Source: Bacillota bacterium
GTDB taxonomy: Bacteria; Bacillota_I; Bacilli_A; RF39; UBA660
NCBI GenBank assembly: GCA_015059375.1
Contig: SVAN01000002.1
Location: forward strand, 27,328 to 91,327
Length of the DNA stretch: 64,000 nt
Reading direction: 5' to 3'
Below, piece after piece: positions 1 to 64,000 of this stretch. Both the position numbers and the translations under genes were made by a program. How positions within the stretch are numbered: the first letter of the stretch is position 1; each line of letters starts with the position of its first letter. Under the pieces are notes generated by a model, which worked only from the letters and a program-made list of their open reading frames with translations, ran no database searches and had not been told where the DNA came from.

Positions 1-32
1 AGAAAAATACCTTTTAATAGAGGTGTTTTTTT

Positions 33-1382
33 ATGCAATACGAAACTAATTCAAAGCTAATAAAGCCAAATGACATTTTTATTGCCATTAAAGGACAACA
101 TTATGATGGTCATAATTTTATCGAAGAAGCAATAAAAAATAAAGCAAGTAAAATTATTGGTGAAGATGATATCAAAAACATAAAAATATATAAAAAAGTT
201 AAAAATACGAAAAAATATTTAACCAAAGTTATCAGCAAAGAAAACAAAAAATTAACTAAAAACTTTAAAATCATTGGCATAACAGGAACAAAAGGGAAAT
301 CAACCACAGCAATGATTCTTTACCAAATGTTAAAACTACTTAACGTTAATTGTGCTTACATTGGTACTTTAGGTTTACATTACAAAGATGTCAAAATGAG
401 TTTAAACAATACAACTCCAGATATTTTGTCCTTAAATAAAATATTACAAAAACTAAAAGAAGAAAATATCACACATATTATTATGGAAGTGTCATCACAC
501 GCATTATGTGAAAACCGTATTAAAGGTTTAAGATTTTATAGCGCTGCCTTTACCAATCTTAGTCAAGATCATTTAGATTACCATAAAGATATGCAAAACT
601 ATTTAAAAGCTAAACTTAAAATTTTAAGATATCTTGATGGAAAAATAATTTTAAATAATGATGATCCTGCCGCTTCTTCGTTTAAAAAGAAAACAAGTAA
701 AAACATTACTATTGGCCAAGATGGGGATTATAAATTAGATAGTTTTCGCTTGTACCCTACTGGAACAATTATCAATTTTGAATACCAATACAGTAAATAT
801 ACTGTGGCCATTCCTTTAATAGGAAGATACAACATTTATAACTATCTTACAGCTCTCGCGCTTTGCAATAACTTAGGATACAGTCTTTTAGATATAATAA
901 ATCTTACTAATAGTTTAAAAGGCATCGTAGGTCGCAATGAATTAATTAAGTCAGACAAAGGTTACGCTATAATAGATTACGCTCATTCTCCCAAATCTGT
1001 CGAAGAAACCCTTCTTGCATACAGAGAGCTTAAAATTGGCAAAATGATTACTATTATTGGCTGTGGAGGGAATCGCGATAAAACAAAACGGCCTATTATG
1101 GGGAAACTAGCTACAAAGTATTCTGATTATGTTATTTTTACTAGTGACAATCCTCGTGATGAAGACCCTAAGGAGATTTTAAAAGATATTACTAAAGATT
1201 TAACGGACAATAACTATGAAGTTATCGAAGACAGACGTGCAGCAATAAAAAAAGGAGTTAAACTCCTTAAGAAAAACGATTACCTACTTATTTTAGGTAA
1301 AGGTCACGAAAATTATCAATTAATAAAAAATGTTAAATATCATTTTGACGATAAAGAAGAAGTGTTAAAATACTTACACTAG
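33..1382 (+). CDS. murE: UDP-N-acetylmuramoyl-tripeptide synthetase MurE (DAP-type motif)
   Basis: Mur ligase P-loop GITGTKGKSTT. C-terminal DNPRDEDP (DNPR motif). RBS agaggtg upstream of the ATG. Confidence 0.9.
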   Translation: MQYETNSKLIKPNDIFIAIKGQHYDGHNFIEEAIKNKASKIIGEDDIKNIKIYKKVKNTKKYLTKVISKENKKLTKNFKIIGITGTKGKSTTAMILYQMLKLLNVNCAYIGTLGLHYKDVKMSLNNTTPDILSLNKILQKLKEENITHIIMEVSSHALCENRIKGLRFYSAAFTNLSQDHLDYHKDMQNYLKAKLKILRYLDGKIILNNDDPAASSFKKKTSKNITIGQDGDYKLDSFRLYPTGTIINFEYQYSKYTVAIPLIGRYNIYNYLTALALCNNLGYSLLDIINLTNSLKGIVGRNELIKSDKGYAIIDYAHSPKSVEETLLAYRELKIGKMITIIGCGGNRDKTKRPIMGKLATKYSDYVIFTSDNPRDEDPKEILKDITKDLTDNNYEVIEDRRAAIKKGVKLLKKNDYLLILGKGHENYQLIKNVKYHFDDKEEVLKYLH

Positions 1383-2014
1383 TCTTCTTTTTTGCTTTCA
1401 ATACAATCTTTAATCATATTACGAAATTTTTCATTTACTTTTTCTAAATCATCATTCTTTCCCACTTTAAAAGGTTCTAAGAATGTAACAGTTAATTTGT
1501 TGTTCCAAAATTTATATTTACCAGTTATAGCAAACGGAACAATTGTTGCTCCGGTTTTTTGAGCCATCGAAACAGCTCCCATCTTAAATGGCAACAATGT
1601 TTCTTCAGTACGATTTCTCGTTCCTTCTGGAAATAAACCTAACGCCCATCCATTATTTAATACCTCAAGGGCCTTTTCCTTAGCATCAGAATCATGAATT
1701 GAACGATTGACACTTATACACCCTGCAGCCTTAAAAAACCATGCAAATTTGCCATCAAAGTATTCTTTTTTCGCCATATAATGGACCATTCTTTTGGTTG
1801 CCAATATTGGAGCACATTGATCTAAAATATGTATATGGTTCCCACATAAAATAATTGGCCCATCTTTTGGAATTAAATGCTTATTTACAATCTTAGGGCG
1901 ATAATATAACATAAATATTACACCTAAAGTTGCTTTAAAAAATTTAAACCCCTTTTGATTATTTTCTTTTTTTGCTTCTTTTGCCATAACTTCTACCTTC
2001 CTTAATAAGTTCAA
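1379..2014 (-). CDS. 1-acyl-sn-glycerol-3-phosphate acyltransferase family protein (PlsC-like)
   Basis: HX4D motif (NHIHILD) and FPEGTR block. Start may be the internal ATG at 1987 (MAKEAKK, RBS ggaagg). Confidence 0.75.
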   Translation of the reverse strand: MNLLRKVEVMAKEAKKENNQKGFKFFKATLGVIFMLYYRPKIVNKHLIPKDGPIILCGNHIHILDQCAPILATKRMVHYMAKKEYFDGKFAWFFKAAGCISVNRSIHDSDAKEKALEVLNNGWALGLFPEGTRNRTEETLLPFKMGAVSMAQKTGATIVPFAITGKYKFWNNKLTVTFLEPFKVGKNDDLEKVNEKFRNMIKDCIESKKED

Positions 2015-2588
2015 TTACCTTTTGTTCTAATATTTTATTTTCCTTTTCTAAATTATCAGTTTTTACATAATATGGATTACCAATAATAACTTTAACATGA
2101 TAATTAAATAGCTTTGGACCGCCTACAAACGCAAAAGGAATAATTGGTTTTCCAGACTTATATGCTAATGATACTGCACCATATTTAAATGGTAATATAT
2201 AATCTTCGGTCTTATTTATTGTCCCTTCAGGAAACAAACAAATAATTTTATTATTTTTTAAATACTCAACAGCGCTATTAATCGCACCAGGATTTTTCTT
2301 TGCCCGATCGACTCTTATAAAACCTAGTGCATTTAATATCGGCCCTAAAAATTTTACATCCATAATCTCTTTTTTAGCAAGAAAGTGAATGGGCCTAAGT
2401 GTTGACCGGCCAATTAAAAATGCATCAAAATAACTAGTATGGGTTCCCGCAAAAATAAAGCCTTCTTTATGCGGTATTCTCTTACGATGAACGATTTTGG
2501 GATTTATTGTTACTACTAAAAACAGCCAAAGAATTGGTCTTATAATGGAATACAGAATATTACTTATTACTAGATTTTTTCTTTTCAT
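1959..2588 (-). CDS. second PlsC-like lysophospholipid acyltransferase
   Basis: HX4D motif (THTSYFD) and FPEGT block. Overlaps both neighbouring genes, suggesting translational coupling. Confidence 0.75.
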   Translation of the reverse strand: MKRKNLVISNILYSIIRPILWLFLVVTINPKIVHRKRIPHKEGFIFAGTHTSYFDAFLIGRSTLRPIHFLAKKEIMDVKFLGPILNALGFIRVDRAKKNPGAINSAVEYLKNNKIICLFPEGTINKTEDYILPFKYGAVSLAYKSGKPIIPFAFVGGPKLFNYHVKVIIGNPYYVKTDNLEKENKILEQKVIELIKEGRSYGKRSKKRK

Positions 2589-4299
2589 TTTCTTCTTTTT
2601 CTAATTCTCTAAAAGCCACTTTTCCTACTAATGTTTTCGGCAATTTATCTCTAAATTCATATTCAGCAGGTAATGCATATTTTGCTACATGCTTAGTTAG
2701 TAACTCTTTAATCTCTTTCTCAATTTGTTTACTTGCTTTATAACCATCTTTTAAAACAATAAAAGCCTTAGCAACCTGTCCTTTATATGAATGCGGAATT
2801 CCAATTACTGTAGATGTTAGTACCGCATCATGAGAATTAATAATGGTTTCCAAATAAGTCGGATAGATATTATATCCACTTGAAATAATAATTCTTTTAA
2901 TTCTTTGTGAAAAATAAATTAGTCCATCTTCTCCTAAATAACCAACATCACCGGTATGCAACCATAGCTTTCCGTCTTCATGATATCTTAATGCATGCAT
3001 CGTTTCTGCATCATCATTTAAATATCCCATCATAACTAATGGTCCACTAATACAAATTTCGCCATCAATACCGACAGGCGCTTTTTCATGTGTATCAGGT
3101 ATTACTATCTTAAAATATATATCTGGAAATGGTGCACCGATAAGCCCATCATTAAAAATATGTTCTGGTGAAAGGCATGTCGCTCCAGTAGATTCGGTTA
3201 AACCATAACCAACCCTGATTTTAGCGGTCGAACCATGTTCTTCTAAATAGCTATTTACTTTATCTCGTAACGTCTTATTTAATGCATCCCCTCCACATAT
3301 TGCGGCTTTAACACAGGCCAAATCATTTGCCCCCATGTTGTTTTCAAGAAGCCCTTCATAAAGTGTCGGAACACCAGCAATAAAATTTGGTTGATTTTTT
3401 CGAATAATATCGCCAAATTTTTTATAGTTAAATTGAGGAATTAATATACATCCCATTCCTATACATAAAGGCGTATGAATACATACTCCCAATCCAAAAC
3501 CATGGAATATTGGTAAAATTGATAAAACAGTTGCCCCTGGCACCGCCTGATCAATAACAGTTGTAGCCATAATTCCTAATGCATTAAAATTAAGATTAGA
3601 AAGCAGTATCCCTTTAGGACTACCAGTGGTTCCTCCACTATATAAAATAACAGCCGGATCATATGCCTTCCTCTTCTCATGATACTCGCCTTGATATCCT
3701 TTAGAATTATGAATAAAATCTTCCCACATAATTACTGTAGAATCATCTTTAGGGATTTTTATTTTACGCCCTTTCAACATCCAATAAGCACTACTCATGG
3801 CTAAATTCATCTCTCCAGATGCTTTGGCAACTATTATTTTTTTCAAATTCGTACTATCTTTTAATTTGTAGATTTTTTCAAAAGCAACGTCAATTACTAA
3901 AATAAACTTACTATCGGCAGCATTAATGTAATATTCTAATTCTTTTTCACTAGAAAGAGGGTGAACCATATTACAAATGGCACCGACCATGTTTACAGCA
4001 TATACCATTGTTATACCTTCGGGGGTATTAGGCATGCAAATTGTTACTTTGTCATTTTCCTTAATTCCATGGTTTTTTAATGCTCTTGCCGTAACTTTAA
4101 TTTTTTCTACAAATTCACGATATGTAACTTTTCCACCATAGTAAGAATATGCCACATTATTTGGCCATTTAGTTGCTGATTCCATAACCATATCAACCAT
4201 AGCATAATCAGGATATTTTAAATTTGCAGGAACATCTCCATAATGTTTCAACCAAGGTCTTTGTTCCTTATCTAATTTCATTTGTTTCGATTTTCTCAT
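2560..4299 (-). CDS. AMP-dependent acyl-CoA synthetase/ligase (FadD-like)
   Basis: AMP-binding motifs YSGGTTGSPKG and GYGLTES. Length 579 aa. Confidence 0.85.
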   Translation of the reverse strand: MRKSKQMKLDKEQRPWLKHYGDVPANLKYPDYAMVDMVMESATKWPNNVAYSYYGGKVTYREFVEKIKVTARALKNHGIKENDKVTICMPNTPEGITMVYAVNMVGAICNMVHPLSSEKELEYYINAADSKFILVIDVAFEKIYKLKDSTNLKKIIVAKASGEMNLAMSSAYWMLKGRKIKIPKDDSTVIMWEDFIHNSKGYQGEYHEKRKAYDPAVILYSGGTTGSPKGILLSNLNFNALGIMATTVIDQAVPGATVLSILPIFHGFGLGVCIHTPLCIGMGCILIPQFNYKKFGDIIRKNQPNFIAGVPTLYEGLLENNMGANDLACVKAAICGGDALNKTLRDKVNSYLEEHGSTAKIRVGYGLTESTGATCLSPEHIFNDGLIGAPFPDIYFKIVIPDTHEKAPVGIDGEICISGPLVMMGYLNDDAETMHALRYHEDGKLWLHTGDVGYLGEDGLIYFSQRIKRIIISSGYNIYPTYLETIINSHDAVLTSTVIGIPHSYKGQVAKAFIVLKDGYKASKQIEKEIKELLTKHVAKYALPAEYEFRDKLPKTLVGKVAFRELEKEENEKKKSSNK

Positions 4300-5158
4300 C
4301 CGCTCTTACCTCCAACAATTCAGGATTATCAAATATATATTGTAGTAATTGAACACATTTAGCAAAATAATAACCATCAGCAATTCTTTCATCTAAATTA
4401 ATACCAAATTCACATATTTTCTTAACTGATCTTTCTCCACTATCATCAATAACTTCTTCATTTTTTATTTCTCCCATGGTAGCTAATGAAGAACACGAAC
4501 CAAAATCAGTTATATTATGAAAAATTGCCCCACATTTAATTGATCCTAAATTGGAAACAATCATACTACTATAATATAAATTATCTTTTATTAAAAATGA
4601 GGGTAAAATTCCTTTTTTATCGCACCACTTAAAAATTCCAACAATTGGTATTCTTAACAAATTTGGAAGTTTTCCTAGAACATCAATAGCAATATTAGCG
4701 CCTTCTTTATCAACATTATCTTTATTATCTCTAATTTTATTAACCTTTTTTCTTATTTTTTCACTGATAGTATTTAATGTATCATCTGGCTGTATGTCAG
4801 TCAAAATCATCATTTCTTCGGCATGATCGTCAAATGTTACCTTAGCAACAAAAGAAATCACAACATCATTGTGCTCATATAAATGACGATTTGCAACGAA
4901 GCGGTTTAGTTTTGGGCGATTATAAATTACTTTACCTATCGCTGTTACAAAAGTATGAAAATATGAAAGATCAATTCCTTCCATTTTCTTTTTTTCAACG
5001 TATTCAACAAGTTTAGTTAAGTCCATTTTCTGATTAATATAAACATCACTTACACTACGATTTGGCTTAAGGTCCATACTAATCTGTGCCATGCCTGTAA
5101 GTTCTCGTATGCGACGGGCATCTTTTCGGTCTCCCCATCTTCTTTTATATTTTTCCAT
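4268..5158 (-). CDS. stand-alone 2-oxoacid dehydrogenase E2/CAT-fold acyltransferase catalytic domain protein
   Basis: C-terminal block LDERIADGYYFAK resembles the E2 DHRxxDG motif, with Glu in place of His. No lipoyl or PSBD domains. Confidence 0.55.
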   Translation of the reverse strand: MEKYKRRWGDRKDARRIRELTGMAQISMDLKPNRSVSDVYINQKMDLTKLVEYVEKKKMEGIDLSYFHTFVTAIGKVIYNRPKLNRFVANRHLYEHNDVVISFVAKVTFDDHAEEMMILTDIQPDDTLNTISEKIRKKVNKIRDNKDNVDKEGANIAIDVLGKLPNLLRIPIVGIFKWCDKKGILPSFLIKDNLYYSSMIVSNLGSIKCGAIFHNITDFGSCSSLATMGEIKNEEVIDDSGERSVKKICEFGINLDERIADGYYFAKCVQLLQYIFDNPELLEVRADEKIETNEIR

Positions 5159-5228
5159 CTAAATATAACTCCCTTACTAACTATATATATAAATACTAAC
5201 ATAATTTCATTTTTTTAACAATAAAATG

Positions 5229-5256
5229 TTGAAATTTAACTTTTTTATGATATAAT
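5229..5256 (+). promoter_or_regulatory. sigma-A type promoter for tRNA-Gly
   Basis: TTGAAA, 16 nt spacer, then extended -10 TGATATAAT, 12 nt upstream of the tRNA 5' end. Confidence 0.5.
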
Positions 5257-5268
5257 TAATCATGTATC

Positions 5269-5342
5269 GCGGATGTAGTTTAATGGTAGAACATCAGCCT
5301 TCCAAGCTAATGACGGGAGTTCGATTCTCCTCATCCGCTCCA
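5269..5342 (+). tRNA. tRNA-Gly (anticodon UCC), CCA encoded
   Basis: Cloverleaf read by hand: acceptor GCGGATG/CATCCGC, anticodon loop CTTCCAA, T-loop GTTCGATTC, 3' CCA. Confidence 0.95.
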
Positions 5343-5355
5343 TTGATGATTAATT

Positions 5356-5379
5356 GATGCTTAATTGCATCTTTTTTTT
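5356..5379 (+). terminator. weak rho-independent terminator after tRNA-Gly
   Basis: gatgc-ttaatt-gcatc hairpin followed by T8. Confidence 0.45.
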
Positions 5380-5416
5380 ATGCCAAAATCCCACTCGTTG
5401 CAGATTATTCGTTGTT

Positions 5417-5712
5417 TTATTTAACATTTATATTAGATTTATTTTTAAAATAATTTCTAATATATTTTTTTATTTCATACAACGTATACCCTTTTCCATC
5501 TACTATAAATAAATTATCATTTTCATGATATAAGTCATAGTGCAACACAATCAATTCTTTTCCATTTTTACTAAATATTAATCTATGTGGCGTAATTCCA
5601 TCTACATAGCTTTATCAAATTCTATAATATAACCATAATAAAATGAAAATTTTATACCACTATGTTTAGTCATCTTAGATAGTTCTTCTTCAGTGTCTTT
5701 CTCAAGTGACAT
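5417..5712 (-). pseudogene. frameshifted small ORF (unknown function)
   Basis: RBS aggagg, then MSLEKDTEEELSKMTKHSGIKFSFYYGYIIEFDKAM* (stop at 5602-5604). Continues in another frame as VDGITPHRLIFSKNGKELIVLHYDLYHENDNLFIVDGKGYTLYEIKKYIRNYFKNKSNINVK*. Confidence 0.4.
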
Positions 5713-5838
5713 TATTTGTACTTGAATCTGACCAATATTATTCACCTCCTGAAGTTAATTTTTAACTTCACACAAACAATACTGCACAAATTTAATAAAG
5801 TCCAGCAAAAAAAAGATGAAATTTGTCATCTTTTTTTA

Positions 5839-6636
5839 TTATAACTTTTTGCTTTTATTAACAGATTCAAATAAAGCATTAACATTTTCATTATTATTTT
5901 GATTATTAACATTAGTAATGTCTTTTTGAATTTGAGCTAAAATATCTAAATCTAATTTTTCTTTTCCCACTAACATTTCTATTAATCTACTAGAAATAGT
6001 TTCAATTGGATATATCAAACATACTGCATTTATTAATGGATTTAAATCTTGCAAACATTTATTATAATCTGACAAATGTTTACTGATTATTTTTTGTTTT
6101 CTTTCTTCTTCAAAATCTTTTTGGGTTATTTTTTGTATAAATTGAATATGACCAACAGTTTGTAATAATTTAAACCCTATAATATCAATTGGGTTTGGAA
6201 CAACAATACTTCTATTATTATAATTAAGTTTTACAAGATTAATACCCAACTCACAATCTCTTGGGTCACTTATATGTAAAACATCTTTTCCTTTTGGAGA
6301 AATTTTATCAAAATCTGGTATAACATCATATAAATTAAAGACAAATGATTTGCTTGGGCCTCCAGAAATCATTACATAATCAGTATCGTTAATTTGTCTT
6401 CTAAATTGTGAAAAATTATCTTTTGCTTCAGAAGGAATAGTGTAGTTATCTCCCATTCCTATTACTCTTCCTTGTTCAACAACTATTTCTTGCATACTAT
6501 CGGCACAAATAAATGGTAACGTAGCTAATGATCCGGCCATGTAATATATAATGTTCCCATTTTCATCAACTGGTGGTTTTGTTCTATAATATAATTCACA
6601 TAAATCCCATGCTATATTTTCTATTTTTCTTTCCAT
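5839..6636 (-). CDS. hypothetical protein
   Basis: 265 aa ORF with no motif I recognise. Lies between tRNA-Gly and a decayed copy of its 3' end. Confidence 0.55.
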   Translation of the reverse strand: MERKIENIAWDLCELYYRTKPPVDENGNIIYYMAGSLATLPFICADSMQEIVVEQGRVIGMGDNYTIPSEAKDNFSQFRRQINDTDYVMISGGPSKSFVFNLYDVIPDFDKISPKGKDVLHISDPRDCELGINLVKLNYNNRSIVVPNPIDIIGFKLLQTVGHIQFIQKITQKDFEEERKQKIISKHLSDYNKCLQDLNPLINAVCLIYPIETISSRLIEMLVGKEKLDLDILAQIQKDITNVNNQNNNENVNALFESVNKSKKL

Positions 6637-6958
6637 ATATATAAACCTCCGACTATAATTCTATTATACCATTAATTCGACGTTTTTGATAAATTTGTAG
6701 GATTAATTGACTATTTATTGTGATTTCATTTGCATTTCTACATAAATGTTTTGTTGATTGATTGTATTATCGATTGTTGAATAAAATAATATTTATTTTA
6801 AAATAATTAAAATCCAAACTACTCGTTTCACAATTCATATAAAATTGTTGTTCAGAATAATTTTTTATCGTAATCGTATATATAAAAATATTAACCTATG
6901 ACAGGAATCAAAATAAAAATCCCTTTATTTATAAAGGTTTTGCTGTTTATAAGGGGTT

Positions 6959-6983
6959 CGGGAAGTTCCCCTCATTCGCTCCA
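6959..6983 (+). repeat. decayed direct copy of the tRNA-Gly 3' end (att-like remnant)
   Basis: cgggaagttcccctcattcgctcca versus tRNA cgggagttcgattctcctcatccgctcca. The last 14 nt match 13/14, and 4 nt of the T-loop are deleted. Confidence 0.45.
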
Positions 6984-6994
6984 AATGTAATATA

Positions 6995-7019
6995 ATCCTT
7001 GTAAATCAAGGATTTTTTT
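6995..7019 (+). terminator. rho-independent terminator-like hairpin
   Basis: aatccttg-taaat-caaggatt followed by a T-run. Confidence 0.5.
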
Positions 7020-7020
7020 A

Positions 7021-7048
7021 TTGTAGAAATGAGAAGAATCGAACCTTA
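7021..7048 (-). repeat. tRNA T-arm/3'-end-like remnant in inverted orientation
   Basis: The minus strand reads taaggttcgattcttctcatttctacaa. The core ggttcgattctNctcat matches the tRNA-Gly 3' half 16/17. Confidence 0.3.
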
Positions 7049-7113
7049 CGTGTCCCTAGCCTTTCGTATATATTGAATTTAGAATGTTAAATTTTACATT
7101 CATTGAATATATC

Positions 7114-7165
7114 AAATAAAAAAGATAATATAAGGAGGTTATATGAACCTACCAATATTATCTTT
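7114..7165 (-). terminator. probable terminator of pnuC (long-loop hairpin)
   Basis: 10 bp stem aagataatat/atattatctt with a 23 nt loop, followed by a T-run on the minus strand. Confidence 0.4.
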
Positions 7166-7184
7166 CTTTCATTTTAAACTGTAA

Positions 7185-7850
7185 TTATTTACTCTTAGAC
7201 CAACTATGCAATCCGTATAAATTATTTATAAGTAATAATACTGCATCAAATACCATTGGTAATAAAAGTATATTTCCATTTAATACAGGTAATCCCCATA
7301 ATATTAATAATATAAATGCATTTATTAAATAGAATAAGAAACTATATCTACTTCTTCTAACTAATAAGTATGTTGCTGTTAAATTTATATTCATGGAAAT
7401 AGTAGATACTAATAAATTACTTGTATTGAAATGTTTAAGTAGAAAAAATAATCCTACATATAACAATATATTGACAAGCAGTAAACCATGCCATTCTTTT
7501 GTTTCTATAACATTTTGTTTTACTTTTTCACTCTTATTATCTCTATTTTTTAACCAAGTATAAATACCTGAAATATATAGTGGTAAAATTACTACTAAAT
7601 ATATAATCACTTCTCCATAATATTGATTATTGTATGACATTATTGAATAAAGAATCGCTAGTAATACTCCAACAACTTGTCCCACAACATGTCCTTTTGC
7701 TTGATTTAGTGCCGAAAAGAAACCAATAAATGGCACGATAGTAGCAAGAAATCCACATTCTAAATATATTCCTAATCCTAGTATTACAACTACACTCAGT
7801 ACTAATAATATTATTTCAAATTTATTCCAACTCTTTATATAATTTTTCAT
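7185..7850 (-). CDS. pnuC: nicotinamide riboside transporter PnuC family
   Basis: 7-TM profile. N-terminal SWNKFEIILL and the AKGHVVGQVVG ... YGE ... GIYTW pattern are typical of Firmicute PnuC. Confidence 0.65.
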   Translation of the reverse strand: MKNYIKSWNKFEIILLVLSVVVILGLGIYLECGFLATIVPFIGFFSALNQAKGHVVGQVVGVLLAILYSIMSYNNQYYGEVIIYLVVILPLYISGIYTWLKNRDNKSEKVKQNVIETKEWHGLLLVNILLYVGLFFLLKHFNTSNLLVSTISMNINLTATYLLVRRSRYSFLFYLINAFILLILWGLPVLNGNILLLPMVFDAVLLLINNLYGLHSWSKSK

Positions 7851-7855
7851 ATTTA

Positions 7856-8524
7856 TTATTTATTAAATTCTTCAGGTAGATATGCGCCTTTTTTTCTTAA
7901 AAAACAAACAACATCAATTAAAGAATCATCGCCTGTAAACCCATTCATTAATTTCATTTCCTTAAAACCTAATCCATGATATAAATTTTTGGCTTGTAAA
8001 TTGTGTAACAGGCAATCGAGTGCAAATTTATTAAAGCCTGCTTTTTCCATTTGACTAATAAAATATCCTAATAATCTGGAGCCTATCTTTTTACCACGCA
8101 AGTTATTATCAATACATACATTTGGAATATACATAGTTTGAAAATCATATTTTTCAACTTCATCTAAAATTGGTCTAATATATTTTTTTATTGTAGTTTT
8201 GTAACGTTCATCAACCTTTTCTAATGTTTCATAATCATATTTTAAATTTACAGATTTATCAATAGCACAAATTACACCAACAATTTTATTTGACGTACTA
8301 TCATATGCAACATAAAGATTATTATAATTAAATATAAAACCATCTTTTAACATTTCCTCTTTTAAAAAATCTACACACTTACTTTCATTTTTATCAAACC
8401 AATATGGATATATATACGGATCTGTATCATATATAAGTCTTGCGATTTCCTCCATATTATCATCTTTCTTCGCTCTTCTAAAATAAATCAATTCATTTTC
8501 AACCAAATAACTATCATTTGCCAT
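7856..8524 (-). CDS. GNAT family N-acetyltransferase
   Basis: Acetyl-CoA binding block VCIDNNLRGKKIGSRLL (R/Q-x-x-G-x-G/A). Confidence 0.8.
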   Translation of the reverse strand: MANDSYLVENELIYFRRAKKDDNMEEIARLIYDTDPYIYPYWFDKNESKCVDFLKEEMLKDGFIFNYNNLYVAYDSTSNKIVGVICAIDKSVNLKYDYETLEKVDERYKTTIKKYIRPILDEVEKYDFQTMYIPNVCIDNNLRGKKIGSRLLGYFISQMEKAGFNKFALDCLLHNLQAKNLYHGLGFKEMKLMNGFTGDDSLIDVVCFLRKKGAYLPEEFNK

Positions 8525-8612
8525 TTTTCATTTCACCTACGCTTATCTTTTACAATTATATCATATTTGAATCTTTTGGGTTTCGCTAAAATTTCTAATA
8601 AAATAATCAGTT

Positions 8613-9539
8613 TTAAACAAACATTATAAATAACCCTATAATGCTTGCAAATATACAAACAGTCTTTTGAATAATATCTTTCTTATTTAAGTTTTCAGAA
8701 AAATATTTAGGTAAATATTTGATTCCAAGTATTCCTAAAATAAACGCAAAAGCGCCTTGGAAACCAGTTAAAATGTTTGCAAGCGCCAACGGAATTACTA
8801 GATTTATATAATTAACAAGTAAATTTGCTACTAAATTTATAAGTTCATTTATACAATTTAATCCAAAATATTTCTTACCGTTTAATTTCACCGCTTGCAA
8901 AAAAGAATCTCGAACTTTCTTTTTTATCATTAATATTATTCCAATTAATATGAAACCAACTTGATACCAGAACGCACAAGAAATATATGAACTATTTCTT
9001 ATAGCAAAATCAAAAAGTAAGAAATACACAGCATATAATAAGGTTGAAATCAACATAAACATTAAAGCATTCCATTTATTTTTACTGTTTTTATTTTCAA
9101 AATCAAAAGATATAAAAATTGTTGCTAATAAAATTATCAACGATCCAATAAGCTGAGATGTAGATAATTTTTCGTCAAAAAAGAATAGTGCTAAGAAAAA
9201 AGTAAAAACCGGTATCATTTGAAACATCATAACAACAATTGAAGTGTCATTTTTATCAAGCGCTTTATAATAAAAATAAGTAGCAAGAATATAAATTATA
9301 GCTGCAAGAAGCACAAAAATTAATGAGCTTATACTTATTCCAATCGAAAATTTGCTTACTATTAACCATACAGGAGAAATAATTAATCCCGCTATCAAAC
9401 TAGAAAAAACTAACAAGGTATTCACATTATTTGTTGATTTATCTAAATCAACCAACATAAATTTATCAATATGATTGGTTATCCCCCATAAAAATGATGC
9501 AAAAATACCAAGTGCAACAGCTAAAACCATTGTTATCAC
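8613..9539 (-). CDS. EamA/DMT superfamily transporter
   Basis: About 10 TM helices arranged as two repeated halves. 308 aa. Confidence 0.65.
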   Translation of the reverse strand: MITMVLAVALGIFASFLWGITNHIDKFMLVDLDKSTNNVNTLLVFSSLIAGLIISPVWLIVSKFSIGISISSLIFVLLAAIIYILATYFYYKALDKNDTSIVVMMFQMIPVFTFFLALFFFDEKLSTSQLIGSLIILLATIFISFDFENKNSKNKWNALMFMLISTLLYAVYFLLFDFAIRNSSYISCAFWYQVGFILIGIILMIKKKVRDSFLQAVKLNGKKYFGLNCINELINLVANLLVNYINLVIPLALANILTGFQGAFAFILGILGIKYLPKYFSENLNKKDIIQKTVCIFASIIGLFIMFV

Positions 9540-9587
9540 CGACCAATATTATTATAACACAAAAAAATAAAATGACTAGAATCGCAT

Positions 9588-10544
9588 ATGCTTAATATTA
9601 TGACAAAATTATTTTTAATAAAAAATTTTCACACTTTTCAGGGAGAGAAAAAGCTAAAAAAAACTAAAAAATATTTTGAAGGATGGTACTATAAAATTTC
9701 AAGTTCATTATTTGATATAGCATTTATACCAGGCATTAATATTACAAAAAAAATACCAAATGCCTTTATTCAAGTAATTACCAATAAAGAATCTTATTTT
9801 ATTAAATATGATATTGAAAACTTTGAATATCGATTAAATCCATTTTATATAAAAATCGGTAATAATATTTTTACTGAGGATTATATTCATGTCGATATAA
9901 AAAATAAATCACTAAAAATTTTTGGGAATGTAGATTTTTCAAATTCACAAAAAATAAAAGTTTCAATAATCAACCCAAGTATTATGGGCCCATTTTCTTA
10001 CCTTTCATTTTTAGAATGTAATCACGATATATTATCAATGAAGTCTTTAGCAAATGGTACAATCAAAATAAACAATAAACAAATAAGTCTAAAAGATAAT
10101 ATTGCTTATATTGAAAAGGACTATGGAACATCTTTTCCTAAAAATTATATTTGGTGTCAAGCTAACAACTTTATTAACCCAAAGGTTTCATTTATGTTTT
10201 CGATTGCTCGCATTCCTTTTAAAATATTTGCTTTTACTGGATTAATCTGTTTATTAAAAGTGGATAATGTTGAATATAAATTTACGACCTATAACGGAGC
10301 TAAAATCTTAGAAAGAAAAATTACTAAAGACCACATTAAAATTAAATTAAAAAAAGGAAAAATGATATTAATTGTCAAAATAAATAACTTAGACGGGAAT
10401 AAACTTATTGCCCCATTCAAAGGTAATATGAATAAGGAAATCATTGAAACACTAAATGCAAATACAGAAATAATATTAAAAGAGAATGATATTATCATTT
10501 TTCAGGGGATTAGTCTAAATTCCGGATTAGAAATTGTAACATAA
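9588..10544 (+). CDS. tocopherol-cyclase-like family protein (function unknown in bacteria)
   Basis: N-terminal FEGWYYK signature resembling the tocopherol cyclase family. Otherwise unassigned. Confidence 0.4.
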   Translation: MLNIMTKLFLIKNFHTFQGEKKLKKTKKYFEGWYYKISSSLFDIAFIPGINITKKIPNAFIQVITNKESYFIKYDIENFEYRLNPFYIKIGNNIFTEDYIHVDIKNKSLKIFGNVDFSNSQKIKVSIINPSIMGPFSYLSFLECNHDILSMKSLANGTIKINNKQISLKDNIAYIEKDYGTSFPKNYIWCQANNFINPKVSFMFSIARIPFKIFAFTGLICLLKVDNVEYKFTTYNGAKILERKITKDHIKIKLKKGKMILIVKINNLDGNKLIAPFKGNMNKEIIETLNANTEIILKENDIIIFQGISLNSGLEIVT

Positions 10545-10558
10545 AAAAATTGCCATTT

Positions 10559-11416
10559 CTAGCAATTCTTTAAATATTTTTTTAAATCTTTCATTATTCT
10601 TTTGGCATCTTTAGTTCCTAAGTCATAGACTTCTTGTAACTTATCTGGGTTTCTTTCAATAACTTTTACATTGATAGGTTCAGATGGTCTTATAACAAAA
10701 ATTTTCTTTTTATTTTCCATGTCCATTATTTTTTCAATCGTTTTATTATATTCAACATGACGATTTTTCATTGCTTTAACCAAATTAGGATAATTCTTAT
10801 ATCGCTTTTGGATTAATTTTATTTTTCTTTCTGATAATGGCTCTTTTCGATAATCCAACGGTCTTGTTAAAACAACAATTATTTTTTCATAGCCCAAGCT
10901 TTGGCATTTCTCGATAGGAATACTATCCGAAACTCCACCATCTAAATATTTATGCTTATCAATTTTAACCATTTTAGATACAAGAGGAATTGCCGAAGTC
11001 GCTCTGAGTTTTTCCATTTCTTCTAAAACGTTTTTTATTTCAAAATAATCTGCCTTACCCGTTTCGACATTAGTAGCTGTTACATAATATCCTGTATTGT
11101 TTTTCATAAAAGTATCATTATCAAACAAATCATACTTAGTCGTTACATCATAGAATGCAAATTTTTTACCGATAGCATTTCCAGTAAAAACAAAATTTAA
11201 AAGACTCATGTAGCGACGGTCTTTACAAAATCGTTTATTATATCTAAGAACTCTACCTTTTTGATTTGAATAATAATTTGGACCAAACAAAGCTCCCGCG
11301 GAAACCCCGATTATTCCATCAACATTAATTTTATTATCCATCATAGTATCTAAAACGCCAGCAGTGTACATTCCGCGCATCGCACCGCCTTCTAAAACCA
11401 ATCCTACTTTTGTCAT
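10559..11416 (-). CDS. patatin-like phospholipase
   Basis: GLVLEGGAMRG oxyanion motif, GVSAGA nucleophile elbow and a DGG Asp motif. Confidence 0.85.
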   Translation of the reverse strand: MTKVGLVLEGGAMRGMYTAGVLDTMMDNKINVDGIIGVSAGALFGPNYYSNQKGRVLRYNKRFCKDRRYMSLLNFVFTGNAIGKKFAFYDVTTKYDLFDNDTFMKNNTGYYVTATNVETGKADYFEIKNVLEEMEKLRATSAIPLVSKMVKIDKHKYLDGGVSDSIPIEKCQSLGYEKIIVVLTRPLDYRKEPLSERKIKLIQKRYKNYPNLVKAMKNRHVEYNKTIEKIMDMENKKKIFVIRPSEPINVKVIERNPDKLQEVYDLGTKDAKRIMKDLKKYLKNC

Positions 11417-11434
11417 ATTTCTATCCTTTCACAT

Positions 11435-11905
11435 CTATCTATTTAACGAAAAGCTATTCGACAATTGTTCATATGCTACATTGAAAGCCGCAGTAAAAGA
11501 AGTTTCACGATTGGTTATAAAGCGGTCCCATAGTCCATCATCATTATATAGGATTTCAGGAGTTTGAATATATTTTTCTTCTGCGCTTTCTTCCCAAATT
11601 ATAGCATACCCCTGAATGTTACTAACTAAATTCAAAACACAATGAATTAAATGTTGAATTTCTGTATTATTCATTGACTTTAATAAACTTGAGTCTATCA
11701 TATTAACCATTTCTAAAACGCTTAGTTTTATTATATCATCATATAATAGACATTCACCAGAAAAAAGTTCAATAATCTTTTTAGCTAAATATTCTTTAAG
11801 GGCACAGTCTATAACATACTTTTTATCAGTATTATCAAGATTAATAAAGTTATTTTGAATTAATCGCTCATTCATAAACATATATATATCATTCATTTTA
11901 AACAT
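11435..11905 (-). CDS. hypothetical protein
   Basis: 156 aa ORF co-oriented with neighbours. No recognisable motif. Confidence 0.5.
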   Translation of the reverse strand: MFKMNDIYMFMNERLIQNNFINLDNTDKKYVIDCALKEYLAKKIIELFSGECLLYDDIIKLSVLEMVNMIDSSLLKSMNNTEIQHLIHCVLNLVSNIQGYAIIWEESAEEKYIQTPEILYNDDGLWDRFITNRETSFTAAFNVAYEQLSNSFSLNR

Positions 11906-11986
11906 ATCATTTCCTCCCTAAGCGAAAATAATTATACCACAATTTATTTTTACACTCAAAATTTTTCAATAAAAAAAGGGGGTATC

Positions 11987-13327
11987 TCACTCCCCAATAT
12001 TAGAACTATCAATATAATAAGTATGTAACAAATCCTTAGCTTTTTTACTTAAAGGCTCTTCGAGTAAATCACAATATATTTTTACTATTTCTGGATTCTG
12101 ATGACTAAGACGAATCTTCTTAGAATTATCATTTTTATATAAAGCATTCATTCTCTTTGATTTTATTTCTTTTTCGTTATTAGGCAAGCTTTTAGGTTGG
12201 CCTCCACCTCCGATGCAACCGCCATAACAATTCATTACTTCAATAAAATGATAGGGACATTTTCCTTCATTAATATCATGAAGCAAAGGGATTATAGACG
12301 ATATTTGATTAACAACAGCAGCTTTCAATTGAAATCCTTTAATATTTAAGTTTAGTTCTTTAACATAATCTAATCCTCTTACGGGATTTAATTGTAGTAA
12401 ATCATCTGGAATATTACCATTTGTTAAAATTTTATAAACAGTTCTTACCACCGCTTCGGTTACTCCGCCTGTATTACCAAATATTATTCCTGAGCCTGAG
12501 CCATTACCTAACAAAGTATCAAACTCGCCGTCTTCTAAATTTTTAAAATCTATTTTATTTTTTTGAATTAATTCAATTAACTCAAGCGTAGTAAATACAG
12601 CATCAGTTCCTGGAAGTTCCTTTCTTGTAACTTCATATTTTTTAGAAGTACAAGGCGTTATAGCAACTGTAAAAATGTTATTAGGATTTAAGTTTAATTT
12701 CTGACAAAAATACTCTTTAACAATTGCCCCTTGCATACTTATTGGACTTTTACATGTTGACAAATTGGGTAAAACTTCAGGATAAAAATTTTCCGCATAC
12801 TTTACCCAAGATGGGCAACAGCTTGTAAACATCGGTAAAACATCATTATTTTTTATTCTTTTAACTAATTCAGTAGCTTCTTCAACTACCGTTAAATCGG
12901 CTCCTATTGTTACATCCAATACATAGGAAAAGCCTAATTTTCTTAAAGCAGTTATTAGTTTTCCTTGAGCAAAAGATGCCTTGGGCATATTAAATGCATC
13001 CCCAATTGCAACTCGCACTGCTGGCGCAGTATAAACTATACATATTTTTCCTAACCGAAGAGCATTTGTAAATTTATCAACGTCATTTTTGGGCACTATC
13101 GCTCCAACCGGACAAGCTTGTAAACACTGACCACAGTAAACGCATGCTTTACCATCACAAATATTTTTTATTTTTTGACGTTTCTCACATATTGTTTTAC
13201 ACAACCCACAATCAATACATTTATCTTTGATTCGCATTATCGCAGGATTACTTTCATCAATTGAAACTGCATTATATAATACAATATCATCAGGAATTCT
13301 TTTGTTTTTTAGCATAGTATCACGCAT
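11987..13327 (-). CDS. [FeFe]-hydrogenase catalytic subunit with two N-terminal 4Fe-4S ferredoxin motifs
   Basis: H-cluster motifs TSCCPSW, TPCTSKKYE and MNCYGGCIGGGGQP, plus CIDCGLCKTIC and CVYCGQCLQACP. Confidence 0.9.
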   Translation of the reverse strand: MRDTMLKNKRIPDDIVLYNAVSIDESNPAIMRIKDKCIDCGLCKTICEKRQKIKNICDGKACVYCGQCLQACPVGAIVPKNDVDKFTNALRLGKICIVYTAPAVRVAIGDAFNMPKASFAQGKLITALRKLGFSYVLDVTIGADLTVVEEATELVKRIKNNDVLPMFTSCCPSWVKYAENFYPEVLPNLSTCKSPISMQGAIVKEYFCQKLNLNPNNIFTVAITPCTSKKYEVTRKELPGTDAVFTTLELIELIQKNKIDFKNLEDGEFDTLLGNGSGSGIIFGNTGGVTEAVVRTVYKILTNGNIPDDLLQLNPVRGLDYVKELNLNIKGFQLKAAVVNQISSIIPLLHDINEGKCPYHFIEVMNCYGGCIGGGGQPKSLPNNEKEIKSKRMNALYKNDNSKKIRLSHQNPEIVKIYCDLLEEPLSKKAKDLLHTYYIDSSNIGE

Positions 13328-13364
13328 AACTACACTCCTTTATTCTACAAAAGATATTATATCA

Positions 13365-13943
13365 TTATTTGTCTCCAATTACCATCTTAACAATCGAACT
13401 TAAAAGATAAGCAATTAAAATCATCAAAACTATCCGTACAATAATAATTGGGGAGGTAAAACTCTCTACAATTCCCACACCAATATACCCCCAAAAATAT
13501 ACCATAAAAATCTTACTAATTATGATTGCCCAAAAAAACTTTTGAAATGACATTCCTACAATTCCTGCTGCTATATTAACCATAAATGCCGGAGTAAATG
13601 GCATAGCTAAGACAACAGTTAATGCAGGCAATGATAATCTTTTTACATAATTTAATGATCTATCTAATAATGCAGGCTTAGCCATTCTAGTTTCATACCA
13701 AGTTCGAATTCCCTTTTTCACTAAAAAATATGACAAAAAGCATCCAAGACACGTAAAAATCCAAGAAATAACAAATCCTATAAAGGTACCAAAACTAATA
13801 AAATTAATAGTTATAAATGTACACAAAGGTAATACAGGTACCATCGACTCCAACAATATCAACAAACAGGCAAAAACAGGAGCAAAAAATCCCAAAGAAG
13901 AAATAACTTGTTCAATTGCTTCTGTAATTCCTGCTAACATCAT
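13365..13943 (-). CDS. TVP38/TMEM64 (DedA superfamily) membrane protein
   Basis: Polytopic membrane protein of 192 aa with a VPVLPL-type N-terminal helix. Confidence 0.6.
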   Translation of the reverse strand: MMLAGITEAIEQVISSLGFFAPVFACLLILLESMVPVLPLCTFITINFISFGTFIGFVISWIFTCLGCFLSYFLVKKGIRTWYETRMAKPALLDRSLNYVKRLSLPALTVVLAMPFTPAFMVNIAAGIVGMSFQKFFWAIIISKIFMVYFWGYIGVGIVESFTSPIIIVRIVLMILIAYLLSSIVKMVIGDK

Positions 13944-13988
13944 ATCACCTTATATTTATTATAATACTAAATAAACTTTTTTAATAGT

Positions 13989-14243
13989 TTAATATTTTAC
14001 TTGAACAACATTGTAACCATAAAAAGTTAAAGTCGTTACAACTCTTTTGCTTAATCTGCCTTTTTCACAGATTATATAGTAAGTATCGTCTTTGTTAAGA
14101 AGTCTACTATGGTTCATAATTAATTTATCAGCATAAATATTTATACTTCGTGGATCATGTTTTTTTATATAATCTAGGGGATGTTGAACATCTATTAATT
14201 TACCCATTTTTTCATTATAATTGTTAATATTAATTGTTCTCAT
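13989..14243 (-). CDS. single-domain rhodanese-like protein
   Basis: KLIDVQHPLDY ... active-site loop CEKGRLS ... GYNVVQV. Confidence 0.7.
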   Translation of the reverse strand: MRTININNYNEKMGKLIDVQHPLDYIKKHDPRSINIYADKLIMNHSRLLNKDDTYYIICEKGRLSKRVVTTLTFYGYNVVQVKY

Positions 14244-14245
14244 AT

Positions 14246-14271
14246 AAAAAACCTCATAATAGATTATGAGG
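14246..14271 (-). terminator. rho-independent terminator after the T4CP gene
   Basis: cctcataa-taga-ttatgagg hairpin with a T-run on the minus strand. Confidence 0.55.
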
Positions 14272-14299
14272 TTTACTAGTTATTTGTTATAACCAATGC

Positions 14300-16609
14300 C
14301 TATTCATCAAAGAAATCATCATAAAATTCATCATCAGTAACAATATTTTCATTTATAACCACACTATCTTTATCAACATTGATAATTGGTTTTTGAATAT
14401 CCTCAAGTTTAATCTCTTGAGTTAAATCTAGTTCATCTTCACGATCACTTACTTTTTCATTACTTTCAATTTGTTTAATAGCTGCTTCAATCGATGGTAA
14501 TTCATCAGGGATATTTATCATTGGGGTTTCAACAATCGGTGTAGAAATAGCTTTAGAATCATCTTCTTTAAACGAAGGCAATTCAACAACCCGATCTTCA
14601 AGCTCCATTTCAATTTGTTTAGCTGAAGTGATATTCTTTTTACTTTCAGCCTCTTTTTTAGCTTTAGCTTCTTCTTCGTCAAGTTCCTTCAATTTCTTTT
14701 CAATATCTTTTACTACTTCATCTATATCTTTTGAAGTCATTTGTGAATAAGGATTAGTGCTTGAATTAGCCATTCCCATAGGAGATGAGTTTGGACTTTC
14801 AAATGGATTACGACTATTTTGTAAAAATGGATTAAACCCATTTGCTCCACTTAAAAATGGATTTGCCCCAGGCATCATACTCGGGTTATTTAACGTTTCA
14901 TCTTTCTTTTGTTCCGAAACAAAAGTTTTTAAATCAAATAAGTCAATTGGTCTAGCTTCACGGGTTGGAAGTTTTGCTTTACCAAAATTAACCCCCCAGT
15001 CGATCTTAAAGTCTGGGGTGAATTTAGTTTTGAAAGGATTCTTCCGCCAACGAATAATAATCGCTTCAAACAATTTTAATTTTTGCAAATCAGAAACTGT
15101 AACTAATGGGGTTGACGCAGTTTTATCTTTTTCTTTAGATTTAACTTCACCACACATTTTACTGATTTCTTCTAACGCTTTTAATTCAGTTGATATTAAA
15201 TATATTAAGTTACCACAGTTTCCTTTGATAACTTGTGCAATTTCATCACCATATACATCGTTTAATTGAGCAAAGTTTTGAATAATAAAGGTAAACCTAA
15301 TATCCCTACTTCGGGCCGCTGTTACCATGGAGTCAACATCCTTAAGCGGAGGCATATTTGGAAATTCATCAAGAATAAAATTTGTTCTATGTTCCAATTT
15401 TCCACCATTGGCTTGTGCACAATCAATTAAAGTTTCATAACATTGTTTAACAAAGATTGTCATTAATCCATGATAAGTTTTCTTTTCATCGTGAATAATC
15501 ATAAATACAGCTGTTTTTCGTTTTCCAATATCTCGCATATCAAAATCGCTATACGCAAGCATTTCACTTAATGTTTGACGAGTTGAGAACAACCTTATTT
15601 TTTGTCTAAATGTTGATAAAATACCACCTTTTGTTTCGTTTGGCGCATTAATTGTATTAGAGGCAAATATATATGCAGAAGATTCCTCACCTTTCATATT
15701 AAAATACTCTTTAATATATGGAGTAGTTCCCCGCCGTTCATCACCAACCGTAGACATATAGTTAATACTATTTAAGTTAACTTGCTTTTCTTCGGCATCC
15801 ATAAAAAGGCCAAGAGCTAAGCCCGAAAAATAATCCGCGGCACTCTTTTCCCAAAACGGATCAGCTTTATTTTCTTTACTATAAATAATATTTAAAGCAA
15901 CGTCATCTAGTAATTCTATGCCTTTATCAACATCGCCACTTTTATAATATTGATATGGCAAGCTAAGAGGATTCCAAGCATTCCCCTTTTCCGGTTCACG
16001 AAAATTTAAAATTATGATATTGTAACCTTGACTTTTTAGGTATTCACCGCAGTATTCATATATTTCACCTTTAGGGTCAGTTATAACCATACTTTCCCCT
16101 TTTTTAGCTAGTATATTTACTAATGGTTTAACGACACATTCTGTTTTACCTGAACCAGTTGCTCCAATAACTAAGTTATGATATTCACCATTATCTACCC
16201 AAATTTCATCTCCCTTATTAATAAGAGGAATACCGGCAGCTTCAATATTTTTATCTAACGGCGAAACTTTTGCTATACCTTTATCGGTTTTAATATCCTT
16301 CTCAGATGCCCACTTTGAATATCCGTCACTTGATTTTTCAGTAATATGCAATCCAAAGCCAGGTCCTTTTTCTTTATCAAAAATATAAGATGAAACTTGT
16401 GAAAAAATAAAAATTAATACTGCAATAAATAAACCAAATGTGTATCCTATATATTCAAATGTAAAAGCTTTAAATGGAAGCAATCCGTAAAATGTACCAT
16501 CGTTAGAAAATGAAACAAAATTTAATACTGCAATAGCACAAAAGTACAATAACAAAAAGCAATAAAAGACAAACATCATAAAATCTTTCGGGGTAATTTT
16601 AAATTTCAT
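14300..16609 (-). CDS. type IV coupling protein (VirD4/TraG family) with acidic low-complexity C-terminal tail
   Basis: Two N-terminal TM helices, Walker A VIGATGSGKT and Walker B FILDEFPNM. The C-terminal ~200 aa are P/N/E-rich. Confidence 0.85.
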   Translation of the reverse strand: MKFKITPKDFMMFVFYCFLLLYFCAIAVLNFVSFSNDGTFYGLLPFKAFTFEYIGYTFGLFIAVLIFIFSQVSSYIFDKEKGPGFGLHITEKSSDGYSKWASEKDIKTDKGIAKVSPLDKNIEAAGIPLINKGDEIWVDNGEYHNLVIGATGSGKTECVVKPLVNILAKKGESMVITDPKGEIYEYCGEYLKSQGYNIIILNFREPEKGNAWNPLSLPYQYYKSGDVDKGIELLDDVALNIIYSKENKADPFWEKSAADYFSGLALGLFMDAEEKQVNLNSINYMSTVGDERRGTTPYIKEYFNMKGEESSAYIFASNTINAPNETKGGILSTFRQKIRLFSTRQTLSEMLAYSDFDMRDIGKRKTAVFMIIHDEKKTYHGLMTIFVKQCYETLIDCAQANGGKLEHRTNFILDEFPNMPPLKDVDSMVTAARSRDIRFTFIIQNFAQLNDVYGDEIAQVIKGNCGNLIYLISTELKALEEISKMCGEVKSKEKDKTASTPLVTVSDLQKLKLFEAIIIRWRKNPFKTKFTPDFKIDWGVNFGKAKLPTREARPIDLFDLKTFVSEQKKDETLNNPSMMPGANPFLSGANGFNPFLQNSRNPFESPNSSPMGMANSSTNPYSQMTSKDIDEVVKDIEKKLKELDEEEAKAKKEAESKKNITSAKQIEMELEDRVVELPSFKEDDSKAISTPIVETPMINIPDELPSIEAAIKQIESNEKVSDREDELDLTQEIKLEDIQKPIINVDKDSVVINENIVTDDEFYDDFFDE

Positions 16610-16706
16610 AACTTTGCCTCCTTTAATCTAGACTTATTATACTACAAATGTTGATTTGGTCCAACTAAAATTTCTTATTTAAATAAAAAACCAAGCTTTT
16701 TAAATT

Positions 16707-17684
16707 TTAGCTTGGTAATGTTATTGTAAAATTCATTATCGATTTTTCTACCAAAAGGACTTTCTTTTGATTAGTACTAACAATTGAGTATTTTCGTTTC
16801 CCTTTTTCACCATTTACAGAATAACTTAGCAAATTAGTCGATAAACTACTATAAATGTCTTCTAAATTTATCACAAAATCTTCATAGTCAAAATACCTAC
16901 TTTTAGATTTGGAATCAAGCATTGAATAAGCTTTTTCTGTATTTAAATACAGTAAATTCTTAAAATAATTTAAATAATATATTGCTACATTTTGATCACT
17001 AATATTTTGCTTTTGATATTTGTTATTATTATTGCTTTCAATATTCTTAGATGATATTTTATATTCTTGTGCATAGTTGAATATTGATATATCAGATATT
17101 AAAGGAGTAATACTATAGGTACCATTAGTTTTATCAACTATGACCAAATAATTAATTTCATTTTTTTCTGTTAACATTTCGGAAGCAAAATCATAATTTT
17201 GAACTTCTCCATTTACAAAATAATACAAAATATCATTTATACCTTTAACATATATATACTTACTAATAAAAGAAATATCTTCATAATTTCTTTCCATATA
17301 ATTTTTGATGTTTTTCTTAGTGATTTGATGTTGATTGATATAGGATTTGTCTAATTTATTTAAAATTGCTGTTTTATCATCATCAATCATGCTTTGATAA
17401 TACTCATTGATTAGTGTATTTATTGTAAAATAATCATTATATTCCTTTACGTCCGTTAATGTAATTAATGTTGTACCAGAGTTATTTGTTGAATTAGAGC
17501 CATCAGCTCCGGATGAATTTCCCGGTCTTAAAGTACTGTTATTTAAATGGTTATTTGTTTTATTTGTAGTATTATTTGTGGTTAGTATAGAAGTTCCAGT
17601 AGAAGAAAAATAATAAAATAATAATGATGCAATAATAATGATGATTAAAGCTAATGTAATTATAAAACTTTTATCAGATTTCAT
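16707..17684 (-). CDS. N-terminally anchored T4SS-associated protein of unknown function
   Basis: One N-terminal TM helix, an N/T/S-rich linker and then a globular domain. Embedded in the T4SS operon. Confidence 0.5.
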   Translation of the reverse strand: MKSDKSFIITLALIIIIIASLLFYYFSSTGTSILTTNNTTNKTNNHLNNSTLRPGNSSGADGSNSTNNSGTTLITLTDVKEYNDYFTINTLINEYYQSMIDDDKTAILNKLDKSYINQHQITKKNIKNYMERNYEDISFISKYIYVKGINDILYYFVNGEVQNYDFASEMLTEKNEINYLVIVDKTNGTYSITPLISDISIFNYAQEYKISSKNIESNNNNKYQKQNISDQNVAIYYLNYFKNLLYLNTEKAYSMLDSKSKSRYFDYEDFVINLEDIYSSLSTNLLSYSVNGEKGKRKYSIVSTNQKKVLLVEKSIMNFTITLPS

Positions 17685-17693
17685 TCTATGCTC

Positions 17694-20198
17694 CTATCTA
17701 CATCCATTTTTTACGTAATTTAGATGATTACTTGAATAAGAAGTAGCACGTTTTGTACATGTTACTTCCCGATTGGCTGGTATTTCAAAATACATACAAT
17801 AGTATTTAGCCATATCAAATGCTGAATTATTCGTGAGTAAATAATTATATACTCCTTTATACGACGATTTTAATTCATAATTTAAATATGATAATTGACA
17901 CTTAACAGTAGAATATGAACTACCACAATAACTCTTTAGATTTGAATATCTACCATTATGCCATTGACATAATCCATAGCTTGTACCATTATCACCTACA
18001 GCATCAATCCTAAAACTACTTTCTGCTTGAATATTTGTCATAATTGCAGCTACTGCGTTATCAGAAAAACCACTTTGTTTCAAAGATAAACAAACAGTTT
18101 GAATATTGTTACCACCTTGAGCATACCCACTTGTTATATTAGAGCTTGGTCTAGGATTACTAGCACTAACATATTCTAGTGGGTCAACTTTCTCGTTATT
18201 TACTCGGACTTCAAAGTGCAAATGACACCCAGTTGAGCTTCCGCTAGAGCCCATTAATCCCACCTTTTGGCCTTGATTTACTTTATCTCCAACTTTAACA
18301 GACACCGAATCTTTATACATATGGGCATATACGGAAGATGTTCCATCACCATGATCAATAATTACATAATTACCATATCCACCACCGCAGGAATTACCAT
18401 ATGCACCAACACTTGCACAACCATCATTAGTTTTGGTAACCGTTCCACTACGCGTAGCTACTATTACATTACTATTACAACCATTACTTGCAATATCGAT
18501 ACCTTTGTGAAAGCTTTGAACTCCTTGAATGGTTCGATATCCATATTTACTTGATACATAAGTTACAGTAGGATTTCCTGAATATACTCCATTTATTTCC
18601 TTGCTACCACCAATAGGCCACCAATAGGCTACACTATCTGCATAGGTATAATAGGCGATATAATCTTGTAAATCGTATATTTTAAGTTTTTCATATTCAG
18701 CAGTATATTTAATTTGTTGTTCATAAGATTCGCCTTCGCTTGCTGCATCAATCCACTCATTTTTAAGCTTCTGAGTATAGGCTACATTGCCATAAGTATA
18801 TGCTTCTAATGGTTCATCAACTTTCTTCGGAAGCAAAATTTTATACTTAACTTCTTCATACGCTTCTTCCAATGCTACTTTATCATTATCAGATATTGCG
18901 TCAATTGTTGATAATACTGTACCTTTAAAATCACCATCATAATTCATAGAAACATACGTTTCTAATCCATTGTTTTTTATTAGCTTGCAACCATTATCAA
19001 TATCACAATATGGGATACCTTTATTACCGCTTTTAATATAAATTACTTTATCTGTATAATCATAGTTACCGATAGCTAACGCTAATGATTGTGCAACAAT
19101 AATCTGAGTTTTATATAATTCGACTTTTTCTTTGCTTGATAAGTGCTCTATTTGTCCTTTTAGTTCTAAGTAAGCAAATCCTTTAACAAGGTCTTCTAGC
19201 ATTACAGATTGAAGAAAATAACGATTACTTTCATCTGTATAATTATTTGTTACCATAACTACAGTTTGCGTAAAATCATATTCTTCATCTAAATACCCAT
19301 TAGACTCATCCGCTGTACTTCCTAAGATTATTACCATTATAAGTAAAAATAATAAAAGAAATACTCCACCGCCAACAAATAACCATGGATATTTGTTAAA
19401 AATTCTTTTTAAAAGGGTTTTAGAAAGTTTACTACCCGTTTGAAGGTCAACCGTTCCAGATGTTTTGGTGGTTGTATTTTTATTATCTTTGCCAGAAGGC
19501 AATGATTTAGGAGCTTTTTTTTGAGCTCCTTTTTTCGCAACTTCTTCACCAGCTTTTTTGCCTGCGGCTTTTTGCGCAGCATCGCCGGCAGCTTTTGAAC
19601 CGGCATTACCACCTTGAGAAGCTATAGTATCCACAGTATTAAGAACCGGATCTAACACTCCTTCTTCATCTAAATCAGTAAGTAGACCTTGAGTTTCTTT
19701 AATAGCTGGAGAAACTTTAGACATCTTATCAATACTTTCTGATACTTTATCATATATGGGGTCGGCTACTCCAGAATTATTGACTATACTTGCAGCTTGA
19801 CCGCCAACAGGACCGCCAAAATAAGTTGCAACAGCGTTAACAGCCGATTTTGCTGTTTTTTTTACAGCTTCATTTTCACGTTCCTTACGTGCTTCCTTAG
19901 CCAATTGTCTTTGATCATATGGACTGGCCACATAATGGGTTGGCTCTTCATCATAATATGTCGCCCCATCATCGAAGCTTTCTTCAGCAATAGAAACAGC
20001 ATCCGAAGGCACTGGCTCAGATGATTGCTGAACTGGCATACTAGGTCTGTATTCAGTTAAAGCTTGGCTTGTTGGCTCTGGCCGCTCTTCACTACCAGAA
20101 AAAGCCGCACTTTTCGGCGGCATATTATCTTGTGGATTATTAACTGGTGTCGATTGGCTGTTATTAGAAACAACTTTACCATCCTTATCTGAGTTCAT
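17694..20198 (-). CDS. bifunctional peptidoglycan hydrolase: M23 peptidase plus C-terminal phage-tail-lysozyme-like domain
   Basis: HKGIDIA ... DHGDG ... GCHLHFEV (M23). C-terminal IQAESSF ... YGLCQWHNGRYSNL. A disordered A/K/P-rich N-terminus precedes one TM helix. Confidence 0.85.
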   Translation of the reverse strand: MNSDKDGKVVSNNSQSTPVNNPQDNMPPKSAAFSGSEERPEPTSQALTEYRPSMPVQQSSEPVPSDAVSIAEESFDDGATYYDEEPTHYVASPYDQRQLAKEARKERENEAVKKTAKSAVNAVATYFGGPVGGQAASIVNNSGVADPIYDKVSESIDKMSKVSPAIKETQGLLTDLDEEGVLDPVLNTVDTIASQGGNAGSKAAGDAAQKAAGKKAGEEVAKKGAQKKAPKSLPSGKDNKNTTTKTSGTVDLQTGSKLSKTLLKRIFNKYPWLFVGGGVFLLLFLLIMVIILGSTADESNGYLDEEYDFTQTVVMVTNNYTDESNRYFLQSVMLEDLVKGFAYLELKGQIEHLSSKEKVELYKTQIIVAQSLALAIGNYDYTDKVIYIKSGNKGIPYCDIDNGCKLIKNNGLETYVSMNYDGDFKGTVLSTIDAISDNDKVALEEAYEEVKYKILLPKKVDEPLEAYTYGNVAYTQKLKNEWIDAASEGESYEQQIKYTAEYEKLKIYDLQDYIAYYTYADSVAYWWPIGGSKEINGVYSGNPTVTYVSSKYGYRTIQGVQSFHKGIDIASNGCNSNVIVATRSGTVTKTNDGCASVGAYGNSCGGGYGNYVIIDHGDGTSSVYAHMYKDSVSVKVGDKVNQGQKVGLMGSSGSSTGCHLHFEVRVNNEKVDPLEYVSASNPRPSSNITSGYAQGGNNIQTVCLSLKQSGFSDNAVAAIMTNIQAESSFRIDAVGDNGTSYGLCQWHNGRYSNLKSYCGSSYSTVKCQLSYLNYELKSSYKGVYNYLLTNNSAFDMAKYYCMYFEIPANREVTCTKRATSYSSNHLNYVKNGCR

Positions 20199-20221
20199 AA
20201 CCTTCTCCTTTACTTCTTAAA

Positions 20222-22009
20222 TTATAGTCCTCCACCAGAGCCAAAAGAATCTAATTCTTCTTGCGTTAATACAACCCTCATATTCATTCTTCGATTACCA
20301 CAAACAAATAATGCATATCCTTGTTCGTAGTATTTTATTCCTTCTCTTTCAGTTTCATTTAAATCAATTAATTTAGATAAATCTTCGACAGCTTGTTTTC
20401 TAAGTCCCATTACCAAATAGTAAGATGCGTTATCAAAAATTGCCTTACCATGCATAATTAAATTTGGAGCGGCAAAGTCAGTTGGTTGTTGGGTAATAAT
20501 AATTGTTCCTGTGTTATACTTACGACTTCTTCTTTGAATTTGTGCTAAAAATTCAGCGCCTAGTTCATTATGATTTGAAAGTAGTACGTGAGCCTCATCA
20601 ACCATCATTACGGTGTTAATATTCTTATCCAAACATAATCCCCATGCATATTTTAGTATATTAAAAAATAATGCATTTTTAATATTTTCATCACTATTCA
20701 TTAGTTCTTTAATATTAAACACAATAAAATCACTATCAATTTTTAGAGTTGTATGTCCAGTAAAATAATAACGTAGTTCCTTTACTAATGGTCGTACTTT
20801 TAATTCTAATCTTTCCATTACATCACGTTCATGCGTAGCGTCAGTCATAGAAAGTAATCGACCCTTAATAGTAGCATAAACATCGTCAAAAGTCGGATAA
20901 TCAGTACTTTTAAATTGCGTAAAGTCTGAATCATAATCTATTTTATATCTTTTATAAGTATCTTGTACAACTTCACTAAATAAAGTTAATACATCTTCTT
21001 CTATCGAAGGATTATAATACTTCATAAATGCTTTTAATTGTTGTAAAGTTCTAGTTAAAACAGTATATCCTAGCCCTTGTTCGATTTCTTCTTCATCTGC
21101 ATCAACAACAATCTCCAGTGGATTTATCATTCCAAAGTCTCCACCTTTACCTAAATCGATAAAGTCACCTTGGACATTATGAACCATCTCTTCAAGTTCA
21201 CCTTCCGGGTCAATACATACACACTTAAGGCCATTGCGTAAATGTGTTCTAAGCATTAACTTAGCAGCGGTACTTTTACCACTACCTGATGTACCAAGAA
21301 TAATCATATTGGCATTGTTTCGATTGCTTTCTTTTTGAATTTGATATAAAAACTGATTAAATAAAACAACTCCACCAGAAGCATCTACACCAAGTAAAGT
21401 TCCATTTCCGGGATCTTTAATACTATCAAAAACAAATGGATACATACCTGAGATTGTTATCGAAGGAATAGGAATTCCTATCCGTTCTTCAATATCTTGT
21501 TCTGGGAAAATAGGAATAATACTTTTTAATGCTTTTTCTTGTTCAAACATTAACGAAACAGGGCGCATTCCCATTGCATCTAAGTAGTTTCTAACTTGCA
21601 TTTTTCGCATTTCTAATTCTTCTTTATTGTCACCAGAAACCATCAAGTGCATTTGAAAATCAAAGATACGCGCTTGAGTTGACGCTAGCATCGAAATAAA
21701 TTGTTCCAAAGACTCATAATCTTGTCTAATTCTTTCTTGCGTAGTTTGATCTTTTTCACTTTGATATCTTATTTTTAAATCTGCGATTTCTTTGTTAAGC
21801 ATTTTTTTAAGAATTTCAAATGAAATTGGTATATGTTTAATTGCTAATCTTACTCCAGGCATATTAGTAATTCCTGCTAGATAACCAGGATATATACTCC
21901 GCGGATAAGAAACAATAGTCATAATTGTATAATATTTTCCACCAAGCATAAATTCAGTTGGTTTAAAATACATACCTTTTGGTGCTACTTCACTTTTAAT
22001 TTTTGACAT
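20222..22009 (-). CDS. VirB4-type T4SS ATPase (C-terminal ~3/4 of a typical Firmicute VirB4)
   Basis: Walker A ILGTSGSGKST and Walker B VMMVDEAH. The N-terminal APKGMYFKP...GGKYY...YPRSIYPGYL block is typical of VirB4. Confidence 0.85.
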   Translation of the reverse strand: MSKIKSEVAPKGMYFKPTEFMLGGKYYTIMTIVSYPRSIYPGYLAGITNMPGVRLAIKHIPISFEILKKMLNKEIADLKIRYQSEKDQTTQERIRQDYESLEQFISMLASTQARIFDFQMHLMVSGDNKEELEMRKMQVRNYLDAMGMRPVSLMFEQEKALKSIIPIFPEQDIEERIGIPIPSITISGMYPFVFDSIKDPGNGTLLGVDASGGVVLFNQFLYQIQKESNRNNANMIILGTSGSGKSTAAKLMLRTHLRNGLKCVCIDPEGELEEMVHNVQGDFIDLGKGGDFGMINPLEIVVDADEEEIEQGLGYTVLTRTLQQLKAFMKYYNPSIEEDVLTLFSEVVQDTYKRYKIDYDSDFTQFKSTDYPTFDDVYATIKGRLLSMTDATHERDVMERLELKVRPLVKELRYYFTGHTTLKIDSDFIVFNIKELMNSDENIKNALFFNILKYAWGLCLDKNINTVMMVDEAHVLLSNHNELGAEFLAQIQRRSRKYNTGTIIITQQPTDFAAPNLIMHGKAIFDNASYYLVMGLRKQAVEDLSKLIDLNETEREGIKYYEQGYALFVCGNRRMNMRVVLTQEELDSFGSGGGL

Positions 22010-22010
22010 C

Positions 22011-22571
22011 TTACATCACCGCCCTAAAATTAGTTGTTTGACCATCATTAAGGTAATTATCAAGTATCATTCTTAAATCATTATTACTTGTTTGCATCGC
22101 TTGTAATCCCGCACTTGCTAGACCACTTATTAAATTATGAATTTTCTTTTGAACAAGTTCCATTTTCTTTTCTTTAAATAAAATATAATATTCTGTATCA
22201 ACTACGCTATATTGTTGACTCATAAATAAATTTGCTTTATTAATATCTTGCATAATCATCTTTCTAATTGCCCCATTGGTACTTTGGTTATACATTACTT
22301 GAAGCTGCGCTAAATAGATATCAATGTCAACGGGTCTATCTGCAATCAAAAGCCAAAATTCATAATCAATCGTATTATAAAAATTGCCTAAGTTATATAA
22401 TACATTATTTTGTGTTCCTTGATCTAAGATAAAAATGTTACGTGGAGTTATTTTAACCCCAGTAACATAAAAACCATCATCGGTTTGAATCATTCCATTA
22501 GCTATCGCCTTAATAGGCAGCCAATCTTCAGAATATTTAGAATCATAAGATGAATTATTCGTTTGTGTCAT
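22011..22571 (-). CDS. VirB4 N-terminal-domain-like protein (separate ORF)
   Basis: WLPIKAIANGMIQTDDGFYVTGVKITPRNIFIL resembles the extreme N-terminus of full-length Gram-positive VirB4 proteins. The stop TAA lies 1 nt before the next ATG. Confidence 0.55.
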   Translation of the reverse strand: MTQTNNSSYDSKYSEDWLPIKAIANGMIQTDDGFYVTGVKITPRNIFILDQGTQNNVLYNLGNFYNTIDYEFWLLIADRPVDIDIYLAQLQVMYNQSTNGAIRKMIMQDINKANLFMSQQYSVVDTEYYILFKEKKMELVQKKIHNLISGLASAGLQAMQTSNNDLRMILDNYLNDGQTTNFRAVM

Positions 22572-22866
22572 CTTTCACACACCAACCCTTCCAATAATAT
22601 TTCTTTCTTCCAAATGCAAAACTAATTATATTGGATAATAATTGCATTACATTATGATAATGTGCAATTGGAAAAACCATTAATGCCGCGAAAAGCAAAG
22701 GTAATATTGCAATTATTAATTCTAAAGTTGTTGGATCTTGTAAAATGATTAGTAATAGTACCGTTAATCCCCCACCAATTCCGCATACAATTAAATCCGT
22801 TAAAGTAAAAAAACCTAGAATTAATTTAGATTTCTTACTATTAGCAGGAATTAAATATTGGTTCAC
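22555..22866 (-). CDS. PrgI/VirB3-like small membrane protein
   Basis: 103 aa with 2 TM helices, immediately upstream of the VirB4 genes. Confidence 0.5.
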   Translation of the reverse strand: MNQYLIPANSKKSKLILGFFTLTDLIVCGIGGGLTVLLLIILQDPTTLELIIAILPLLFAALMVFPIAHYHNVMQLLSNIISFAFGRKKYYWKGWCVKDDTNE

Positions 22867-22886
22867 TTTTTATTCCTCCTTTGTTA

Positions 22887-25058
22887 TTACTTTTTATCTT
22901 TACCAGCGTTTCGACTTTCAGCAGCTTGACGAATACGAGAAGATTCCGATCTAGCACGTGAACGTTTATGCTTGTACGCAGTAACGATATCATCCATTTT
23001 ATGTCCACCATCAGAAATTGTAAATGAAGTAAATTCTTTTCCTTCATCTTCGTCACGTACATAACTACCGTCTGCTTTAAATTGAGTTTCGACTTCATTA
23101 GCAAAGGATATTGATTCTGTAATATCGCCACTTTTTAAACCGTATTTAGTATAATCGCCTTTAAGAATATCATCTTGGAATCTTAATCTAGATTCTTTCC
23201 ATAATTGATTGTACATATTATTCAAATCAGCAACTTTATTTGCGTGTTCTCTTGCCTTAAGCTCAACAGCCTCCAAATATGCGTCATTATCTAAAACACC
23301 ATTTACTGTATATTGTTGTTTGTCAACCATAGCGCTAAAATCTGTAATTCCTTTTAATCTATCTATATCAGCTTCAATTGCTGCCATACTCATTCCCCTA
23401 TATCCTTCGAAAAGATTGTTTAATCTAGCAACTGTCGCATCATCTCCTTTAAAGCCTTTTTTACCATTAGTTGTATCCGTCATATCGGCTACAAGCACAG
23501 TGTTTGTTCTGAGTTTTTTCTTCATAATATCTTCTGAAGCATCTTCAAATTTTTTAAATTTACTTTCAATAGCATCAGCAGCTCTTATCTCACTATTATA
23601 TTGTTCAGCGCCTCCAGTCGCCCAGTCTTTTATGCCAGCGCCAACATCCGCAATATGGCCCCAAGCAGCACTTTTTGTAAACACATTATTGCCAGATGCC
23701 CTATATCTTGTTACACGATCTTCTCTCGCTCCACGCGCTTCGATTGTTTCATCAGCAGCTCTCCTTGAGCTAGCAACCATTTCAGACCATGAGCCAGCAT
23801 TTTTTCCATTATTTAACCCACGTGCAGTTCCACTTCCAGCTCCTGCTATAGTACTTCCGACACCTTTAGCCGCAACGGCAGCTCTTTCATACCATTTTTT
23901 ACCTTTACTATCTTTAAAATTCCCATATGCGTGCGTCGCATTTCTTGTCATTGCTGTTACTCCACTACCAACAGCAGCTCCCGCAGCAAATGCTCCGCCA
24001 CCTTTTAATTTTTCTTTAATACCAAGACTCACATCGCCAAAATTAAATATTTCTTCTATTAATTTAGAAGCAGCCTTCATAAATGTAACAACACCTAGAA
24101 TAATAAAAGCATTAGCAAATAGTTGAACTCCGGCCGAACAATCATCACAAGCGTTTGCCCAAAAAGAATCAGAATTATATATTTCTGCCACAATTGATAT
24201 TAAGTATACACCTAAATTCATAATAAATATTCTAATAAATAATGCAATATATGTTTTATATGTTGCGCTCCACCAGTTCTTAAATATATTAGCTTTATCT
24301 GGTAAAATACGACTAGAGATAGCAATCGGAGCTATTATTTGATAAAAAGCTAATTTACAAACCCGCACTGCCAAATCAAAACAAAACGAAACTATTACAT
24401 AACATAAATAGCAGCCTGCCACAATGGCAATAAACCAATAAAATTCTATTTCTCCGGACGCAACATTAGTTGCAAAATCATTAAATACATACATATCGCC
24501 CTGTGATTGTGCAATTTCCTTTGCTTCCTGTAAATTTTTTCCTCCATCACCATTTACTTTAGCGTCGTTCCCGTTGGCTGCATTAAAAAATGCCTCAAAA
24601 GTATTCGATGCCATAACGTATCCGCCAGCTTTGATGCTTCCTTCACCGTCATAGCCAGAAACTTTAACGTCGCTAAAAAATTTAGTAAAAATTTGTTGAT
24701 CAAGTATTGCGTCAGAAACTTTAAACGCAAACGAAAACAAAGAAGGACATAATACAATCAAAATAAAAGACGTTACTATGTTTTTAAGCATTTTTTCAAC
24801 ACTGGCTCCTCCTTTATTTTTATCAGGATCAACAACCAACATCAAAAAATTGTATGCAATAACAAAAAGCATTACAACTCCTAAGACAACATAAATCTTT
24901 TCTGTTAAAGCAGCGTAATGTTCTTGTTCAAAAATATTTTGTTTAGCTAAAACCAAAAAAATTTGGTAAGTATAATTTACCACTTGAAAAATACTAGCAA
25001 CAAGACCAATGATAATTCCCCAAAAGAATTTACCTAAACCTAAAAAATCCAAAAACAT
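22887..25058 (-). CDS. VirB6/TrbL-like polytopic channel protein with long soluble C-terminal domain
   Basis: About 8 TM helices in the N-terminal 350 aa, followed by a G/A-rich linker and a 330 aa charged domain. Confidence 0.6.
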   Translation of the reverse strand: MFLDFLGLGKFFWGIIIGLVASIFQVVNYTYQIFLVLAKQNIFEQEHYAALTEKIYVVLGVVMLFVIAYNFLMLVVDPDKNKGGASVEKMLKNIVTSFILIVLCPSLFSFAFKVSDAILDQQIFTKFFSDVKVSGYDGEGSIKAGGYVMASNTFEAFFNAANGNDAKVNGDGGKNLQEAKEIAQSQGDMYVFNDFATNVASGEIEFYWFIAIVAGCYLCYVIVSFCFDLAVRVCKLAFYQIIAPIAISSRILPDKANIFKNWWSATYKTYIALFIRIFIMNLGVYLISIVAEIYNSDSFWANACDDCSAGVQLFANAFIILGVVTFMKAASKLIEEIFNFGDVSLGIKEKLKGGGAFAAGAAVGSGVTAMTRNATHAYGNFKDSKGKKWYERAAVAAKGVGSTIAGAGSGTARGLNNGKNAGSWSEMVASSRRAADETIEARGAREDRVTRYRASGNNVFTKSAAWGHIADVGAGIKDWATGGAEQYNSEIRAADAIESKFKKFEDASEDIMKKKLRTNTVLVADMTDTTNGKKGFKGDDATVARLNNLFEGYRGMSMAAIEADIDRLKGITDFSAMVDKQQYTVNGVLDNDAYLEAVELKAREHANKVADLNNMYNQLWKESRLRFQDDILKGDYTKYGLKSGDITESISFANEVETQFKADGSYVRDEDEGKEFTSFTISDGGHKMDDIVTAYKHKRSRARSESSRIRQAAESRNAGKDKK

Positions 25059-25068
25059 AACTACACCC

Positions 25069-25482
25069 CTAACTTATACCACAAGTACCATATACATCAA
25101 TTAATCTAAGAATAGTTTCGATAATGGTTGGTAATAAGAATAACATGACAGCATAGCACAAACGATTAAACGCCGTTTTAGCTAATGGCTTATACATATC
25201 TTTATCTTCTCCTAAAATTGCTTTACCAAAATCAACTATAGTGAGCACAATGCATAAGATAATTCCTAAATATTTCATAACATCTAGAACTTTTTGTAGA
25301 TAATAAGCTAAATCTCCAGGCTGTTCAGGATCCCCAAATAGAGCATCACATTCTTTAGTTGTAAGATTCGTAGCAAAATTTTCATATACAGAAACATCTG
25401 TTTTTGATGTAGCTTCCACAAGATTCATTCCAAGAAAAAGAACAAATCCAGCAAAAAATAACAATATAATTTTTTTCATCAT
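25069..25482 (-). CDS. small secreted 2-TM protein (candidate pilin-like/VirB2 analogue)
   Basis: Signal peptide plus two C-terminal TM helices. 137 aa, in first or second position of the T4SS operon. Confidence 0.45.
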   Translation of the reverse strand: MMKKIILLFFAGFVLFLGMNLVEATSKTDVSVYENFATNLTTKECDALFGDPEQPGDLAYYLQKVLDVMKYLGIILCIVLTIVDFGKAILGEDKDMYKPLAKTAFNRLCYAVMLFLLPTIIETILRLIDVYGTCGIS

Positions 25483-25540
25483 TAACTACCTTTCTAGTAT
25501 ATACTTTAAGTATACACCATCGAACAAAAATACTCAAATA

Positions 25541-26020
25541 TTATGAGTATTTTTTTATTAGTTGATCGCACGTTTTAATCGAAGTCAAACATTTTCCACA
25601 ATCAGTAAATTGTGATGTTGATTTATCATAATTATGAACACCTTCCATAAGCGAATAAATAATGGTCGGTATAAAGAAAATAAACGCTCCAACTATAAAT
25701 TTTGTCAAAAGCAACTGGGCCGATTTTTTCAAAGCGTTATCATCTTCATAAACAACAGCTTTTCCTAAATTCATTATTCCAGTAACAATCAACATAATTG
25801 GTACCATAACTTTGATTACCACAATAATAACAGCAAAAATTTTTACTGCTTTTATTACCCCTGGTTCATGACACACTACAATCGAAGGTCGATTATCTGA
25901 TAAAGCTAACACTTGCATTTCATCCGAATCCGCTAATACTTCTTGAGGATAGCTTCCAAATCCTACAGATAAAGCAGCCAAAAATAGTATAAATATTTTA
26001 ATGAGCTTCATAACAAACAA
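25541..26020 (-). CDS. small secreted 2-TM protein, same architecture as the downstream 137 aa protein
   Basis: Signal peptide, two TM helices and a Cys-containing tail. 159 aa. Confidence 0.45.
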   Translation of the reverse strand: MFVMKLIKIFILFLAALSVGFGSYPQEVLADSDEMQVLALSDNRPSIVVCHEPGVIKAVKIFAVIIVVIKVMVPIMLIVTGIMNLGKAVVYEDDNALKKSAQLLLTKFIVGAFIFFIPTIIYSLMEGVHNYDKSTSQFTDCGKCLTSIKTCDQLIKKYS

Positions 26021-26077
26021 TACCCTCTTTCACGAATTATTATAAACTATCAATCGCGAGTTTACAAGAAAAATCCC

Positions 26078-28015
26078 CTATTCTTTATCTTTTATTTCAA
26101 AAAGATATATGCTTAAAATAAGAAGGCCAAACGCGAAAATAACAATAGTTATTAAAGACGGTATAGAAACGGAGAAATATATTATTTCATAATAACTAGA
26201 TAAGACCGCTAAAAGATTATTAAGAAAATGCAAAATCATAGGAACAACAAGCGATTTGGTTTTGATATATGTATAGGCTAACATTAACCCCAATATAAAA
26301 GCAAATATTGATTGCAACCAATTCAAATGATATATTCCAAAGATTAAAGCACTACAAATTATTGCTATAACACTTCCGAATTTCTTTTGAAAAGAATTAA
26401 AAATAACTCCTCTAAAAAGGATTTCCTCAGAAATTGCCGGTAGAACCGCTACTACCAAAACTGACATCAATAAATTATCAAAAGACAAAAAAGATTCAAA
26501 AACGCTATAGTCTTTAACAACACTTGGAAAAATAATTGCTACAAATTGAATAATAAAGTTAGCGATTATGTAGACAGCAATATACATCATTAATGAATAA
26601 CAAAATTTAGAAAATTCAAACTTATTTATTTTAAGTCCTTTTTTAAAATCGAAATTAACAAGTGTCCCAGAAACTAATACAACTAAAGCAATTGTAAAAG
26701 GCATTATTGAAACCAAGAAATATTTTGAAGTATTAATAAAAATAAGCGAAAAATACATAGCTAATAGATATGTTATTACTGCCATAAATATAGAGGCCAA
26801 TACACTAAAGTACACCTTTTTGCTTTTGCCATTTTTAAAGCTTAAATAAAGCATATTTTTAGTGTTAAATAAAATATCCTCTTGATTGTACAACTTTGAA
26901 ATAATTATAATTAGTAATATAGAATATATAATTGTTGATGCAAAAGTTAAAATAACAAAAATAAAATCAATGTTGGTTGCTAATGCATTATTAAATAAAA
27001 GTGATATATTCACAAACGGAATTAAAGCATATTTTAATGATGCATTCACACCAAACATCGGAAGCAATGAAATAAGTGTAACAAATAGTTCTAAAGGATA
27101 CAAAGAATTTTGAGCTTCCTTTAAATTTTTAGAAAAAATTGTAATACTAAGAAGAAGGCCACTGAAAAGAAGCGAAATAAGCAAAATTGCAATCAAAAAA
27201 ATTAATAAACTTTTAAAGCCAATTGTTAACCCACTTACTCCTAGCATACTAAGTGTATTTCCAGCAAAATACATGGTACCAAATAGCGAAATATACGTCA
27301 AAATTCCGGACATCGAAGATAAAGCAAAAACCGTTATAAACTTACTAGTAATTAACTCCGATTTTTTAATAGGCAAACTTAACAACGTTTCCAAAGTTCC
27401 TTTTTCTTTTTCTGAAGTAGTTACATCTATTGCAACAGAAAAACACACTGAAGAGACAATCATAATTAAAGCCATCGAGATAACTGAAGGAATTAAACTT
27501 CCCATCTCAGTTACACTCTCTTGAACAAATGTAACATTAAAAGAATTTTTTATTAATTGATAATCAACATTTAAATCATTAAGTGTGTTTTCAATATACA
27601 ACTCACGATAATCTTTATAAATATTTTCCACAATAATACTACTAGCAATAAAACTACTATTACTTTCATCATAATGTAGTTCATAATTATTACCATTATT
27701 GATTACGTACACGCCAATTTCATCATTATCAAACATCTTTTTTAACGAATCCACATCATCATAAATAATAGTTATTTCATAATCATCCGAATATTTGTTT
27801 ACAAAATGTTGAAAGTCATCAGTCACATGATAATTAACCCCAAATTTAATAGTATCATCGACTTGTGTAAAGGTCGTCATTATGATACTCATCATCCCAA
27901 TTAATAGTGGAAAGATTAAAAGTGGCAATAAAATCATTATTAGAAACGATTTGCGATCACGAATAATATTTAGAAATTCTTTCTTTAGTAAAGACAAAAT
28001 TACATTAAATCTCAT
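26078..28015 (-). CDS. ABC-2 (NatB-like) permease fused to a CPBP/CAAX intramembrane protease domain
   Basis: N-terminal ABC-2 permease topology. C-terminal CPBP motifs EEILFRG, FGIYH and HFLNN. Confidence 0.8.
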   Translation of the reverse strand: MRFNVILSLLKKEFLNIIRDRKSFLIMILLPLLIFPLLIGMMSIIMTTFTQVDDTIKFGVNYHVTDDFQHFVNKYSDDYEITIIYDDVDSLKKMFDNDEIGVYVINNGNNYELHYDESNSSFIASSIIVENIYKDYRELYIENTLNDLNVDYQLIKNSFNVTFVQESVTEMGSLIPSVISMALIMIVSSVCFSVAIDVTTSEKEKGTLETLLSLPIKKSELITSKFITVFALSSMSGILTYISLFGTMYFAGNTLSMLGVSGLTIGFKSLLIFLIAILLISLLFSGLLLSITIFSKNLKEAQNSLYPLELFVTLISLLPMFGVNASLKYALIPFVNISLLFNNALATNIDFIFVILTFASTIIYSILLIIIISKLYNQEDILFNTKNMLYLSFKNGKSKKVYFSVLASIFMAVITYLLAMYFSLIFINTSKYFLVSIMPFTIALVVLVSGTLVNFDFKKGLKINKFEFSKFCYSLMMYIAVYIIANFIIQFVAIIFPSVVKDYSVFESFLSFDNLLMSVLVVAVLPAISEEILFRGVIFNSFQKKFGSVIAIICSALIFGIYHLNWLQSIFAFILGLMLAYTYIKTKSLVVPMILHFLNNLLAVLSSYYEIIYFSVSIPSLITIVIFAFGLLILSIYLFEIKDKE

Positions 28016-28772
28016 AATTCCCTCTTATTATTTCAAAAAAAGCATCGCGTAAATTACTTGTTTTAGTACCATCTAATATCTTACCAGGAGTATTTTCACA
28101 TATTTTTTGACCATGATCAATAAACGCAACATAGTCACAAATATTTTCGGCCTCTTCCATATAATGGGTAGAATAAATAATTGTTTTACCTCTTTTCTTC
28201 TCTTCTTTAATAAAGTCAATTATAATTTGGCTACTTATTACGTCCAATCCCGAAGTAGCTTCATCAAAAATATAATACTTTGGATCATGAATAAAACAAC
28301 GTGCAAGATTTGTACGTTGAACTTGGCCAGTAGATAAATTTCCTATTTTATTATCTTGAAATTTTTGCATATTAAGAAGCCCAATTACTTCTCTAATTCG
28401 ATTGTTTAAGATATCTTTTGGAATTCCATAAATATCACCAAAAATATGCAAGAGCTCTTTTGGTGTAATATTTTCATATAATTTAGTATTCCCAGACAAA
28501 AAAGCCACTTTATTTTTTATATTTTCGCTATCATTTTTATAACAAGAATCGTCTATTAAAATATTTCCTTTAGTTGGTTCCATAATTCCGGAAATCATTC
28601 GCAGAAGCGTCGTTTTTCCCGCTCCATTTTGGCCTAAAATTCCGTATATTGTTCCTTCTTCAATTTTTAAAGAAATATCCTGCACGGCATAAAATATACT
28701 ACTTTTTTTGCCAACATTTTTAATAAATTTCTTATAAACATTCTGCACTAGTATCATAGCTTGTCCTTTCAA
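28005..28772 (-). CDS. ABC transporter ATP-binding protein
   Basis: Walker A GQNGAGKTT, signature LSTGQ and Walker B YIFDEATSGLD. Confidence 0.9.
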   Translation of the reverse strand: MKGQAMILVQNVYKKFIKNVGKKSSIFYAVQDISLKIEEGTIYGILGQNGAGKTTLLRMISGIMEPTKGNILIDDSCYKNDSENIKNKVAFLSGNTKLYENITPKELLHIFGDIYGIPKDILNNRIREVIGLLNMQKFQDNKIGNLSTGQVQRTNLARCFIHDPKYYIFDEATSGLDVISSQIIIDFIKEEKKRGKTIIYSTHYMEEAENICDYVAFIDHGQKICENTPGKILDGTKTSNLRDAFFEIIRGNYEI

Positions 28773-29852
28773 TTAAAACTTTTTAGGTACTACGCAATCC
28801 TCGTAATCAATTTTATATTCATTTTTCAGCTGCGGATATCTTTCTAACAATTCTGGATGATGAATAATGACTGTATCAAATAATTCATATAAATTTTCTT
28901 TGCCATCACCATAAATACGCATATCATTTTTAGAATGATTAATAATATTTTGAATTGTTTGTAAATATGGGTTTATTCCATCTTTAAATTGCAATCCAAA
29001 CTTTTTAAATAATTTTAAAAGTTCAGTAATAGCAAATAATTCTGCCTCTGCTTCATAAGAAATTAGCGAATAATTGTCATTATAATAATTAGGGACATAC
29101 GCCGAAAGAATTTCTTCTTTAATTTCTTTCATTGCATACTCATCATATTTTTTATCTATCATAATTTCTTTATACTGTTTAATATGACCAAGTTCATGAA
29201 ATAAGTTTTTTATCGCCTTATACTTTCCAGAATAATAAAACGAATAAATATCTTCACGATTTAAGAAAACTGATTCTTTAATTGAATAACTTTGCATTCC
29301 TAAAAGGGCATTTTCATTAACCACATAACATTTAGGATTAGGAAGATATTCGCGCATTTTTAATAAAGCATAGTTACGAAATAAATTTTCAAAGGCATCA
29401 TAACTAAGTTCAATATTGCCAACCAAAACCATTTGTAAATAATACTCATAAACTAACGTTTCATCTTCTACAAGATTATTATTTATCAAAAACTCAATAC
29501 ACAACAAATCCTCGGGTTTTAATTTTCTCTGTAGACTAACCGAACGCAATATTCGCAAATAGCTTTTATTTAACTCATCACGATAATGATAATCCTCTAA
29601 TAAATTACTAACTTCTTTTATATAATATTTTTCTAATAAATATAATTGATTAAAAAAGCTATTTATTGGCATTCGCTGAATATTTAAAGTATTCAATACA
29701 TTTTGAACGTCATTTACTAAGCGAATTATTCTTTGAGTATAGTGGTGCCGCTCTAAATTTGAAGTTTTAGGATCAAAAATCCGAGGCACATAAAAAGAAA
29801 GCACAGAACTCTTGCTATTAAGATATTTAAAAATATAAGCATCTTGTTCCAT
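28773..29852 (-). CDS. cytoplasmic HExxH-motif protein (putative zinc metallopeptidase), function unknown
   Basis: FHELGHIKQY motif and no signal peptide. Its stop abuts the ABC ATPase start, so they share an operon. Confidence 0.5.
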   Translation of the reverse strand: MEQDAYIFKYLNSKSSVLSFYVPRIFDPKTSNLERHHYTQRIIRLVNDVQNVLNTLNIQRMPINSFFNQLYLLEKYYIKEVSNLLEDYHYRDELNKSYLRILRSVSLQRKLKPEDLLCIEFLINNNLVEDETLVYEYYLQMVLVGNIELSYDAFENLFRNYALLKMREYLPNPKCYVVNENALLGMQSYSIKESVFLNREDIYSFYYSGKYKAIKNLFHELGHIKQYKEIMIDKKYDEYAMKEIKEEILSAYVPNYYNDNYSLISYEAEAELFAITELLKLFKKFGLQFKDGINPYLQTIQNIINHSKNDMRIYGDGKENLYELFDTVIIHHPELLERYPQLKNEYKIDYEDCVVPKKF

Positions 29853-29938
29853 TTAAACTCTCCTATTATTATTTAATAATAACATAATATCAAAAAAAAA
29901 TAAATTGCTTAACACAACTTATTTTATTTTCTAAATAA

Positions 29939-30052
29939 TTATTTAGTCTTTTTTGCTTTCTTCTTAAGAGGAACCAATTTTACTTTAACCCCTTTAACTA
30001 AAGCATATTGTTTTTTTACACCTTCTGGCAAATTTTTCTTTAATACTTTCAT
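29939..30052 (-). CDS. unannotated 37 aa highly basic small protein
   Basis: RBS gaggtg then ATG. MKVLKKNLPEGVKKQYALVKGVKVKLVPLKKKAKKTK*. Below the ORF-track length cutoff. Confidence 0.35.
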   Translation of the reverse strand: MKVLKKNLPEGVKKQYALVKGVKVKLVPLKKKAKKTK

Positions 30053-30119
30053 TTCACACCTCGCAAAAAAATTATAGCATATTTTCCTCAAATGTACAGA
30101 TATTTTAAAGCATAAAATA

Positions 30120-30707
30120 TTATTTTTTTCTTGAAAAGGCTACTAAAGCAGCTCCGCCACCTAAAACAACAGCAAAAATACCAAGAATAATTATTGTGTC
30201 ATATTTAGAATTACGATCTTCTTTAATAATTTCTTCCTTAATGCAAGCTTCTCTTAATGTTTCGCTTTTAGATTTGCCATGACTTTGAGCAACTTCCTTT
30301 ACTAAATCAACATATGTTTCATTTTGATATTCTTGCAATGCCGCTTCAATCATTTCTGTACCTAGTGCACTAGTAAAACCGTTTTCTGAATATGAATTAC
30401 CAATAACTATATATGGAACGCCTTGTAGTGTATCCCCCATTTGCTCAGCCACATCATTAAGCAATTCATTATTATAACTGTTTTCCCAAACTTCATAGGC
30501 TTTAACTTCAAAATAATCTGAATACATTCCAGCATTTTGATTAAAATAAGTTAACGCACTACGGCAAAAACTACAACCGTTACCTCTGAAAACGTAAATT
30601 GTTACCTTTTCATGATCAGTAACTGCGGGCAATTCTAATTCATCAGCATGAACATTCATAATTCCCAAAGTCAAAAAACAAACTAGAACTATTATAAACT
30701 TTTTCAT
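30120..30707 (-). CDS. extracytoplasmic thioredoxin-fold protein with C-terminal membrane anchor
   Basis: Signal peptide, CxxC motif (GCSFCRS) and a C-terminal TM helix. Confidence 0.6.
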   Translation of the reverse strand: MKKFIIVLVCFLTLGIMNVHADELELPAVTDHEKVTIYVFRGNGCSFCRSALTYFNQNAGMYSDYFEVKAYEVWENSYNNELLNDVAEQMGDTLQGVPYIVIGNSYSENGFTSALGTEMIEAALQEYQNETYVDLVKEVAQSHGKSKSETLREACIKEEIIKEDRNSKYDTIIILGIFAVVLGGGAALVAFSRKK

Positions 30708-30763
30708 TTTACCTCCTCAAAATATTCTATCATTTTATTAGTTAATTAACAAGTTATAGTGAA

Positions 30764-31450
30764 TCACTCATATCTTTCCAAGCCCACTACGTCATCAACT
30801 GGTAAAGACAAGCATATACCTTTCGCCTCAGTTTTGATTCCTACGCTTTTAGTAATCTCGTCCATTACTTTTTGGCGATCTTTCTCATGTACTATATTAA
30901 AAATAATTTCTCTTTCTGGTTCAATACTTATACCTAAAATTTTTTTAGGAATCATACTGGCTAACTCTCTGCCCTTAATAACTGTCCCACCTAAACAGCC
31001 AGCTCTTTTCACTGCTGTAAGAACACTTTCCAAATATCCTTCTAACACCATCGTAATAAGTAAATGATAAGCACAATTTTTCTTTTCCATTTTTTCTTTT
31101 TTCCCTTCCGCATTTTTCTTTAAAGTATCTGATAAAAATTTATTCGAACTTGAGATAGGCAGCGCAAAAGCGATTCCAGTTCCTTCTTTTTCTAAATTAA
31201 AAGCACCTTTTATTTTTTGAATAACTTTATTCTGGGTTTCATCTAAAATTATCGAAATGTATATACTTTTTTTGGTTTCTACTAAGCCAAAGTAATCTAA
31301 AATACTAGGAGAAGCAGTTCCACTTGCGGATAACACTAGTTTTACTTTAACGCCTAGACGATTCAACAGCGCATTCATTTTTTTATCATATCCCTCGTCT
31401 AAAATAACAAAGAATAGTTTAATATTATTCATATGAAACCTCCCAATCAT
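30764..31450 (-). CDS. tandem P-II-like signal transduction protein
   Basis: Two P-II-like halves. The position downstream of a DUF1538-type membrane protein is the usual context for this family. Confidence 0.5.
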   Translation of the reverse strand: MIGRFHMNNIKLFFVILDEGYDKKMNALLNRLGVKVKLVLSASGTASPSILDYFGLVETKKSIYISIILDETQNKVIQKIKGAFNLEKEGTGIAFALPISSSNKFLSDTLKKNAEGKKEKMEKKNCAYHLLITMVLEGYLESVLTAVKRAGCLGGTVIKGRELASMIPKKILGISIEPEREIIFNIVHEKDRQKVMDEITKSVGIKTEAKGICLSLPVDDVVGLERYE

Positions 31451-32927
31451 ATTCTATTATTGAATCATCATAACTTTCAAAACGTTCGTTGTAATTCATA
31501 CCAATTTGATACAACAAACCTACTATCTCAATTGTTATAATTGGAATCAAAGACACCATCGATGCTAAACCAAATGCATCCTTATAAACATTACCACCTA
31601 TAGCAACACATGCACCTATAGACATTGGAAGCAAAAAGGCTGTTGTTAATGAACCCCCCGTGGCACCACCGGCATCAAATGCAATTGCAGTAAAAACTTT
31701 AGGAATAACAAATGTTAACAAAAAAGCAATACCATATCCAGTGATAACTAAATAAAAAAATGGTGTTTGAGTAAATACTCGTAACATCGACATTCCTGAA
31801 GCAATACTCACTCCTAAAGCCAGAGCAATTTTTAATGCTTTATCAGAAATACCACCGCCAGTATATTCCTTAACCTGATCGATTAAAATTATAACTGCCG
31901 GTTCTGCAATAGCAATAAAAAACGATAATATCATAATAATAAATACTAAAAAATACTTATAATTAGTAGAAGCAAAAAAATTCCCCAAGGCATAACCCAT
32001 ATTTAGAAAACCAACATTGGCGGCCACTAAAAACAATGTCAAACCAATAATCGTTATAACTATTCCAAATAAAATTTTACGCATTTCCATCTTTTTTACA
32101 TTATTAGTAATTATATTATAAATTATAAATACCACTAAAATTGGGCTTATAGCTAAAATAACTTCTTTAAAGCACTTAACTACTTGAATAAAATAATTGG
32201 AAAAAGCAAAACTATGATACAATGAGCTATCAAAAACAATCGTATCTGTTGGGGCATAAAATAGGCCTAATATTAAAACCATAATAATCGGGCCAGTAGA
32301 GCCAAGAGCAATTAAACCAAAGCTATCTTCTTTAGCTTTTTTATCCATTCGATTAGCTACCAACCCCATCCCTAGTGTAAGTAAAAAAGGAATACTAATT
32401 GTCCCGGTTGTTACCCCTCCCGAATCAAATGCAAACGGTATAAATTCTATAGGAACAAAAAAAACTAGCAAAAAGATAATTGCAAAACTAATGATAAGAA
32501 TAACATTTAAATCCCAACCCCAGATAGCACGAGCCGCAGCAATAAGTGTACATATTCCCACACCCAAACTTATTAATAGTATTAGCGTTACACTTGATAT
32601 TGAAGTTATTTGTTCCGCTAAAACCATTAAATCCGGTTCTGCAATTGTTACAAAAGTCCCTATTAACAATCCTACAATTAAAATTAAAGGAATCTTTTTG
32701 CTTTTAACTAAATCCTTACCAATTTTATTACCAATATAAGCAAGGGACAGGTCAGCACCAAAAGTAAATAACGATAAACCAACTATCAATAAAATTGAAC
32801 TTAATAAAAATGATATAATCAAATTTATATCAATTGGAACAAACAAAGATAAAATAAGAACAATAATAACAAGGGGCATTATTGTGTTTATCGCACTAGT
32901 TAAATTTTTTTTTAATTCTTTAATCAT
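31425..32927 (-). CDS. DUF1538-type polytopic membrane protein (duplicated)
   Basis: Two homologous membrane halves (FDSGGVTTG / FDAGGATGG blocks). 500 aa. Confidence 0.6.
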   Translation of the reverse strand: MIKELKKNLTSAINTIMPLVIIVLILSLFVPIDINLIISFLLSSILLIVGLSLFTFGADLSLAYIGNKIGKDLVKSKKIPLILIVGLLIGTFVTIAEPDLMVLAEQITSISSVTLILLISLGVGICTLIAAARAIWGWDLNVILIISFAIIFLLVFFVPIEFIPFAFDSGGVTTGTISIPFLLTLGMGLVANRMDKKAKEDSFGLIALGSTGPIIMVLILGLFYAPTDTIVFDSSLYHSFAFSNYFIQVVKCFKEVILAISPILVVFIIYNIITNNVKKMEMRKILFGIVITIIGLTLFLVAANVGFLNMGYALGNFFASTNYKYFLVFIIMILSFFIAIAEPAVIILIDQVKEYTGGGISDKALKIALALGVSIASGMSMLRVFTQTPFFYLVITGYGIAFLLTFVIPKVFTAIAFDAGGATGGSLTTAFLLPMSIGACVAIGGNVYKDAFGLASMVSLIPIITIEIVGLLYQIGMNYNERFESYDDSIIEYDWEVSYE

Positions 32928-33055
32928 AACTATGTTCCCTATACTATAAATAGTATATCAAAATTAAAAAAGTTAATAAAGATTTATTATTAAAGAACAC
33001 ATATTTTTCATTATTTATTAAAAGTGCTATAATAAATCGTACTAGAGGTGAAAAC

Positions 33056-33529
33056 ATGTTACCATCAGAAGAATTAAGATTACAAATATCTAATAAATAT
33101 AACATAAATTTAGAACAATTTGCTTGGGGAGAAGAATTTAAACGCCAAATTTTTTCTATACCTCTAGATAAACTTTTAGAAACAAACGCCGATAGTTTAG
33201 AAGAAATTTTTATATGCGGTTTTAATATTGGACACTGCGGCCTAACATCTAGATACATTGCAAGAAAATTTAATGATGCAACTCTTTATTATGGAAAAAC
33301 ACCATTATTAATAGGCACTAAAAATTCACCATATGGTGAACACGCTTGGACTATTATAGATAATAATATTATAGATACAACATTGATGATATCAATTCCT
33401 GCAAACATAGCTAAAAATCTTGGATATACTGCTGAAAAAGAAATTGCACCAATTAGTGCCAGAATATTATCTGAATATGATTGTTATAATATGGAATTTG
33501 AATTAAAAAATCGTACTAAATTTAGATAA
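33056..33529 (+). CDS. hypothetical protein with possible papain/transglutaminase-like Cys-His-Asp arrangement
   Basis: GHCGLTS ... GEHAWTIIDNNIID. Extended -10 TGCTATAAT lies upstream. Confidence 0.4.
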   Translation: MLPSEELRLQISNKYNINLEQFAWGEEFKRQIFSIPLDKLLETNADSLEEIFICGFNIGHCGLTSRYIARKFNDATLYYGKTPLLIGTKNSPYGEHAWTIIDNNIIDTTLMISIPANIAKNLGYTAEKEIAPISARILSEYDCYNMEFELKNRTKFR

Positions 33530-33584
33530 CTTTAAAAGTTGCAGTGCTCTGCTTACATAAAGATTAGAATTAAATAACTCCAAC

Positions 33585-33953
33585 TTATATAACAAAGCTT
33601 ATAAAAACTAATAATATAAAGGTTAACATTAATGATATCGCATAATACTGTATAAACTTTACATCACTATCAGTTAAATATTTACCATTTTCTTTTTTTA
33701 ATATTTTTATTTCGCTTCCAACTTTTAGCGGTTTATAATTTAATGTACCACCTTTAAGAATTTCTTTTTTTTTGCCATTTTCTGTAAATTCTATAATCGG
33801 ATGTAAATATCGCCCAATTCTTTTGTATTTTATAAGAGTACCTTTAATTGTATAATTAGCTTCTAAGTTCTTTTTTTGCTTAAGACCTACATAATACAAA
33901 ACGATACCGATTATCAAAATTATAATTGCCATAATTATTAATGTTAAGTTCAT
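33585..33953 (-). CDS. small membrane protein (DUF3592-like architecture)
   Basis: I prefer the ATG at 33953 (RBS aaggaag) over the track start at 34001. TM helix, beta-rich core, then two TM helices. Confidence 0.5.
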   Translation of the reverse strand: MNLTLIIMAIIILIIGIVLYYVGLKQKKNLEANYTIKGTLIKYKRIGRYLHPIIEFTENGKKKEILKGGTLNYKPLKVGSEIKILKKENGKYLTDSDVKFIQYYAISLMLTFILLVFISFVI

Positions 33954-34041
33954 GATACACTTCCTTATATTTATAAAAAAAACTTTGTACTTTCGTACCA
34001 AGTCTTAGATTAACGAACTCATTGGTTCGACTAAATCTCAA

Positions 34042-34115
34042 TGGCAGGGGCGGAGAGAATCGAACTCCCATCAAAAGTTTTGGAGACTCCTATGCTACCA
34101 TTATACCACGCCCCT
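34042..34115 (-). tRNA. tRNA-Trp (anticodon CCA)
   Basis: AGGGGCG...anticodon loop CTCCAAA...GGGAGTTCGATTCTCTC...CGCCCCT-G-CCA, folded by hand. Confidence 0.95.
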
Positions 34116-34209
34116 AAGCGCAATAAAATTATAACACATCTTTTATCAAATATGCAATAAAATCATTAAAAATCGTGAATAATGTTAATATACAAGCATA
34201 TAGTATAAT

Positions 34210-34756
34210 GTAAAAGCGCTGGACATAAGTAACAAAATATGATAACATTTCTACGTGGTGCATTATGCTAGTCACAAACACCATTTGAAGACGGGGCTAA
34301 AAATCCGTCAATTGATTTCGACACTTTGTATGTTTGCTTCTTCGGCCCAAGTTGGGGTGAACATATAATTTTAAATATTAGGGAGAGCGTAATGGCATAC
34401 GACTTTATCCCCTATTATTAGATATCAGAAACTAAAAAATCATGTTGTGCGTGGTTATTAGGGATTAACAAATAAGATAAGTTATGAAATTTTAACTGCA
34501 AAAGCAAATAAGAATGATTAGTTTGTGTCAGAGAAAATCTCTAGCGTGTAGCTTACCATAAGGATTGAAGTACGGACTAATGTGGCAATCGAGTAATCAT
34601 TAAGGCGACTAATGATTATATTCCATAAAGGAGAAATCGCCTAAGGGTAACCAAAGGAAGGTATATAGAGAAACTCAACTCGACCAAAGCCGTAAAATTA
34701 ATTTATGGTAAACCATAGGCTTTAGGCGTTATAACTATGTTTATAACGTTTTTTTA
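34210..34756 (+). ncRNA. large structured non-coding RNA, best guess OLE RNA
   Basis: About 540 nt with no ORF and visibly higher GC than its surroundings. Many local helices (gacgg/ccgtc, ccaa-g-ttgg, agaga/tctct, ggcga/tcgcc, taatcatta/taatgatta). TATAAT at 34204-34209. Ends in cgttataa/ttataacg plus T7. An OapA-like gene follows immediately downstream. Confidence 0.5.
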
Positions 34757-34816
34757 TTGATTAGACAAAAAAAATAAACTATGTTATTATTACTATCGCA
34801 TATTACAGGAGGATAT

Positions 34817-35335
34817 ATGAAAAAGAACACTTGGATTTGCCAAATATTTCTATGGACATTCATTTTATCAATCACATTCAGTTATATAACTAATATTATA
34901 TCAACAAATTCTACAACCATTGTTACTGCCATTATAATTCTTATAGTTATAGCAGTTGGGATTCTTTTCGACATGCTTGGAGCCAGTTGTTTAACTAGTA
35001 AGGAGTCAACATTTCATGCAATGGGTGCAAAAAAAATTAAAGGCGCAAAGCAAGCAATCAAATTAATACGTAACAACGTCAAAGTATCTAGCGTATGTAA
35101 CGATATTGTTGGTGATATTTGTGGAATTATTTCTGGCGGTCTTGGCGCAGTACTAGCAATTGATTTAGCCAATAATTTCGAAATTAATTTAGCCTTTATA
35201 ACAATGATTACTTCAGCAGTTATTTCTGCTTTAACCGTTGGTGGTAAAGCAATGTTTAAAAAAGTAGCAATCAAAAATTCCGATAAAATTTTATTTAGAA
35301 TTAGCAAAATAATTTGTTTTTTCAAAAGAAAATAA
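34817..35335 (+). CDS. DUF21/CNNM-transmembrane-domain-like 4-TM protein, candidate OLE-associated protein OapA
   Basis: Start moved to the ATG after RBS aggagg. KGAKQAIKLIRNN...CNDIVGDICG resembles the DUF21 helix-loop and contains DxxxD. No CBS or CorC domains. Confidence 0.5.
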   Translation: MKKNTWICQIFLWTFILSITFSYITNIISTNSTTIVTAIIILIVIAVGILFDMLGASCLTSKESTFHAMGAKKIKGAKQAIKLIRNNVKVSSVCNDIVGDICGIISGGLGAVLAIDLANNFEINLAFITMITSAVISALTVGGKAMFKKVAIKNSDKILFRISKIICFFKRK

Positions 35336-35375
35336 CACAAACCACAAAGAATCATACTATAAATTAGGTGATTAA

Positions 35376-35795
35376 ATGATTGTTTCTTATACCACTAAAG
35401 ACGTGGAACTCTTAGCAAGGATTATTAGAGCAGAAGCTTTAGCAGAAGGTGATTTAGGCATGCTAATGGTCGGGAATGTAGTCGTTAATCGTGTTTTAGC
35501 ACATTGTTTAACATTTAAAAACATCAATAACATATATGATGCTATTTATCAAAAAAATCAATTTGTTGGTACCCAAAGTTCATTATTCCAAGCTAGTCCT
35601 ACAGCCAAAGAAAAAGAATTAGCTAAAAGGGTTCTCGCTGGAGAATATTATTATCCAGCTACTAATTCACTGTGGTTCTACGCTCCAGGAGCCGCCTCAT
35701 GTAAATCCACTTGGTATAGTCAAAATCTAGCAGGTTCCTATAAAAATCATTGCTTCTATAAACCGGATCCTGGCATTTGTAATACAATTCATTAA
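35376..35795 (+). CDS. SleB/CwlJ-family cell wall (spore cortex) hydrolase domain protein
   Basis: LLARIIRAEALAEGDLGMLMVGNVVVNRV block typical of the Hydrolase_2 family. Confidence 0.8.
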   Translation: MIVSYTTKDVELLARIIRAEALAEGDLGMLMVGNVVVNRVLAHCLTFKNINNIYDAIYQKNQFVGTQSSLFQASPTAKEKELAKRVLAGEYYYPATNSLWFYAPGAASCKSTWYSQNLAGSYKNHCFYKPDPGICNTIH

Positions 35796-35823
35796 AAACA
35801 CATTTTATAAAATGTGTTTTTTT
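35794..35823. terminator. bidirectional terminator between convergent genes
   Basis: Near-perfect palindrome aaaaacacatttt-ata-aaatgtgttttt flanked by A and T runs. Confidence 0.6.
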
Positions 35824-36346
35824 AAATATTTATAAAATCAATTATTTCTCCATCCACTGAATAAATTATAAATTCTTTATTTTCATAAATACAATAACTA
35901 GCTTTGCTACCATATCTTGGTTTAGATATTGAACCAACACAAATATAAACAACATCATTAACCTTTTCAATATACGGACAATGCTCATGACCATAAATTA
36001 TAACTCCGCCAGTTCCTAGAAAACTTAATTTATGATAATTATAACCATCACCATGAGTACAATATATATCTAATCCTTCATCAGTTATTTTCAAGTAATC
36101 ATTTGATACTGCAACCTCTAATCTTTGATAATCAGCAAGGTAATCACAATTTCCTTTTACACATAAAATTTTATCATTATATTCATTAATTAAGCGATCA
36201 ACTTCATTATTATCATTATTCATGCCGTTATGAACATCTGAACTATAAAGGTCTCCTAAAAGAACCAACTTATCAAATTTATGATTTCTAATAACATTTA
36301 GATTAGTAATTACTCCGTGAATATCAGATATAAATAAAATTTTCAT
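35822..36346 (-). CDS. YfcE/MJ0936-family metallophosphoesterase
   Basis: ISDIHG, GDLY, GNCD and GHEH motifs. Confidence 0.8.
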   Translation of the reverse strand: MKILFISDIHGVITNLNVIRNHKFDKLVLLGDLYSSDVHNGMNNDNNEVDRLINEYNDKILCVKGNCDYLADYQRLEVAVSNDYLKITDEGLDIYCTHGDGYNYHKLSFLGTGGVIIYGHEHCPYIEKVNDVVYICVGSISKPRYGSKASYCIYENKEFIIYSVDGEIIDFINI

Positions 36347-36398
36347 ACTACCTCATTTAAATACTATAATAAACTAAAAAAAGATTTTTGCAAATCTT

Positions 36399-37571
36399 TT
36401 AATTTGGAATAGTTAGTTTTTGACCCACACTTAACAAATTACTACTTAAATTATTTAATCTTTTAATTGCATCTACAGTTGTATTATATTTTTTTGCTAT
36501 TGAATACAAATTATCTCCAGAAACCACTACATATGTTACTAGGCTGGTATTCTTAGGAATTTTTAGACTCTGTCCAATAGATAGATTGGTTGTTGATAAA
36601 TTGTTTAAATTTACTAAATTAGATACTGTCGTATTAAACCTACTAGCTATAGCATATAAAGTATCTCCAGATTGCACTATATAAGTAGCAGTATCTACTG
36701 AAGGTGGAATTTTTAACTTCTGTCCTATTGATAAAAACGTTGTTGATAAATTGTTATAATTCATAAGTTCATTAACTGTAACACCAAAATTTTGAGCAAT
36801 ATTATAAAGCGTATCGCCATTTTTGATTGTATATACATCACCATTATCTGAACCTTGAGAGTTAATTACTAATTTTTGACCAATACTTAAAAAATTTGTG
36901 GATAAGTTGTTTAGCGTTTTTAAGTTGGCTACACTTGTGCCCAATTTTTTAGCTATACTCCATAAAGAATCTCCCTTTTGAACAATATAGTAATTCTCTC
37001 CAGGAATAGTATATGCAACTCCGACATATCCTGCCAATGCTTTTACAACCGCTTCCGCAAGAGATTCCCAATTATTTTTTATTTGAGAAACATCATCACC
37101 TGAGCTGTCAGTAAATCCATATTCAACAATTATAGTTTCGTTGTTTGGTGTATCGCGAAGTAAATAGTAATAGTCTTTTGCAGGATTACTAGGTAATCGT
37201 CTTTGATAATATTTTCGAACATTTTGACCAGCGCTTTCAAACTCGTTAGCAATCCTTCGCGATAAGTTATCACTATTTCGAAGAGAATAAATAATTTCTG
37301 CACCATCACCACCACCGGCATTTAAGTGATTAGAAATCACAATTACATCACTACCATTTCCATAAAAACTTTGCACTTTTTTAGGTCGCGTTGTTTGATC
37401 CAACAGCTCATCTGTAGTCCTCGTCATACTATTTTCAATTCCTAACTCATCCAATCTTTTTTTTATATAATTACTAATTTTTAAAGCATATTCTTTTTCA
37501 ACAATACCATTATTTACCGTTCCACTATCAACGCCACCATGCCCTGCGTCAATCACAACTTTTTTTGCCAT
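36399..37571 (-). CDS. N-acetylmuramoyl-L-alanine amidase (Amidase_3) with four LysM repeats
   Basis: VVIDAGHGGVDSG N-terminal domain, plus four copies of Y.V..GD.L..IA......V..L...N.L. Confidence 0.9.
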   Translation of the reverse strand: MAKKVVIDAGHGGVDSGTVNNGIVEKEYALKISNYIKKRLDELGIENSMTRTTDELLDQTTRPKKVQSFYGNGSDVIVISNHLNAGGGDGAEIIYSLRNSDNLSRRIANEFESAGQNVRKYYQRRLPSNPAKDYYYLLRDTPNNETIIVEYGFTDSSGDDVSQIKNNWESLAEAVVKALAGYVGVAYTIPGENYYIVQKGDSLWSIAKKLGTSVANLKTLNNLSTNFLSIGQKLVINSQGSDNGDVYTIKNGDTLYNIAQNFGVTVNELMNYNNLSTTFLSIGQKLKIPPSVDTATYIVQSGDTLYAIASRFNTTVSNLVNLNNLSTTNLSIGQSLKIPKNTSLVTYVVVSGDNLYSIAKKYNTTVDAIKRLNNLSSNLLSVGQKLTIPN

Positions 37572-37633
37572 AAATTATCACCTATGATAATTTATGTTTA
37601 GTTATTTTTTTAGTGAACATATATACTTTAAAG

Positions 37634-37661
37634 CAGAAAAAAACATGTGTTTCCACACGTT
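37634..37661 (-). terminator. terminator of dut
   Basis: aacgtgtg-gaaa-cacatgtt hairpin with T7 on the minus strand. Overlaps the stop codon. Confidence 0.5.
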
Positions 37662-38115
37662 ATTTATCAGTAGAACCAAAACCTCCCATTCTGATTCCGT
37701 TTGCAGCATCGTCATCCGCTAAAAGATATTTTTGAAATATGACCTGACCAATTACATCACCTTTTTTTATAACTAAATCGTTATAACTAAAATTAAAATA
37801 CTGAAAGTAAAAATGTCCGTCATTATTATCATTGCCATAATAATCAGCATCAATTACACCAATGCCATTAGCCATTACAAAACCTTTTTTAGGGCCTGAA
37901 CTTCTGTTAGCTAACATATACCATTCGTCATCTTGGCAATACGCTTTTAACCCTGTAGGTATTAATGTAGGCTTTTGTCCTGGCTTGTATGGTGGTATCA
38001 CAACATCTTCAGCAGCTTCCACATCATATCCAGCAGAAAATTTTGTTTTTCTTACTGGCAAATTAATTTCCTTATCTTCCCAGCCTTTTGCAATCTCAAA
38101 TCCTCTTCGTTTCAT
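37660..38115 (-). CDS. dut: dUTP diphosphatase
   Basis: SAGYDV motif and C-terminal RMGGFGSTDK motif. 151 aa. Confidence 0.85.
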   Translation of the reverse strand: MKRRGFEIAKGWEDKEINLPVRKTKFSAGYDVEAAEDVVIPPYKPGQKPTLIPTGLKAYCQDDEWYMLANRSSGPKKGFVMANGIGVIDADYYGNDNNDGHFYFQYFNFSYNDLVIKKGDVIGQVIFQKYLLADDDAANGIRMGGFGSTDK

Positions 38116-38139
38116 AATTTTAATCTCCCCATTGATTAT

Positions 38140-39033
38140 TTACATTTCATTAATATAGCTCATTGCCAATATCGCAGCTATTGTTCCATCATTTACTGCG
38201 GTCGTTAATTGACGAACATCTTTCGTTCGACAATCACCAGCCACAAAAATTCCTGATTTAACAGTTTTACAATCATCCGACAAAAAGTATCCGTTCGATC
38301 CTAACTCTAACAAATCACTTGCCAACTCATTATTAGGATCTAATCCTATCGATATAAATAAACCTTCTACCTCTATTTTTTTCTGTTTACCATTTTCATC
38401 AACAATAATGCTTTCTAATTCTGCGCCATTTATTTTTTTTATATTAGAATTATATAAAATATCAACATTTGCCATATCTTCAACTTTTTGAAGTAATCTT
38501 TTTTCACATTTTAATTTATCTTTGCGGCATATTAAAAACACTCGTTTGCAAATGTTAGATAAATATATTGCATTCTGAACAGCAGTATTGGCTCCGCCTA
38601 CTACTGCTACATTCTTATTTTTATAAAAAGCTCCATCACACGTTGCACATAAATGAATTCCTTTTCCAAGTAGATCAGATTCATTTTCTAAACCCAATAG
38701 ACGATGACGAGCTCCAGTTGCAATAATAATTGCTTTGGCCTCATATTCACCAATGTCTGTTATAACCTTTTTTATTTTCCCATCAATAATTTTTACAACT
38801 TCCTCAATTTCAAAATCAGCCCCCAAATTAATGGCTTGATTAAAGAAATGATTAGATAATTCTGCACCACTTATTTCTTCGTAGCCAGGATAATTTTCAA
38901 CAACAGGTGACGACGATATTTGCCCACCGATTGTTTCTTTTTCCAAAATTAAAGTTTTTAAATTTGCGCGGCGAGCATAAATGCCTGCAGTTAATCCTGC
39001 AGGCCCTGCTCCGATTATAATTAAATCATACAT
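38140..39033 (-). CDS. trxB: thioredoxin-disulfide reductase
   Basis: GAGPAG FAD motif, redox-active CATCDG and GGANTA NADPH motif. Confidence 0.85.
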   Translation of the reverse strand: MYDLIIIGAGPAGLTAGIYARRANLKTLILEKETIGGQISSSPVVENYPGYEEISGAELSNHFFNQAINLGADFEIEEVVKIIDGKIKKVITDIGEYEAKAIIIATGARHRLLGLENESDLLGKGIHLCATCDGAFYKNKNVAVVGGANTAVQNAIYLSNICKRVFLICRKDKLKCEKRLLQKVEDMANVDILYNSNIKKINGAELESIIVDENGKQKKIEVEGLFISIGLDPNNELASDLLELGSNGYFLSDDCKTVKSGIFVAGDCRTKDVRQLTTAVNDGTIAAILAMSYINEM

Positions 39034-39035
39034 AA

Positions 39036-41372
39036 TTATATTTTAAATTCTCCAATTGCCTTCTTAATATTAGATAAATTACAAATGTTTTCAGCATTAC
39101 CATTTTTGATAATTACAAGTGTAGGAGCTTGTTTAATCTTATATTTTTTGGAAAGTTCAACATTTTCTTCGGCATCAATAAATTTATAATCTATTTTTGC
39201 TTTTTCAAGCAAACTCTTTGCCACAGTACAATTTGGACAAGTTTTTGTTCCAAAAAGCATTACTTCATCCTGACACTTACAATCACAACTAGTTTTATGA
39301 AGCTTTGATTTTTTCATGTCATATACTTCACGCATTTGATACTCTTTTGCTTTACCATCATTCCAATTCTTAACAGGACGATAGTAACCAGTTATACGGC
39401 TATAAACTTCAGTTTCTTCACCACAATCAGGACATTTCCAAACTTCTCCACGAAGATATCCATGTTTTTTACAAACAGAATAAGTTGGTGATAAAGTATA
39501 ATACGGAAGTTTATAATTCTCTGCAATTTTACGTACTAAATTTGCAGCTGCCTCCCAATCATTTAATCTTTCTCCTAAGAAAGCATGGAAAACAGTCCCT
39601 GAAGTATATAATGTTTGAAGTTCATCTTGAATATCTAACGCTTCAAAAATATCATTCGTGTAACCAACTGGTAAGTGACTTGAATTTGTATAGAATGGAG
39701 TTTCATCTGATGCTGTTATGATATCTGGATAAAGAGTTTTATCCTTCTTCGCTAAACGATAAGATGTTGATTCTGCCGGGGTTGCTTCAAGATTATATAA
39801 ATCTCCATATTCTTCTTGATAATCAGATAATTTCTCTCTCATGAAATTAAGTACATCTTTTGTAAACTTTTGAGCTTTTTCATTTGTCAGGTCTTCTTTA
39901 ATCCATTTTGCATTTTGACAAGCTTCATTCATACCTAATAAACCAATTGTTGAAAAATGATTGTTAAAAGTTCCTAAATATCTTTTTGTATATGGATATA
40001 ATCCTTCGTCAAGTAATTTAGTTATAACATTTCTCTTAATTTTTAATGATCTGGCAGATAAATTCATTAATTTTTCTAAGCGGTCATAAAAATCTTTTTC
40101 ATCTTCAGCAAGATATGCGATTCTAGGCATATTAATTGTAACTACACCAACAGAACCTGTAGATTCTCCACTACCAAAGAAACCACCACTTTTCTTTCTA
40201 AGTTCCCTTAAATCAAGTCTTAAACGACAGCACATACTTCTTACGTCAGATGGTTCCATATCACTATTTATATAATTTGAAAAGTATGGAGTCCCATATT
40301 TAGCAGTCATTTCAAATAATAATTTATTATTTTCTGTTTCTTTCCAGTTAAAATCCTTAGTAATTGAGTAAGTAGGAATCGGATATTGGAACCCACGACC
40401 ATTGGCGTCTCCTTCAATCATGATTTCAATAAACGCCTTATTAATCATATCCATTTCTTTTTGACAATCTTTATATTTGAAATCTTGTTCTTCGCCGCCA
40501 ATAATTGCATTTAACTCTGCTAAGTCATTGGGAACAGTCCAATCTAACGTAACATTTGTAAACGGAGCCTGCGTTCCCCACCGTGATGGTGTATTTACTC
40601 CATATACAAACGATTGAATACATTGTTTAACTTCTTTTTGAGTTAGTTTATCTTTTTTTACAAATGGGGCCAAATAGGTATCAAAAGACGAGAAGGCCTG
40701 AGCTCCTGCCCATTCATTTTGCATAATTCCTAAAAAATTAACCATTTGATTACATAATGTACTTAAATGTTTAGCAGGACTACTAGTAATTTTTCCAGGT
40801 ACGCCACCTAAACCTTCAACAATAAGTTGTTTTAAACTCCATCCAGCACAATATCCTGTGAGCATCGATAAGTCATGCAAATGGATATCACAATTACGAT
40901 GCGCATTGGCAATTTCCTCATCATAAACTTCCGATAACCAGTAATTTGCTGTTATAGCTCCAGAATTACTTAAAATCAATCCCCCAACAGAGTATGTTAC
41001 AGTCGAATTTTCTTTAACTCGCCAATCTGTTACATTGATATAACTGTTAACAACTTGTTTATAATCTAAAATAGTTGATTGCATAGCTCTTTGTTTTTCA
41101 TGTAGTTTACGATATAAAATATACGCTTTAGCAACTTCGGTATAACCAGCCTTAGATAAAACTGTTTCAACACTATCTTGTATATCTTCAACATTAATGA
41201 TATTATCCTTAATTTTTGAAACAAAGTCAGCAGTAACTTTTAACGCAAGAAAATCTACTACTCCCTCATCATAATTTACCTCTTCAGCTTCAAAAGCCTT
41301 AATAATAGCATCAGTTATTTTTGCTATATCAAATGGAACAATTTTTCCATCTCTCTTTCTTACTTTATACAT
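39036..41372 (-). CDS. nrdD: anaerobic ribonucleoside-triphosphate reductase NrdD with fused C-terminal glutaredoxin/NrdH-like domain
   Basis: N-terminal ATP-cone, catalytic loop SMCCRLRLD, EATPAES, Zn-ribbon CPDCG and glycyl-radical region SRITGYYRP. An extra ~80 aa tail carries CPNC. Confidence 0.9.
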   Translation of the reverse strand: MYKVRKRDGKIVPFDIAKITDAIIKAFEAEEVNYDEGVVDFLALKVTADFVSKIKDNIINVEDIQDSVETVLSKAGYTEVAKAYILYRKLHEKQRAMQSTILDYKQVVNSYINVTDWRVKENSTVTYSVGGLILSNSGAITANYWLSEVYDEEIANAHRNCDIHLHDLSMLTGYCAGWSLKQLIVEGLGGVPGKITSSPAKHLSTLCNQMVNFLGIMQNEWAGAQAFSSFDTYLAPFVKKDKLTQKEVKQCIQSFVYGVNTPSRWGTQAPFTNVTLDWTVPNDLAELNAIIGGEEQDFKYKDCQKEMDMINKAFIEIMIEGDANGRGFQYPIPTYSITKDFNWKETENNKLLFEMTAKYGTPYFSNYINSDMEPSDVRSMCCRLRLDLRELRKKSGGFFGSGESTGSVGVVTINMPRIAYLAEDEKDFYDRLEKLMNLSARSLKIKRNVITKLLDEGLYPYTKRYLGTFNNHFSTIGLLGMNEACQNAKWIKEDLTNEKAQKFTKDVLNFMREKLSDYQEEYGDLYNLEATPAESTSYRLAKKDKTLYPDIITASDETPFYTNSSHLPVGYTNDIFEALDIQDELQTLYTSGTVFHAFLGERLNDWEAAANLVRKIAENYKLPYYTLSPTYSVCKKHGYLRGEVWKCPDCGEETEVYSRITGYYRPVKNWNDGKAKEYQMREVYDMKKSKLHKTSCDCKCQDEVMLFGTKTCPNCTVAKSLLEKAKIDYKFIDAEENVELSKKYKIKQAPTLVIIKNGNAENICNLSNIKKAIGEFKI

Positions 41373-41403
41373 ATTTCCTCCTCCTTAAATTCGTATAAAT
41401 ACT

Positions 41404-42093
41404 TTATATTCCTCTAACGCTTACGTTAGGAAACTTTCTTTTTAATATCGCTTCAATATTTAACAAAACATCATTAGTATACGCTACAAGATTTTTGTCT
41501 AATACAGATTCTTTGTCTTCAAAATTTTGCAAATAATATTTTTCATTTTTTCCTAAGTATTCGCAAATTTTAGTTAACCTCTCAATATCATGATAATTTT
41601 TCATAATTGTCGTTCTAAATTCATGTTCAACATTAGATGCTTTTATTATCTCAATACTTTTTTTAACATTATCAATATTTACTTTTTTCATATTAACAAC
41701 AAGATTATATTCATCAAAAATGTTTTTTACATCCATAGCAATATAATCGATTAATTTATCATTTAATAGTTTTTTTAATACCTCAGGATTACTTCCATTA
41801 GTATCTAATTTTACGCATAATCCAATATCTTTTATTTTCCTAATAAAACTTATCAAATCGGGTTGAATAGTAGGCTCCCCGCCACTAATAACAACACCAT
41901 CCAATAAATTCTTACGTTTTTGCAAATAAGAAAATATATCATCTTGCTTTATCAGAGCCTGTTTCTTGCATTTAATTAACCCAGAATTTTGACAAAATGC
42001 ACAATTATAATTACAACCTTGGGTAAACACTATACAAGCAATTTTTTTAGGGTAATCTAAAAGGGTTAGCTTGGTTAATCCACTAATATTCAT
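41404..42093 (-). CDS. nrdG: anaerobic RNR activating radical-SAM enzyme
   Basis: CNYNCAFCQN (CxxxCxxC) motif and GGEPT block. Confidence 0.85.
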   Translation of the reverse strand: MNISGLTKLTLLDYPKKIACIVFTQGCNYNCAFCQNSGLIKCKKQALIKQDDIFSYLQKRKNLLDGVVISGGEPTIQPDLISFIRKIKDIGLCVKLDTNGSNPEVLKKLLNDKLIDYIAMDVKNIFDEYNLVVNMKKVNIDNVKKSIEIIKASNVEHEFRTTIMKNYHDIERLTKICEYLGKNEKYYLQNFEDKESVLDKNLVAYTNDVLLNIEAILKRKFPNVSVRGI

Positions 42094-44026
42094 CTTTTCC
42101 TACCACCAATCTTGCAAATTCTATTTTACTACTATTAAGCATTTCTAAAGCATCAGCCACTTTTTTCAAAGTCGCTTTTTTTGATAAATTCATTTGCACC
42201 AATTTACCACCAGCAAACTTTTGCTGATATTTTGCAAGCTCCTTGTAAGTTTCTACCATATCCACATCAAGTAAATCGTACGTTTTCTTATCATTAACTT
42301 CAGCAATGCACCCATATATAGCTTTGTCGATAGCCAGCAATTTTTTCCTTGCCCGAATATCCACTGGCTCACATAAACCAAAGTTTAGTTTTGTTTCTCT
42401 GGTATATAAGTCACATTTTTCGTTTAAATAATTAAGAATGTCACTTAAGATTTTTAATTGCTTCTTAGAATCTTTTTCTAAACAACATACACACTCTTTT
42501 AGACCAATTATTCCTATATTAAGAATTCCATTTTTAATAACTTTTCTAATTTTTTGACCTATTTCCAGTTTTTCATCATCTAAGATATTTCCTTTAAATA
42601 AAACTTGATAATAATTCTTGTTTTTTCCACCAATTGTCTCAAAAGCTAATAACAGTTCATTTTTCACTTGCTCAACTACAATTTCTAATTCGCGATAGAA
42701 TTCATCAATTTTCTTATTATGAAATTTTAATCCTAACCGAGCTAAATTAACAGAGGTTGAACTAACTACCATCCGACCTATCGAATTATTTTCATTATCA
42801 TTAGCATTTTCATAAATTCTAGTTCCATCAATAAAATAGTTTATATCACGATATTTTTGTATAAAATGTATCCCTACCATATCGTTTGTTTCCAAAATTT
42901 TTGCAATTCTAGTTGTTACATCCATATCTAAGCCATTAATTTTAACTATAAAATTTATTTTTAAAAAAGTATTTTTAGATAATATATTATATATTTTTTG
43001 ACACAATAACTTTCCAAAATCGGTATCATCTAAGCCAAAACTTATCGTATATTTAGCTTGACGTTCTGTCCTTAATTCAAGTGCATTAAATATTTTCATC
43101 AAAATTTTAACACTTATTTCATCTACATATGATTTAGCATCTTCGATTGCTGCCCTCATAATTTCTAAAAGATGTTCATTTACCATAAACGCCTGATATT
43201 TTTTTATGTCAATATTATAACTAGTTTCATCATTGATCATTTTTTCTATATTAGAGTAATTTACCAATTCTAAAAAACCCATTAGTTTTAAATATTTTTT
43301 TAAATTATCTTTCAAAGCAGTTTTAAATTTATATAATATAATAGGAGATAACAATCTATCAATATCAATAACAGATATTTCTTCGAACACTTCTTTTTCA
43401 ATTTGAATAATATTGTTTATAAGCAAATCAATATCTGTATCTTCATTTACTTCCAATTTTATATGAACTTTAGGAAAAATACCTAATGAAAAATAATCCA
43501 AATCATGAATGTATATATTTCCTTCTTCAGCAGCCCTAAAGGATTTAGTATCTAAAACATAAGATTTAGCATACTCGCTAGAAATTATCCGACCGAAATC
43601 ATATATCAAATCATTCGCGCACTTCGAGTTATCTTTATTAAGAGTACTTTCTTCAATCTTTTCTATCGCGCGAACAAATTTATGTTGTTGTTTTTCTGCA
43701 AAGACTTTTCGAGATAAAGCGCGCTTTTGACGATAATCTTTAAAAGCATTATAAACATCGTAATACTTTTCATTATATAGCGTAGATTCAATTATATCTT
43801 GAATGTCTTCAACATTAATTGTTTTTCTTTCTCTATAGTTATTATTGATAAAATTTAATACTTTTTCAAAAACTTTAAAAATCTTTTTATCATCACTATT
43901 ATCTACACTATCGAAAGCTTTTTTAATGGCAATAGCCACTTTTGAGGCATTAAAAGCAACACGCTGACCACTTCTCTTAACAACGGTTAATTCTTCTAAA
44001 ACTTCATTATGCATCAACTTCACCAT
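42083..44026 (-). CDS. ATP-cone-containing NrdD paralog lacking catalytic Cys loop, Zn ribbon and glycyl-radical domain
   Basis: ATP-cone VVKRSGQRVAFNASKV. Collinear NrdD blocks (GRMVVSSTSVNLARL ~ GSVGVVTINMPRI; LCEPVD ~ EATPAES). No CCRL loop, and it ends before any RxxGY motif. Confidence 0.65.
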   Translation of the reverse strand: MVKLMHNEVLEELTVVKRSGQRVAFNASKVAIAIKKAFDSVDNSDDKKIFKVFEKVLNFINNNYRERKTINVEDIQDIIESTLYNEKYYDVYNAFKDYRQKRALSRKVFAEKQQHKFVRAIEKIEESTLNKDNSKCANDLIYDFGRIISSEYAKSYVLDTKSFRAAEEGNIYIHDLDYFSLGIFPKVHIKLEVNEDTDIDLLINNIIQIEKEVFEEISVIDIDRLLSPIILYKFKTALKDNLKKYLKLMGFLELVNYSNIEKMINDETSYNIDIKKYQAFMVNEHLLEIMRAAIEDAKSYVDEISVKILMKIFNALELRTERQAKYTISFGLDDTDFGKLLCQKIYNILSKNTFLKINFIVKINGLDMDVTTRIAKILETNDMVGIHFIQKYRDINYFIDGTRIYENANDNENNSIGRMVVSSTSVNLARLGLKFHNKKIDEFYRELEIVVEQVKNELLLAFETIGGKNKNYYQVLFKGNILDDEKLEIGQKIRKVIKNGILNIGIIGLKECVCCLEKDSKKQLKILSDILNYLNEKCDLYTRETKLNFGLCEPVDIRARKKLLAIDKAIYGCIAEVNDKKTYDLLDVDMVETYKELAKYQQKFAGGKLVQMNLSKKATLKKVADALEMLNSSKIEFARLVVGKDEY

Positions 44027-44186
44027 CGCTTCCTACCTTGAAACTATCATAGCACGCAAAGAAAAAATGAGCAATGTTTTTTTGCGTCTTTTTTTACTTT
44101 TTTGTTTCACATGTAAAACTCATTTTTTATTTTTTGGGTAAAAAAAACATTTTATATCCATGAATCCGAGTTTTATCATATGAACA

Positions 44187-44212
44187 TAAAAAAAGCGATC
44201 CAAAATCGCTTT
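44187..44212 (-). terminator. rho-independent terminator
   Basis: agcgat-ccaaa-atcgct hairpin with T7 on the minus strand. Confidence 0.55.
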
Positions 44213-44242
44213 ACAATTTAATTAACAGTTTACTTTACTCTA

Positions 44243-44767
44243 TTAATTTTCTGTTTGAAAATCTTCTATTTTAGAATTAAACCTATCTACTATCTTTTCA
44301 AATTGTTCATAATTTTCTGTTAAATTTCGCTTGCTTTTTTCTAAAAGCATTAACTGTTCTTGGCGATATTTTTCGAAAGCATTTTTATTCTTTTCCAATA
44401 ATTCTCTAGCACTTTGAATTTCGCCAAACGTTCGATTTTTTTCTTGCTCAAAATCAATTTTTATATCTTCAAGATCCTGGTATTCTTTTTTTATTCTCTG
44501 CTCAAACAAAAATTTCATCTCATCAAACTTTTGTCTTTCAAAATCTAGATTTTCTTTTTCAGAAATTAAATTTTCTTTATATGCCACAAAATCAGTCACA
44601 CGCGAATCCGCATTTTCAACTCGGCGCTCTAAATCCTTCAATAGATCTGTTAAGCTATCTTCAGAATTACCTTGCTGTATCAAAATATTCCCCATCACTT
44701 CTTCAGGAAATTGCACTTCCAAAGGATACTCTCCTTTTTCATTTAATTCTAATTCTACACTTACCAT
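44243..44767 (-). CDS. coiled-coil protein of unknown function
   Basis: E/K/Q-rich heptad-like sequence. 174 aa. Confidence 0.5.
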   Translation of the reverse strand: MVSVELELNEKGEYPLEVQFPEEVMGNILIQQGNSEDSLTDLLKDLERRVENADSRVTDFVAYKENLISEKENLDFERQKFDEMKFLFEQRIKKEYQDLEDIKIDFEQEKNRTFGEIQSARELLEKNKNAFEKYRQEQLMLLEKSKRNLTENYEQFEKIVDRFNSKIEDFQTEN

Positions 44768-44860
44768 TATATCCCTCTTATTCAGTTTAATTTTACTACA
44801 TCACAGCACTTTTATCAATAAATTTTGCAACCTAAAAAAGACCCTCACAGCCTTTTCTAC

Positions 44861-45433
44861 TTATTTACGCCGATTAGTTATTTTATCAATATGTTTATCA
44901 AATAAACATGTTATTTGGCCGCCATTAACCGGCTCTAAAATATAGCCCATTTTTCCAACAGCAGTCATATATTCAGCATTAGTTTTGGGAACTTCAAATG
45001 TAAGCATTTCGATGTTTTGCAACTCTTTAATAGCGTTTTCTACTTCAGCAATAAATGATGTATATAATTCCTCTTTTTGTTTATTAGCCATATTATCTTC
45101 AATAAGAACAATTTCACCCATTAAAGCATTATTTTCATTGTTAGGCACTCCTAATTTAACACGACCCACTGCTAGCAGGTTAGAGTTCATATCATACGCG
45201 CCAAGCATAATACATTTCAATTCATTATAAGCCATGGCAATAGCATTAACAGTCCGATTATAGTTGCTATCTATTATTAGTGTTAATGGCGTTGGATTAC
45301 CACCAGCTTTTAGCATTTTTTTAGTACTAGCACTAAAATTTGTTTTACCAAATAATTTTTCAAAAAATTTATAATACGAAAGATATACTGGTTCTAATTC
45401 TTCTTGTTGTAATATTTTTAAATAAATTTCCAT
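44861..45433 (-). CDS. hypothetical protein
   Basis: 190 aa ORF with no clear motif. Confidence 0.45.
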   Translation of the reverse strand: MEIYLKILQQEELEPVYLSYYKFFEKLFGKTNFSASTKKMLKAGGNPTPLTLIIDSNYNRTVNAIAMAYNELKCIMLGAYDMNSNLLAVGRVKLGVPNNENNALMGEIVLIEDNMANKQKEELYTSFIAEVENAIKELQNIEMLTFEVPKTNAEYMTAVGKMGYILEPVNGGQITCLFDKHIDKITNRRK

Positions 45434-45483
45434 AAAAGCCCTCCATGAGCAGTATCTATTTTAACACAAAACTTTTACTTAGT

Positions 45484-47196
45484 CTATTCTTCCTCTTGTA
45501 ACTTTTTAAAATCAATTTTTCCCATTTTTGTTTTGGGCAAAGATTTTCTAAAATCATACTTATATGGTTGTTCAAATTTTGCTAAATGTTTCTCACAATA
45601 TTGTTTGATACTAGCCCTAACAATTGGAGTATCTATATAATCGTTTTTCAAAACTATACAAGCTTTAGCAACTTCAACTTTATACGGATGAGGGATTCCG
45701 ACAACAGTACAACTAAGAACAGCTTCATGGTTTTCTATGGTTTCTTCGATATGTTTTGGGTAAACATTATATCCACTGGTTATAATCATTCTTTTTAATC
45801 TTTGTTTGTAAAAAATCATTCCCTCTTTGTTAACGCTACCAATATCACCAGTGTGCAACCATAAAAAACCATCATCATGTATTTGTAACGCATTGTTAGT
45901 TTCTTCTTCATTATTCAAATATCCCAGCATCATCGTAGGTCCACTAACACAAATTTCTCCATCTTCACCATCTTTTACTTCTTTTTGACTAAATGGTTCC
46001 ACAATTTTAATATCAGTTCCTGGCGTTGGAATTCCAATGCACCCAGGCTCATCACATTTATCTATATTTATTACCACACCAGCTAAGCATTCAGTCATTC
46101 CATAACCTTGTGAAACGGTTATCTCAGCTTTATGCTTTTTAAAATAGTCATTAATTCTTTTTTGCAAATTACCTGATAGACTATCTCCACCACAAATCGC
46201 ATATTTTAAATATGACAAGTCTAAATTATCATCGTCATTTTTTAGCATTCCCTCATACAATGTTGGAACGCCAAAAACTATATTTGGTTTATATTTATTA
46301 ATTATCTTGCCAAATTCGCCCACTTTAAATTTAGGTATCAAAACATCTTCAATTCCCATGCATAGTGGTGCATGAACCCCTAAGGCTAAGCCAAATCCAT
46401 GGAAAACAGGCAGAATGGCCAAAGCACGATCTTGAGGCTGCAATTTCTTTACAATTACTTTTGCTTGAACCACCATAGCATTAACACTACCATTAGATAA
46501 AACAATCCCTTTAGCAACCCCAGTGGTGCCACCGCTTTGCAAAATCAATGCTGGTTCTTCCCTTACATCTGCCGTTCTTCGAGGATTGACCTCATCGGTA
46601 TGCATCTTTAAAAATTTTTTCCAACTCATAAATATCTGTGGATTTGGTTTATTATATTTTCTCATCGTCGCCATTTTATAACCCGCTTTTAAATAAAATG
46701 GCATACTTGATCCTGCGCTAACGCCAACTATACGCTCTACTTTTGTATCGCCTAAATAATGATTAAGTTTTTCGTACGCAGCATCAATAACAATAACAAC
46801 CTTACTTCCAGTATTCTTTAAGCATTCATCAATTTCTGTTTCACTTGATAAAGGATGAATCATATTACTTACAGCACCAATTTTGTTTACTGCATAAAAT
46901 GCAATTACCGCCTCCGGCGTATTCGGCATCACAATAGTAACAATATCAAATTTTTTCACACCTAAACACATTAACGAATCAGCTACATCATCAATTTGTT
47001 TTAACATTTTTCCATAAGTTGCTCTTCTTCCAAAATAATTATATGCTTTATGCTCTAAATGTTTATGGGCATACTCATAGAACATCTCGTATACGGTTAA
47101 ATTAGGAACTTCAACTTTGCGCTCACCTTTAGAATAATAGTCTGCCCATTTAGAGTAAGCTTTGATTTTTCTTTTAATTTTACTTAATATAATCAT
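45484..47196 (-). CDS. AMP-dependent acyl-CoA synthetase/ligase, paralog of 2560-4299
   Basis: QSGGTTGVAKG and GYGMTE motifs. Collinear with the other FadD-like protein. Confidence 0.85.
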   Translation of the reverse strand: MIILSKIKRKIKAYSKWADYYSKGERKVEVPNLTVYEMFYEYAHKHLEHKAYNYFGRRATYGKMLKQIDDVADSLMCLGVKKFDIVTIVMPNTPEAVIAFYAVNKIGAVSNMIHPLSSETEIDECLKNTGSKVVIVIDAAYEKLNHYLGDTKVERIVGVSAGSSMPFYLKAGYKMATMRKYNKPNPQIFMSWKKFLKMHTDEVNPRRTADVREEPALILQSGGTTGVAKGIVLSNGSVNAMVVQAKVIVKKLQPQDRALAILPVFHGFGLALGVHAPLCMGIEDVLIPKFKVGEFGKIINKYKPNIVFGVPTLYEGMLKNDDDNLDLSYLKYAICGGDSLSGNLQKRINDYFKKHKAEITVSQGYGMTECLAGVVINIDKCDEPGCIGIPTPGTDIKIVEPFSQKEVKDGEDGEICVSGPTMMLGYLNNEEETNNALQIHDDGFLWLHTGDIGSVNKEGMIFYKQRLKRMIITSGYNVYPKHIEETIENHEAVLSCTVVGIPHPYKVEVAKACIVLKNDYIDTPIVRASIKQYCEKHLAKFEQPYKYDFRKSLPKTKMGKIDFKKLQEEE

Positions 47197-47284
47197 ATAT
47201 CCTCCGTTTTAATATCTCCTTCATTATAACACTATCATATATTTTTAGTAACTAAAGCATCAATAAAATCACATTTTTTTCAAC

Positions 47285-47318
47285 AAAAAACATCTATTTT
47301 AAAAAATAGATGTTTTAT
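47285..47318 (-). terminator. terminator following the displaced tRNA-Cys 3' half
   Basis: 12 bp stem aacatctatttt/aaaatagatgtt with a T-run on the minus strand. Confidence 0.55.
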
Positions 47319-47324
47319 TTACTA

Positions 47325-47368
47325 TGGAGGAACCAACCAGATTTGAACTGGTGCTCAGGGTGTTGCAG
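47325..47368 (-). pseudogene. 3' half of a disrupted tRNA-Cys (anticodon loop to CCA), one att junction
   Basis: The minus strand reads CTGCAAC-ACCCT-GAGC-ACCAG-TTCAAAT-CTGGT-TGGTTCC-T-CCA. TGGTTCC pairs with GGAACCA at 63354-63360. Confidence 0.8.
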
Positions 47369-47498
47369 TCCCATACATACCTATTTAGTTATTATATAAA
47401 ATTCATTAAAACCTAGGTAAATAAAGGGTTTAGTAGAAGTTTGTATAAATCGATATTACTATCATTTTATTAAAATTTACTACTAAATTATCATCAAG

Positions 47499-47523
47499 TG
47501 ATACGTTTTTGATACGTTTTTTT
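47499..47523 (+). repeat. tandem GATACGTTTT(T) repeat (putative integrase arm-type site), left arm
   Basis: gtGATACGTTTTTGATACGTTTTTtt. The same tandem recurs at 63053-63076 and 63221-63243. Confidence 0.6.
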
Positions 47524-47571
47524 GAATATGTATTAACAAATAAACTCATTGTGTAACTTCAGTTTATTTGA

Positions 47572-47587
47572 TGATATAATTATATCA
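47572..47587. promoter_or_regulatory. perfect 16 bp palindrome overlapping a TATAAT box (possible operator)
   Basis: TGATATAATTATATCA, 22 nt upstream of the first element ORF. Confidence 0.3.
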
Positions 47588-47609
47588 TTTAAAGATAGGA
47601 AAAAACAAT

Positions 47610-47894
47610 ATGTCTTATGTGGAAAATGATTTAATTCAAACTATAATAGATGATTTAATATTTCTTAATAAGAAGTATGGCAAAAAGATGTTTATAGTTA
47701 AATTGGGTAATCAATGTATAGATATAACATATAACAAAAGAACCTTTAATTTGTATATCTTACATAAAAATAATAATATACTATTACATTTAAAGTACTT
47801 AAATAAATTGATTTATGAAATAGATATAAGTATAGGCATTAGAAGATACTCTATTAAATTAGTAATGAGAGCAATTAAAAAGTATAAGCCATAA
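47610..47894 (+). CDS. hypothetical protein (element)
   Basis: 94 aa ORF with RBS aggaaaa. Confidence 0.45.
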   Translation: MSYVENDLIQTIIDDLIFLNKKYGKKMFIVKLGNQCIDITYNKRTFNLYILHKNNNILLHLKYLNKLIYEIDISIGIRRYSIKLVMRAIKKYKP

Positions 47895-48021
47895 TTAAAT
47901 GTATCTCTTTTAAACTCTAGGAAAAGATTAGTTAAAGTAATATAAATTATTAAATTAATCTGTTTCGTTTATCCATGATATCCCAAATTAATCCAGGATA
48001 ATAAATTTTAACTAATTAAAA

Positions 48022-48046
48022 TAAAAAACGATAAATAGATTATCGC
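48022..48046 (-). terminator. terminator of the XRE repressor gene
   Basis: cgataa-ataga-ttatcg hairpin plus T6 on the minus strand. Confidence 0.5.
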
Positions 48047-48060
48047 TTTAGATTACATTA

Positions 48061-48074
48061 CTTACAAACTTACA
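48061..48074 (-). repeat. TGTAAGTTTGTAAG motif, copy 1
   Basis: Exact 14-mer on the minus strand, 15 nt downstream of the XRE gene stop. Confidence 0.7.
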
Positions 48075-48088
48075 CACTTTTCCATATA

Positions 48089-48379
48089 TTAGTATTTAGT
48101 TTTAGGTTTTCTTGTACCTGTTACTTCATCTAATCTATTAGGTGTATTATAATGTGATTCATCATCTTTTAATAATAGATAAGTATCTATGTTTAGAGCA
48201 AGTGCTAGGTCGTCTAACTTTTCAAGACTAGGACAAAACTGTCCTCTTTCAAGGTCTGATATGTATTTATCAGTTAAATCTGTTTTTATAGCTAGGTCAA
48301 CTTGTGTCATCTTATTTTCAATTCTATAATATCTTAGATTAATTCTAAAAATTTCTCTTATATCTTTTCTTATACTCAC
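48089..48379 (-). CDS. XRE-family HTH transcriptional regulator (cI-like repressor)
   Basis: MTQVDLAIKTDLTDKYISDLERGQFCPSLEKLDDLALALNI HTH. Divergent from the replication genes. Confidence 0.8.
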   Translation of the reverse strand: MSIRKDIREIFRINLRYYRIENKMTQVDLAIKTDLTDKYISDLERGQFCPSLEKLDDLALALNIDTYLLLKDDESHYNTPNRLDEVTGTRKPKTKY

Positions 48380-48620
48380 AGTTTTACCACCACCTTATGT
48401 AGTTTAATTATAAGGATTTCACTTTATGATACACACCTAGTCAAAAAGTGATATTATTTATATCTCTTTTAAATTCTGGTTAATGTTTTTAGTATTTTAA
48501 TGTATTTATATTTCAAAGGTATTTCGTTTAATAGGGATTAAATGGGATATCTTTTTTATATATGTTAAAGTTTATAAAAACTGATTATAATAATCTAATG
48601 AATTTAGAAAGGTTGATTTG

Positions 48621-49028
48621 ATGAATGATATTATATTTGATGATACAAAGAACGAAAACAATAAACTCATTTATGTATATAGTGAAGATAAAGACAAAAG
48701 AAATAAAATCTTAAAAGTTATAAATGATTCTCTACTAAATACAAGATTAGCAGTGATGATAAATACAAAAGAATTTATAGATAATAAGAATATTCTTGAA
48801 GATATAAAGAATAATGATATTGATACTTTTATAGTTGATGATATTGAACTATTAAGTAATGATTATGAATTACAAACTTTATTCTTTAATACATTTAATC
48901 ACTTATATACTTATGATAAAAAATTAATATTACTATCAAGTCTATCTCCGACTAAACTTATTGGATTTAATAAGAGATTAAAAGCAAGATTATCTTGGGG
49001 TAAGGTTTATTGTTTAGATGATATTTAA
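48621..49028 (+). CDS. DnaA AAA+ domain-III-only homolog lacking a Walker A P-loop
   Basis: IDTFIVDDIELL, LQTLFFNTFNHL, KKLILLSSLSP and RLKARLSWG parallel DnaA LLIDDIQF, EEFFHTFN, QI.LTSD..P and RL.SRF.WG. The P-loop position reads YSEDKDKRNK. Confidence 0.65.
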   Translation: MNDIIFDDTKNENNKLIYVYSEDKDKRNKILKVINDSLLNTRLAVMINTKEFIDNKNILEDIKNNDIDTFIVDDIELLSNDYELQTLFFNTFNHLYTYDKKLILLSSLSPTKLIGFNKRLKARLSWGKVYCLDDI

Positions 49029-49097
49029 GAATAAAAATGATGTTAAATATTTTAAAAATTAATTATAATAAGCCCTAATTGAAAGTTTAGTGATAGT

Positions 49098-49796
49098 ATG
49101 ATTCATAGAGTTGTTAAAAATAGTAATTACACAATAGTAAATAATGTATATTTAAGAGATAAAGCTTTAAGTTTTGGGGCTATAGGATTAATGACTAATA
49201 TACTATCTTGTAAAGATGATACTAATTTTAATGTTAAATTCTTAAGTATGTTGACTAGTAAGAGTGAAAAAGTTGTAACTAAATATCTAAATGAATTAAA
49301 ACGAAATGGTTATGTTGATGTAGAAAAATTAAATAGTAAAGATGGATTTTACTATAATTATTATGTTTATGAATCTAAAGAATTAAATCCTAAATATTCT
49401 TATAAAAGCCCAGATACCCAAAACCCAACCTGGGAAAGCCCACCTTTGGGTTTGGTAGATACTAATAAATACTTATATAAACAAGATAAAATAGATAAAT
49501 TACATTTAGACTTAAATAATATAACTATTTATTTAGTAGATAAAGGATTAATTAAGGTTGATGACATTACTCTCTTTGCTTATGATGACTTTATAAAAGA
49601 GTTATTTAATAATGAAGATTATAAAAAAGTAGTCAAAAGTATTTCTTATACTACTAATCATATATTAAAGAATAAGTTTAGAGATGAATCACATCAACCT
49701 ATATTAAATTTATTCTCTTATTTTAAAAGTTCAGTAATTAGTAATATTAATAGACAATACACTAATGAAGAATTAGAAGATTTATATGATATTTAA
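49098..49796 (+). CDS. winged-HTH replication-initiator/DnaD-like DNA-binding protein
   Basis: The N-terminal pattern YTIVNNVYLRDKALSFGAIGLMTNILS...FLSMLTSKSEKVVTKYLNELKRNGYV is typical of plasmid and phage Rep wHTH proteins. Confidence 0.5.
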   Translation: MIHRVVKNSNYTIVNNVYLRDKALSFGAIGLMTNILSCKDDTNFNVKFLSMLTSKSEKVVTKYLNELKRNGYVDVEKLNSKDGFYYNYYVYESKELNPKYSYKSPDTQNPTWESPPLGLVDTNKYLYKQDKIDKLHLDLNNITIYLVDKGLIKVDDITLFAYDDFIKELFNNEDYKKVVKSISYTTNHILKNKFRDESHQPILNLFSYFKSSVISNINRQYTNEELEDLYDI

Positions 49797-49913
49797 TTAC
49801 ATATTACTCAAAATTTTAAATATTATTATTTATAATAATATTTAAGAAAATTTGGCTATGTATTTTTATAAAATCTATAATTATAATATGCCTTCAAGAA
49901 AGGCGGTGTGATT

Positions 49914-50174
49914 ATGAATAACAAAGATATTTTACTACTTAAAGAGATAATTAAAAACAATAGAATATTAGTTGATGAAATGTTTGTGTCTTTTGATGTA
50001 GAAAAAAATAGTATATCTAATTCTTTTAAAAGTATGTTAGAATTAGTTGAGAATATTTTAAAAGAAAAAGACTGTCCATACTGTAAGGAAAATAAAACTG
50101 ATAGTATTGACCCTAATGTGCTATGTCCATCTTGTAGAAGAACTTTTGGGCATAGCTTTTTTAATGAGTTATGA
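49914..50174 (+). CDS. small zinc-ribbon protein
   Basis: CPYC ... CPSC pair. RBS aaggcgg. Confidence 0.45.
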   Translation: MNNKDILLLKEIIKNNRILVDEMFVSFDVEKNSISNSFKSMLELVENILKEKDCPYCKENKTDSIDPNVLCPSCRRTFGHSFFNEL

Positions 50175-50189
50175 AAGGAAAATAAGAAT

Positions 50190-50435
50190 ATGTATAATAA
50201 TTTAGTATATGTTATAGGCAAAATAAAAGAAATAGACAAAGATATAGTAAAAATTAAAGTTAAAAAAGATGATAAAGAATTTAATATAATAACTTGTCAA
50301 TTACTTAATATGTCAACAGAATCACTAGAAGTTGATAAATTAATCGGTATTAGAGGTTTTTTAGAATCTGATGAAAATGATAATATAAAAGTTATTGTAT
50401 TAAAATTAACTCATTTGCCAAGTTTTGAGGAGTAA
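50190..50435 (+). CDS. mini OB-fold (SSB-like) protein
   Basis: NLVYVIGKIKEI...FNIITCQLL...DKLIGIRGFLES follows the SSB OB-fold strand pattern. No acidic tail. Confidence 0.4.
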   Translation: MYNNLVYVIGKIKEIDKDIVKIKVKKDDKEFNIITCQLLNMSTESLEVDKLIGIRGFLESDENDNIKVIVLKLTHLPSFEE

Positions 50436-50442
50436 GATACAA

Positions 50443-51153
50443 ATGAATTATGTAAGAATATATTATAAATTAAGTTTTAAATATAGATTATTATTATGTT
50501 TATTAAATAATTATTATTTAAATCATTATGCAAAGAATAAAATTAATAGTAAAATTGTAGTATCATCTCCTGATGAGTCAAAACTCATGAGAGATTATGA
50601 GATTATATTTAATGTTATTAAGAATTTAAAAATAGATGATTTAATAACATTAAGAAAATTTATACCTAAACATCAAATAGAAATAATTAAAATCTTTGAT
50701 GAATTAAAGAAACAAGATATAGACTATAGTAAGATTATTGATGATATAAAGAAAGAATATGTTGAAGATAATAGTATTTATTATAATGATTATTGTGATG
50801 ATTATGAGTATGACTATGACTTAAAGAAAAATAGTATTACTGAAGATACAAAAATACTATTTTTAGAGAATTCCTATTTAAAAGAAGTATATAATAAGCA
50901 TTTAATTAGAAATGTATTTAGCACAGATAATTATTCTATATGCAGAATGAGGTCTGGTAGCAATAATGAATTTTTAGGAACTCTAACAAGTTATGCTTTA
51001 AAATATAAGAAAATAAATAATATAGTAAGAGACATCACTAGTATTAATTTAGAAGATGATTCTTACTATTGCCTTAATTTATATTTAGAAGCAAATGATG
51101 ATGTTATAAGTTATATACAAGAAGATTTATATAATGCGAGAATTGATGATTAG
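50443..51153 (+). CDS. hypothetical protein (element)
   Basis: Start set at the ATG after RBS gaggag. No motif recognised. Confidence 0.45.
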   Translation: MNYVRIYYKLSFKYRLLLCLLNNYYLNHYAKNKINSKIVVSSPDESKLMRDYEIIFNVIKNLKIDDLITLRKFIPKHQIEIIKIFDELKKQDIDYSKIIDDIKKEYVEDNSIYYNDYCDDYEYDYDLKKNSITEDTKILFLENSYLKEVYNKHLIRNVFSTDNYSICRMRSGSNNEFLGTLTSYALKYKKINNIVRDITSINLEDDSYYCLNLYLEANDDVISYIQEDLYNARIDD

Positions 51154-51169
51154 ACTTGAGGTGTGAAAT

Positions 51170-51568
51170 ATGAATAGATTAACTCCAACATTAAAAATGT
51201 TAGAAAAAATTAAAGAAGATAAAATATTTAAAGCATACGTTAGACAATATAAAGAAAATTCTACTATCAATATTGAGTTGCTTAAAGAATTAATTACTCA
51301 TTACAGAGATTTATTAGAAATATATTACAAAGTTAATATAGTGTATGTAGGGAAAAATAATTTAAAATCATTTAGTAACTTAAGTGATAATATAAAAGAT
51401 ACTAATCATCATTTTAATAGACACTTATATTTAGATGATATACACTATTTTAATGAATTTATATTTAGTGACTACGAACTATATTCTAAAACTAGGAAAA
51501 CAATTATAGATGAATTATTAGTTTCTAAAGAAGAGATAGAATTATTAAAAGAATTTGAAGAATTTTAG
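51170..51568 (+). CDS. hypothetical protein (element)
   Basis: 132 aa with RBS gaggtg. Confidence 0.45.
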   Translation: MNRLTPTLKMLEKIKEDKIFKAYVRQYKENSTINIELLKELITHYRDLLEIYYKVNIVYVGKNNLKSFSNLSDNIKDTNHHFNRHLYLDDIHYFNEFIFSDYELYSKTRKTIIDELLVSKEEIELLKEFEEF

Positions 51569-51645
51569 TAATAAGTAATTAACTTAGTTGTCATTTTGTG
51601 TTATACTCTTTATAAGATAAACTAACTGTTTTACTTCTAGTTAGT

Positions 51646-53004
51646 TTGAGAGGAGTATGTAGTGTGGTTAATTCTAATATTATAAGAAAGATAAATGATT
51701 TTTTTAGCAAAAAAAAGGTTATTAAACATATTATATTGTTATTATTATTTGGAATAATAACAGGATTTCTTTATGTATCTAATGATATATTTATGCTTAG
51801 AGCTAAAATTATAGTTATTGTTATAGTTATATTAATTTATTCTTCTATACTACTATGTAAAAGTTTTTATAAAATAGATGATAAATATAACTGGGATAAG
51901 CCTCCAAAAATATACTTTTATGTTAGTATGTTTCTACCTATTGTAGGTTTTATAATGTGGTGTGTATTAGTAAATCATAAACCTAATTCAGCAAAATTGA
52001 CTATTAAAGGTTGTTTATGCAGTTTATTATTACCTATTTTAACATTTATAATAAGTTTACCTATATATTTTGTTAGCGCAGGTATCTCAAGTACATTAAG
52101 AAATACTATATATTCTGATAGTTATACTGAAACTTATAATATTGAATTAATATATAATCAAGATGCACACATTGTAGAAGCAGATGATTTAGATGTAAAA
52201 ATAACATTTAAGGGATATAAAGATGATTTAGAAAAATTTAAAAAAAGCGAAGATTTTAAGAAATATTTTGAAAGTAATCAACTATCTATAAGTTTGAAAA
52301 CTTGTCAAGAAACTTGTGATTTATCTTCAATAATTGAATACTATGTTAAAAATAGTACAAAAAAATATAATTTAAAGTATAAAATAGATAATAAAATTAT
52401 TGCTAAAATATATGACAAAATATCGACTGTTATAACTGTTTATAGTGAAGAAGATACACATATACAATATGATACATTAGTAGATTTGTATTTATATTCT
52501 AGTGATGATAAGGTATATGCTAAAATAGGTAATAAAATTAAATTAGCTCAAAATTTATCTATAAACGCAAAAGAAAGTAAAGATATAATTATATTCGGAA
52601 CAAAAGAGCAATTAAATAATATTCCACATAATGAATATTTCAAAATCAAAGTAGTTAAAACAGGAACAAAAAATGTTTTCTTAAATTACAAAGAAGTTAA
52701 TGTAACTGAATTTGAAAAAATATATGAAGAATACAAAAATTCATTTGTTAGTAAAGAAGTAAATATCAAAATAAATACTTTAGGTAGTAGTGATTTAAAA
52801 ATCATTGATATAAAAACTTATCCTGAAAAAATAAAAATTACTGGACCAAAAGAAGTAATTGATAATATAGAGATTATAGAAATAGATGTTAATGTCGATG
52901 GATTATCAGAAAATAAAACTTTAAAAGTAACTATACAAAAACCAAATGGAGTACAAGAAATAAGTGAAAAAGTTGCAAATGTAGAAATATATGTAGAAGA
53001 TTAG
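51646..53004 (+). CDS. multi-TM protein with extracellular C-terminal YbbR-like domain
   Basis: 4-5 TM helices. C-terminal PEKIKITGPKEVIDNIEIIEIDVNVDGLSENKTLKVTIQKPNGV...VANVEIYVE fits the YbbR repeat pattern. The start may be the GTG at 51664. Confidence 0.55.
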   Translation: MRGVCSVVNSNIIRKINDFFSKKKVIKHIILLLLFGIITGFLYVSNDIFMLRAKIIVIVIVILIYSSILLCKSFYKIDDKYNWDKPPKIYFYVSMFLPIVGFIMWCVLVNHKPNSAKLTIKGCLCSLLLPILTFIISLPIYFVSAGISSTLRNTIYSDSYTETYNIELIYNQDAHIVEADDLDVKITFKGYKDDLEKFKKSEDFKKYFESNQLSISLKTCQETCDLSSIIEYYVKNSTKKYNLKYKIDNKIIAKIYDKISTVITVYSEEDTHIQYDTLVDLYLYSSDDKVYAKIGNKIKLAQNLSINAKESKDIIIFGTKEQLNNIPHNEYFKIKVVKTGTKNVFLNYKEVNVTEFEKIYEEYKNSFVSKEVNIKINTLGSSDLKIIDIKTYPEKIKITGPKEVIDNIEIIEIDVNVDGLSENKTLKVTIQKPNGVQEISEKVANVEIYVED

Positions 53005-53015
53005 GAGTTTTTTAG

Positions 53016-53531
53016 ATGAAAGATGTATTGTATAATGAGAAAAACGATTTCAATGAAATAACTATAAAAGAAGATTTTATTAAATTAAAAAAAGACAATA
53101 ATGTTAAAATATATTACTTTGATTCTATAGATTTAAAAAATAGTTTTAAAACTCATATAGAAAATGATTTTGTAGAAATTTCACTATTAAGCAATAATAA
53201 AGAAATTCTATTTATGATTAAAAAATCTAATTTTTTAAAATTTAAAGAGGTAATAAATCCTATAAAAAGAGGTTATTTAAATCAAGATTTTTCCTTTGAT
53301 GAAAAAGTAGATAATAACGAAAAAAATTATAACCCTAGTGAAGATGATGATGTTTCTCCAATATATGGCGTTATAGGGTTTTTTATACCTATCATTGGGT
53401 TTATTATATGGTTAGTATTAGTAAATACAAAACCTAAATCTGCAAAAATTGCAGGAATTAGCGCATTAATTGGATTTATAATTAATAGTATAGTTTATTT
53501 CTTTTTGCTTGGCCCTATTATATTTGAGTAA
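53016..53531 (+). CDS. membrane protein sharing a TM motif with the preceding gene
   Basis: PIIGFIIWLVLVNTKPKSAK versus PIVGFIMWCVLVNHKPNSAK in the 452 aa protein. Confidence 0.5.
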   Translation: MKDVLYNEKNDFNEITIKEDFIKLKKDNNVKIYYFDSIDLKNSFKTHIENDFVEISLLSNNKEILFMIKKSNFLKFKEVINPIKRGYLNQDFSFDEKVDNNEKNYNPSEDDDVSPIYGVIGFFIPIIGFIIWLVLVNTKPKSAKIAGISALIGFIINSIVYFFLLGPIIFE

Positions 53532-53544
53532 AGAGGTTTGTTAA

Positions 53545-54063
53545 ATGAGTTTAATTAAATGTCCTGAATGTGCAAAAGAAATAAGTAATAATACAAATGA
53601 GTGTATTTATTGTGGTTATAGATTAAAAAAAGAAGTTAATATTAAAAATAATAGTAAAGTAATAATTCATAGTTATAATGACCCATATTTGTATAGTCCA
53701 GCAATTAAAGTTTATAATAATGGAGAGTTTATAACTGAAATTAATAAAGGTCAAACTATATCATTATCTATTGATAATGACACTATTTTTACTTTTAAGC
53801 ACTCAAATAAAAGTATAGATGTCAAAGTTTTGTGTAATAGAATAACTGAGATACAATTATTTTATACAAGAGGTGTTGCCTTAAGAGCAATTACTAATAT
53901 TCAAGGTAAAGATGCAGAATCTAATGTTATCAATAATAAGACTTTTCAAGAAACTATAAGAAAGCAAAAAGCAATTAATAACATTTGGATAACTATTGCA
54001 ATTATCTTAATTATAATTGGTTTAATATGGGGAATTATTGATGGTATACAAGCAATAGGTTAA
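53545..54063 (+). CDS. zinc-ribbon protein with C-terminal TM anchor
   Basis: N-terminal CPECAKEISNNTNECIYCG and a C-terminal hydrophobic helix. Confidence 0.55.
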   Translation: MSLIKCPECAKEISNNTNECIYCGYRLKKEVNIKNNSKVIIHSYNDPYLYSPAIKVYNNGEFITEINKGQTISLSIDNDTIFTFKHSNKSIDVKVLCNRITEIQLFYTRGVALRAITNIQGKDAESNVINNKTFQETIRKQKAINNIWITIAIILIIIGLIWGIIDGIQAIG

Positions 54064-54086
54064 GACACAACAAAGTGTCTTTTTTG
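54062..54086 (+). terminator. rho-independent terminator
   Basis: aagacac-aacaaa-gtgtctt followed by a T-run. Confidence 0.6.
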
Positions 54087-54238
54087 TTTGAAAAATAATT
54101 TAGCTAGTAATGATATACTATATACTATCTATCATTTTTGCACTCTTTTTATATATTAATAATGAAGATGATGATTGATGAAATATAATGATTTGTTATC
54201 AATTATAATAAATTTTATATTTTCAAAAAGAAAGGAAT

Positions 54239-54679
54239 ATGTACATTATGTTAAATAATAATATTATAGTTATAAGAGGTCATGCTGGAAGTTACAAAAG
54301 TGATTTAGCTCAAATTTTAACTAACTCTATTAATGATAGAAAGTGTTGTTATATTGATTTAGATATTAATAAGAAATTAAAATTAAATGAAAATATAACA
54401 TTATATCAAGATAATATAAAAGATTTCTCTGTTGTCGAAGAAATAATAAATCAGAATGATGTAGTTGTTATAGATTATTTGTCGTTGTTTAATCTATTTA
54501 TTAATGAAAATGCTTTATTACATAAACTTTGTGTATTAGTTAAAAAACGTAAGAAAACTCTTATAACAGTAGAATGTATTAGTTGTAATAGAGATTTGTT
54601 GTCAGATGAAAAATATCAAGTTTTAAAATCGAATGCTGATTTAATTATAACTTTGGATACAAATTTAATCACTATGTAA
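54239..54679 (+). CDS. mini RecA/KaiC-like ATPase-fold protein with degenerate Walker A
   Basis: IIVIRGHAGSYKSDLA (Tyr in place of the P-loop Gly) and the Walker-B-like VVVIDYLSLF. Confidence 0.4.
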   Translation: MYIMLNNNIIVIRGHAGSYKSDLAQILTNSINDRKCCYIDLDINKKLKLNENITLYQDNIKDFSVVEEIINQNDVVVIDYLSLFNLFINENALLHKLCVLVKKRKKTLITVECISCNRDLLSDEKYQVLKSNADLIITLDTNLITM

Positions 54680-55068
54680 TGAGAGGAATGATTTGTGTGG
54701 ACAAAAGTAATGAGATTAATAATCAAAAGTATGTAAATGATAGATTTATTAGAATTAAAGAAGTTTGTAATAGAACTGGATTTTGTATGCAGACTATTAG
54801 AAATGCAATTAAGAAAAAAGAACTTCGAGGTTATTTAATTAACAATAGATGGTATACTACTGAAAGAGATTATGATAAGTATATAGCTAATACTTTCAGT
54901 AAAAGTATGTTTGGATTAGATATTGATAAAATGAAACTTGTTATTGATTATTTTGAAAAAGAAGAAATGAAGAAGATTCAAAAAGAAGAATTGAAGAAAA
55001 TTGAAAAAGCTGAAGAATTAAATAAGACTTTGAATTCTAATATTAAAAATGAAGTTAAAACTAAATAA
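54679..55068 (+). CDS. excisionase/MerR-type HTH DNA-binding protein with K/E-rich tail
   Basis: FIRIKEVCNRTGFCMQTIRNAIKKKELRGYLINNRWY. True start uncertain (ATG 54688 or GTG 54697). Confidence 0.5.
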   Translation: MRGMICVDKSNEINNQKYVNDRFIRIKEVCNRTGFCMQTIRNAIKKKELRGYLINNRWYTTERDYDKYIANTFSKSMFGLDIDKMKLVIDYFEKEEMKKIQKEELKKIEKAEELNKTLNSNIKNEVKTK

Positions 55069-55118
55069 TTAATGAAAATGTTTATGTAGATTTTGCCTAT
55101 GTACGAATAATTTAGTTT

Positions 55119-55228
55119 GTATTAAAATAACCCTACCAACAATTAGTATTAAAATTGTTTAATAAAAGGAATGTTAATAAAAACTGTATTTGATAAAATA
55201 TAATACATTACATTAAACGTATTAAAAT
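55119..55228 (+). repeat. three exact GTATTAAAAT 10-mers upstream of the internal recombinase gene
   Basis: Copies at 55119, 55146 and 55219, plus variants at 55186 and 55235. Confidence 0.35.
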
Positions 55229-55293
55229 ATCTGTGTATTAATTATTAAACTTGTAGTAGAATATTTAAAATAAATTAGAAAGAGGTTTTTATT

Positions 55294-56256
55294 GTGAATA
55301 ATGATATTACTATAATAGATAGTAATACTTTGATTACTATTAACTCAAATCAAGAAATAATTAATAAATGGTTTAAAATGTCTGAATTGACTAATAAAAA
55401 TACCAAACAAACTTATTTGGAAGGACTTTGTAAGTTTGTAAGTTTCATAAAAGAAAAAGGAATTGTTAATCCTACAAGTGAAACTATAATTGATTTTAAA
55501 GAATTTTTAATGAATAGATATTCTAATTCATCATCATACAATTATTTAAGTGGAGTAAAAAGTTTTTATAAATTTTTAGAACTACAAAATATAAGTCAAG
55601 ATATTACAAGAGGAATTAAGTTACCAAAAATTCAAAGAGGAAATAAAAAAGACTCTTTAACTTTAGACCAATTAAAGAGTTTGTTCTCTATTTTGAATCA
55701 AGACACTTTATTAAATGCACGAGATTGCTGTATAATTCAATTAATGATTAGAACTGGTTTAAGAAGTTGTGAAGTTATTGGAGCAAATATTGAAGATATT
55801 CAAAATAAAGAGGGAGAAAAAGTCTTGTATATCAAAGGTAAAGGACATACAGAAAAAGATAATTTTGTAGTGATAGAGCCAGACTTAATGAATATCATAG
55901 ATAATTACTTAAATAAGAGAAAGAAATATATAGATAAAGACCCTTTATTTATAAGTTTAAGTAATAATACTTATGGAGAAAGATTAAAAAGTATTAGTTT
56001 TAGAAAGATAGTCAAAGAAAAATTAAGAGAAGCAAATATTGATAGTAATAGAATTAGCACTCACTCTTTAAGACATACTGCAATTACTCTTGCACTAATA
56101 TCAGGTTCAACTTTAGTAGAAACTAGAGATATGGCGAGACATACAGATATAAATACTACTGCTGATTATTTTACAAATCTACAAAGAGTACAAAATAGTC
56201 CAGAAGCAAAAATAGGTAAATTTATTAAAGAAAATATCACTTCTGATATAAATTAA
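55294..56256 (+). CDS. XerC/XerD-like tyrosine recombinase (internal)
   Basis: RTGLRSCEV (Arg I), HSLRHTAIT (H-x-x-R) and ARHTDINTTADY (catalytic Tyr region). GTG start with RBS agaaagagg. Confidence 0.85.
   Translation: MNNDITIIDSNTLITINSNQEIINKWFKMSELTNKNTKQTYLEGLCKFVSFIKEKGIVNPTSETIIDFKEFLMNRYSNSSSYNYLSGVKSFYKFLELQNISQDITRGIKLPKIQRGNKKDSLTLDQLKSLFSILNQDTLLNARDCCIIQLMIRTGLRSCEVIGANIEDIQNKEGEKVLYIKGKGHTEKDNFVVIEPDLMNIIDNYLNKRKKYIDKDPLFISLSNNTYGERLKSISFRKIVKEKLREANIDSNRISTHSLRHTAITLALISGSTLVETRDMARHTDINTTADYFTNLQRVQNSPEAKIGKFIKENITSDIN
55429..55442 (+). repeat. TGTAAGTTTGTAAG motif, copy 2 (inside recombinase CDS)
   Basis: Exact 14-mer. Confidence 0.7.
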
Positions 56257-56330
56257 AAAGGATTTAGGTATCTATAATTATTATTATAGTTACCAATTTT
56301 TTTTTAAGCAATTTTATATATAAAAACTAT

Positions 56331-56344
56331 TGTAAGTTTGTAAG
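56331..56344 (+). repeat. TGTAAGTTTGTAAG motif, copy 3
   Basis: Exact 14-mer, intergenic. The upstream flank ttatataaaaa is shared with copy 4. Confidence 0.7.
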
Positions 56345-56350
56345 TCAAAT

Positions 56351-57442
56351 TTATAAAATTTTAGAATTTTTACATAATTCTATTAGTAACATTTCATCAT
56401 TTTTAGAAGAATCTTTAAAACATGATTTTATAGCATTAGTATTATTAATCTGTTTGTTAATTTCTTCATTGTTTAATTCTTTAAGTTTACCTACTAAAAT
56501 TTTACAAGAATTATTTAAATTATTTCTAGTGTTGTTTTTGTGAAAGTTTGGGTCCTCATTAAAACAACTACTGCAAAGATTTTTAGTTAGTCTGATTGTT
56601 GGTATTGAACATCTATGACATATATTAAAGATTGTACTATTAAGATAAACACAATTTAAAAAATAATAGACTATTGCTTGAACCAAATTGTTAGTTTCAA
56701 TGTAATTTTCATTAAGGTTATTTATAATTTGACTATTATATTGTTTGTAAGATGAAATATATAAATAATATTCTTGTTTAAAACATTTGATATAATAATT
56801 TAATTCTTCAACATATATTTTAACTTCTTGTAATTCATTAAAACCCATAATATTATTTAAATGAAGTTTATCATTTTTATTTAGTTTAGTATCAATAATT
56901 TTTTTAATTTCTGCTAATACATATATAGTAATTGAAGTAAAAATTAAATCTTTAGCTCTAACAGCTAGAGATATACCGTTATTGTGACTTTCTTCAATAA
57001 GCTCTTTATCTATATTTTCATAGTAAGGTAACCCATTTTTATGACAAAAGTCTATAATTAAATCAAATATAAGTTTATCTTCAATTAATTTATCATAATT
57101 TTTAATTTTAATAACGTGATTAGTATTTGGTTCTATATCATCATATAAATTAAAATCTATGTTATTTTTTTCTTCAAATGTATTAGTACCTTTTAAAGAT
57201 AATAATACTATTTTCATATCTTTTCTCTTTTTAATAAATATTTTACTAAAATAATCTATACCTTCAATTTGAAGGTATAATTTTTTTCCTAAATTACATA
57301 ACTCTTTAAATTTAGTTTCTAAATCTTCAATTTTTGTATTATATGATTCATTTCCAAAGCCCTCAATAATATAATAATTAAATATTTTTTTTAAATTATA
57401 GTTTTCAAAAGTATAAACATTTCTTTTAAGATTTAACCTCAT
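56351..57442 (-). CDS. hypothetical protein, sole long antisense-oriented gene of the element (cargo candidate)
   Basis: 363 aa with a C-terminal CHRC...CSSC pair and its own RBS aaaggagg. Confidence 0.5.
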   Translation of the reverse strand: MRLNLKRNVYTFENYNLKKIFNYYIIEGFGNESYNTKIEDLETKFKELCNLGKKLYLQIEGIDYFSKIFIKKRKDMKIVLLSLKGTNTFEEKNNIDFNLYDDIEPNTNHVIKIKNYDKLIEDKLIFDLIIDFCHKNGLPYYENIDKELIEESHNNGISLAVRAKDLIFTSITIYVLAEIKKIIDTKLNKNDKLHLNNIMGFNELQEVKIYVEELNYYIKCFKQEYYLYISSYKQYNSQIINNLNENYIETNNLVQAIVYYFLNCVYLNSTIFNICHRCSIPTIRLTKNLCSSCFNEDPNFHKNNTRNNLNNSCKILVGKLKELNNEEINKQINNTNAIKSCFKDSSKNDEMLLIELCKNSKIL

Positions 57443-57692
57443 ATAGTCCTCCTTTTAAAAAAATCTATCAATTAATACCACTTTTTTCCGACTTATTTAT
57501 TTGGATTTTATTATATAGTATTCTGTTATTGCTGGCGTTAATTGTGAAAACTTTTCTGAATTTGCATTTCATAATTAACTAATTGATATTATTTTAACTA
57601 AAGGTTAAGAAAATGTCTAGGAAATTCAAATAATATTGAGGAAAATTTTTTAAGAAAGGAAACTACAACTATTCTTCCTCTAATTTATATAG

Positions 57693-58181
57693 TTGTGGTT
57701 AATGGAACATGTTATGCAAATAACAGATTATGATAGAATTAAAGGGAATGAAGAAAGTGAATTTAATGAAAGAGCGAGAAGACGTCTTGAAATAAAGAAA
57801 AAATTCCGCCAAAATGAGCGTTGTAAAGGTACTTATGACCCAAAAGAAGGAGTTTATAATGTAGTTATTGGCCAAATTTCTATTAAAGAAAATAGAAACG
57901 GCAATTCTTATATGCAATTTGTTTGTCACAACCTAGATAAGAAAGAAAAATTATATGCTTCTTATTATTTAACAGATGGCACAGATGAATCTTCAATAAC
58001 TGATTTAAGATGTTTACTTGATGAATTTAACCAAGATGATTTTACTGATTATGAAATAGTTGATGATTATGCTATATTAGAAAGATTACAAATACTAATT
58101 GGTGAAGAAGCTAAATTAGTAGTTGAAGACCAAGATGGTTATATGTCAGCGAAGTTATACAGAGAGATTCCAAATGAATAA
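57693..58181 (+). CDS. DUF669-like putative ssDNA-binding protein, translationally coupled to polB
   Basis: GVYNVVIGQISIKENRNGNSYMQFVCHNLD pattern. Its stop overlaps the polB start. The start codon is uncertain. Confidence 0.4.
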   Translation: MWLMEHVMQITDYDRIKGNEESEFNERARRRLEIKKKFRQNERCKGTYDPKEGVYNVVIGQISIKENRNGNSYMQFVCHNLDKKEKLYASYYLTDGTDESSITDLRCLLDEFNQDDFTDYEIVDDYAILERLQILIGEEAKLVVEDQDGYMSAKLYREIPNE

Positions 58182-59976
58182 TCTTATATATTATGACATA
58201 GAAGTTTTTTGTCAAGATTGGCTATTTATAGCCAATCTTGATGAACACTTTATTGTAATTCATAATGATAAAGATAAATTAGATAATTTTATAAAGAAAC
58301 ATAAAAATTACTGGTATGTTGGTTATAATAATTATCATTATGATGACTTAATATTAACAGATATTCTTAACGGAAATAATCCGTATTATTTAAGCAAAAT
58401 GATTATTAATAAAACTGAAAATATTAATATTGATGTAATTCCAAATTTTAAAAGTTTAGATTTAATGCAAGATATTCAAAAAGAAAATAGTAATACCTTT
58501 ATGAGTCTAAAGAAGATTATGGGAAATTTAGGATTATCTATTGTCGAAAGTTCAGTCTCTTTTGATATTGATAGACCACTTACAACATTTGAACTTGAAG
58601 AAACAATAAAATATTGTTCTAATGATGTATTAGGAGTAAAAGTATTATATAAATATAGATATAAATATTTTGAAACAAAATTTACACTTATAAATGAGTT
58701 TGATTTACCTATTGAAACAATTAGATTAGATGAAAATAAATTAGTGTCATTAATCTTAAAATGTAAATGGTTTAAGGAGCCAAGAGATTATTTATCTTTT
58801 GATTATTGTAAACAAATCGATTTTAATTTAATTCCAAACGAAGTATTAGATTTTTACGCTGATATAGAATATAAGTATTTTAAGGGTATGGATTATAAAA
58901 AAGCTATTATTAGTGTTGGTAAAAAAGGAAAATTAAATACAAAACTTTTAGGAGTTCAAACCAACTATGGTTTAGGAGGTTTACACGCTTGTTCTAAAGC
59001 ACGAATGTTTGTAAATAATATTATGCAAATAGATGTGAGTTCTTATTACCCAACACTTATGGTTAATAATGAATTTTATAGTCGTTCTTTTACAAAACCA
59101 GAATTATACAAAAGTATTTATAACAAAAGAATGAAATTAAAAGAAGTTGATAAGTTACGTTCCGATGCGTATAAATTAATTTTAAATAAACCTATTGGCT
59201 GTATGCGTAGTGAAATGATTATGAAAGATTTTCATAATGCGAATAATATTATAGTTAATGGGCAGTTGATACTTACTCAATTAGTTATGGAACTTAAAGA
59301 TTATATTATCTTATTACAAATAAATACTGATAGTATTACTTTCAAATATAATAAAAGAAACTACGATAAAATATTAAATATTATCTGTGACTTTGAAAAG
59401 AGGTTTAATCTTAAATTTGATAAAGATAAAGTTAAGTTTTTATACCAGAAAAATGTCAATAATTATTTTTTAATTATGGAAGATAATAAAATGAAATTTA
59501 AAGGACAAGACTTTAAAAATTATGATAAACATGACTTTATTTATTTAAATAATAGTCGAAGTATTATAAGTAAATGTCTAGTTGAATATTATAAGAATAA
59601 AACTCCTATAGAAGAAACAGTTAGAAAATGTTATGACAATGATGAAATAGATAGATTCCAATTAATAGTATCCTATGGAAATAAATATGACAAGTGCTTT
59701 TTAGAATATCAAGGTAAACTTATCGAACAACCACAAAAAGTTAATCGTGTATTTGCAGTGAAAAATAATGAATACGGATTAATTTATAAGTGTAAAAAAG
59801 TCGATAAAGAACAAGATAAAAATACCTTTGAACAAAATGGTTGCTTTTATAAGAAAGAGAAAATGCCTAATTCTTTTGAACACAATTATATATTTAATGA
59901 TGATATATCAAAGTTCGATAAAGCGTTATTAGATTTAGATTATTATATCAAAATTTGCAAGAAGGAGTTAAAGTAA
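58174..59976 (+). CDS. compact family-B DNA polymerase with 3'-5' exonuclease domain
   Basis: ExoI YYDIEVF, ExoII NNYHYDD, ExoIII YCSNDV, motif A DVSSYYPT, motif [10 protein letters not shown], motif C NTDS. Start set at MNNLIYY. Confidence 0.8.
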
Positions 59977-59977
59977 A

Positions 59978-61498
59978 ATGAAAGATTATTATAAAATTTT
60001 AGGAGTAAGTAAAAATGCTAGTGTTGATGAAATAAAAAAAGCATATCGAAAACTAGCAAAAAAGTATCATTCTGATAATAAAGAAACTGGCAATGAAAAA
60101 AAGTTTAAAGAAATCCAAGAAGCATATGATACATTAAATAATGAAGAAAAGCGACAAGCATATGATACATTTTGCAAATCCAATACTAATTATGAGAAAA
60201 CTACAAATGATGATTATAAAAAAGATTTAAATGCTATGTTTAAATCATATGCTGAAGATGATAATTTGTATTTTATAACATACCTTGCTGAATATTTAAG
60301 TAAAACATATTGTTTTAAATTATATAATGGTTTATTATATGTTAAGTTTGATAAAAAGTATATTAATAATGAAAAAGAAATAATACAAAGATTAAATCAA
60401 GATATAAAACTTACTAAAAGACATTTTAAGGAATTGATGTATCAATTAGAATTATACGCAGAAAAAATTACAGACCAAGTTAATAAAATTCGATTAAATA
60501 ATGGAATATTAACTTTAAGTGATAAAGGTATATACGAAGTAATTGAAGATGATGGTAGTTTTTGTCCTTATAATCTAGATGTAGACTATAATGCAGATTT
60601 AACAGATGAAAAGGTAAATAATTTTTTAAATGATGTTAGTTGTAATAATACAGATATACTTAATATGTTAACAGAAATGATAGGCAGTATCTTAATTACT
60701 GAACCTAAATCACAATTTATGTTTTTTATTCACGGCGTTAAAGGTAGAAATGGTAAAAGTACATTTACTTCTGCGTTAAGGGAATTTGTTGGAAAAGATT
60801 TATCTTCAAATGTTAGTATCACAGGTTTTAAGGATGAAACTAAATTAAGTTCTTTGCGAGGTAAGATTCTTAATATTTGTGATGACGCTGACTACGAAAA
60901 AATATATCTAGAACGTTCACAAACACTTAAGTCATTAGCGAGTGGTGAGTTAATAAATTGTCGCCCGATTTATAGACATCCAGTTAGTTTTTTTAATACT
61001 GCAACAATTATTTGTACTACAAATACTATGCCTGAATTTGCAGATAAAAGTGGTGGAACTCGTCGTAGATTAATTATAATTGAATTTAATATGGTTGTAG
61101 ATAAAAATAATAATAATCCAAATTTACTTGATGAATTAACAACTAATACTGCTAAAACAACATTTTTAAATATTGCTATTAAAGGTATGAATAGATTATT
61201 GAATAATAACTATTATATTACCGAAAATGAAACTCTTACTAAAACTTTAGAAGAATATTATCGAAGTAGTGATACAGTTAAGGATTTTATTGATAGTGGT
61301 GCAGAAATCGAAAATCAAATAGTTGCCAATGTATATAACGCTTATGAAACATTTTGTGATAAAGTAATTTGTCGTGAAAAAGAAAGCAAAAATGTTTTCG
61401 GTATGCGCATGAAACAATATGGATATATTTCTAAAGTTGACACAAAAACAAGAGATGATAGAAAAAAAGTTTCTCAAAGAATTTATATAAAAAAGTAA
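59978..61498 (+). CDS. J-domain :: D5_N-like :: SF3 (P4/D5-type) helicase fusion protein
   Basis: N-terminal [31 protein letters not shown]...[19 protein letters not shown]. Walker [11 protein letters not shown], Walker B NICDDAD, motif C ICTTN and RRRLIIIEF. Confidence 0.85.
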
Positions 61499-61499
61499 A

Positions 61500-61512
61500 T
61501 GTAAGTTTGTAA
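61500..61512 (+). repeat. TGTAAGTTTGTAA motif, copy 4
   Basis: 13-mer beginning 2 nt after the helicase stop codon. Confidence 0.65.
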
Positions 61513-61583
61513 TACTTATATGTACGATTTAAAAAAAATATTTTATAATATCAAATTAACATAAACTAAGGAGATGATAACTT

Positions 61584-61874
61584 ATGGAAGATATACGAAA
61601 TATGAAAGTTGGAGACTTTTTAGATTTACTGACAACATTGATTAACAATAAACAAGAAAATGATACAGAAAAAAAGTATTTATCTAAAAACGAAGTTTTA
61701 GAGCAATACCCATTATTTACCGAAAGTAGTTTATCTAAAGCTGTTAAATTTCAAGGTTTAGAATATATTAAATCTGGAAGATGTAGATACTATGCAAAAG
61801 ATTCAATAGAAAAATGGCTTGAAAATCAAAAACAAAAAGAAATTTATAATCGATTTGAAGGAATTAAATTTTAG
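61584..61874 (+). CDS. xis: excisionase-family HTH protein
   Basis: Small HTH protein (KYLSKNEVLEQYPLFTESSLSKAVKFQGLEYIKSGR.RYYAKDSIEKWL) immediately upstream of int. Confidence 0.6.
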   Translation: MEDIRNMKVGDFLDLLTTLINNKQENDTEKKYLSKNEVLEQYPLFTESSLSKAVKFQGLEYIKSGRCRYYAKDSIEKWLENQKQKEIYNRFEGIKF

Positions 61875-61894
61875 TTAGAATTGAGGTACTTGTT

Positions 61895-63055
61895 ATGAAT
61901 ACTAAAGATGAAGATATGAAATATATTACAATTTTACCTAATGGTTCAAAAAGAATTAGTGTTAGAATTGGACGAGGTATTGATGGCAAATACCTTTATG
62001 ATACTAAACAATTAGGTAAAGAAGTAGATATAAAAGAAGTAAAAAAACTTCGTGATAAAATGGTAGAAAATAAACAAAATATAAAGAATATAGATGGAAG
62101 TATGTTAGTAGAGACTTTTGCTAAAAAATGGCTAGTTGAAGTTGTTTTAGCACAGTCTCCTAATACTTATGATGATAATTACTCAAAATTAAAACATCAT
62201 ATAATTCCTTATTTTGGTACAAGTAAATTAAAAAATATCACTCAAGATAAAGTTCAAGAATTAGTAAAATATTTAACCACTAAAAAAGCAATGAATAAAA
62301 AAGATTCATTATTAAGCGTCACTACTATAAAACATATAGTAAATGTCTTAAGTTCAATGATGAATTATGCTATAGAATTAAAAATGATTAAAACTAATCC
62401 TTGTCACGATATAAAATACCCAAAAGGAGAAACTTTTGAAAAAGAAGTATATAACGTTGAAGAAATTGGTATTTTAATAAATCATTTAAAACTATTACCA
62501 TCTCAAAATAAAGCTTTGTATATTGTATTATTAACAACTGGATTAAGGCGTGGTGAGTTAATAGGATTACATTGGAAAGACATAGATTTTAAAAATAAAA
62601 CAGTATCTATTAAAAAAGCATATTATAAAACAAAGGTAAGTGGTAAAGTAACAACTAAACCAAAATCTAAATATAGTATTAGAACAGTCGGTTTAAGTGA
62701 TTTAGCTATTGAATGTTTATTAGAATATAAGAAAGAACAAGATATATGGAAGAAAAAATATTCAAGCGAATGGAAATCTCCTAATGTATTTACAGATGTA
62801 TTTGGAAATATTTTAAGTCCTGATGCAGTGTCTAGTAGATGGACAAGACTAGTTAAGAAAATACCTGTTAAAAATATTAGACTACACGATTTAAGAGCAA
62901 GTTATGCAACATATTTAGTTTATAGTGAAACCCCAATAGCAGATATATCTAAAACTATGGGACATTCAAGAATAAGTACAACTGTTGATATGTATGTAAA
63001 AAGTTACGATAAATATTATGAGTCAGCACGAAATAATATTAATAAAATTCGTTGA
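61895..63055 (+). CDS. int: phage-type tyrosine integrase
   Basis: TTGLRRGEL (Arg I), HDLRASYAT (H-x-x-R) and GHSRISTTVDMY (catalytic Tyr), with an N-terminal arm-binding-type extension. Adjacent to the att end. Confidence 0.9.
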   Translation: MNTKDEDMKYITILPNGSKRISVRIGRGIDGKYLYDTKQLGKEVDIKEVKKLRDKMVENKQNIKNIDGSMLVETFAKKWLVEVVLAQSPNTYDDNYSKLKHHIIPYFGTSKLKNITQDKVQELVKYLTTKKAMNKKDSLLSVTTIKHIVNVLSSMMNYAIELKMIKTNPCHDIKYPKGETFEKEVYNVEEIGILINHLKLLPSQNKALYIVLLTTGLRRGELIGLHWKDIDFKNKTVSIKKAYYKTKVSGKVTTKPKSKYSIRTVGLSDLAIECLLEYKKEQDIWKKKYSSEWKSPNVFTDVFGNILSPDAVSSRWTRLVKKIPVKNIRLHDLRASYATYLVYSETPIADISKTMGHSRISTTVDMYVKSYDKYYESARNNINKIR

Positions 63056-63076
63056 TACGTTTTATTGATACGTTTT
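63053..63076 (+). repeat. tandem GATACGTTTT repeat, copy overlapping the int stop codon
   Basis: tGATACGTTTTATTGATACGTTTT. Confidence 0.6.
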
Positions 63077-63093
63077 AGTAAAATTGACATTAA

Positions 63094-63129
63094 AAAAGGA
63101 ACTCTAAATGCTAGAATTCCTTTTATTTT
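63094..63129. terminator. bidirectional terminator between int and the element tRNA-Cys
   Basis: aaaaggaa / ttcctttt stem with T-runs on both strands. Confidence 0.5.
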
Positions 63130-63133
63130 CTTA

Positions 63134-63207
63134 TGGAGGAGCCAGTCGGATTTGAACCGACGATGGAGGTGTTGCAGACCTGTGCCTTACCACTTGGCTA
63201 TGGCTCC
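63134..63207 (-). tRNA. intact tRNA-Cys (anticodon GCA) carried inside the element
   Basis: GGAGCCA-TA-GCCAAGTGGTAAGGC-A-CAGGT-CTGCAAC-ACCTC-CATC-GTCGG-TTCAAAT-CCGAC-TGGCTCC-T-CCA. Confidence 0.95.
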
Positions 63208-63220
63208 ATTTTTTGATAAC

Positions 63221-63243
63221 TGATACGTTTTTGATACGTTTTT
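63221..63243 (+). repeat. tandem GATACGTTTTT repeat, right arm
   Basis: tGATACGTTTTTGATACGTTTTT, preceded by the half-copy GATAAC. About 80 bp inside the att core. Confidence 0.6.
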
Positions 63244-63323
63244 AATAATTTTATTAAATTTTTATTTAATCATTCCTTTAATTACGAGGGTTTGCAACGC
63301 ATTTATACTTAAGAGTACGAGGC

Positions 63324-63360
63324 GTTGCAGACCCACGCCTTACCACTTGGCTATGGTTCC
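63324..63360 (-). pseudogene. 5' half of the disrupted tRNA-Cys (positions 1-37), other att junction
   Basis: The minus strand reads GGAACCA-TA-GCCAAGTGGTAAGGC-G-TGGGT-CTGCAAC, followed by non-tRNA sequence. Confidence 0.8.
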
Positions 63361-63429
63361 ATAATACATTATATGCTTTTTCAAGCAATATAATTGTATT
63401 ATATTTTCTTTAGACTGTCAACTTTTATA

Positions 63430-63999
63430 CTAATTATTAACCTTCAAATTAACAAAGTAACGCTTGTTTCTAACTGTAATCACTGCCTGAATTATACTAG
63501 CGTCTTCAATTTCAGCAGGGACTTCAAAGGCCATAAAATTTGTAACTTGTTGAGGCGTAACATTGATACTTTTATCAGAATACGTGGAATCACCAATCTT
63601 ATATTGAATGTTAACAAAATTTTCAGCAAATAACTGCAATGACGTATATGACCTACCATACAGAGTATTAGGATCATGTTTATATTCAACTGGCAAAACC
63701 AAAATTTTATTTTTATATCTTTCACTAGTTATAGGAACTGTAACAGCGCCACTATAGTTTTGACACTGGCCACTTGAAGTACAAGCTTCATATAAATAAA
63801 TATACTTTTTTTCAATTGTGTAATTATTAATCGTTAATTTAGTATATCCAATATAAGTATCATCTAAACTAATGCTCTGATTAATAGAATAATTGCCTAC
63901 TATTGACATTTCTGGTATTAGCAAAGGGTTTATCTTCACAAAAATGTTACGATCATTGTATTTTCCATCATTGTATACACTACCATTATATATTTTCAA
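63430..63999 (-). CDS. hypothetical protein, 5'-truncated by the window edge
   Basis: The ORF runs to the window end. The track start is only an edge TTG. No motif recognised. Confidence 0.45.
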   Translation of the reverse strand: MKIYNGSVYNDGKYNDRNIFVKINPLLIPEMSIVGNYSINQSISLDDTYIGYTKLTINNYTIEKKYIYLYEACTSSGQCQNYSGAVTVPITSERYKNKILVLPVEYKHDPNTLYGRSYTSLQLFAENFVNIQYKIGDSTYSDKSINVTPQQVTNFMAFEVPAEIEDASIIQAVITVRNKRYFVNLKVNN

Positions 64000-64000
64000 T

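Follow-up and report, generated by a model that had tools for sequence, protein, structure and literature searches.

Full-length OLE RNAs, for which our reference was the Rfam family RF01071 together with the Halalkalibacterium halodurans, Clostridium acetobutylicum and C. botulinum structures, are about 600 nt long and possess the helices P7 and P8 and a long P9. The hosts expected for OLE are anaerobic or extremophilic Bacillota. Cryo-EM models of the dimer contain four contacts, three of which are made by the P4 loop and the P5.1/P6.1 loops and the fourth by a kiss of palindromic P9 loops, with no dimer contact contributed by P7 or P8 (PMC12265935). The kink-turn of the protein OapC (YbxF; Pfam PF01248) has been mapped to the joiners flanking P5 (PMC9723947), and the H. 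halodurans site of OapB, a small beta-barrel (KOW) protein, consists of a bulge, then 2 bp, then a GNRA loop, the tetraloop of which makes, in addition, a tertiary contact with P12.2 within the RNA (PMC7936274). Two reduced forms of OLE have been described (Fernando & Breaker, 2024; mSphere, PMC11332333). According to that report, variant 1 belongs mostly to the TANB77 clade, has a shorter P7-P9 region and often lacks the OapB site, and variant 2, from which P7 and P8 are entirely absent, is common in the uncultured gut order RF39; it assigns variant 2 to hosts from RF39 or from comparable gut clades with reduced genomes, in which OapB and OapC are largely missing.

The 64,000-nt stretch of DNA analysed here (the window) had been annotated in an earlier note, made from the sequence alone, as carrying a large structured RNA, probably OLE, directly followed by the gene for its protein partner OapA. 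Our best explanation of the locus, to which we assign a probability of about 95 %, is that positions 34254-34755 of the plus strand encode a shortened OLE RNA of the variant 2 type and that the next gene encodes the membrane partner OapA. The ole/oapA pair of the window is a real and ordinary member of an already published sub-type.

Identity of the RNA

The Rfam OLE model matches positions 34239-34732 of the plus strand with 206.8 bits (E = 1.1e-56), the gathering score of RF01071 being 50, and the alignment spans the entire model (1-616 of 616). The earlier assignment to OLE is thereby borne out from end to end, and the RNA belongs to the family as an intact copy with a conserved structure. 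Two other properties that had first drawn attention to the region also hold. The longest stop-free run in 34239-34732 is 49 codons across the six frames, each of which contains 9-15 stops, and no ORF of at least 40 aa was found to lie wholly within the interval, in agreement with the claim that the RNA is devoid of open frames. Its GC content of 0.354 exceeds both the 0.282 of the window and the roughly 0.23 of the intergenic DNA on either side, and places it at the 95th percentile among 494-nt windows, so that it is indeed richer in GC than its surroundings.

Anatomy of the shortened RNA

Stem coordinates (all on the plus strand) were obtained by mapping the RNAalifold consensus of short relatives onto the window. 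Helices P1 (34254-34259/34712-34717), P2 (34264-34271/34541-34548) and P3/P3.1 (34273-34285/34513-34527) are each supported by the consensus and by covariation; the CUAG palindromes of P2, mapped elsewhere as an OapA site, are invariant among the short relatives, and a CACAAAC/GUUUGUG pairing involving the 5' strands of this region (34254-34285) can be read straight from the sequence. The P4 hairpin (34290-34309) has a covarying stem and an A-rich loop, CUAAAAAU, that is invariant in 24 relatives. Covarying stems and invariant loop bases are likewise found in P5/P5.1 (34326-34368; loop GCCCA) and P6/P6.1 (34374-34419; loop AAUGGCAU), and by analogy with the structurally characterized OLEs the P5.1 and P6.1 loops are the predicted kissing-loop partners.

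P7 and P8 are replaced by a linker (34420-34444) that leaves the region about 100 nt smaller than in full-length OLEs and whose positions 34438-34442 form the 3' strand of a 5-bp helix with 34313-34317. In the Rfam alignment, the model segments of 44 and 36 nt that correspond to P7 and P8 are reduced to 8 and 7 nt in the window, the 39 model nt of the P9 apex to 6 nt, and the hairpin after P10 (model 424-435) from 12 to 2 nt; it is because of these deletions that the OLE match is only 494 nt long. The truncated P9 (34445-34507) keeps its proximal part, GUGCGUGG...GGGAU/UGAAA...UGCAAAAGC, and the distal arch is a 4-bp hairpin without a GGCC-type palindromic loop. Beyond it lies the P10 hairpin GAGAAAAUCUC (34529-34541), recognized in the Rfam alignment, by RNAalifold and by comparison with full-length RNAs. 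The 3' domain, P12-P15 (34555-34709), is supported by pairs and covariation and contains both GNRA hairpins, namely P13 (34596-34616), in which the GCGA tetraloop (34605-34608) sits on two closing pairs above a bulged A34602, and P14.1, with a GUAA tetraloop at 34647-34650. As predicted from its sequence, the geometry of P13 is exactly that of the H. halodurans OapB site. Among the window's 15 small free-standing ORFs, inspection by eye revealed none that looked OapB- or L7Ae-like.

Two functional elements of full-length OLEs appear to be missing. The P9 apex of aligned full-length relatives carries GGCC, GUAC or GCGC palindromes, and the P9 tips of the short forms are hypervariable in length, with no conserved palindrome and, in the relative L012, no tip at all; we therefore infer that the P9-P9 kissing contact has been lost from the window RNA. 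Full-length OLEs have GAUGAAG and CUGGGAG as the joiners on either side of P5, where the window has CGACAC and AUAUAAU. The 3' joiner of the window thus contains no G whatsoever, which makes tandem sheared G-A pairs impossible, and the OapC kink-turn has presumably been lost as well, in agreement with the remark in PMC11332333 that these clades are largely without OapC.

Taken stem by stem, the window RNA shares with full-length OLEs the helices P1-P6, the proximal P9, P10 and P12-P15, the A-rich P4 loop, the two P5.1/P6.1 loop sequences, the two GNRA hairpins and an oapA gene directly downstream. It is shorter than they are (about 500 as against 600 nt) and has neither P7 nor P8, no distal P9 arch or palindromic P9 loop, no small hairpin beyond P10 and no kink-turn G-A motifs. 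With about 15 nt in place of P7 and P8 and 6 nt in place of the P9 tip, it is a variant and not the full-length form. With P7 and P8 entirely absent, the other highly conserved nucleotides retained, oapA as the next gene and a low-GC, probably gut Bacilli-type genome as its host, the RNA fits the published variant 2 and shows no essential difference from it. The accessible text of PMC11332333 does not state the losses of the distal P9 with its palindrome, of the post-P10 hairpin and of the kink-turn G-A motifs, nor the retention of the GNRA-plus-bulge OapB site in P13, nor a separate promoter and terminator for ole, all of which characterize the RNA described here. The short class is itself not uniform, given the additional losses in L012, L016 and L017; these 464-nt OLEs, the shortest that we encountered, have lost the P13 GNRA loop, i.e. 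the OapB site, and the entire P9 tip, both of which are kept in the window.

The downstream membrane protein

The oapA gene (34817-35335, plus strand) encodes a protein of 172 aa, the length of which equals that of its homologues. Its ATG at 34817 is preceded by an AGGAGG ribosome-binding site (34807-34812, plus strand) and lies 62 nt past the ole terminator, so that oapA is directly downstream of the RNA. The AF2 model (pLDDT 83, pTM 0.72) contains four long helices (residues 5-31, 34-60, 87-121 and 125-153) besides short amphipathic ones, and is that of a small protein with four transmembrane helices, as the earlier note had read from the sequence. The same note had recognized a resemblance to the CNNM membrane domain without CBS domains. 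Indeed, the protein matches the Pfam CNNM model with 26 bits, below the cut-off of 28.4, and OapA proteins typically score below threshold for CNNM in a published histogram; the best Foldseek matches in the PDB are to the archaeal CNNM protein MtCorB (7M1T and 7M1U, TM 0.51-0.61), the second of these being the match reported for H. halodurans OapA. A PDB sequence search returned nothing at E<=10, so that the link to CorB comes from the fold comparison only, and no NCBIfam model matches the protein. The fold is accordingly CNNM-like, and the protein, like other OapAs, is without the CBS and CorC domains of MpfA.

The DxxxD motif singled out by the earlier note (NDIVGD) belongs to the sequence NDIVGDICG, in which D96 and D100 are invariant in 26 homologues; the basic stretch KKIKGAKQAIKLIRNNVK is also conserved. 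Alignment with the OapA of Clostridium oceanicum (188 aa) covers the full length of the protein with 43 % identity (E = 3e-46), and the motif NDxVGDICG is common to both. The C. oceanicum gene stands in the classic OLE context, after an OLE of 605 nt and 540 bits and before dxs, and the alignment supports the proposed identity of the protein. We found 1215 homologues at E<=0.001 in a first search, mostly from gut MAGs labelled 'Bacilli bacterium', and 733 representative clusters at E<=1e-10, the closest homologues being labelled as Bacilli or Bacillota MAGs. The 172-aa protein is an OapA orthologue with a CNNM/CorB-like fold and a DxxxD motif, and has in common with known OapAs the four transmembrane helices, the DxxxD, the basic loop, the weak CNNM match and the MtCorB-like fold. 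Its N-terminus is shorter than that of clostridial OapAs, the whole protein having 172 as against 188 aa.

Conservation among relatives

A scan of species-representative genomes yielded 80 loci, 40 of which were run through Rfam. An OLE lies directly upstream of the OapA homologue in 38 of these 40, and the RNAs fall into a short class of 464-519 nt (209-252 bits) and a full-length class of 594-676 nt (355-540 bits). Members of the latter include Clostridium oceanicum, Anaerosolibacter and Tissierellaceae, and hosts of the former are Bacilli MAGs, 'Mycoplasma sp. CAG:472', UBA6448 and Candidatus Coprovivens (L045), the last of which has been assigned to the order RF39 (PMC8035907); a direct literature link of CAG:472 and UBA6448 to RF39 was not found. 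Two loci, L033 and L048, contain an OapA homologue and no OLE match at E<=0.01 within their 6.5 kb, so that ole may be further away or OapA may have been kept without OLE.

Twenty-four short OLEs were aligned, giving a mean column identity of 72 % with about 165 invariant columns. The RNAalifold consensus of these sequences has 121 pairs, 74 of them with compensatory double changes, and 114 of the 121 can form in the window RNA, which therefore has a multi-stem structure backed by covariation; the short complementary segments with which the earlier note had found the region to be packed are true helices. Only three positions of the window depart from columns that are at least 90 % conserved, and all three lie on compensating sides of pairs: C34292 and G34307 jointly form a C-G pair in P4 in place of U-A, and C34362 pairs with G34332. 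These compensated departures, along with the pairs retained, point to purifying selection on the structure rather than decay.

The question of decay deserves consideration, as the stretch might in principle be what deletions in a reduced genome have left of an OLE gene, no longer functional. Full-length OLEs exceed it by about 120 nt, its 206.8 bits are the lowest score in the short class and among the scanned relatives, and its -10 box is imperfect. However, the same deletions recur in at least 26 loci, with OapA proteins that have drifted apart to 45-78 % identity, the alignment retains its invariant columns and covarying pairs, the rare substitutions in the window are compensated, the promoter and terminator are conserved, oapA is intact, and the RNAs of relatives are present in metatranscriptomes. 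We consider it very improbable that the window carries a remnant, and the conserved, shortened OLE remains the preferred reading.

Transcription of ole and oapA

The predicted ole promoter (34220-34248, plus strand) comprises a -35 box TGGACA (34220-34225), a 17-nt spacer and an extended -10 box TGaTAACAT (34240-34248), and scores 9 of 12 consensus positions, with the TG, in a consensus scan. All 24 of the relatives examined have a -35 box, a 17-nt spacer and a TGnTATAAT that ends 8-11 nt before the conserved GUGGUGCA, and in these same 24 the promoter layout stands at a matching distance from GTGGTGCA; the -10 box of the window (TAACAT) is weaker than theirs. Since the conserved promoter corresponds to 34220-34248, the RNA would start near 34254, probably at 34253-34255, and would be about 500 nt in length (predicted transcript ~34254 to ~34755). 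The earlier note had the RNA start after a TATAAT box and estimated its length at about 540 nt. Such a box exists, at 34204-34209, and we rejected it as the ole promoter as the relatives align with 34220-34248 instead; the promoter had been placed some 35 nt too far upstream, and the longer estimate falls with it. The same TATAAT overlaps the -35 box of a promoter-like site on the minus strand (34187-34214; TTTACA, 16-nt spacer, TATATT; 10 of 12) that faces the neighbouring tRNA-Trp gene.

At its other end, the RNA runs into an intrinsic terminator (34724-34755, plus strand) with a stem of 8-11 bp, a 6-nt loop and U7. The stem is formed by CGTTATAA (34727-34734) with TTATAACG (34741-34748), is extendable to 11 pairs and is followed by T7 at 34749-34755, so that the 8-bp stem and T7 with which the earlier note had ended the RNA are where it had seen them; the fold has a free energy of -8.5 kcal/mol (z = -2.3). 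Equivalent terminators are present in ten relatives (L001, L006, L008, L015, L018, L019, L021, L030, L042 and L054). Beyond the terminator, a second predicted promoter (34762-34790, plus strand; TAGACA at 34762-34767 and TGtTATTAT at 34782-34790; 10 of 12, with the TG) precedes the oapA ribosome-binding site, and the arrangement TAGACA...TGGTATTAT recurs in L001, which has the matching layout of terminator followed by oapA promoter. A terminator-plus-promoter layout is found in about 11 of 26 short-form loci, and in about 15 of the 26 the two genes abut, with 10-29 nt between ole and the oapA ribosome-binding site. Judged by these signals, ole is predicted to have its own promoter and intrinsic terminator, and oapA its own promoter after that terminator. 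Metatranscriptome contigs of relatives that are 85-95 % alike, compared with positions 33900-35300, cover 34264-34716 and leave the promoter region and oapA uncovered. These contigs are sequences of relatives, carry no strand information and may reflect DNA carry-over, and are consistent, if weakly, with a discrete RNA; among the RNA runs searched none contained the exact window sequence, the best of them matching 4-6 % of sampled words, as relatives would.

It is in this light that a cis-acting role for the region has to be judged, i.e. that of an oapA leader (riboswitch or attenuator) for which the terminator serves as the expression platform. The region is co-directional with oapA, a terminator stands between the two, and in the abutting short-form loci mentioned above ole reaches the oapA ribosome-binding site free of any terminator, all of which a leader would explain. 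However, the OLE RNA to which the region is homologous accumulates stably and in abundance and acts within a ribonucleoprotein particle (PMC12265935), oapA in the window has its own promoter after the terminator, the RNA contigs end before oapA, and in one relative a 409-aa gene separates ole from oapA. We regard a leader as less probable still than a decaying remnant, and favour a free-standing OLE RNA. In the relative in question (L008:515-3519), a short OLE that ends in a terminator of its own and the oapA homologue are some 2 kb apart, the intervening ORF (1157-2386) being secreted-looking, and this arrangement implies that ole and oapA can be physically uncoupled.

A possible minimized particle

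Any account of how the RNA might work here has to be drawn from studies of H. halodurans and from Clostridium cryo-EM structures, i.e. from distant species. By analogy with these, ole would be transcribed as a stand-alone RNA of about 500 nt, which may dimerize via the retained A-rich P4 loop and the P5.1/P6.1 kissing loops. OapA would bind this RNA near the P2 CUAG palindromes and near P4 and so hold it at the membrane, and the particle may help the cell under stress, for instance from excess Mg2+, cold, alcohols or poor carbon sources, possibly through control by OapA of a CNNM-like divalent-cation pathway. The particle of this lineage would be a slimmed one, without P7 and P8, without the P9-P9 kiss and without the OapC kink-turn, and would retain the hairpin with bulge and GNRA loop to which OapB binds in H. 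halodurans.

Going one step further, it is possible, though in our opinion rather doubtful, that the lineage carries a naturally minimized OLE particle consisting of an RNA of about 500 nt and OapA, with a dimer held by P4 and P5.1/P6.1 only and with a promoter-terminator unit of its own, uncoupled from oapA. Were this so, neither the OapC kink-turn nor a P9-P9 kiss would be part of the working particle, and the P13-type hairpin would either bind a still-encoded OapB or be a pure RNA tertiary contact.

Rfam's standard model detects the window copy easily, and OLE RNA, OapA and the RF39-type short variant have all been published already, so that the locus adds little new knowledge. Its modest value is that of a natural 'core' OLE with clear limits, complete with promoter, terminator and stem anatomy, in which P7, P8, the distal P9, the post-P10 hairpin and the kink-turn are seen to be dispensable and P1-P6, the proximal P9, P10 and P12-P15 with both GNRA loops to be under selection. 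Such a core could help in the design of constructs for structural work or for OapA-binding studies.

Neighbouring genes

Full-length OLEs can stand in an isoprenoid/dxs operon, as in L080, and this context is absent here; the ole gene of the window is a stand-alone transcription unit beside a tRNA gene and a cell-wall hydrolase gene. The divergent neighbour of ole is tRNA-Trp(CCA) (34042-34115, minus strand), the adjacency of which the earlier note had correctly reported, and in L001, L004, L005, L012, L016 and L017 ole is likewise preceded by a tRNA gene on the minus strand; the adjacency reflects lineage-specific synteny, and the tRNA gene is outside the OLE system. ROOL RNAs are often found near tRNAs, as the earlier note pointed out in naming that class as an alternative, and this adjacency is all that would favour assigning the RNA to another large ornate class (ROOL, GOLLD, HEARO or raiA), an idea with a negligible chance of being right given that a permissive Rfam scan of 33900-34900 at E<=10 gave no match to any of the four and returned OLE (E = 1e-58), tRNA and four noise matches. 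OLE is thus the sole significant family in that interval besides tRNA, and alone among the five that the note had proposed to scan for it gives a match.

On the far side of the tRNA gene, an ORF of 138 aa (33585-34001, minus strand) encodes a protein with a membrane helix at its N-terminus and a C-terminal part that is rich in lysine and probably in beta structure. Its only Pfam match is a faint one to DUF3185, and a tblastn search with it against the fetched loci gave no match, so that no counterpart was seen next to ole in them. Faecal and animal-gut metagenomes contain DNA that is identical to the window or nearly so, and the DNA runs X1-X5 match 63-91 % of sampled words. Judging by the labels of relatives, the host is probably a gut bacterium of the RF39 type.

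Downstream of oapA, after a gap of 40 nt, lies a gene for a SleB-like cell-wall hydrolase (Hydrolase_2; 35376-35795, plus strand; Pfam PF07486, 68 bits). A SleB-like gene is linked to ole/oapA in some relatives too, being found downstream of oapA in L001-L005 and upstream of ole, beside the tRNA, in L012, L016 and L017. If the lineage does possess a minimized particle, this linkage would fit the proposal that domain 2 of OLE reaches toward the cell wall; both arrangements are limited to the closest relatives of the window.

Follow-up and report, generated by a model that had tools for sequence, protein, structure and literature searches.

An island without detectable virion genes appears to split a host tRNA-Cys gene at the anticodon loop and to carry a replacement copy

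The 64-kb window, that is, the whole stretch of DNA that was analysed, comes from an uncultured, gut-type, low-GC Firmicute known from one 129-kb metagenome contig. It contains an integrated island (Table 1) whose GC content of 21–25% differs from the 27–35% of its flanks and whose GC skew is reversed, with both base composition and skew breaking at the proposed borders. The island encodes a tyrosine integrase with a catalytic set (R218, R334, H357 and Y367) that does not vary across its relatives, and a small HTH protein just upstream that is a candidate excisionase (recombination directionality factor, RDF). It also bears a replication module, a replication initiator and a second, Xer-like recombinase, whose pairing with an HTH_17 protein recurs in the related element L057. 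No capsid, portal, tail, large terminase or lysis gene was found among the island ORFs in Pfam and PHROGs scans, in which the nearest approach to a virion gene was a weak small-terminase-like match of the 96-aa HTH protein. The element, 16 kb long and with no detectable virion genes, is not a temperate phage, and its integration is not lysogeny in the strict sense; although it works like tRNA-dependent lysogeny, a better name is tRNA-dependent integration, with the island being satellite- or plasmid-like.

Table 1. Features of the locus, with positions in the window
Feature	Position	Strand	Remarks
Host tRNA-Cys terminator hairpin and T-run	47287..47316	-	tail conserved in L070
Host tRNA-Cys 3' half (attR)	47325..47368	-	loop CTGCAAC, anticodon-stem 3' strand, T-arm, acceptor 3' strand, CCA
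attR core CTGCAAC	47362..47368	-	within host 3' half
Integrated island	47369..63323	.	15,955 bp between cores; 15,962 bp core to core
Arm-type site pair P, 2 x AAACGTATCA	47499..47519	-	exact repeats
HTH_3 repressor	48089..48379	-	
DnaA-like fragment	within 48089..49796		
Replication initiator	49098..49796	+	
HTH_17 excisionase-like protein and second, Xer-like tyrosine recombinase	54679..56256	+	recombinase 320 aa
Replication module	57693..61498	+	SSB-like protein; phage-type DNA polymerase (617 aa); J-domain-fused P4-type primase/helicase (506 aa)
HTH protein, 96 aa	61584..61874	+	just upstream of int; position conserved in relatives
Tyrosine integrase, 386 aa	61895..63055	+	PF00589, 3.4e-24
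Arm-type site pair P'2, 2 x AAACGTATCA	63053..63075	-	overlaps int stop codon
Intrinsic terminator hairpin and T-run after island tRNA	63094..63124	-	-14 kcal/mol, z = -5.3
Complete island-borne tRNA-Cys(GCA)	63134..63207	-	Rfam tRNA, 64 bits
Island spacer (P' arm), 116 nt	63208..63323	-	not tRNA-like; includes inverted core copy GCGTTGCAAACCC and arm-site pair 63221..63241
Arm-type site pair P'1, 2 x AAACGTATCA	63221..63241	-	exact repeats
attL common core TGGGTCTGCAAC	63324..63335	-	strict identity with attR is CTGCAAC, 63324..63330
Host tRNA-Cys 5' half (attL)	63324..63360	-	acceptor 5' strand, D-arm, anticodon-stem 5' strand, loop CTGCAAC
Host tRNA-Cys promoter	63393..63421	-	TTGACA, 17 nt, TACAAT; 33 nt upstream of 5' half

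Each end of the island coincides with one part of a tRNA-Cys gene. The 5' half, read from 63360 to 63324, is GGAACCATAGCCAAGTGGTAAGGCGTGGGTCTGCAAC, and the 3' half, read from 47368 to 47325, is CTGCAACACCCTGAGCACCAGTTCAAATCTGGTTGGTTCCTCCA; both are undecayed. A first-pass annotation had described them as complementary halves lying 16 kb apart, and the sequences are exactly as it gave them. Joined in silico, they yield a 74-nt tRNA-Cys(GCA) recognized by ARAGORN with all stems paired, including 7/7 Watson-Crick pairs in the acceptor stem and 4/4 in the anticodon stem. The annotation had also claimed that the distant acceptor strands match each other rather than the intact copy between them, and this was confirmed: a chimera of the intact copy's 5' part and the distant 3' half contains an A-C mismatch as well as a G-U pair and does not pass as a proper tRNA-Cys in ARAGORN. 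The host halves form an A7:T66 pair where relatives have G7:C66, a compensatory change spanning the 16-kb gap. In an alignment of six tRNA-Cys sequences, 100% of the cells pair and nine pairs change on both sides. These observations support the view that both halves go back to a single former tRNA-Cys gene, probably cut in its anticodon loop by a site-specific insertion.

The shared core had been put at 11 of 12 positions, as it is when TGGGTCTGCAAC at attL is compared with TGGGACTGCAAC at attR. The sequence GGNCTGCAAC occurs three times in the window, against 0.06 occurrences expected by chance. The predicted junction sequences are GGCGTGGGTCTGCAACACCCTGAGCACC for attB and GTATGTATGGGACTGCAACGCCTCGTACTC for attP; their identity is limited to the 7 bp CTGCAAC plus TGGG on the 5' side, with TGGGNCTGCAAC matching at 11/12. 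Because attP and attB have so little in common, neither junction re-forms a tRNA. The DNA that follows the attL core has no similarity to a tRNA 3' half, ARAGORN detects no tRNA at attL or attR, and the partial Rfam matches at the two junctions, with 13 and 23.5 bits, stay under the gathering score of 29 bits. A crossover in the anticodon loop, already proposed from the window, is independently indicated by contigs L067 and L068, which hold the same related element in two hosts and part directly after the loop, immediately 3' of CTGCAACTCCC. Sublocation classes of tRNA-gene integration, an anticodon-loop crossover among them, were reportedly set out by Williams in 2002.

An uninterrupted form of the site, which the first-pass annotation had suggested looking for in related strains, is present in a sister species (L070/L071), where a single intact tRNA-Cys gene is flanked by homologues of the same genes. 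The reconstructed locus is colinear with this site over the junction, with 77% identity over 321 nt and then 79% into the next gene. The reconstructed tRNA-Cys differs from that of the sister species at seven positions, namely the compensatory 7:66 pair, four T-stem positions at which pairing is kept, and T-loop position 56. In relatives further removed, the gene order is likewise retained: up539 homologue, tRNA-Cys, orf190 homologue.

The intact tRNA-Cys is found 117 bp inward of attL, within the P' arm of attP and with an arm-site pair on either side; it points the same way as the broken gene and the host tRNA promoter. The host promoter, an 11/12 match, is the best site in the region and is conserved in the sister species L070. 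It is also the only strong one. The stretch from the core to the island tRNA shows no promoter-like site on the strand of the tRNA. This geometry, together with the lack of a consensus promoter, suggests that the island tRNA may be expressed from the host promoter. The intact gene belongs to the island and presumably replaces the split host gene, in which case it would complement the loss of the host tRNA-Cys gene and the host might depend on it.

The exact 10-mer AAACGTATCA occurs six times in the window, always at the island ends and on one strand. Its pairs lie 131–157 bp from the core on one side and 83–109 and 249–277 bp from it on the other, and pair P lies within a 26-mer that has a 96% identical counterpart at 63218–63243. 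The motif also adjoins int in L056, L057, L059, L060 and L066, and one variant copy is found in L064/L065. The three pairs are likely the arm sites of the integrase. With putative arm sites flanking the attP core and int adjacent, the island has the layout of a lambda-type heterobivalent tyrosine integrase system, and binding by the integrase is predicted.

Taken together, these features point to a 15.96-kb integrative, self-replicating, non-viral island that would encode a lambda-like, arm-site-using tyrosine integrase. Its attP would have recombined with the 7-nt anticodon loop of the host tRNA-Cys(GCA) gene, leaving the 5' half at attL and the 3' half at attR. Integration would thereby place the island tRNA just downstream of the host tRNA-Cys promoter, from where it could take over the supply of tRNA-Cys, and precise excision would restore the host gene. 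We consider this explanation, in which a non-viral island split tRNA-Cys and brought its own replacement, to be probable as a whole. A more tentative proposal, which may well prove wrong, is that throughout the clade the replacement tRNA-Cys is promoterless, resides in the attP arm and is expressed only behind a captured host promoter, which would make the arrangement obligatorily self-stabilising where the host has a single tRNA-Cys gene. If it is true and the reduced-genome host has one such gene, the island would stand in for an essential gene and could be lost only through precise excision.

The alternative that survives best accepts the integration as described but takes the island to be fixed and immobile by now, with the halves as decaying pieces of a pseudogene. 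All contigs found carry the integrated form, including 19 of 19 with the leftmost island gene; no attP (circle) junction was seen among them, and no attB contig of the same species was found among the contigs searched. Furthermore, the relatives L056 and L058 look partly rearranged at one junction. Set against this are the undecayed state of both halves, the intact int, candidate RDF and six arm sites, and contig L006, which ends exactly at base 47368, the attR/attB branch point, and is the only hint of an empty allele. We regard immobility as unlikely, and the island may still be able to excise.

Far less credible is a canonical, tRNA-restoring integration, in which the intact gene would be an attL hybrid of a host 5' part and an island 3' part, the sequence from 47368 to 47325 the displaced 3' end of the host gene, and the fragment from 63360 to 63324 an unrelated older fossil. 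The intact tRNA does directly adjoin int, as in classical islands, and L056, with an integrase 65% identical and a nearly identical layout, has host genes directly upstream of its tRNA and neither 5' half nor spacer. However, the distant 3' half finds its perfect pairing partner in the 63360 fragment and pairs poorly with the 5' part of the intact copy, and the two parts of the intact copy are self-consistent. The int-adjacent tRNA is nearly the same, in both halves, in L056 and L066 although these sit at unrelated host loci, and its 3' end is seen again in L057, L059, L060, L064 and L065. An arm-site pair lies upstream of the intact tRNA, within the spacer, and the promoter of the sister species' single tRNA-Cys gene matches the one that precedes the 63360 fragment. 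The main reading, a split host gene plus a separate replacement, draws support from further relatives. In L066, which comes from another host and whose integrase is 68% identical, the host locus and the host 5' half are different, but the layout is identical: promoter, 5' half, a spacer of about 115 nt with two arm sites, complete tRNA-Cys, terminator, two arm sites and int. L058 (41% identical) has a self-consistent complete tRNA-Cys and a non-matching 3' half adjoining int; its left junction was not found within 10 kb. Since L056 lacks the 5' half and the spacer, the layout is not universal in the clade.

An assembly chimera, in which repeats of several tRNA-Cys genes misjoined two organisms or loci, might be suspected, given that the window belongs to a metagenome contig and that the Logan contigs of related elements break off within the tRNA. 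The attL junction is nevertheless found in eight independent contigs and the attR junction in more than ten, from different samples and assemblers, and the junction repeat of 7–12 nt is shorter than assembler k-mer sizes. Because identical junctions recur at 99.9–100% identity in at least ten JGI, ENA and Logan samples, this explanation is excluded for practical purposes.

In Nanoarchaeum and Caldiarchaeum, tRNA genes exist as halves separated at the anticodon loop, and integration of mobile elements has been proposed as their origin. A functional split tRNA of this kind, with 5' and 3' halves transcribed apart and joined or paired in trans, would fit the cut near position 37/38, where archaeal split tRNAs are divided too, but deserves almost no credence, given that the 5'-half trailer and 3'-half leader are not significantly complementary, with a duplex of -16.4 kcal/mol that 8.8% of shuffles equal (p ~0.09), that no promoter-like site precedes the host 3' half on its strand, that an intact tRNA of the same isotype is present in cis, and that the host is a bacterium, a group not known to possess the archaeal splicing endonuclease. 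The host halves are most likely silent here.

The arrangement appears to match an already described strategy, tRNA-dependent lysogeny, transposed to a non-phage island. This strategy was described in 2024 for mycobacterial phages and is represented by the actinobacteriophages Fionnbharth (K4), Cluster L, Gaia, BrutonGaster/OneUp and Mollymur (Guerrero-Bustamante & Hatfull, mBio 2024; PMC10865867). Several of its hallmarks are found here: a tyrosine integrase whose arm-type sites lie on both sides of the attP core, a host tRNA gene whose anticodon loop serves as attB, and a short common core (~8–17 bp in the actinobacteriophages, 7–12 bp here) with no tRNA rebuilt at attL or attR. The tRNA-Cys(GCA) likewise lies inside the island borders, and in L056, L058 and L066 a homologous tRNA adjoins int, with covariation that keeps the cloverleaf intact. 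In the phages, too, close relatives may differ in whether the tRNA is rebuilt (PMC10865867), to which L056 may be compared. The differences concern the element, a 16-kb replicative island without detectable virion or lysis genes instead of a temperate phage; the host, an uncultured low-GC Firmicute instead of an actinobacterium; and the target, tRNA-Cys(GCA) instead of Lys, Ile2 or Leu. Moreover, Fionnbharth encodes its tRNA at another place in its genome, with a strong promoter of its own (PMC10865867), whereas here the tRNA lies in the attP arm, 117 bp from the core, with no consensus promoter. A Firmicutes element with a cognate tRNA is also known in the Lactobacillus johnsonii prophage Lj965, whose integration, as the citing papers describe it, reportedly fails to rebuild the tRNA, a loss that the cognate tRNA can complement (PMC10865867, PMC3714127). 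By the same descriptions, Lj965 is a full prophage with four tRNA genes, unlike the island, which is not a phage.

Classical tRNA-gene islands and prophages (PMC4383910) share with this island an integrase beside a tRNA gene, a displaced 3' fragment at the far end, and a crossover segment formed by the 7-nt anticodon loop with symmetric stem flanks. They bring the tRNA's 3' part along, fused to the core, and so regenerate the gene, whereas here the core is followed by non-tRNA DNA and a whole gene stands apart. The Islander-type definition (PMC4383910) thus fits only in the displaced 3' fragment: the 5' half runs into non-tRNA DNA, and the intact tRNA is separate, 117 bp away, with a 5' part that mismatches the displaced fragment.

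If this reading is correct, disrupting a tRNA gene while holding a spare copy would not be confined to actinobacteriophages, nor to phages, a question left open by PMC10865867. Should the promoter-capture proposal also be true, tRNA-dependent lysogeny would reach phage-independent islands of uncultured gut Firmicutes. For the island itself, base-pair-exact borders have been gained. Finders of the Islander type, which look for a regenerated tRNA and a displaced 3' fragment, would misplace the border at the island's own tRNA and miss the 5' half. Additionally, tRNA-gene counts in metagenome-assembled genomes can mislead, since this locus has no intact tRNA-Cys other than the one that the island carries. 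With the two island ends joined, int, attP and the tRNA form a compact cassette of about 1.7 kb, a candidate tool for integration in low-GC Firmicutes.

The first-pass annotation had described a tRNA-Cys gene split at its anticodon loop into two complementary halves, and this was confirmed by in silico joining, by tRNA prediction, and by alignment. Fused at their common CTGCAAC, the halves yield 74 nt that ARAGORN calls as tRNA-Cys(GCA), with all stems paired (acceptor stem 7/7, anticodon stem 4/4), while the sequence 3′ of the 5′ half is not tRNA. ARAGORN finds a single intact tRNA-Cys(GCA) in the window, with acceptor strands GGAGCCA and TGGCTCC. A chimera of the 5′ part of this copy with the distant 3′ half shows a G-U pair along with an A-C mismatch, and receives no proper tRNA-Cys call. 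In an alignment of six sequences, built from the rejoined halves, the gene of the sister species, and four tRNAs adjoining the integrase gene (int), all cloverleaf cells hold standard pairs and nine pairs are altered on both sides. The halves carry A7:T66 where the relatives have G7:C66, which is a compensatory change across the 16 kb. The earlier interpretation of one tRNA-Cys cut by an insertion thus holds. Beyond it, the intact copy is the presumed replacement gene of the island, the layout is kept across a clade of elements, and the phenomenon has already been named in the literature.

Features of the split tRNA-Cys locus, the island, and its surroundings (positions in the window unless a contig is named)
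Feature	Position	Strand	Sequence or content
Host tRNA promoter	63421..63393	-	
tRNA-Cys 5′ half	63360..63324	-	GGAACCATAGCCAAGTGGTAAGGCGTGGGTCTGCAAC; acceptor 5′ strand, D-arm, anticodon-stem 5′ strand, loop
tRNA-Cys 3′ half	47368..47325	-	CTGCAACACCCTGAGCACCAGTTCAAATCTGGTTGGTTCCTCCA; loop, stem 3′ strand, T-arm, acceptor 3′ strand, CCA
Intact tRNA-Cys(GCA)	63207..63134	-	
attL (5′ half end)			...GGCGTGGGT CTGCAAC GCCTCG...
attR (3′ half end)			...TGTATGGGA CTGCAAC ACCCTG...
Predicted attB junction			...AGTGGTAAGGCGTGGGTCTGCAACACCCTGAGCACCAGTTC...
Predicted attP junction			...AATAGGTATGTATGGGACTGCAACGCCTCGTACTCTTAAG...
Putative core-type site			TGGGNCTGCAAC; inverted copy GCGTTGCAAACCC
Putative arm-site pairs	47499/47510, 63221/63232, 63053/63066	-	AAACGTATCA
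Inverted repeat across attL	63285-63339	-	GGGTCTGCAACGC, then GCGTTGCAAACCC 21 nt on
Primase/helicase	59978-61498	+	TIGR01613, DUF5906, VapE-like, N-terminal DnaJ (J) domain
Second tyrosine recombinase	54679-56256	+	Xer-like, 320 aa, after HTH_17 excisionase-like protein
Segment common to two membrane proteins	51931-51996 and 53382-53447		66 nt
Related element, contig L056	10480-10800		pheT, promoter, element-type tRNA-Cys, terminator, 3 arm sites, int
OLE RNA	34239-34732	+	Rfam RF01071
tRNA-Trp	34042-34115	-	

The two ends of the island are strictly identical over the 7-nt anticodon loop and also share TGGG at positions -5 to -2, in agreement with the common core of 11/12 noted previously. 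The window contains GGNCTGCAAC three times, where 0.06 occurrences would be expected; a second occurrence in contig L038 was set aside as a chance match within a coding region. The reconstructed attP measures about 470 bp. Within the 64 kb, AAACGTATCA has six exact copies, each on the minus strand and at an end of the island, and two of their three pairs fall within 26-mers that are 96% identical. Judged by its layout, this arrangement corresponds to the arm-type-site pattern of a lambda-like integrase, with putative binding. The intact tRNA-Cys sits within attP, between the two P′ pairs (those at the attL end) and 117 bp from the core; it is oriented like the disrupted host gene and has its own terminator. 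Since the host tRNA promoter is the only strong promoter-like site on the tRNA strand, read-through from it would be the most economical route to expression of the island tRNA.

Two further observations concern the att region. A strong inverted repeat spans attL, and at the RNA level its fold has an energy of -27.2 kcal/mol (z = -5.3). This repeat may act as an additional core-type site for the integrase or as a structured leader, and the spacer of the related element L066 likewise contains a TGCAAC/GTTGCA inverted pair. A partial Rfam alignment raised the possibility that a complete tRNA had decayed into the attP core. This was rejected, as the P side resembles a tRNA 5′ half, and the P′ side a 3′ half, no more than random island windows do.

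Relatives of the integrase at 65-73% identity were found in metagenomes only, with no close relative in viral_contigs or GTDB genomes, so that the clade is known from metagenomes alone. The element in L066 (integrase 68% identical) occupies another host locus with another host 5′ half (GGACCTA...), and repeats the order of the window: host promoter, 5′ half ending in CTGCAAC, a spacer of about 115 nt with two arm sites, complete tRNA-Cys, terminator, two arm sites, and int. The tRNA adjoining int is near-identical in L056 and L066, which indicates that it travels with the element; its 3′ end recurs in L057, L059, L060, L064, and L065. In the more distant L058 (41% identical), a promoter and a complete, self-consistent tRNA-Cys come after int, then arm-like repeats and AGGA-CTGCAAC; the acceptor strand of the 3′ half that continues from there does not match this tRNA. 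The left junction of this element was not found. Contigs L067 and L068 (43% identical) show one element in two different hosts, and their sequences part right after CTGCAACTCCC, which places the crossover at the loop and supports the anticodon-loop position proposed at first.

Canonical integration, in which the tRNA is restored by the element, was one of the alternatives. It is one of two readings of L056 (integrase 65% identical), which has neither a 5′ half nor a spacer: from its sequence, this element may reflect either canonical tRNA rebuilding or deletion of the spacer by recombination between directly repeated 5′ halves. The two 5′ halves are 89% identical (repeat D4). For the window, canonical restoration is rejected by the pairing data, the L066 layout, and the arm sites within the spacer. 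An assembly chimera is likewise rejected, as many independent contigs show the junctions: attR is crossed in more than 10 contigs and attL in 8, from separate JGI, ENA, and Logan samples at 99.9-100% identity, and the window is contained in the 129-kb JGI contig Ga0224413_10001786. Trans-assembly of the halves as a trans-acting split tRNA of the Nanoarchaeum type was also rejected.

Integration into a tRNA gene by an element that brings a complete copy has a known counterpart. In tRNA-dependent lysogeny, a tyrosine integrase uses an attB within a tRNA gene, the common core of about 8-17 bp is such that the tRNA is not rebuilt, and viable lysogens need an isotype-matched tRNA encoded by the phage (Guerrero-Bustamante & Hatfull, mBio 2024, PMC10865867). 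The same work describes several independent origins among actinobacteriophages and cites the Lactobacillus prophage Lj965 as a possible case beyond them. Reviews also note some prophages with tRNA genes able to complement a disrupted one (PMC3714127). The three structural features of this lysogeny are present at our locus and a temperate phage is not, so the locus is a further case of this known kind, which would operate in the manner of tRNA-dependent lysogeny on a non-viral island. It differs from the actinobacteriophage systems in host phylum, in target (tRNA-Cys), and in element type, and its tRNA lies within an attP arm, behind the host promoter.

The uninterrupted allele that this reading predicts in relatives is present in a sister species, which was found through NrdD homologues (96% amino-acid identity) and is labelled 'MAG: Firmicutes bacterium'. 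Its contigs L070 and L071 carry the same flanking genes about 620 bp apart, a homologue of the 539-aa upstream protein and an acyl-CoA ligase, with a single uninterrupted tRNA-Cys between them. The reconstructed window locus is colinear with this locus across the junction, at 77% identity over 321 nt (upstream gene end, promoter, tRNA, terminator) and then 79% where the alignment runs on into the ligase gene. In more distant relatives the up539 homologue, tRNA-Cys, and the orf190 homologue still come in this order. The host NrdD is also 87% identical to that of 'MAG: Tenericutes bacterium', and the host, an uncultured Firmicute, has a GC content of about 30%. The metagenome relatives L017-L055 share the promoter and the tRNA-Cys and differ directly downstream of the tRNA, with the orf190 homologue at 0.1-6 kb, so that in this lineage the 3′ flank of tRNA-Cys may be variable or prone to insertion.

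No empty allele was found in the window's own species. When the exact flanking and island proteins were looked up, every contig showed the integrated form, with no circle junction. A degenerate pattern covering all four att types, scanned over metagenome_contigs and viral_contigs, returned no attP, and its 34 exact matches of attB type were without exception intact tRNA-Cys genes from relatives; the window's own attL and attR were also absent, so the source samples, among them JGI 3300018493, 3300024268, and 3300032167, are lacking from that collection and its negative is uninformative. The only hint of an empty allele is L006 (JGI 3300018493, Ga0187909_10191031), which ends exactly at 47368, the last base common to attR and attB, as would happen where the assembly graph forks into an occupied and an empty allele. 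That sample also contains the sister species (contig L073). An apparent integrase-disrupted variant in L076 proved to be a scaffold gap of Ns and not a mutation.

The island stands out at 47.4-63.3 kb by a GC content of 21-25% against 27-35% in the flanks and by a flip in the sign of GC skew. Its 386-aa tyrosine integrase (PF00589, 3.4e-24) adjoins the intact tRNA and has catalytic residues R218, R334, H357, and Y367 invariant among relatives; a conserved 96-aa HTH protein directly upstream of int is a candidate excisionase. The island also encodes an HTH_3 repressor, a replication initiator, an SSB-like protein, and a P4-type primase/helicase with an N-terminal J domain. A 617-aa DNA polymerase has no sequence match in Pfam, NCBIfam, or PDB; it matches PHROG 1252 (6e-105) and shares about 30% identity with the DNA polymerases of Paenibacillus, Listeria, and Staphylococcus phages, pointing to an ordinary phage-type replication module, and the idea of a pipolin was dropped. 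Genes for capsid, tail, large terminase, or lysis were not detected, which makes this a small replicative integrative element of satellite- or plasmid-like character rather than a complete prophage.

Several minor features complete this inventory. The J-domain fusion is present in the L056 homologue and absent from that of L057; polyomavirus large T antigen also has a J domain fused to a helicase. The mid-island Xer-like recombinase, kept with its HTH_17 partner in the L057 element, may serve multimer resolution of a replicating form or a second integration module. Two membrane proteins of the island, one of 452 aa that includes a YbbR domain and one of 171 aa, share a segment of 79% identity that encodes the same transmembrane motif. 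Elsewhere in the window, an OLE (ornate large extremophilic) RNA scoring 206.8 bits adjoins tRNA-Trp.

Follow-up and report, generated by a model that had tools for sequence, protein, structure and literature searches.

A tRNA-Cys-integrated island of uncultured gut Bacilli with a phage-type SSB-PolB-helicase cassette and no virion or conjugation genes

The stretch of DNA analyzed here (the window, 64,000 nucleotides) carries at positions 47369-63323 a single integrated element of 15,955 bp, inserted into the host tRNA-Cys of an uncultured gut bacterium. The GC content is ~22% in the island (21-25%) versus ~30% outside, and the GC skew is positive in the island and negative in its flanks. We count 20 ORFs of at least 80 aa plus one tRNA, instead of the 22 ORFs given by an earlier, sequence-only reading; they lie as follows among the attachment sites and repeats.

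47326..47368, minus strand: attL, 3' portion of the host tRNA-Cys, ending in GTTGCAG
47499..47521, plus: P' arm-type repeats, TGATACGTTTT twice; the repeat recurs at 63052-63077 and 63221-63243, and in related loci L003, L005, and L119
47610..47894, plus: ORF of 94 aa, without relatives among the family loci
48061..48075, minus: copy of the octamer-repeat motif, TTGTAAGTTTGTAAG, just past the 3' end of the XRE gene
48089..48379, minus: XRE/Cro-CI-type repressor, transcribed divergently from the rightward operon (PF01381, 1.2e-11; phrog_3, 2e-12; in 7 family loci)
48618..49028, plus: DnaA AAA+ domain fragment (PF00308, 2.4e-13, profile positions 57-159 of 162)
49098..49796, plus: replication initiator, Rep-like wHTH/DnaD-like (phrog_4707, 6e-16; phrog_186, DnaD-like loader, 4e-7; conserved in 7 loci)
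49908..50174, plus: small Cys-rich, Zn-ribbon-like protein, family-conserved
50190..50435, plus: short SSB-like OB-fold protein, in a BLASTP cluster with L003 and L119 proteins bearing PF00436 (SSB)
50425..51568, plus: two conserved proteins, 242 and 132 aa
51646..54063, plus: three membrane proteins of 452 aa (4 TM segments and a YbbR domain), 171 aa (2 TM), and 172 aa (Zn ribbon and 1 TM)
54239..54679, plus: small P-loop-like protein (ParA or a DnaB_C-type ATPase in the same slot of relatives)
54679..55068, plus: HTH_17/MerR-type DNA-binding protein, partner of the second recombinase (PF12728, 8e-5; phrog_66, 7e-7; in 8 family loci)
55294..56256, plus: second tyrosine recombinase, Xer-like (PF00589, 4e-21)
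55428-55442: copy of the octamer-repeat motif within the recombinase ORF
56330..56344, plus: octamer-repeat motif marking the polymerase cassette's left edge, where 92.6% identity with L123 begins
56351..57442, minus: antisense 363-aa protein with C-terminal CxxC...CxxC, a conserved core gene
57693..58181, plus: phage-type SSB, start probably at 57714 (phrog_378 in 8/9 family members, best E value 2e-11)
58174..59976, plus: compact family-B DNA polymerase (PolB), 600 aa, ORF open from 58123 (phrog_1252, 6e-105)
59978..61498, plus: J domain fused to a SaPI-Rep-type SF3 helicase, without a primase domain (PF00226, 8.5e-23; PF19263, 6.6e-18)
61499..61513, plus: octamer-repeat motif immediately following the helicase stop codon, right cassette edge, candidate ori iteron
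61584..61874, plus: Xis-like HTH protein (PF12728, 0.005; L003 protein at the same position 69% identical)
61895..63055, plus: phage-type tyrosine integrase (PF00589, 3e-24; phrog_1, 7e-67)
63052..63077, plus: P arm-type repeats, TTGATACGTTTTA twice
63134..63207, minus: island-borne complete tRNA-Cys(GCA)
63221..63243, plus: second P arm-type repeat set, followed as far as the core by a degenerate duplicate of the tRNA 3' half (63040-63171 versus 63208-63323, compared by eye)
63324..63362, minus: attR, 7-bp overlap and 5' portion of the host tRNA-Cys

The host tRNA-Cys is interrupted exactly in its anticodon loop, since the two outer fragments rejoin into a canonical gene: the reverse complements of 63324-63360 and 47326-47361, joined in silico, yield tRNA-Cys(GCA) with 7/7 pairs in the acceptor stem. 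The fragments overlap by 7 bp, GTTGCAG, at 47362-47368 and 63324-63330, and the attachment core corresponds to the anticodon stem-loop, with arm-type repeats on both sides. In related genomes (metagenome contigs L194 and L187), an unsplit tRNA is joined to the right flank of the island. The single complete tRNA-Cys found by ARAGORN is the island's own, a replacement for the split host gene, and differs from it in the acceptor stem (GGAGCCA/TGGCTCC versus GGAACCA/TGGTTCC in the host); this layout is shared by L003 and L005. Int and Xis form the right end, as the sequence-only reading had it, and our boundaries coincide with those it placed at the tRNA-Cys halves, in agreement with its view of a single integrated, tRNA-targeting, recombinase-bearing element. 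Searches for an excised circle or attP junction, and for a circular contig carrying the island, returned none.

The left half of the island is plasmid-like: besides the XRE switch and the Rep/DnaD-type initiator, it holds an SSB, a small ATPase, an HTH protein with a recombinase, and variable cargo. The analysis bears out the XRE repressor, the wHTH Rep-like protein, the three membrane proteins, and the pairing of an Xis-like protein with a Xer-like recombinase that had been read from the sequence. The mini-DnaA proposed alongside them is a real gene that retains Walker B and box VII, with Walker A degenerate or lost; it is no family feature, being found in this copy alone, with no homologue in the related family loci. 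Of two small proteins first taken for OB folds, the one at 50190-50435 clusters with SSBs, whereas that at 49908-50174 looks like a Zn ribbon. The 242- and 132-aa proteins have no match in Pfam, PHROG, or PADLOC. The membrane-protein block is the family's variable cargo region and its least conserved part, the slot being occupied in relatives by a type III restriction-modification (R-M) system or surface proteins. Most relatives carry a serine resolvase/invertase in place of the Xer-like enzyme.

A 5.2-kb cassette makes up the right half and encodes the antisense Zn-finger protein, an SSB, PolB, and the helicase. The antisense gene, previously regarded as cargo, proves to be a core gene, matching the ~400-aa antisense proteins of six relatives (hhalign probability 94%, E value 1.4e-7); its family is rare, with 8 representatives among 1.8 billion proteins. 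The phage-type SSB, an addition to the earlier gene list, lies directly upstream of the polymerase, adjacent and overlapping, in 10/10 family loci. PolB has no Pfam match, but its AF2 model (pLDDT 91) has archaeal family-B polymerases (rPolBs) as best Foldseek matches (E value ~1e-12) and Siphoviridae polymerases as best BFVD matches (TM score 0.81 to 0.87). Exo I-III are invariant, as are motifs A, B, and C; motif C reads NTD[SG] in 118/120 homologues. The polymerase is a genuine compact family-B enzyme. The helicase (DUF5906) matches PDB 7OLA (PriRep5) over residues 123-503 at 6e-19, and its fusion to a J domain is confirmed. The island thus supplies its own PolB, SF3 helicase, and SSBs, as had been proposed; no primase was found elsewhere in it by Pfam or PHROGs. 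It carries two initiators, the Rep/DnaD-like protein and the Rep-helicase.

The octamer motif has four matches in the window, all inside the island (0.54 expected), and occurs at conserved positions in nine relatives; the copy inside the recombinase ORF is odd for an origin. Locus L123 is 92.6% identical to the island only over 56315-61505, its flanks being 70% identical or unrelated, and the cassette bounded by octamer repeats was exchanged recently.

We identified at least 10 related islands of 13.5 to 16 kb in uncultured gut Bacilli, with differing integrases and insertion sites, polymerase identities of 47 to 96%, and structural genes in none; direct repeats lie 13.5 to 14.7 kb apart in L001, L007, and L009. 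Our searches turned up no description of this family. Neither Pfam nor PHROGs detected capsid, portal, terminase, tail, lysis, relaxase, or T4SS genes in the island, as previously noted, and the same holds for about 10 relatives. In the sequence-only reading, diverged capsid or terminase genes or a polymerase belonging to a well-described prophage family would have made the island an ordinary prophage or satellite, and the latter is in part the case: PolB falls in the widespread tailed-phage/prophage family phrog_1252, with tblastn matches in 751 phage records, yet the element as a whole is not a prophage. Temperate tailed phages from the same host clade have a replication trio homologous to its SSB, PolB, and helicase. 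In one such prophage (L012), the SSB (phrog_378)-Pol-primase/helicase module adjoins TerL (1e-76) and portal (8.5e-117) genes. Together with Paenibacillus phage LincolnB and the Enterococcus IME-EFm1 group, L012 represents a module of temperate Bacillota siphophages with three homologous proteins in the same order (phrog_378, phrog_1252, and the primase-helicase phrog_864), with polymerases 30 to 40% and helicases ~36% identical to the island's and the NTD[SG] motif C in common. Unlike the island, these phages measure 35 to 45 kb and encode TerL, portal, head, and tail proteins, and their helicases have Prim-Pol and PriCT domains. Prim-Pol (PF09250) is present in the L012 and LincolnB helicases and absent from those of the island family; in this copy, the J domain occupies the N-terminal place of Prim-Pol. 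Because the polymerase belongs to a tailed-phage family and the same trio occurs in prophages of the same host clade, the replication cassette is taken to be of phage origin, borrowed by an island family that has kept the trio while losing the helicase primase domain.

The kinship with pipolins and casposons suggested by the sequence-only reading does not hold. Pipolins resemble the island in being integrative, often at tRNA genes, with tyrosine recombinases, an excisionase, their own PolB, a small conserved core, variable conflict-type cargo, and no virion genes. Nevertheless, their polymerase is piPolB, whose signatures are SxTTDG and KTRG (PMC5695915), whereas the island enzyme has QxNTDS as motif C, no KTRG, and neither TPR1 nor TPR2, which rules out a piPolB identity, and it is structurally closest to rPolBs and tailed-phage polymerases. 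In the AF2 model, only the two finger helices separate motifs B and C, which leaves no room for a TPR2 insertion. A cassette of SF3 helicase and SSB is also missing from pipolins as described, and no Cas1 is encoded in the island.

We favor, at a probability of roughly 60%, a PICI/SCC-like, self-replicating, helper-dependent integrative island that can form neither a particle nor a mating pore. Like SaPIs and PICIs, it is ~15 kb long, lacks structural and lysis genes, and combines integrase, Xis, and a specific att site with a divergently transcribed XRE-type repressor and a self-loading SF3 helicase of the Rep type, a homologue of SaPI5 PriRep5; the short repeats that immediately follow the helicase gene occupy the position of the SaPI ori. 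Unlike PICIs, it has no primase and no terS, cpm, ppi, or other interference genes, it carries an extra Rep/DnaD initiator, small ATPase, and second recombinase, and its helper dependence is putative; int and the repressor lie at opposite ends, a gene order that is not PICI-like and counts against this reading. To our knowledge, no characterized PICI contains a full family-B polymerase with a phage SSB. The SCC elements and PolA-SSB-helicase islands of Bacillota (CcPol-MP and Cch2; Rice 2023, PMC10061031) are also integrative, devoid of virion and conjugation genes, and equipped with conflict-related cargo such as R-M systems, and they place an operon for a polymerase-family protein, a small SSB-like protein, and a SaPI-Rep-like helicase beside site-specific recombinase genes. 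They differ in their truncated A-family enzyme (the island's B-family polymerase has an intact proofreading domain), in the order Pol-SSB rather than SSB-Pol, in relying on large serine recombinases that act at rlmH or ssrA instead of tyrosine integrases at tRNA or other sites, and in the primase activity of their PolA-SSB pair, which is only putative for SSB-Pol.

An integrative plasmid-like island, mainly chromosomal and sometimes a plasmid, that moves, if it does so, via co-resident conjugation machinery, transformation, or vesicles rather than as a phage satellite is the foremost alternative, although an unlikely one. The left arm argues for it, with its Rep initiator, ParA/small ATPase, and HTH protein with a resolvase/Xer recombinase, as do a T4SS module at 14.3-25 kb of the same window (VirD4, VirB4, and other ICE genes) and the lack, in the island, of terS, a capsid-remodelling gene, or a recognizable cos/pac site. 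The family is also missing from IMG/VR, where the closest viral-contig polymerase is 40% identical, so that there is no direct sign of packaging. However, the island has no relaxase or recognizable oriT, none was detected among the ICE ORFs tested either, no circular form was recovered, and the narrow size range and SaPI-type helicase suit a satellite better.

Somewhat less probable still is a self-synthesizing element in the pipolin sense, in which SSB-PolB, placed in the primase slot before a Rep-type helicase, would prime and elongate without a separate primase, as a B-family analogue of piPolB and of the CcPol-MP (PolA and SSB) primase of SCCmec. The gene before rep is a primase in SaPIs and a PolA-SSB primase in SCC elements (PMC10061031), a PolB can prime, as piPolB shows (PMC5695915), and the invariable SSB-Pol adjacency, the loss of Prim-Pol throughout the family, and the lack of another primase would all fit. 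Against this, the same pair occurs in primase-bearing phages and is therefore no primase substitute there, the polymerase is devoid of piPolB signatures, and the Rep/DnaD-like protein could recruit the host DnaG primosome.

A decayed prophage reduced to integration and replication genes is very improbable: the trio and integrase are phage-like, but every ORF is intact, catalytic motifs are invariant, the cassette was recently exchanged, the same structural-gene-free architecture recurs across the diverged loci, and the overlap with the phage contigs is limited to Pol, helicase, integrase, a weak SSB match, and XRE and Xer matches at single loci. The pleolipovirus His2 uses a PolB, and a block of three membrane proteins with a P-loop-like protein, in a host clade with matches to Mollicutes-type ICE proteins, could recall a capsid-less, plasmavirus- or pleolipovirus-like enveloped virus whose particle is built from these membrane proteins and the small NTPase; this is scarcely credible given the poor conservation of the block, its replacement elsewhere by other cargo, an M23 peptidoglycan hydrolase in the window's ICE that suggests a walled host, and the lack of PHROGs homology to known proteins of such viruses.

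Our working model for the helper-dependent island is that relief of the XRE repressor would allow excision as a circle. By analogy with SaPI-Rep, the helicase may load itself on the TTGTAAGT octamer repeats, which immediately follow the helicase gene and recur at the opposite edge of the cassette, resembling the SaPI ori and the P4 ori/crr; its J domain would recruit host DnaK. SSB and PolB would then copy the DNA from primers supplied either by a helper or by the host primosome, which the Rep/DnaD-like protein would recruit, and the second recombinase might resolve multimers or invert the left arm. The helper would most likely be a co-resident tailed phage, as for PICI-like satellites, and less likely a co-resident conjugation machinery. 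Together, our results identify a site-specific integrative island that is intact and belongs to a conserved family from uncultured gut Bacilli; the island probably depends on a helper for its spread.

The island at 47369-63323 is not a prophage, and it is one of several such elements. Its ends (15,955 bp), which the sequence-only reading had placed exactly, are set by a split tRNA-Cys gene and enclose DNA of distinct composition: GC content is about 30% with negative skew in the window, and 21-25% with positive skew between about 47.3 and 63.3 kb.

tRNA-Cys genes and attachment-site repeats.
up to 47368: partial tRNA-Cys, 3' piece
about 135 bp inside attL: arm-type repeats TGATACGTTTT, two copies; two further sets flank the island's tRNA
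63134-63207, minus strand: complete tRNA-Cys(GCA) (ARAGORN)
63324-63362: partial tRNA-Cys, 5' piece, 89% identical to the 5' half of the complete gene

When the reverse complements of 63324-63360 and 47326-47361 are joined, ARAGORN recognizes a tRNA-Cys(GCA) with a 7/7 acceptor stem (GGAACCA/TGGTTCC), indicating that the host gene was split inside the anticodon loop. The sequence of this loop, GTTGCAG on the plus strand, is found at both junctions as a 7-bp direct overlap. Since the complete tRNA-Cys of the island has a co-adapted acceptor stem of its own (GGAGCCA/TGGCTCC), it is a replacement gene brought by the element. In two related metagenome contigs, L194 and L187, the tRNA-Cys is uninterrupted and runs directly into about 300 bp that are homologous to the right flank of the window; identity across the junction is 71-74%. 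Together, these results show that Int integrates the island site-specifically at the tRNA-Cys anticodon stem-loop, with a replacement tRNA supplied. The predicted attP junction (…GAGTACGAGGC-GTTGCAG-TCCCATACATACC…) had 0 matches in metagenome contigs, and terminal overlaps diagnostic of an excised form were absent from six contig loci tested, four of which are family members.

The additional tRNA half at the right end has parallels. In the related loci L003 and L005, whose integrase and polymerase are respectively 70% and 50% identical to those of the window, the layout is the same: integrase gene, arms, full tRNA-Cys, arms, about 85 bp, then the core and the host 5' half. Another relative, L119, has the classical layout with a complete tRNA at the junction, so a duplication of the attP region is the probable origin of the extra-tRNA arrangement. 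Within 63134-63323, beside the full tRNA-Cys, lies what looks like a decayed duplicate of that region (arm repeats, ATTCCTTT box, scrambled 3' half, and GAGGC core), an arrangement also seen in L003. We rejected the remnant of an earlier element as the simplest reading of the extra 5' half, given that the inner and outer halves are each co-adapted and that L003 is alike. Two tandem elements (47.4-56.3 and 56.3-63.3 kb) were also rejected, as there is no internal tRNA-like core and the two halves travel together in relatives with other integrases and insertion sites.

Searches of the island ORFs against Pfam and PHROGs bore out most of the gene list drawn up from sequence (XRE repressor, DnaA fragment, Rep-like protein, membrane proteins, recombinases, PolB, J-domain helicase, Xis, and integrase).

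Gene content of the island; source of identification in parentheses.
48089-48379, minus strand: XRE repressor (Pfam/PHROGs)
48618-49028: DnaA AAA+ fragment, Walker A absent (Pfam/PHROGs)
49098-49796: Rep/DnaD-like initiator (Pfam/PHROGs)
51646-54063: three membrane proteins with 4, 2, and 1 transmembrane segments
54679-56256: HTH_17 protein and Xer-like tyrosine recombinase (Pfam/PHROGs)
56351-57442: antisense gene, 363 aa
58174-59976: polymerase (PHROGs)
59978-61498: DnaJ::DUF5906 helicase (Pfam/PHROGs)
61584-63055: Xis and Int (Pfam/PHROGs)

Only one of the two small proteins read as OB folds holds up: the 81-aa protein (50190-50435) clusters with genuine SSBs, and the 88-aa protein resembles a Zn ribbon. 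The protein directly upstream of the polymerase is a phage-type SSB, matching phrog_378 in 8 of 9 family members (best E value, 2e-11). The DnaA domain III fragment, found among the family loci only in the island of the window, has a degenerate Walker A motif, but its Walker B motif and box VII arginine are preserved; a possible role is to disrupt or take advantage of host DnaA oligomers. Two adjacent membrane-protein genes share a 66-nt repeat (51931-51996 and 53382-53447, 79% identity) encoding the transmembrane motif F(L/I)PI(V/I)GFI(M/I)W..LVN.KP.SAK, and their products look like paralogous cargo. A promoter scan gave 157 sites versus 153 expected, which is uninformative in DNA of 22% GC.

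A tailed prophage requires large terminase, portal, major capsid, and tail genes. None of these was matched by Pfam or PHROGs in the island ORFs, nor were lysis, relaxase, or T4SS genes, as the sequence-only reading had claimed. Because the ORFs above 300 aa are otherwise accounted for (4-TM protein, Zn-finger protein, two recombinases, polymerase, and helicase), there is no room for a terminase or a portal. As a positive control, PHROGs readily detected TerL (1e-76), portal (8.5e-117), and head proteins in L012, a true prophage of the same host clade.

The polymerase is a real, compact, proofreading family-B enzyme of a tailed-phage clade. It has no match in Pfam, and its residues 9-617 align to positions 42-649 of the 663-position profile phrog_1252, annotated "DNA polymerase" (E value, 6.3e-105). 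By tblastn it matches 751 phage records at 27-32% identity, 186 of them with a query coverage of at least 80%, including phages of Paenibacillus, Staphylococcus, Enterococcus, Listeria, and Mycoplasmopsis. In a profile search against PDB sequences, E. coli Pol II was weakly matched. The AF2 model, of high confidence (pLDDT 91), is best matched in the PDB by archaeal family-B polymerases (E value, ∼1e-12) and among viral structures by Siphoviridae polymerases (TM score, 0.81-0.87). Exo I-III and motifs A and B are invariant, as are N384, T385, and D386 of motif C (LLQINTDS), and motif C reads NTD[SG] in 118 of 120 homologs, phage ones included. This shared motif and the full-length profile match place the enzyme within the phage family phrog_1252. 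The placement had been named beforehand as one that would make the element an ordinary prophage or satellite; it holds for the gene, and the element itself is not a prophage.

Primer-independent PolBs (piPolBs) are recognized by SxTTDG in place of YxDTDS, by KH-X8-KTRG in place of KxY, and by the TPR1 and TPR2 insertions that they have in common with protein-primed PolBs (PMC5695915). SxTTDG and KTRG are absent from the island polymerase, and only two finger helices (327-373) lie between motifs B and C in the model, without TPR1 or TPR2. We thus rejected an identity as piPolB or protein-primed PolB, the top Foldseek hits being archaeal rPolBs and tailed-phage polymerases rather than those of phi29 or Bam35, and with it the kinship to pipolins suggested earlier. 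The likeness to casposons, which are defined by a Cas1-family integrase (casposase) and terminal inverted repeats, fails as well: Cas1 is unmatched in all ORFs, the island ends in the two parts of a split tRNA that share a 7-bp direct overlap, and its recombinases belong to the tyrosine type.

In the Paenibacillus phage LincolnB, a Mycoplasmopsis phage, and prophage L012, where a phrog_378 SSB precedes the polymerase, the polymerase is followed by a primase-helicase of 609-671 aa. Of these primase-helicases, both proteins tested, those of L012 and LincolnB, match Prim-Pol (PF09250), with scores at or slightly below the Pfam cutoff. The helicases of the island family measure 426-450 aa and lack the Prim-Pol domain; in four clusters, that of the window among them (59978-60190), they carry an N-terminal J domain fused to the SF3 initiator-helicase. 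The polyomavirus large T antigen combines its domains by the same logic. Among the matches listed in a word-indexed search with 8,000 candidates scored, it occurs in only 4 protein clusters, all of the island family. Residues 123-503 of the helicase match PriRep5 of SaPI5 (PDB 7OLA; E value, 6e-19), a self-loading initiator-helicase with iterons immediately 3' of its gene (PMC9371898).

The island has no primase, and PolB occupies the primase slot before the Rep-like helicase. Small integrative islands and satellites normally encode no more than a primase and a helicase and rely on the polymerase of the host or a helper. In double-stranded DNA viruses, possession of a polymerase goes with larger genomes and is nearly always (98%) accompanied by a primase (PMC4889955), which makes it unusual for a 16-kb island to have a proofreading PolB but no primase. 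We considered the antisense gene as the missing primase and found this unlikely, as 0 acidic or His residues are invariant across both of its subfamilies. Its earlier description as cargo does not stand either: PADLOC found no match on the island, and hhalign makes it a conserved core gene, its profile aligning with that of ∼400-aa antisense proteins (probability, 94%; E value, 1.4e-7) over a region that includes a C-terminal CxxC...CxxC motif. The protein family is very rare, with 8 representatives in 1.8 billion proteins, and the AF2 model is unusable (pLDDT 44).

A single architecture is found in ten loci (L001, L003, L006-L009, L119, L120, L123, and the window), and none of the ten contains structural genes. 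The left arm encodes XRE, Rep, small conserved proteins, and SSB, together with variable cargo and a small ATPase, which in some loci is ParA or of the DnaB_C type. It also holds an HTH_17/MerR protein and a second recombinase, the latter a serine resolvase/invertase in 7 loci and a Xer-like tyrosine enzyme in 3. The right part holds the antisense gene (about 330-440 aa), SSB-Pol-helicase, and then Xis-Int. Integrases and insertion sites vary. Direct repeats bound elements of 13.5-14.7 kb in L001, L007, and L009, and L003 spans ∼15 kb. The cargo includes a type III R-M system (L006), Flg_new/G5 surface proteins (L008 and L123), and a DUF4379 nuclease-like protein (L119). Close homologs (polymerase identity, 47-96%) come only from metagenome contigs and MAGs labeled uncultured Bacilli, from animal and human guts; the window sequence itself corresponds to contig Ga0224413_10001786 of JGI metagenome 3300032167. 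IMG/VR contains no family member, its nearest polymerase being 40% identical, and we found no description of this family in the literature.

The TGTAAGTTTGTAA repeats of the island lie directly 3' of the helicase gene, the same relative place as the SaPI5 iterons. The window holds four copies of the 15-mer TTGTAAGTTTGTAAG, every one of them within the island, versus 0.54 expected.

Repeats in the island.
48061-48075, minus strand: TTGTAAGTTTGTAAG, just 3' of XRE
55428-55442: TTGTAAGTTTGTAAG, inside the tyrosine recombinase ORF; an intra-ORF copy also in L120 and L123
56330-56344: TTGTAAGTTTGTAAG, just 3' of the recombinase
61499-61513: TTGTAAGTTTGTAAG, at the helicase stop codon
61499-61530, 56330-56345, and 48061-48079: TTGTAAGT repeat stretches

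The octamer motif, which all nine relatives carry at the same relative positions, marks gene-module boundaries throughout the family and is a candidate iteron, operator, or recombination site. L123 (4060-9260) and the window (56315-61505) are 92.6% identical, and this identity is confined to the motif-to-motif stretch; outside it, the recombinases share 70% identity and the integrases differ in type. This marks the antisense-SSB-Pol-helicase block as a cassette, bounded by the repeats, that was exchanged recently. In L003 (164-8163), the left arm has, over its whole length from resolvase to Rep, the opposite orientation to that in L001 and L009; it sits between inverted octamer copies and adjoins a serine recombinase. 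In L006, the serine recombinase is scored as a DNA invertase (phrog_125, 1e-44).

The island works like PICI/SaPI elements and like SCC-type islands while failing defining features of each. Its size is within the PICI range (∼10-17 kb), it has Int and Xis at a specific att site and no structural genes, and, set against the pri-rep-ori module (primase, Rep helicase, and iterons 3' of rep), it has a Rep-like helicase followed by conserved repeats, with no primase and a PolB in the primase slot. On induction by a helper phage and packaging into its particles, a further PICI/SaPI trait, the observations are indirect: the family's absence from IMG/VR and the unmatched attP junction. In PICI/SaPI, Int is adjacent to and divergent from the master repressor at one end, whereas the island has XRE at its left end (48.1-48.4 kb) and Int at its right end (61.9-63.1 kb), codirectional with the replication genes. 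SCC-type PolA-SSB-helicase islands of Bacillota (PMC10061031) combine an A-family polymerase fragment and an OB-fold partner with large serine recombinases at rlmH/ssrA; with a B-family polymerase and a tyrosine integrase at tRNA-Cys, the island resembles them in architecture only.

Our results show an intact replication set under purifying selection and no transfer apparatus. Homology with SaPI Rep and P4 alpha suggests a mechanism in which the helicase would recognize the octamer repeats and self-load, the J domain may bring DnaK, and SSB and PolB would carry out DNA synthesis. Priming could depend on the host primosome, which the Rep/DnaD-like protein would recruit, or on a helper; stabilizing or rearranging the episome may fall to the ATPase and the second recombinase. 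We also entertain, as an improbable idea, that the phage-derived SSB-PolB pair in the primase slot both primes and elongates and that the whole family is an unrecognized class of polymerase-carrying, helper-dependent islands.

Transfer would require a helper. A satellite lifestyle is our best guess, at a probability of roughly 0.35 to 0.4, given the size range of the family, its SaPI-type helicase and XRE switch, and a cassette that originates from phages. Two phage contigs (L044 and L051) from the metagenome of the window, sample 3300032167 in IMG/VR, encode polymerases 40-41% identical to that of the island and may represent helper phages or the lineage that donated the cassette. A search for cos/pac sites found no noncoding DNA shared with candidate helper phages, blastn giving coding similarity in polymerase and helicase only. 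Alternatively, the island, which has no relaxase, VirB4, or VirD4 match in Pfam or PHROGs and in this differs from ICEs and IMEs, but may carry an oriT, could be mobilized in trans by the T4SS of the same window. There, a Mollicutes-ICE-type conjugation module with VirD4 and VirB4 occupies 14300-25058, with host metabolic genes on the left flank and no relaxase among the ORFs tested.

Conjugation module of the window.
14300-16609: VirD4-like coupling protein
17694-20198: M23 peptidoglycan hydrolase
20222-22009: VirB4, Mbov_0397 family
22887-25058: MMCAP2_0566/Mbov_0396-type membrane protein

The window also contains two NrdD-like anaerobic ribonucleotide reductase genes (39036-41372 and 42083-44026), the second much more divergent and scoring below family cutoffs, and two FadD-like acyl-CoA ligase paralogs (2560-4299 and 45484-47196), one of which abuts attL.

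The family shows that a tRNA-targeting element can bring a complete spare tRNA and not merely the usual 3' half, and that a phage replication cassette moves between islands as a unit, at a conserved repeat. The family is missing from IMG/VR although it occurs in animal-gut Bacilli without cultured representatives. Within 14-16 kb, its members hold a proofreading PolB together with an SSB and a self-loading helicase, yet they have shed the primase, which raises the questions of who primes and why they keep a polymerase of their own. If the SSB-PolB pair did both prime and elongate, it would correspond, within family B, to the SCCmec CcPol-MP primase, having reached primer independence by a route separate from that of piPolB, and the octamer repeats would be the origin and also the swap points for a whole replisome cassette. 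Should the islands prove to be satellites, the satellite concept would gain both a new host group and a new replication strategy.

Follow-up and report, generated by a model that had tools for sequence, protein, structure and literature searches.

Within the family-B DNA polymerases (PolBs), the motif 'NTDG' is the hallmark of a phage subgroup termed PolIIphages (Kazlauskas & Venclovas 2011, PMC3201878), and profound differences in motif C and the KxY motif were reported for a related group of crAss-like PolBs (Kazlauskas et al. 2020, PMC7544198). For no member of the NTDG subgroup did we find a biochemical characterization in the literature. The canonical motif C reads YxDTDS, and both of its aspartates are treated as required in classical mutagenesis, as cited in PMC5695915. 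Nevertheless, piPolB—whose motif C is SxTTDG and hence lacks the first aspartate—is highly active (PMC5695915, PMC7544198). This polymerase resides on pipolins, which are integrative, recombinase-bearing, and tRNA-targeting elements that encode no separate primase (Redrejo-Rodriguez et al. 2017, PMC5695915). A further arrangement is found in Bacillota mobile elements with site-specific recombinases (SCCmec and others), where a polymerase, a small OB-fold SSB-like protein, and a primase-less COG3378/D5_N helicase share an operon (CcPol-MP/PolA-SSB; Bebel et al., PMC10061031). In SV40 and other polyomaviruses, the large T antigen fuses a J-domain to an SF3 helicase and likewise bears no primase of its own. 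In SV40, the primers come from the recruited host Pol alpha-primase.

The locus described in the following lies in a window of 64,000 nucleotides, that is, the whole stretch of DNA that was analyzed. It encodes a PolB with asparagine in place of the first motif C aspartate, next to a putative SSB and an SF3 helicase. Since a phage subgroup is already known for the 'NTDG' motif, this asparagine-for-aspartate exchange is ordinary. The unusual part is a whole lineage of small elements without the primase of their phage relatives.

The polymerase gene belongs to an element of ~16 kb integrated in the tRNA-Cys of an uncultured gut Bacilli bacterium. The host tRNA gene is split by the element: the sequence of its 3' half is read at the left border (47325–47368, minus strand), its 5' half marks the right border (63319–63362, minus strand), and the acceptor strand TGGTTCC of the left half pairs with GGAACCA of the right one. 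The element itself carries a complete tRNA-Cys (63134–63207), which is adjoined by a tyrosine integrase (61895–63055, plus strand), and an Xis-like HTH gene is found at 61584–61874. Three genes on the plus strand form the replication module: a DUF669-like (SSB-type) protein of 162 aa (57693–58181), the polymerase (58174–59976), and a helicase of 506 aa (59978–61498). The SSB-like ORF and polB overlap by 8 nt (stop at 58181, start at 58174), and the helicase starts 1 nt beyond the polB stop at 59976. By these coordinates, putative SSB, PolB, and SF3 helicase are a tightly coupled operon in this order.

The first protein of the operon matches PHROG 378 (SSB) with E=1e-4, its counterparts in three related loci (L006, L008, and L011) match Pfam DUF669, and homologues occupy the same position in nine of nine related elements; DUF669 is taken as a phage SSB (PMC4889955). 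The helicase consists of a DnaJ domain (residues 1–63) and a D5_N/DUF5906 SF3 helicase with P4 primase_Cterm. Not all members of the clade have the J-domain—it is present in the window and in locus L019, and not in L004. Farther upstream, the element encodes a replication-initiator-like wHTH protein of 232 aa (49098–49796, plus strand), which matches PHROG 4707 'replication initiation protein' (E=6e-16) and PHROG 186 'DnaD-like helicase loader' and is conserved in four related loci (L004, L006, L010, and L016). A DnaD-type protein of this kind could link the element to the host primosome. A reading of the locus as a defense system was considered as well, and a PADLOC scan of 10 element proteins gave no match.

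The start of polB was placed at the ATG at 58174, where homologues of exactly 600 aa begin (P0002 and P0003, 96% and 79% identical), whereas the longest frame opens upstream with a TTG at 58123. Neither Pfam nor NCBIfam matches the 600-aa product, and a phmmer search of the PDB with the single sequence returned nothing. On the contrary, PHROG 1252 covers the full length of the protein with E=4.7e-104, and the family profile reaches solved PolBs among the PDB sequences: 1s5j (Sulfolobus Dpo1) with E=1.4e-8, KOD with 1.3e-5, and E. coli Pol II (3k57) with 3.6e-4. The AF2 model (pLDDT 94.3, pTM 0.90) adopts the PolB fold, and its best PDB matches in Foldseek are archaeal family-B polymerases (E ~3e-13, probability 1.0)—with phage DNA polymerases of BFVD being closer still (TM 0.8–0.87). 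Translation, motif scan, alignment, and model agree in these respects and confirm the product of 58174–59976 as a compact, predicted proofreading family-B DNA polymerase with a right-hand fold and an N-terminal DEDDy 3'-5' exonuclease domain. The preliminary description, which had read all exonuclease and polymerase motifs in only ~600 aa, was thus right on this point, and the structure modeling that it proposed bears it out. A family A reading—prompted by the 47-residue spacing of motifs A and B and by the resemblance of 'LLQI-N-T-D' to 'LLQVHDE'—was excluded by the fold search and the profile alignment. The observation is not a chance one: the searches brought up more than 230 homologues, and tblastn matched 752 phage records, 187 of these at full length. 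The homologues at 96%, 79%, and 77% identity and so forth are all full length, which indicates purifying selection.

Conservation of the motifs was assessed in 48 metagenomic homologues and in a wider set of 13 sequences spanning crAss-like, Nonagvirus, Barbavirus, Pseudomonas, and Bacillota phages. The exonuclease motifs, all on the plus strand, are ExoI (D8-I-E10, 58195–58203), ExoII (N52-N-Y-H-Y56-D57, 58327–58344), and ExoIII (Y147-C-S-N-D151, 58612–58626), with N52, D57, and D151 invariant and Y147 invariant or nearly so. They agree with the PolB consensus patterns DxE, Nx2-3[FY]D, and Yx3D, and motifs A and B correspond to DxxSLYPS and KxxxNSxYG. On the same strand, motif A (D287-VSSYYPT, 59032–59055) aligns to 'LDFASLYPSII' of solved PolBs and contributes the catalytic aspartate D287, which in the model terminates the strand 278–288. 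Motif B (K334-LILNKPIG with K334, N338, and G342, 59173–59199) aligns to 'KVFINATYG' of 1s5j, and motif C comprises N384-T385-D386-S387 (59323–59334) with D386 as the catalytic aspartate. D57, D151, D287, K334, N384, and D386 are invariant across the 48 homologues, and D8, E10, Y147, T385, and Y431 also in the set of 13.

Motif C of the polymerase reads QINTDS and differs from the canonical YxDTDS in that only the second aspartate, D386, is retained. In the family profile alignment, N384 sits exactly on the first aspartate of DTD ('LiqsNtDgii' vs 'VLYGDTDSLF' of 1s5j, likewise for KOD), and in the model the NTD forms the turn that joins strands 378–384 and 387–392. Checked against 1s5j, KOD, and Pol II, the NTDS segment is motif C, and the asparagine had been placed correctly from the beginning. 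Asparagine, threonine, and aspartate of this motif are invariant in every relative aligned—as NTDS in the window and mostly as NTDG elsewhere. Such a single-aspartate motif C does not exclude membership in the PolB family, as it is known from active PolBs (SxTTDG of piPolB) and from the published NTDG hallmark. To judge from these alignments, N384 replaces the first, dispensable aspartate of DTD, as it does throughout the subgroup, and the putative metal-binding pair D287 and D386 as well as the DEDDy residues are present.

On the strand after motif C (QxNTD[GS]), NNY...K-x-K-G aligns to KKY...TTRG of archaeal PolBs. The KxY equivalent is hence N429-N430-Y431 (59458–59466, plus strand; 'KNY' in 1s5j and 'KKY' in KOD), whose lysine has become asparagine and whose N429 and Y431 are invariant in the 13 sequences. 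The K-x-K-G at 441–444 was considered as a piPolB-like KTRG and discarded, as it aligns with the ordinary 'TTRG'/'DIKG' strand of archaeal PolBs and the KxY position is NNY. Two positions in or near motif B distinguish the polymerases of the element lineage: K339 is fixed in 15 of 15 and found in only 2 of 33 sequences outside, where alanine, threonine, or serine dominate, and C343 is likewise fixed in all 15 and present in 1 of 33 outside.

By its sequence, the polymerase belongs to the PolIIphages/NTDG subgroup, which corresponds to PHROG 1252. Relatives in this subgroup include many Bacillota siphophages, crAss-like phages, Nonagvirus, Barbavirus, and Pseudomonas phages, and they share the fold, the motif set, NTD(G/S), NNY for KxY, short fingers, and a size of ~560–620 aa. 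Their genes, too, have a DUF669 SSB and a D5/P4-type SF3 helicase as immediate neighbors. Among cellular PolBs, E. coli Pol II is expected to be the one most similar to PolIIphages, and here the profile score for Pol II (3.6e-4) ranks below those for Dpo1 (1.4e-8) and KOD (1.3e-5). Size and short fingers—in the model a hairpin of just two short helices, 309–322 and 327–344—are therefore best regarded as traits of the subgroup and not as private ones. This corrects the preliminary description, in which NTDS had been taken as unusual: a large phage subgroup of PolBs has N-T-D and short fingers throughout, and 'NTDG' was published in 2011. On the other hand, the polymerase is only 28–32% identical to those of named phages, falls into a separate well-supported clade, and is encoded by integrative elements of ~10–16 kb without virion genes. 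The partner helicase of this clade lacks Prim-Pol, and K339 and C343 are specific to it. We regard the polymerase as an addition to a known phage subgroup, and the module without a primase as a novel variant.

Residues 103–487 of the window helicase align to 229–610 of the 'DNA primase' of Paenibacillus phage LincolnB, whose N-terminus consists of Prim-Pol and PriCT_1; both are missing from the window protein. The phage-type PolB is paired with such a Prim-Pol-helicase in LincolnB (gp63 with gp68), in Mycoplasmopsis phage PMF329, and in loci L011 and L017. Across the surveyed loci, the two states separate with PolB identity: at 45% identity or more, 10 of 10 distinct loci bear a helicase ORF of 433–528 aa and no Prim-Pol within 6–10 kb, whereas at 43% or less, 30+ loci bear a helicase of 595–677 aa with Prim-Pol (AEP) in the same ORF. 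The element-associated PolBs are monophyletic (15 tips, support 1.0). As far as this phylogeny and the gene neighborhoods can tell, the lineage of the window has lost the Prim-Pol domain once and stayed without it since.

Searches for a replacement within the element came back empty. Scans of all its ORFs with Pfam, PHROG, NCBIfam, and PADLOC recognized no primase, profile and tblastn searches recovered no copy of the relatives' Prim-Pol domain, and a pseudogenized remnant of it was sought in the six-frame ORFs of the window with tblastn and hmmsearch, which found nothing. The earlier statements that the neighboring helicase lacks a primase domain—it is a DnaJ plus DUF5906/P4 primase_Cterm SF3 helicase only—and that no primase is recognizable in the element therefore hold. 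The priming puzzle that was raised along with them is real, but it belongs to the primase loss of the element and not to the motif or the compactness of the polymerase, to which it had implicitly been tied. NTDS itself says nothing about priming, as the 30+ relatives with the same motif keep Prim-Pol fused to the helicase next to PolB. The question of priming thus arises from a lineage-specific loss of Prim-Pol and not from features of the polymerase sequence.

Set beside the described systems, the locus shares with pipolins a PolB on an integrative, recombinase-bearing, tRNA-targeting element, a replaced first aspartate of motif C (threonine in piPolB, asparagine here), and the lack of a separately encoded primase. 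However, piPolB has TPR1 and TPR2, SxTTDG, and KH-X8-KTRG, none of which is present in the window PolB, and it groups with the protein-primed PolBs, whereas the window PolB groups with the RNA-primed phage PolBs. The similarity to the PolA-SSB modules lies in the operon of polymerase, small SSB-like protein (here the putative DUF669-like SSB at 57693–58181), and primase-less COG3378/D5_N helicase on Bacillota mobile elements that also encode site-specific recombinases, with tyrosine recombinases being nearby in the present case. Those modules contain an A-family polymerase, usually truncated and without proofreading, in the order Pol–SSB–helicase, whereas the window encodes a complete B-family enzyme with intact exonuclease in the order SSB–Pol–helicase. 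The fusion of a J-domain to an SF3 helicase without a primase recalls large T antigen; polyomaviruses, though, borrow the host polymerase too, while the element brings its own PolB and a putative SSB.

Taken together, it is probable that the polymerase is a functional, proofreading, and primer-extending NTDG PolB that acts as the replicase of the element and uses primers from a primase that the element does not encode. Its activity and primer dependence are suggested by conservation and by the company that its phage relatives keep. In such a scheme, the element would excise, its origin would be opened by the initiator-like protein and the helicase, and PolB would extend primers made by a primase that is encoded elsewhere, while in the phage relatives the N-terminal AEP Prim-Pol of the helicase would be the supplier. 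The likeliest primase would be DnaG of the host, enlisted in a way similar to the recruitment of Pol alpha-primase by SV40 large T antigen. DnaG normally docks on DnaB-type helicases and not on SF3 helicases, and we know of no precedent for the recruitment of a host primase by a bacterial SF3-helicase replisome. As for the primer source taken by itself, we would give the host primase about an even chance, self-priming—with or without SSB—a modest one, other routes a similarly modest one, and an unrecognized primase of the element a small one. Such other routes include an RNA-polymerase transcript, the 3' end of a nick or of recombination, and the primase of a helper phage.

A contrasting explanation is that the PolB of this clade, alone or with its coupled DUF669-type SSB, starts DNA chains de novo and made Prim-Pol unnecessary, which we consider unlikely but worth keeping in sight. 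Self-priming would parallel what CcPol-MP (PolA-SSB) primases do in SCCmec-like elements, or mark a second origin of piPolB-like activity. The primase-less state persists down to about 45% PolB identity; Prim-Pol was lost once and never regained in a deep monophyletic clade, and SSB, PolB, and helicase were conserved and kept adjacent in an architecture that strikingly parallels the PolA-SSB modules of Bacillota mobile elements (PMC10061031). Moreover, piPolB proves that a PolB can prime, and also without the first motif C aspartate, and the clade carries specific changes in the nucleotide-binding motif B region, namely the extra lysine K339 and C343. This persistence and these two residues would fit a takeover of priming by the core proteins. 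Against this stand the phage relatives, which share NTD and the altered KxY while keeping a dedicated primase, so that these features are no markers of priming; the DUF669–PolB pairing, too, is found in primase-bearing phages, and the piPolB hallmarks TPR1, TPR2, and KH-X8-KTRG are absent. With a comparably low probability, PolB and its coupled DUF669 SSB might have taken over priming after the loss of Prim-Pol as a second, independent emergence of a PolB that needs no primer, and as the equivalent of PolA-SSB primases within the B family; K339 and C343 would then be candidate priming determinants.

A primase of an unrecognized type hidden in the element is more doubtful still. It could be the 363-aa protein encoded in a hypervariable slot on the minus strand (56351–57442), a 242-aa ORF (50425–51153), or another ORFan. 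A gene for 320–442 aa does lie just upstream of the SSB–PolB–helicase operon in 10 of 10 elements, the phage relatives have no such slot, and cysteine pairs in the window protein suggest a zinc ribbon, as in many primases. However, the slot proteins of these 10 elements fall into five groups without detectable mutual similarity, while the PolBs are 45–79% identical, and they are dissimilar even between elements with 79%-identical PolBs. This hypervariability is the behavior of a cargo or specificity gene rather than that of an enzyme of the replisome. In its AF2 model, which is of low confidence (pLDDT 57.7), the slot protein is mainly helical with a Zn ribbon, hhalign against the relatives' Prim-Pol gives a probability of at most 0.2% for the slot family and for the 242-aa and 232-aa proteins, and there is neither a six-frame Prim-Pol remnant nor a match to a primase family of Pfam, PHROG, NCBIfam, or PADLOC. 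The 363-aa antisense protein was considered specifically as a split-off primase and rejected: it has only 4 homologues, no family match, and 0.2% in the Prim-Pol comparison, sits in a hypervariable slot, and is not a credible primase. A primase among the neighboring hypothetical proteins, which the preliminary description had named as the finding that would overturn its view, did thus not emerge from the family scans and hhalign.

It is very improbable that the motif C asparagine inactivates the enzyme and that the element is a non-replicating remnant. Classical mutagenesis, which requires both YxDTDS aspartates (cited in PMC5695915), would speak for it, but N384 is invariant in all homologues—including those of lytic phages that depend on the enzyme—the other catalytic residues are intact, close homologues are full length, and piPolB works without the first aspartate. 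Priming by a terminal protein, as in a PolB of the phi29/Bam35 type, is effectively refuted. The small size and an ExoI motif at the extreme N-terminus would fit it. The latter is also seen in phi29 DNA polymerase. Yet, the 47 residues from D287 to K334 leave no room for TPR1, as had been pointed out, and the spacing of motifs B and C (50 residues) likewise none for TPR2; the fingers are a two-helix hairpin in the model, and no protein-primed PolB is among the fold matches. Furthermore, the element relies on a recombinase for its integration and is not a linear genome capped by a terminal protein, and the phage relatives carry Prim-Pol primases. The most probable reading remains that of a replicase that extends primers made by a primase from outside the element.

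The polymerase as such adds little: it is one more NTDG member with a motif known since 2011, even if Pfam and NCBIfam still do not recognize it. Basic assays on any polymerase of the NTDG subgroup would fill a gap, and a self-priming, proofreading PolB–SSB pair would, if true, have a practical appeal for amplifying DNA without primers, as is the case for piPolB. The locus and its relatives rather provide a natural experiment, in which the same SSB–PolB–SF3 helicase module occurs with a fused AEP primase in 30+ prophage and phage loci and without it in a deep, monophyletic clade of small integrative elements from gut Bacilli. This contrast gives a bench-testable handle on how an SF3-helicase replisome is supplied with primers—be it by the host primase or by self-priming of PolB and SSB.

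With its 600 aa, the window polymerase newly joins a known, published subgroup of phage family-B DNA polymerases (PolBs), in which its NTDS motif is ordinary. The longest frame covering its gene starts with a TTG at 58123; since homologues of exactly 600 aa (P0002, 96% identical; P0003, 79%) start with the Met whose codon lies at 58174, this start was accepted, bearing out the coordinates 58174–59976 (forward strand) of the preliminary description. Translation and a motif scan locate all three exonuclease motifs—D8-I-E10 (ExoI), N52..Y56-D57 (ExoII), and Y147..D151 (ExoIII)—and the polymerase motifs A (D287-VSSYYPT), B (K334-LILNKPIG), and C (N384-T-D386-S), as had been read initially. D287 and K334 lie 47 residues apart, close to the ~50 first estimated, and K334 and N384 lie 50 apart. 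The preceding ORF for a 162-aa DUF669-like, SSB-type protein (57693–58181, forward strand) overlaps the polB start by 8 nt, and the ORF of the 506-aa SF3 helicase (59978–61498, forward strand) starts 1 nt past the polB stop. Hence, judged by ORF coordinates, the three genes are one tightly coupled, co-transcribed operon.

Pfam and NCBIfam do not recognize the polymerase even at E=10 and E=1, respectively, and phmmer with the single sequence found no match among PDB sequences; PHROG 1252 'DNA polymerase' matches it end to end (E=4.7e-104). The subgroup is widespread, yet no model in Pfam-A or NCBIfam detects it; most homologues found have neither a name nor a Pfam domain, and the gene is entered as hypothetical in several phage records. 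An AF2 model computed with 48 homologues as input (pLDDT 94.3, pTM 0.90) has its best PDB matches in the archaeal family-B polymerases 1tgo, KOD, and 9°N (E ~3e-13, probability 1.0) and its best viral matches in phage DNA polymerases (TM 0.80–0.87) and crAss-like PolBs, with no protein-primed PolB among the top structural matches. Its fingers form a two-helix hairpin (residues 309–322 and 327–344). The family profile also finds solved PolBs—Sulfolobus Dpo1 1s5j (E=1.4e-8), KOD (1.3e-5), and E. coli Pol II (3.6e-4)—and in these alignments motif A falls on 'LDFASLYPSII', motif B on 'AMKVFINATYGVF', and the motif C segment 'LiqsNtDgii' on 'VLYGDTDSLF'. NTDS is therefore motif C, and N384 occupies the place of the first Asp of the DTD, as proposed; no canonical DTD occurs elsewhere in the protein. 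The KxY position aligns with N429-N430-Y431. K441-F-K-G was considered as a piPolB-like KTRG motif and rejected, as it aligns with the ordinary archaeal 'TTRG'/'DIKG' strand. The modelled fold is that of an active PolB with proofreading, no catalytic residue is missing, and the protein is under purifying selection.

None of the 48 metagenomic homologues departs from N384 or D386, and more than 90% keep T385. A second alignment adds the PolBs of Paenibacillus phage LincolnB, Enterococcus phage IME-EFm1, Mycoplasmopsis phage PMF329, crAssphage cr114_1, Salmonella phage SE1 (Nonagvirus), Rheinheimera phage Barba1S, and Pseudomonas phage HHBS29_1; here N384, T385, D386, D287, K334, D8, E10, Y147, D151, and Y431 are all invariant. 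The NTD motif, initially singled out as a departure from DTDS, is thus a hallmark of the subgroup and not private to this protein; 'NTDG' was already described for these phage PolBs (PolIIphages) by Kazlauskas & Venclovas 2011 (PMC3201878). Compactness fared similarly: the 600 aa and the 47-residue A–B gap stand, but a size of 560–620 aa and the two-helix fingers hairpin are family-wide traits. Profound differences in motif C and KxY are described for the crAss-like PolB group, and primer-independent PolBs polymerize efficiently without the first Asp of motif C (Kazlauskas et al. 2020, PMC7544198), the piPolB motif being SxTTDG (Redrejo-Rodriguez et al., PMC5695915). As NTD is family-wide and active PolBs lack this Asp, the sequences indicate that Asn at 384 neither predicts inactivity nor informs on priming.

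Two further features were noted among the relatives. About a dozen proteins of 817–908 aa (P0082, P0084–P0086, P0092, P0101, P0108, P0111, P0116, P0117, and P0119), carry an ERF single-strand-annealing domain (PF04404) together with the PolB, which points to a direct tie of the NTDG polymerase to recombination-dependent replication in some phages. In the relatives from phages of Gram-negative hosts, Nonagvirus SE1 (L013, 429–1421) and Pseudomonas phage HHBS29_1 (L015, 863–2005), a gene with the annotation 'DNA polymerase processivity factor' precedes the PolB; no counterpart was seen in the window element.

What is genuinely new is that a whole lineage has lost the primase from its SSB–PolB–helicase module, which is conserved in other respects. 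In phages LincolnB and PMF329 and prophages L011 and L017, a DUF669 protein—by inference an SSB of phages (PMC4889955)—lies upstream of PolB, and a 610–670-aa 'DNA primase' with Prim-Pol (AEP), PriCT_1, D5_N, and DUF5906 SF3 helicase domains follows directly or within a few kb. Residues 103–487 of the window helicase align to residues 229–610 of the LincolnB protein (30% identity, E=7e-45); the ~228-residue primase part is missing, with a DnaJ domain (residues 1–63) and a linker in its stead, in line with the earlier reading of a helicase devoid of a primase domain. The J-domain is patchy among primase-less relatives: it is present in the window (59978–60166) and in L019 (7815–9398; PolB 70% identical; DnaJ match E=1.6e-24), and absent from the 428-aa helicase of L004 (11814–13100; PolB 79% identical) and the 436–450-aa helicases of L006, L008, L010, and L016.

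In all, 98 loci were gathered from phage records, metagenome contigs with PolB homologues, and genome contigs (one scan of 185,579 species), and each was scored for PolB, helicase core, and, by means of a profile derived from four phage relatives, Prim-Pol. All ten distinct loci with a PolB at least 45% identical to that of the window (the window itself, L004, L019, L010, L006, L020, L016, L021, L022, and L008) have a helicase frame of 433–528 aa directly downstream, and none has a Prim-Pol match within 6–10 kb. More than 30 loci with a PolB at most 43% identical bear helicase frames of 595–677 aa that include Prim-Pol (E=1e-24 to 1e-99). Relatives with the NTD motif keep their AEP primase, and the implied connection of NTDS and compactness to priming is not supported. 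In the tree of the 48-sequence alignment, 15 tips, among them every primase-less context examined, group in a single clade (local support 1.0) on a long stem; hence, the simplest reading is that the primase domain was lost once and that the primase-less state was then long-lived. Those hosts that are named are MAGs of uncultured Bacilli from the guts of humans and animals, among them the circular 1.5-Mb genome L020. Motif B of the clade reads LN-K-P-x-G-C-M in 15/15 (window 59188–59202, residues 339–343) and LN-[ATS]-x-[FY]-G-A-M in almost all 33 remaining sequences, where K339 occurs twice and C343 once. The clade thus has an extra Lys and a Cys in the helix to which the incoming nucleotide binds.

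The module resides in an element that splits the host tRNA-Cys at the anticodon loop, the 3' half (47325–47368, reverse strand) and 5' half (63319–63362, reverse strand) now lying 16 kb apart; close to its right border, on the inner side, the element supplies a complete tRNA-Cys of different sequence (63134–63207). The sequence GATACGTTTT is repeated in tandem near either end (47496–47521 and 63218–63243; variant at ~63052–63076), and G+C is ~22% against ~30% in flanking DNA. Besides the SSB–PolB–helicase operon and a 363-aa antisense gene, the element has genes for an XRE repressor, a mini-protein with DnaA domain III, membrane proteins, a replication-initiator/DnaD-like wHTH protein (PHROG 4707, E=6e-16), a Xer-like recombinase together with an HTH_17 protein, a tyrosine integrase, and a Xis-like protein; genes for virions or conjugation are absent. 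Repressor, initiator, HTH_17 protein, DUF669-like protein, PolB, and helicase are common to related elements. The internal recombinase is a Xer-like tyrosine type in the window (55294–56256) and a serine resolvase in 5/5 related elements examined (L004 7289–7993; L006 164–865; L008 7689–8315; L010 7286–7996; L016 6703–7308), and the terminal integrase is of tyrosine type in the window, L004, L006, and L010 and a large serine recombinase in L008, L016, and L019.

Where, then, do the primers come from? The phage relatives carry a dedicated AEP primase and must extend primers, and the window PolB would presumably do the same. That the element encodes a primase of unrecognized type is improbable. 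All its ORFs of at least 80 aa were scanned with Pfam, most with PHROGs, and selected ones with NCBIfam and PADLOC, without a primase family match; neither the 242-aa protein (50425–51153) nor the 232-aa DnaD-like one (49098–49796) resembles Prim-Pol, and six-frame searches of the whole window revealed no Prim-Pol remnant, which agrees with the initial impression that no primase is recognizable. By position, the best candidate was the antisense gene (56351–57442, reverse strand), whose slot—always between small recombinase and SSB gene—holds a gene of 320–442 aa on either strand in the window, L004, L006, L008, L010, L016, and L019–L022. These ten copies fall into five groups without detectable mutual similarity amid conserved replication genes, and the window and L004 proteins are dissimilar although their PolBs are 79% identical. 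Among 5.8 billion clusters, just four homologues of the window protein turned up; its AF2 model is poor and mostly helical with a zinc ribbon (pLDDT 57.7), and its hhalign probability against Prim-Pol is 0.2%. It was hence rejected as a primase, and the pattern suits a gene for cargo or specificity that evolves fast, not a replisome enzyme.

It is unlikely that PolB, alone or aided by the SSB-type protein, makes its own primers; piPolB and the PolA–SSB (CcPol-MP) primases are two precedents in favour of this reading, and the latter adjoin a primase-less 'primase_Cterm' helicase in Bacillota elements (PMC10061031), the same kind as the window helicase. The sole hint in the sequence, a weak one, comes from the clade-specific residues K339 and C343 of motif B, which binds dNTPs. 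Transcripts, nicks, or a helper phage are likewise a doubtful source. Supply by the host primase has about an even chance of being correct, and the DnaD-like initiator could form the bridge to the host primosome. SV40 large T antigen recruits host primase, and the J-domain/SF3-helicase layout of the window helicase recalls this protein. A 184-aa protein of L016 (5659–6213) and L021 (2643–3197), matching only the DnaB-type helicase C-terminal domain (PF03796), is a possible handle on the host DnaB–DnaG machinery.
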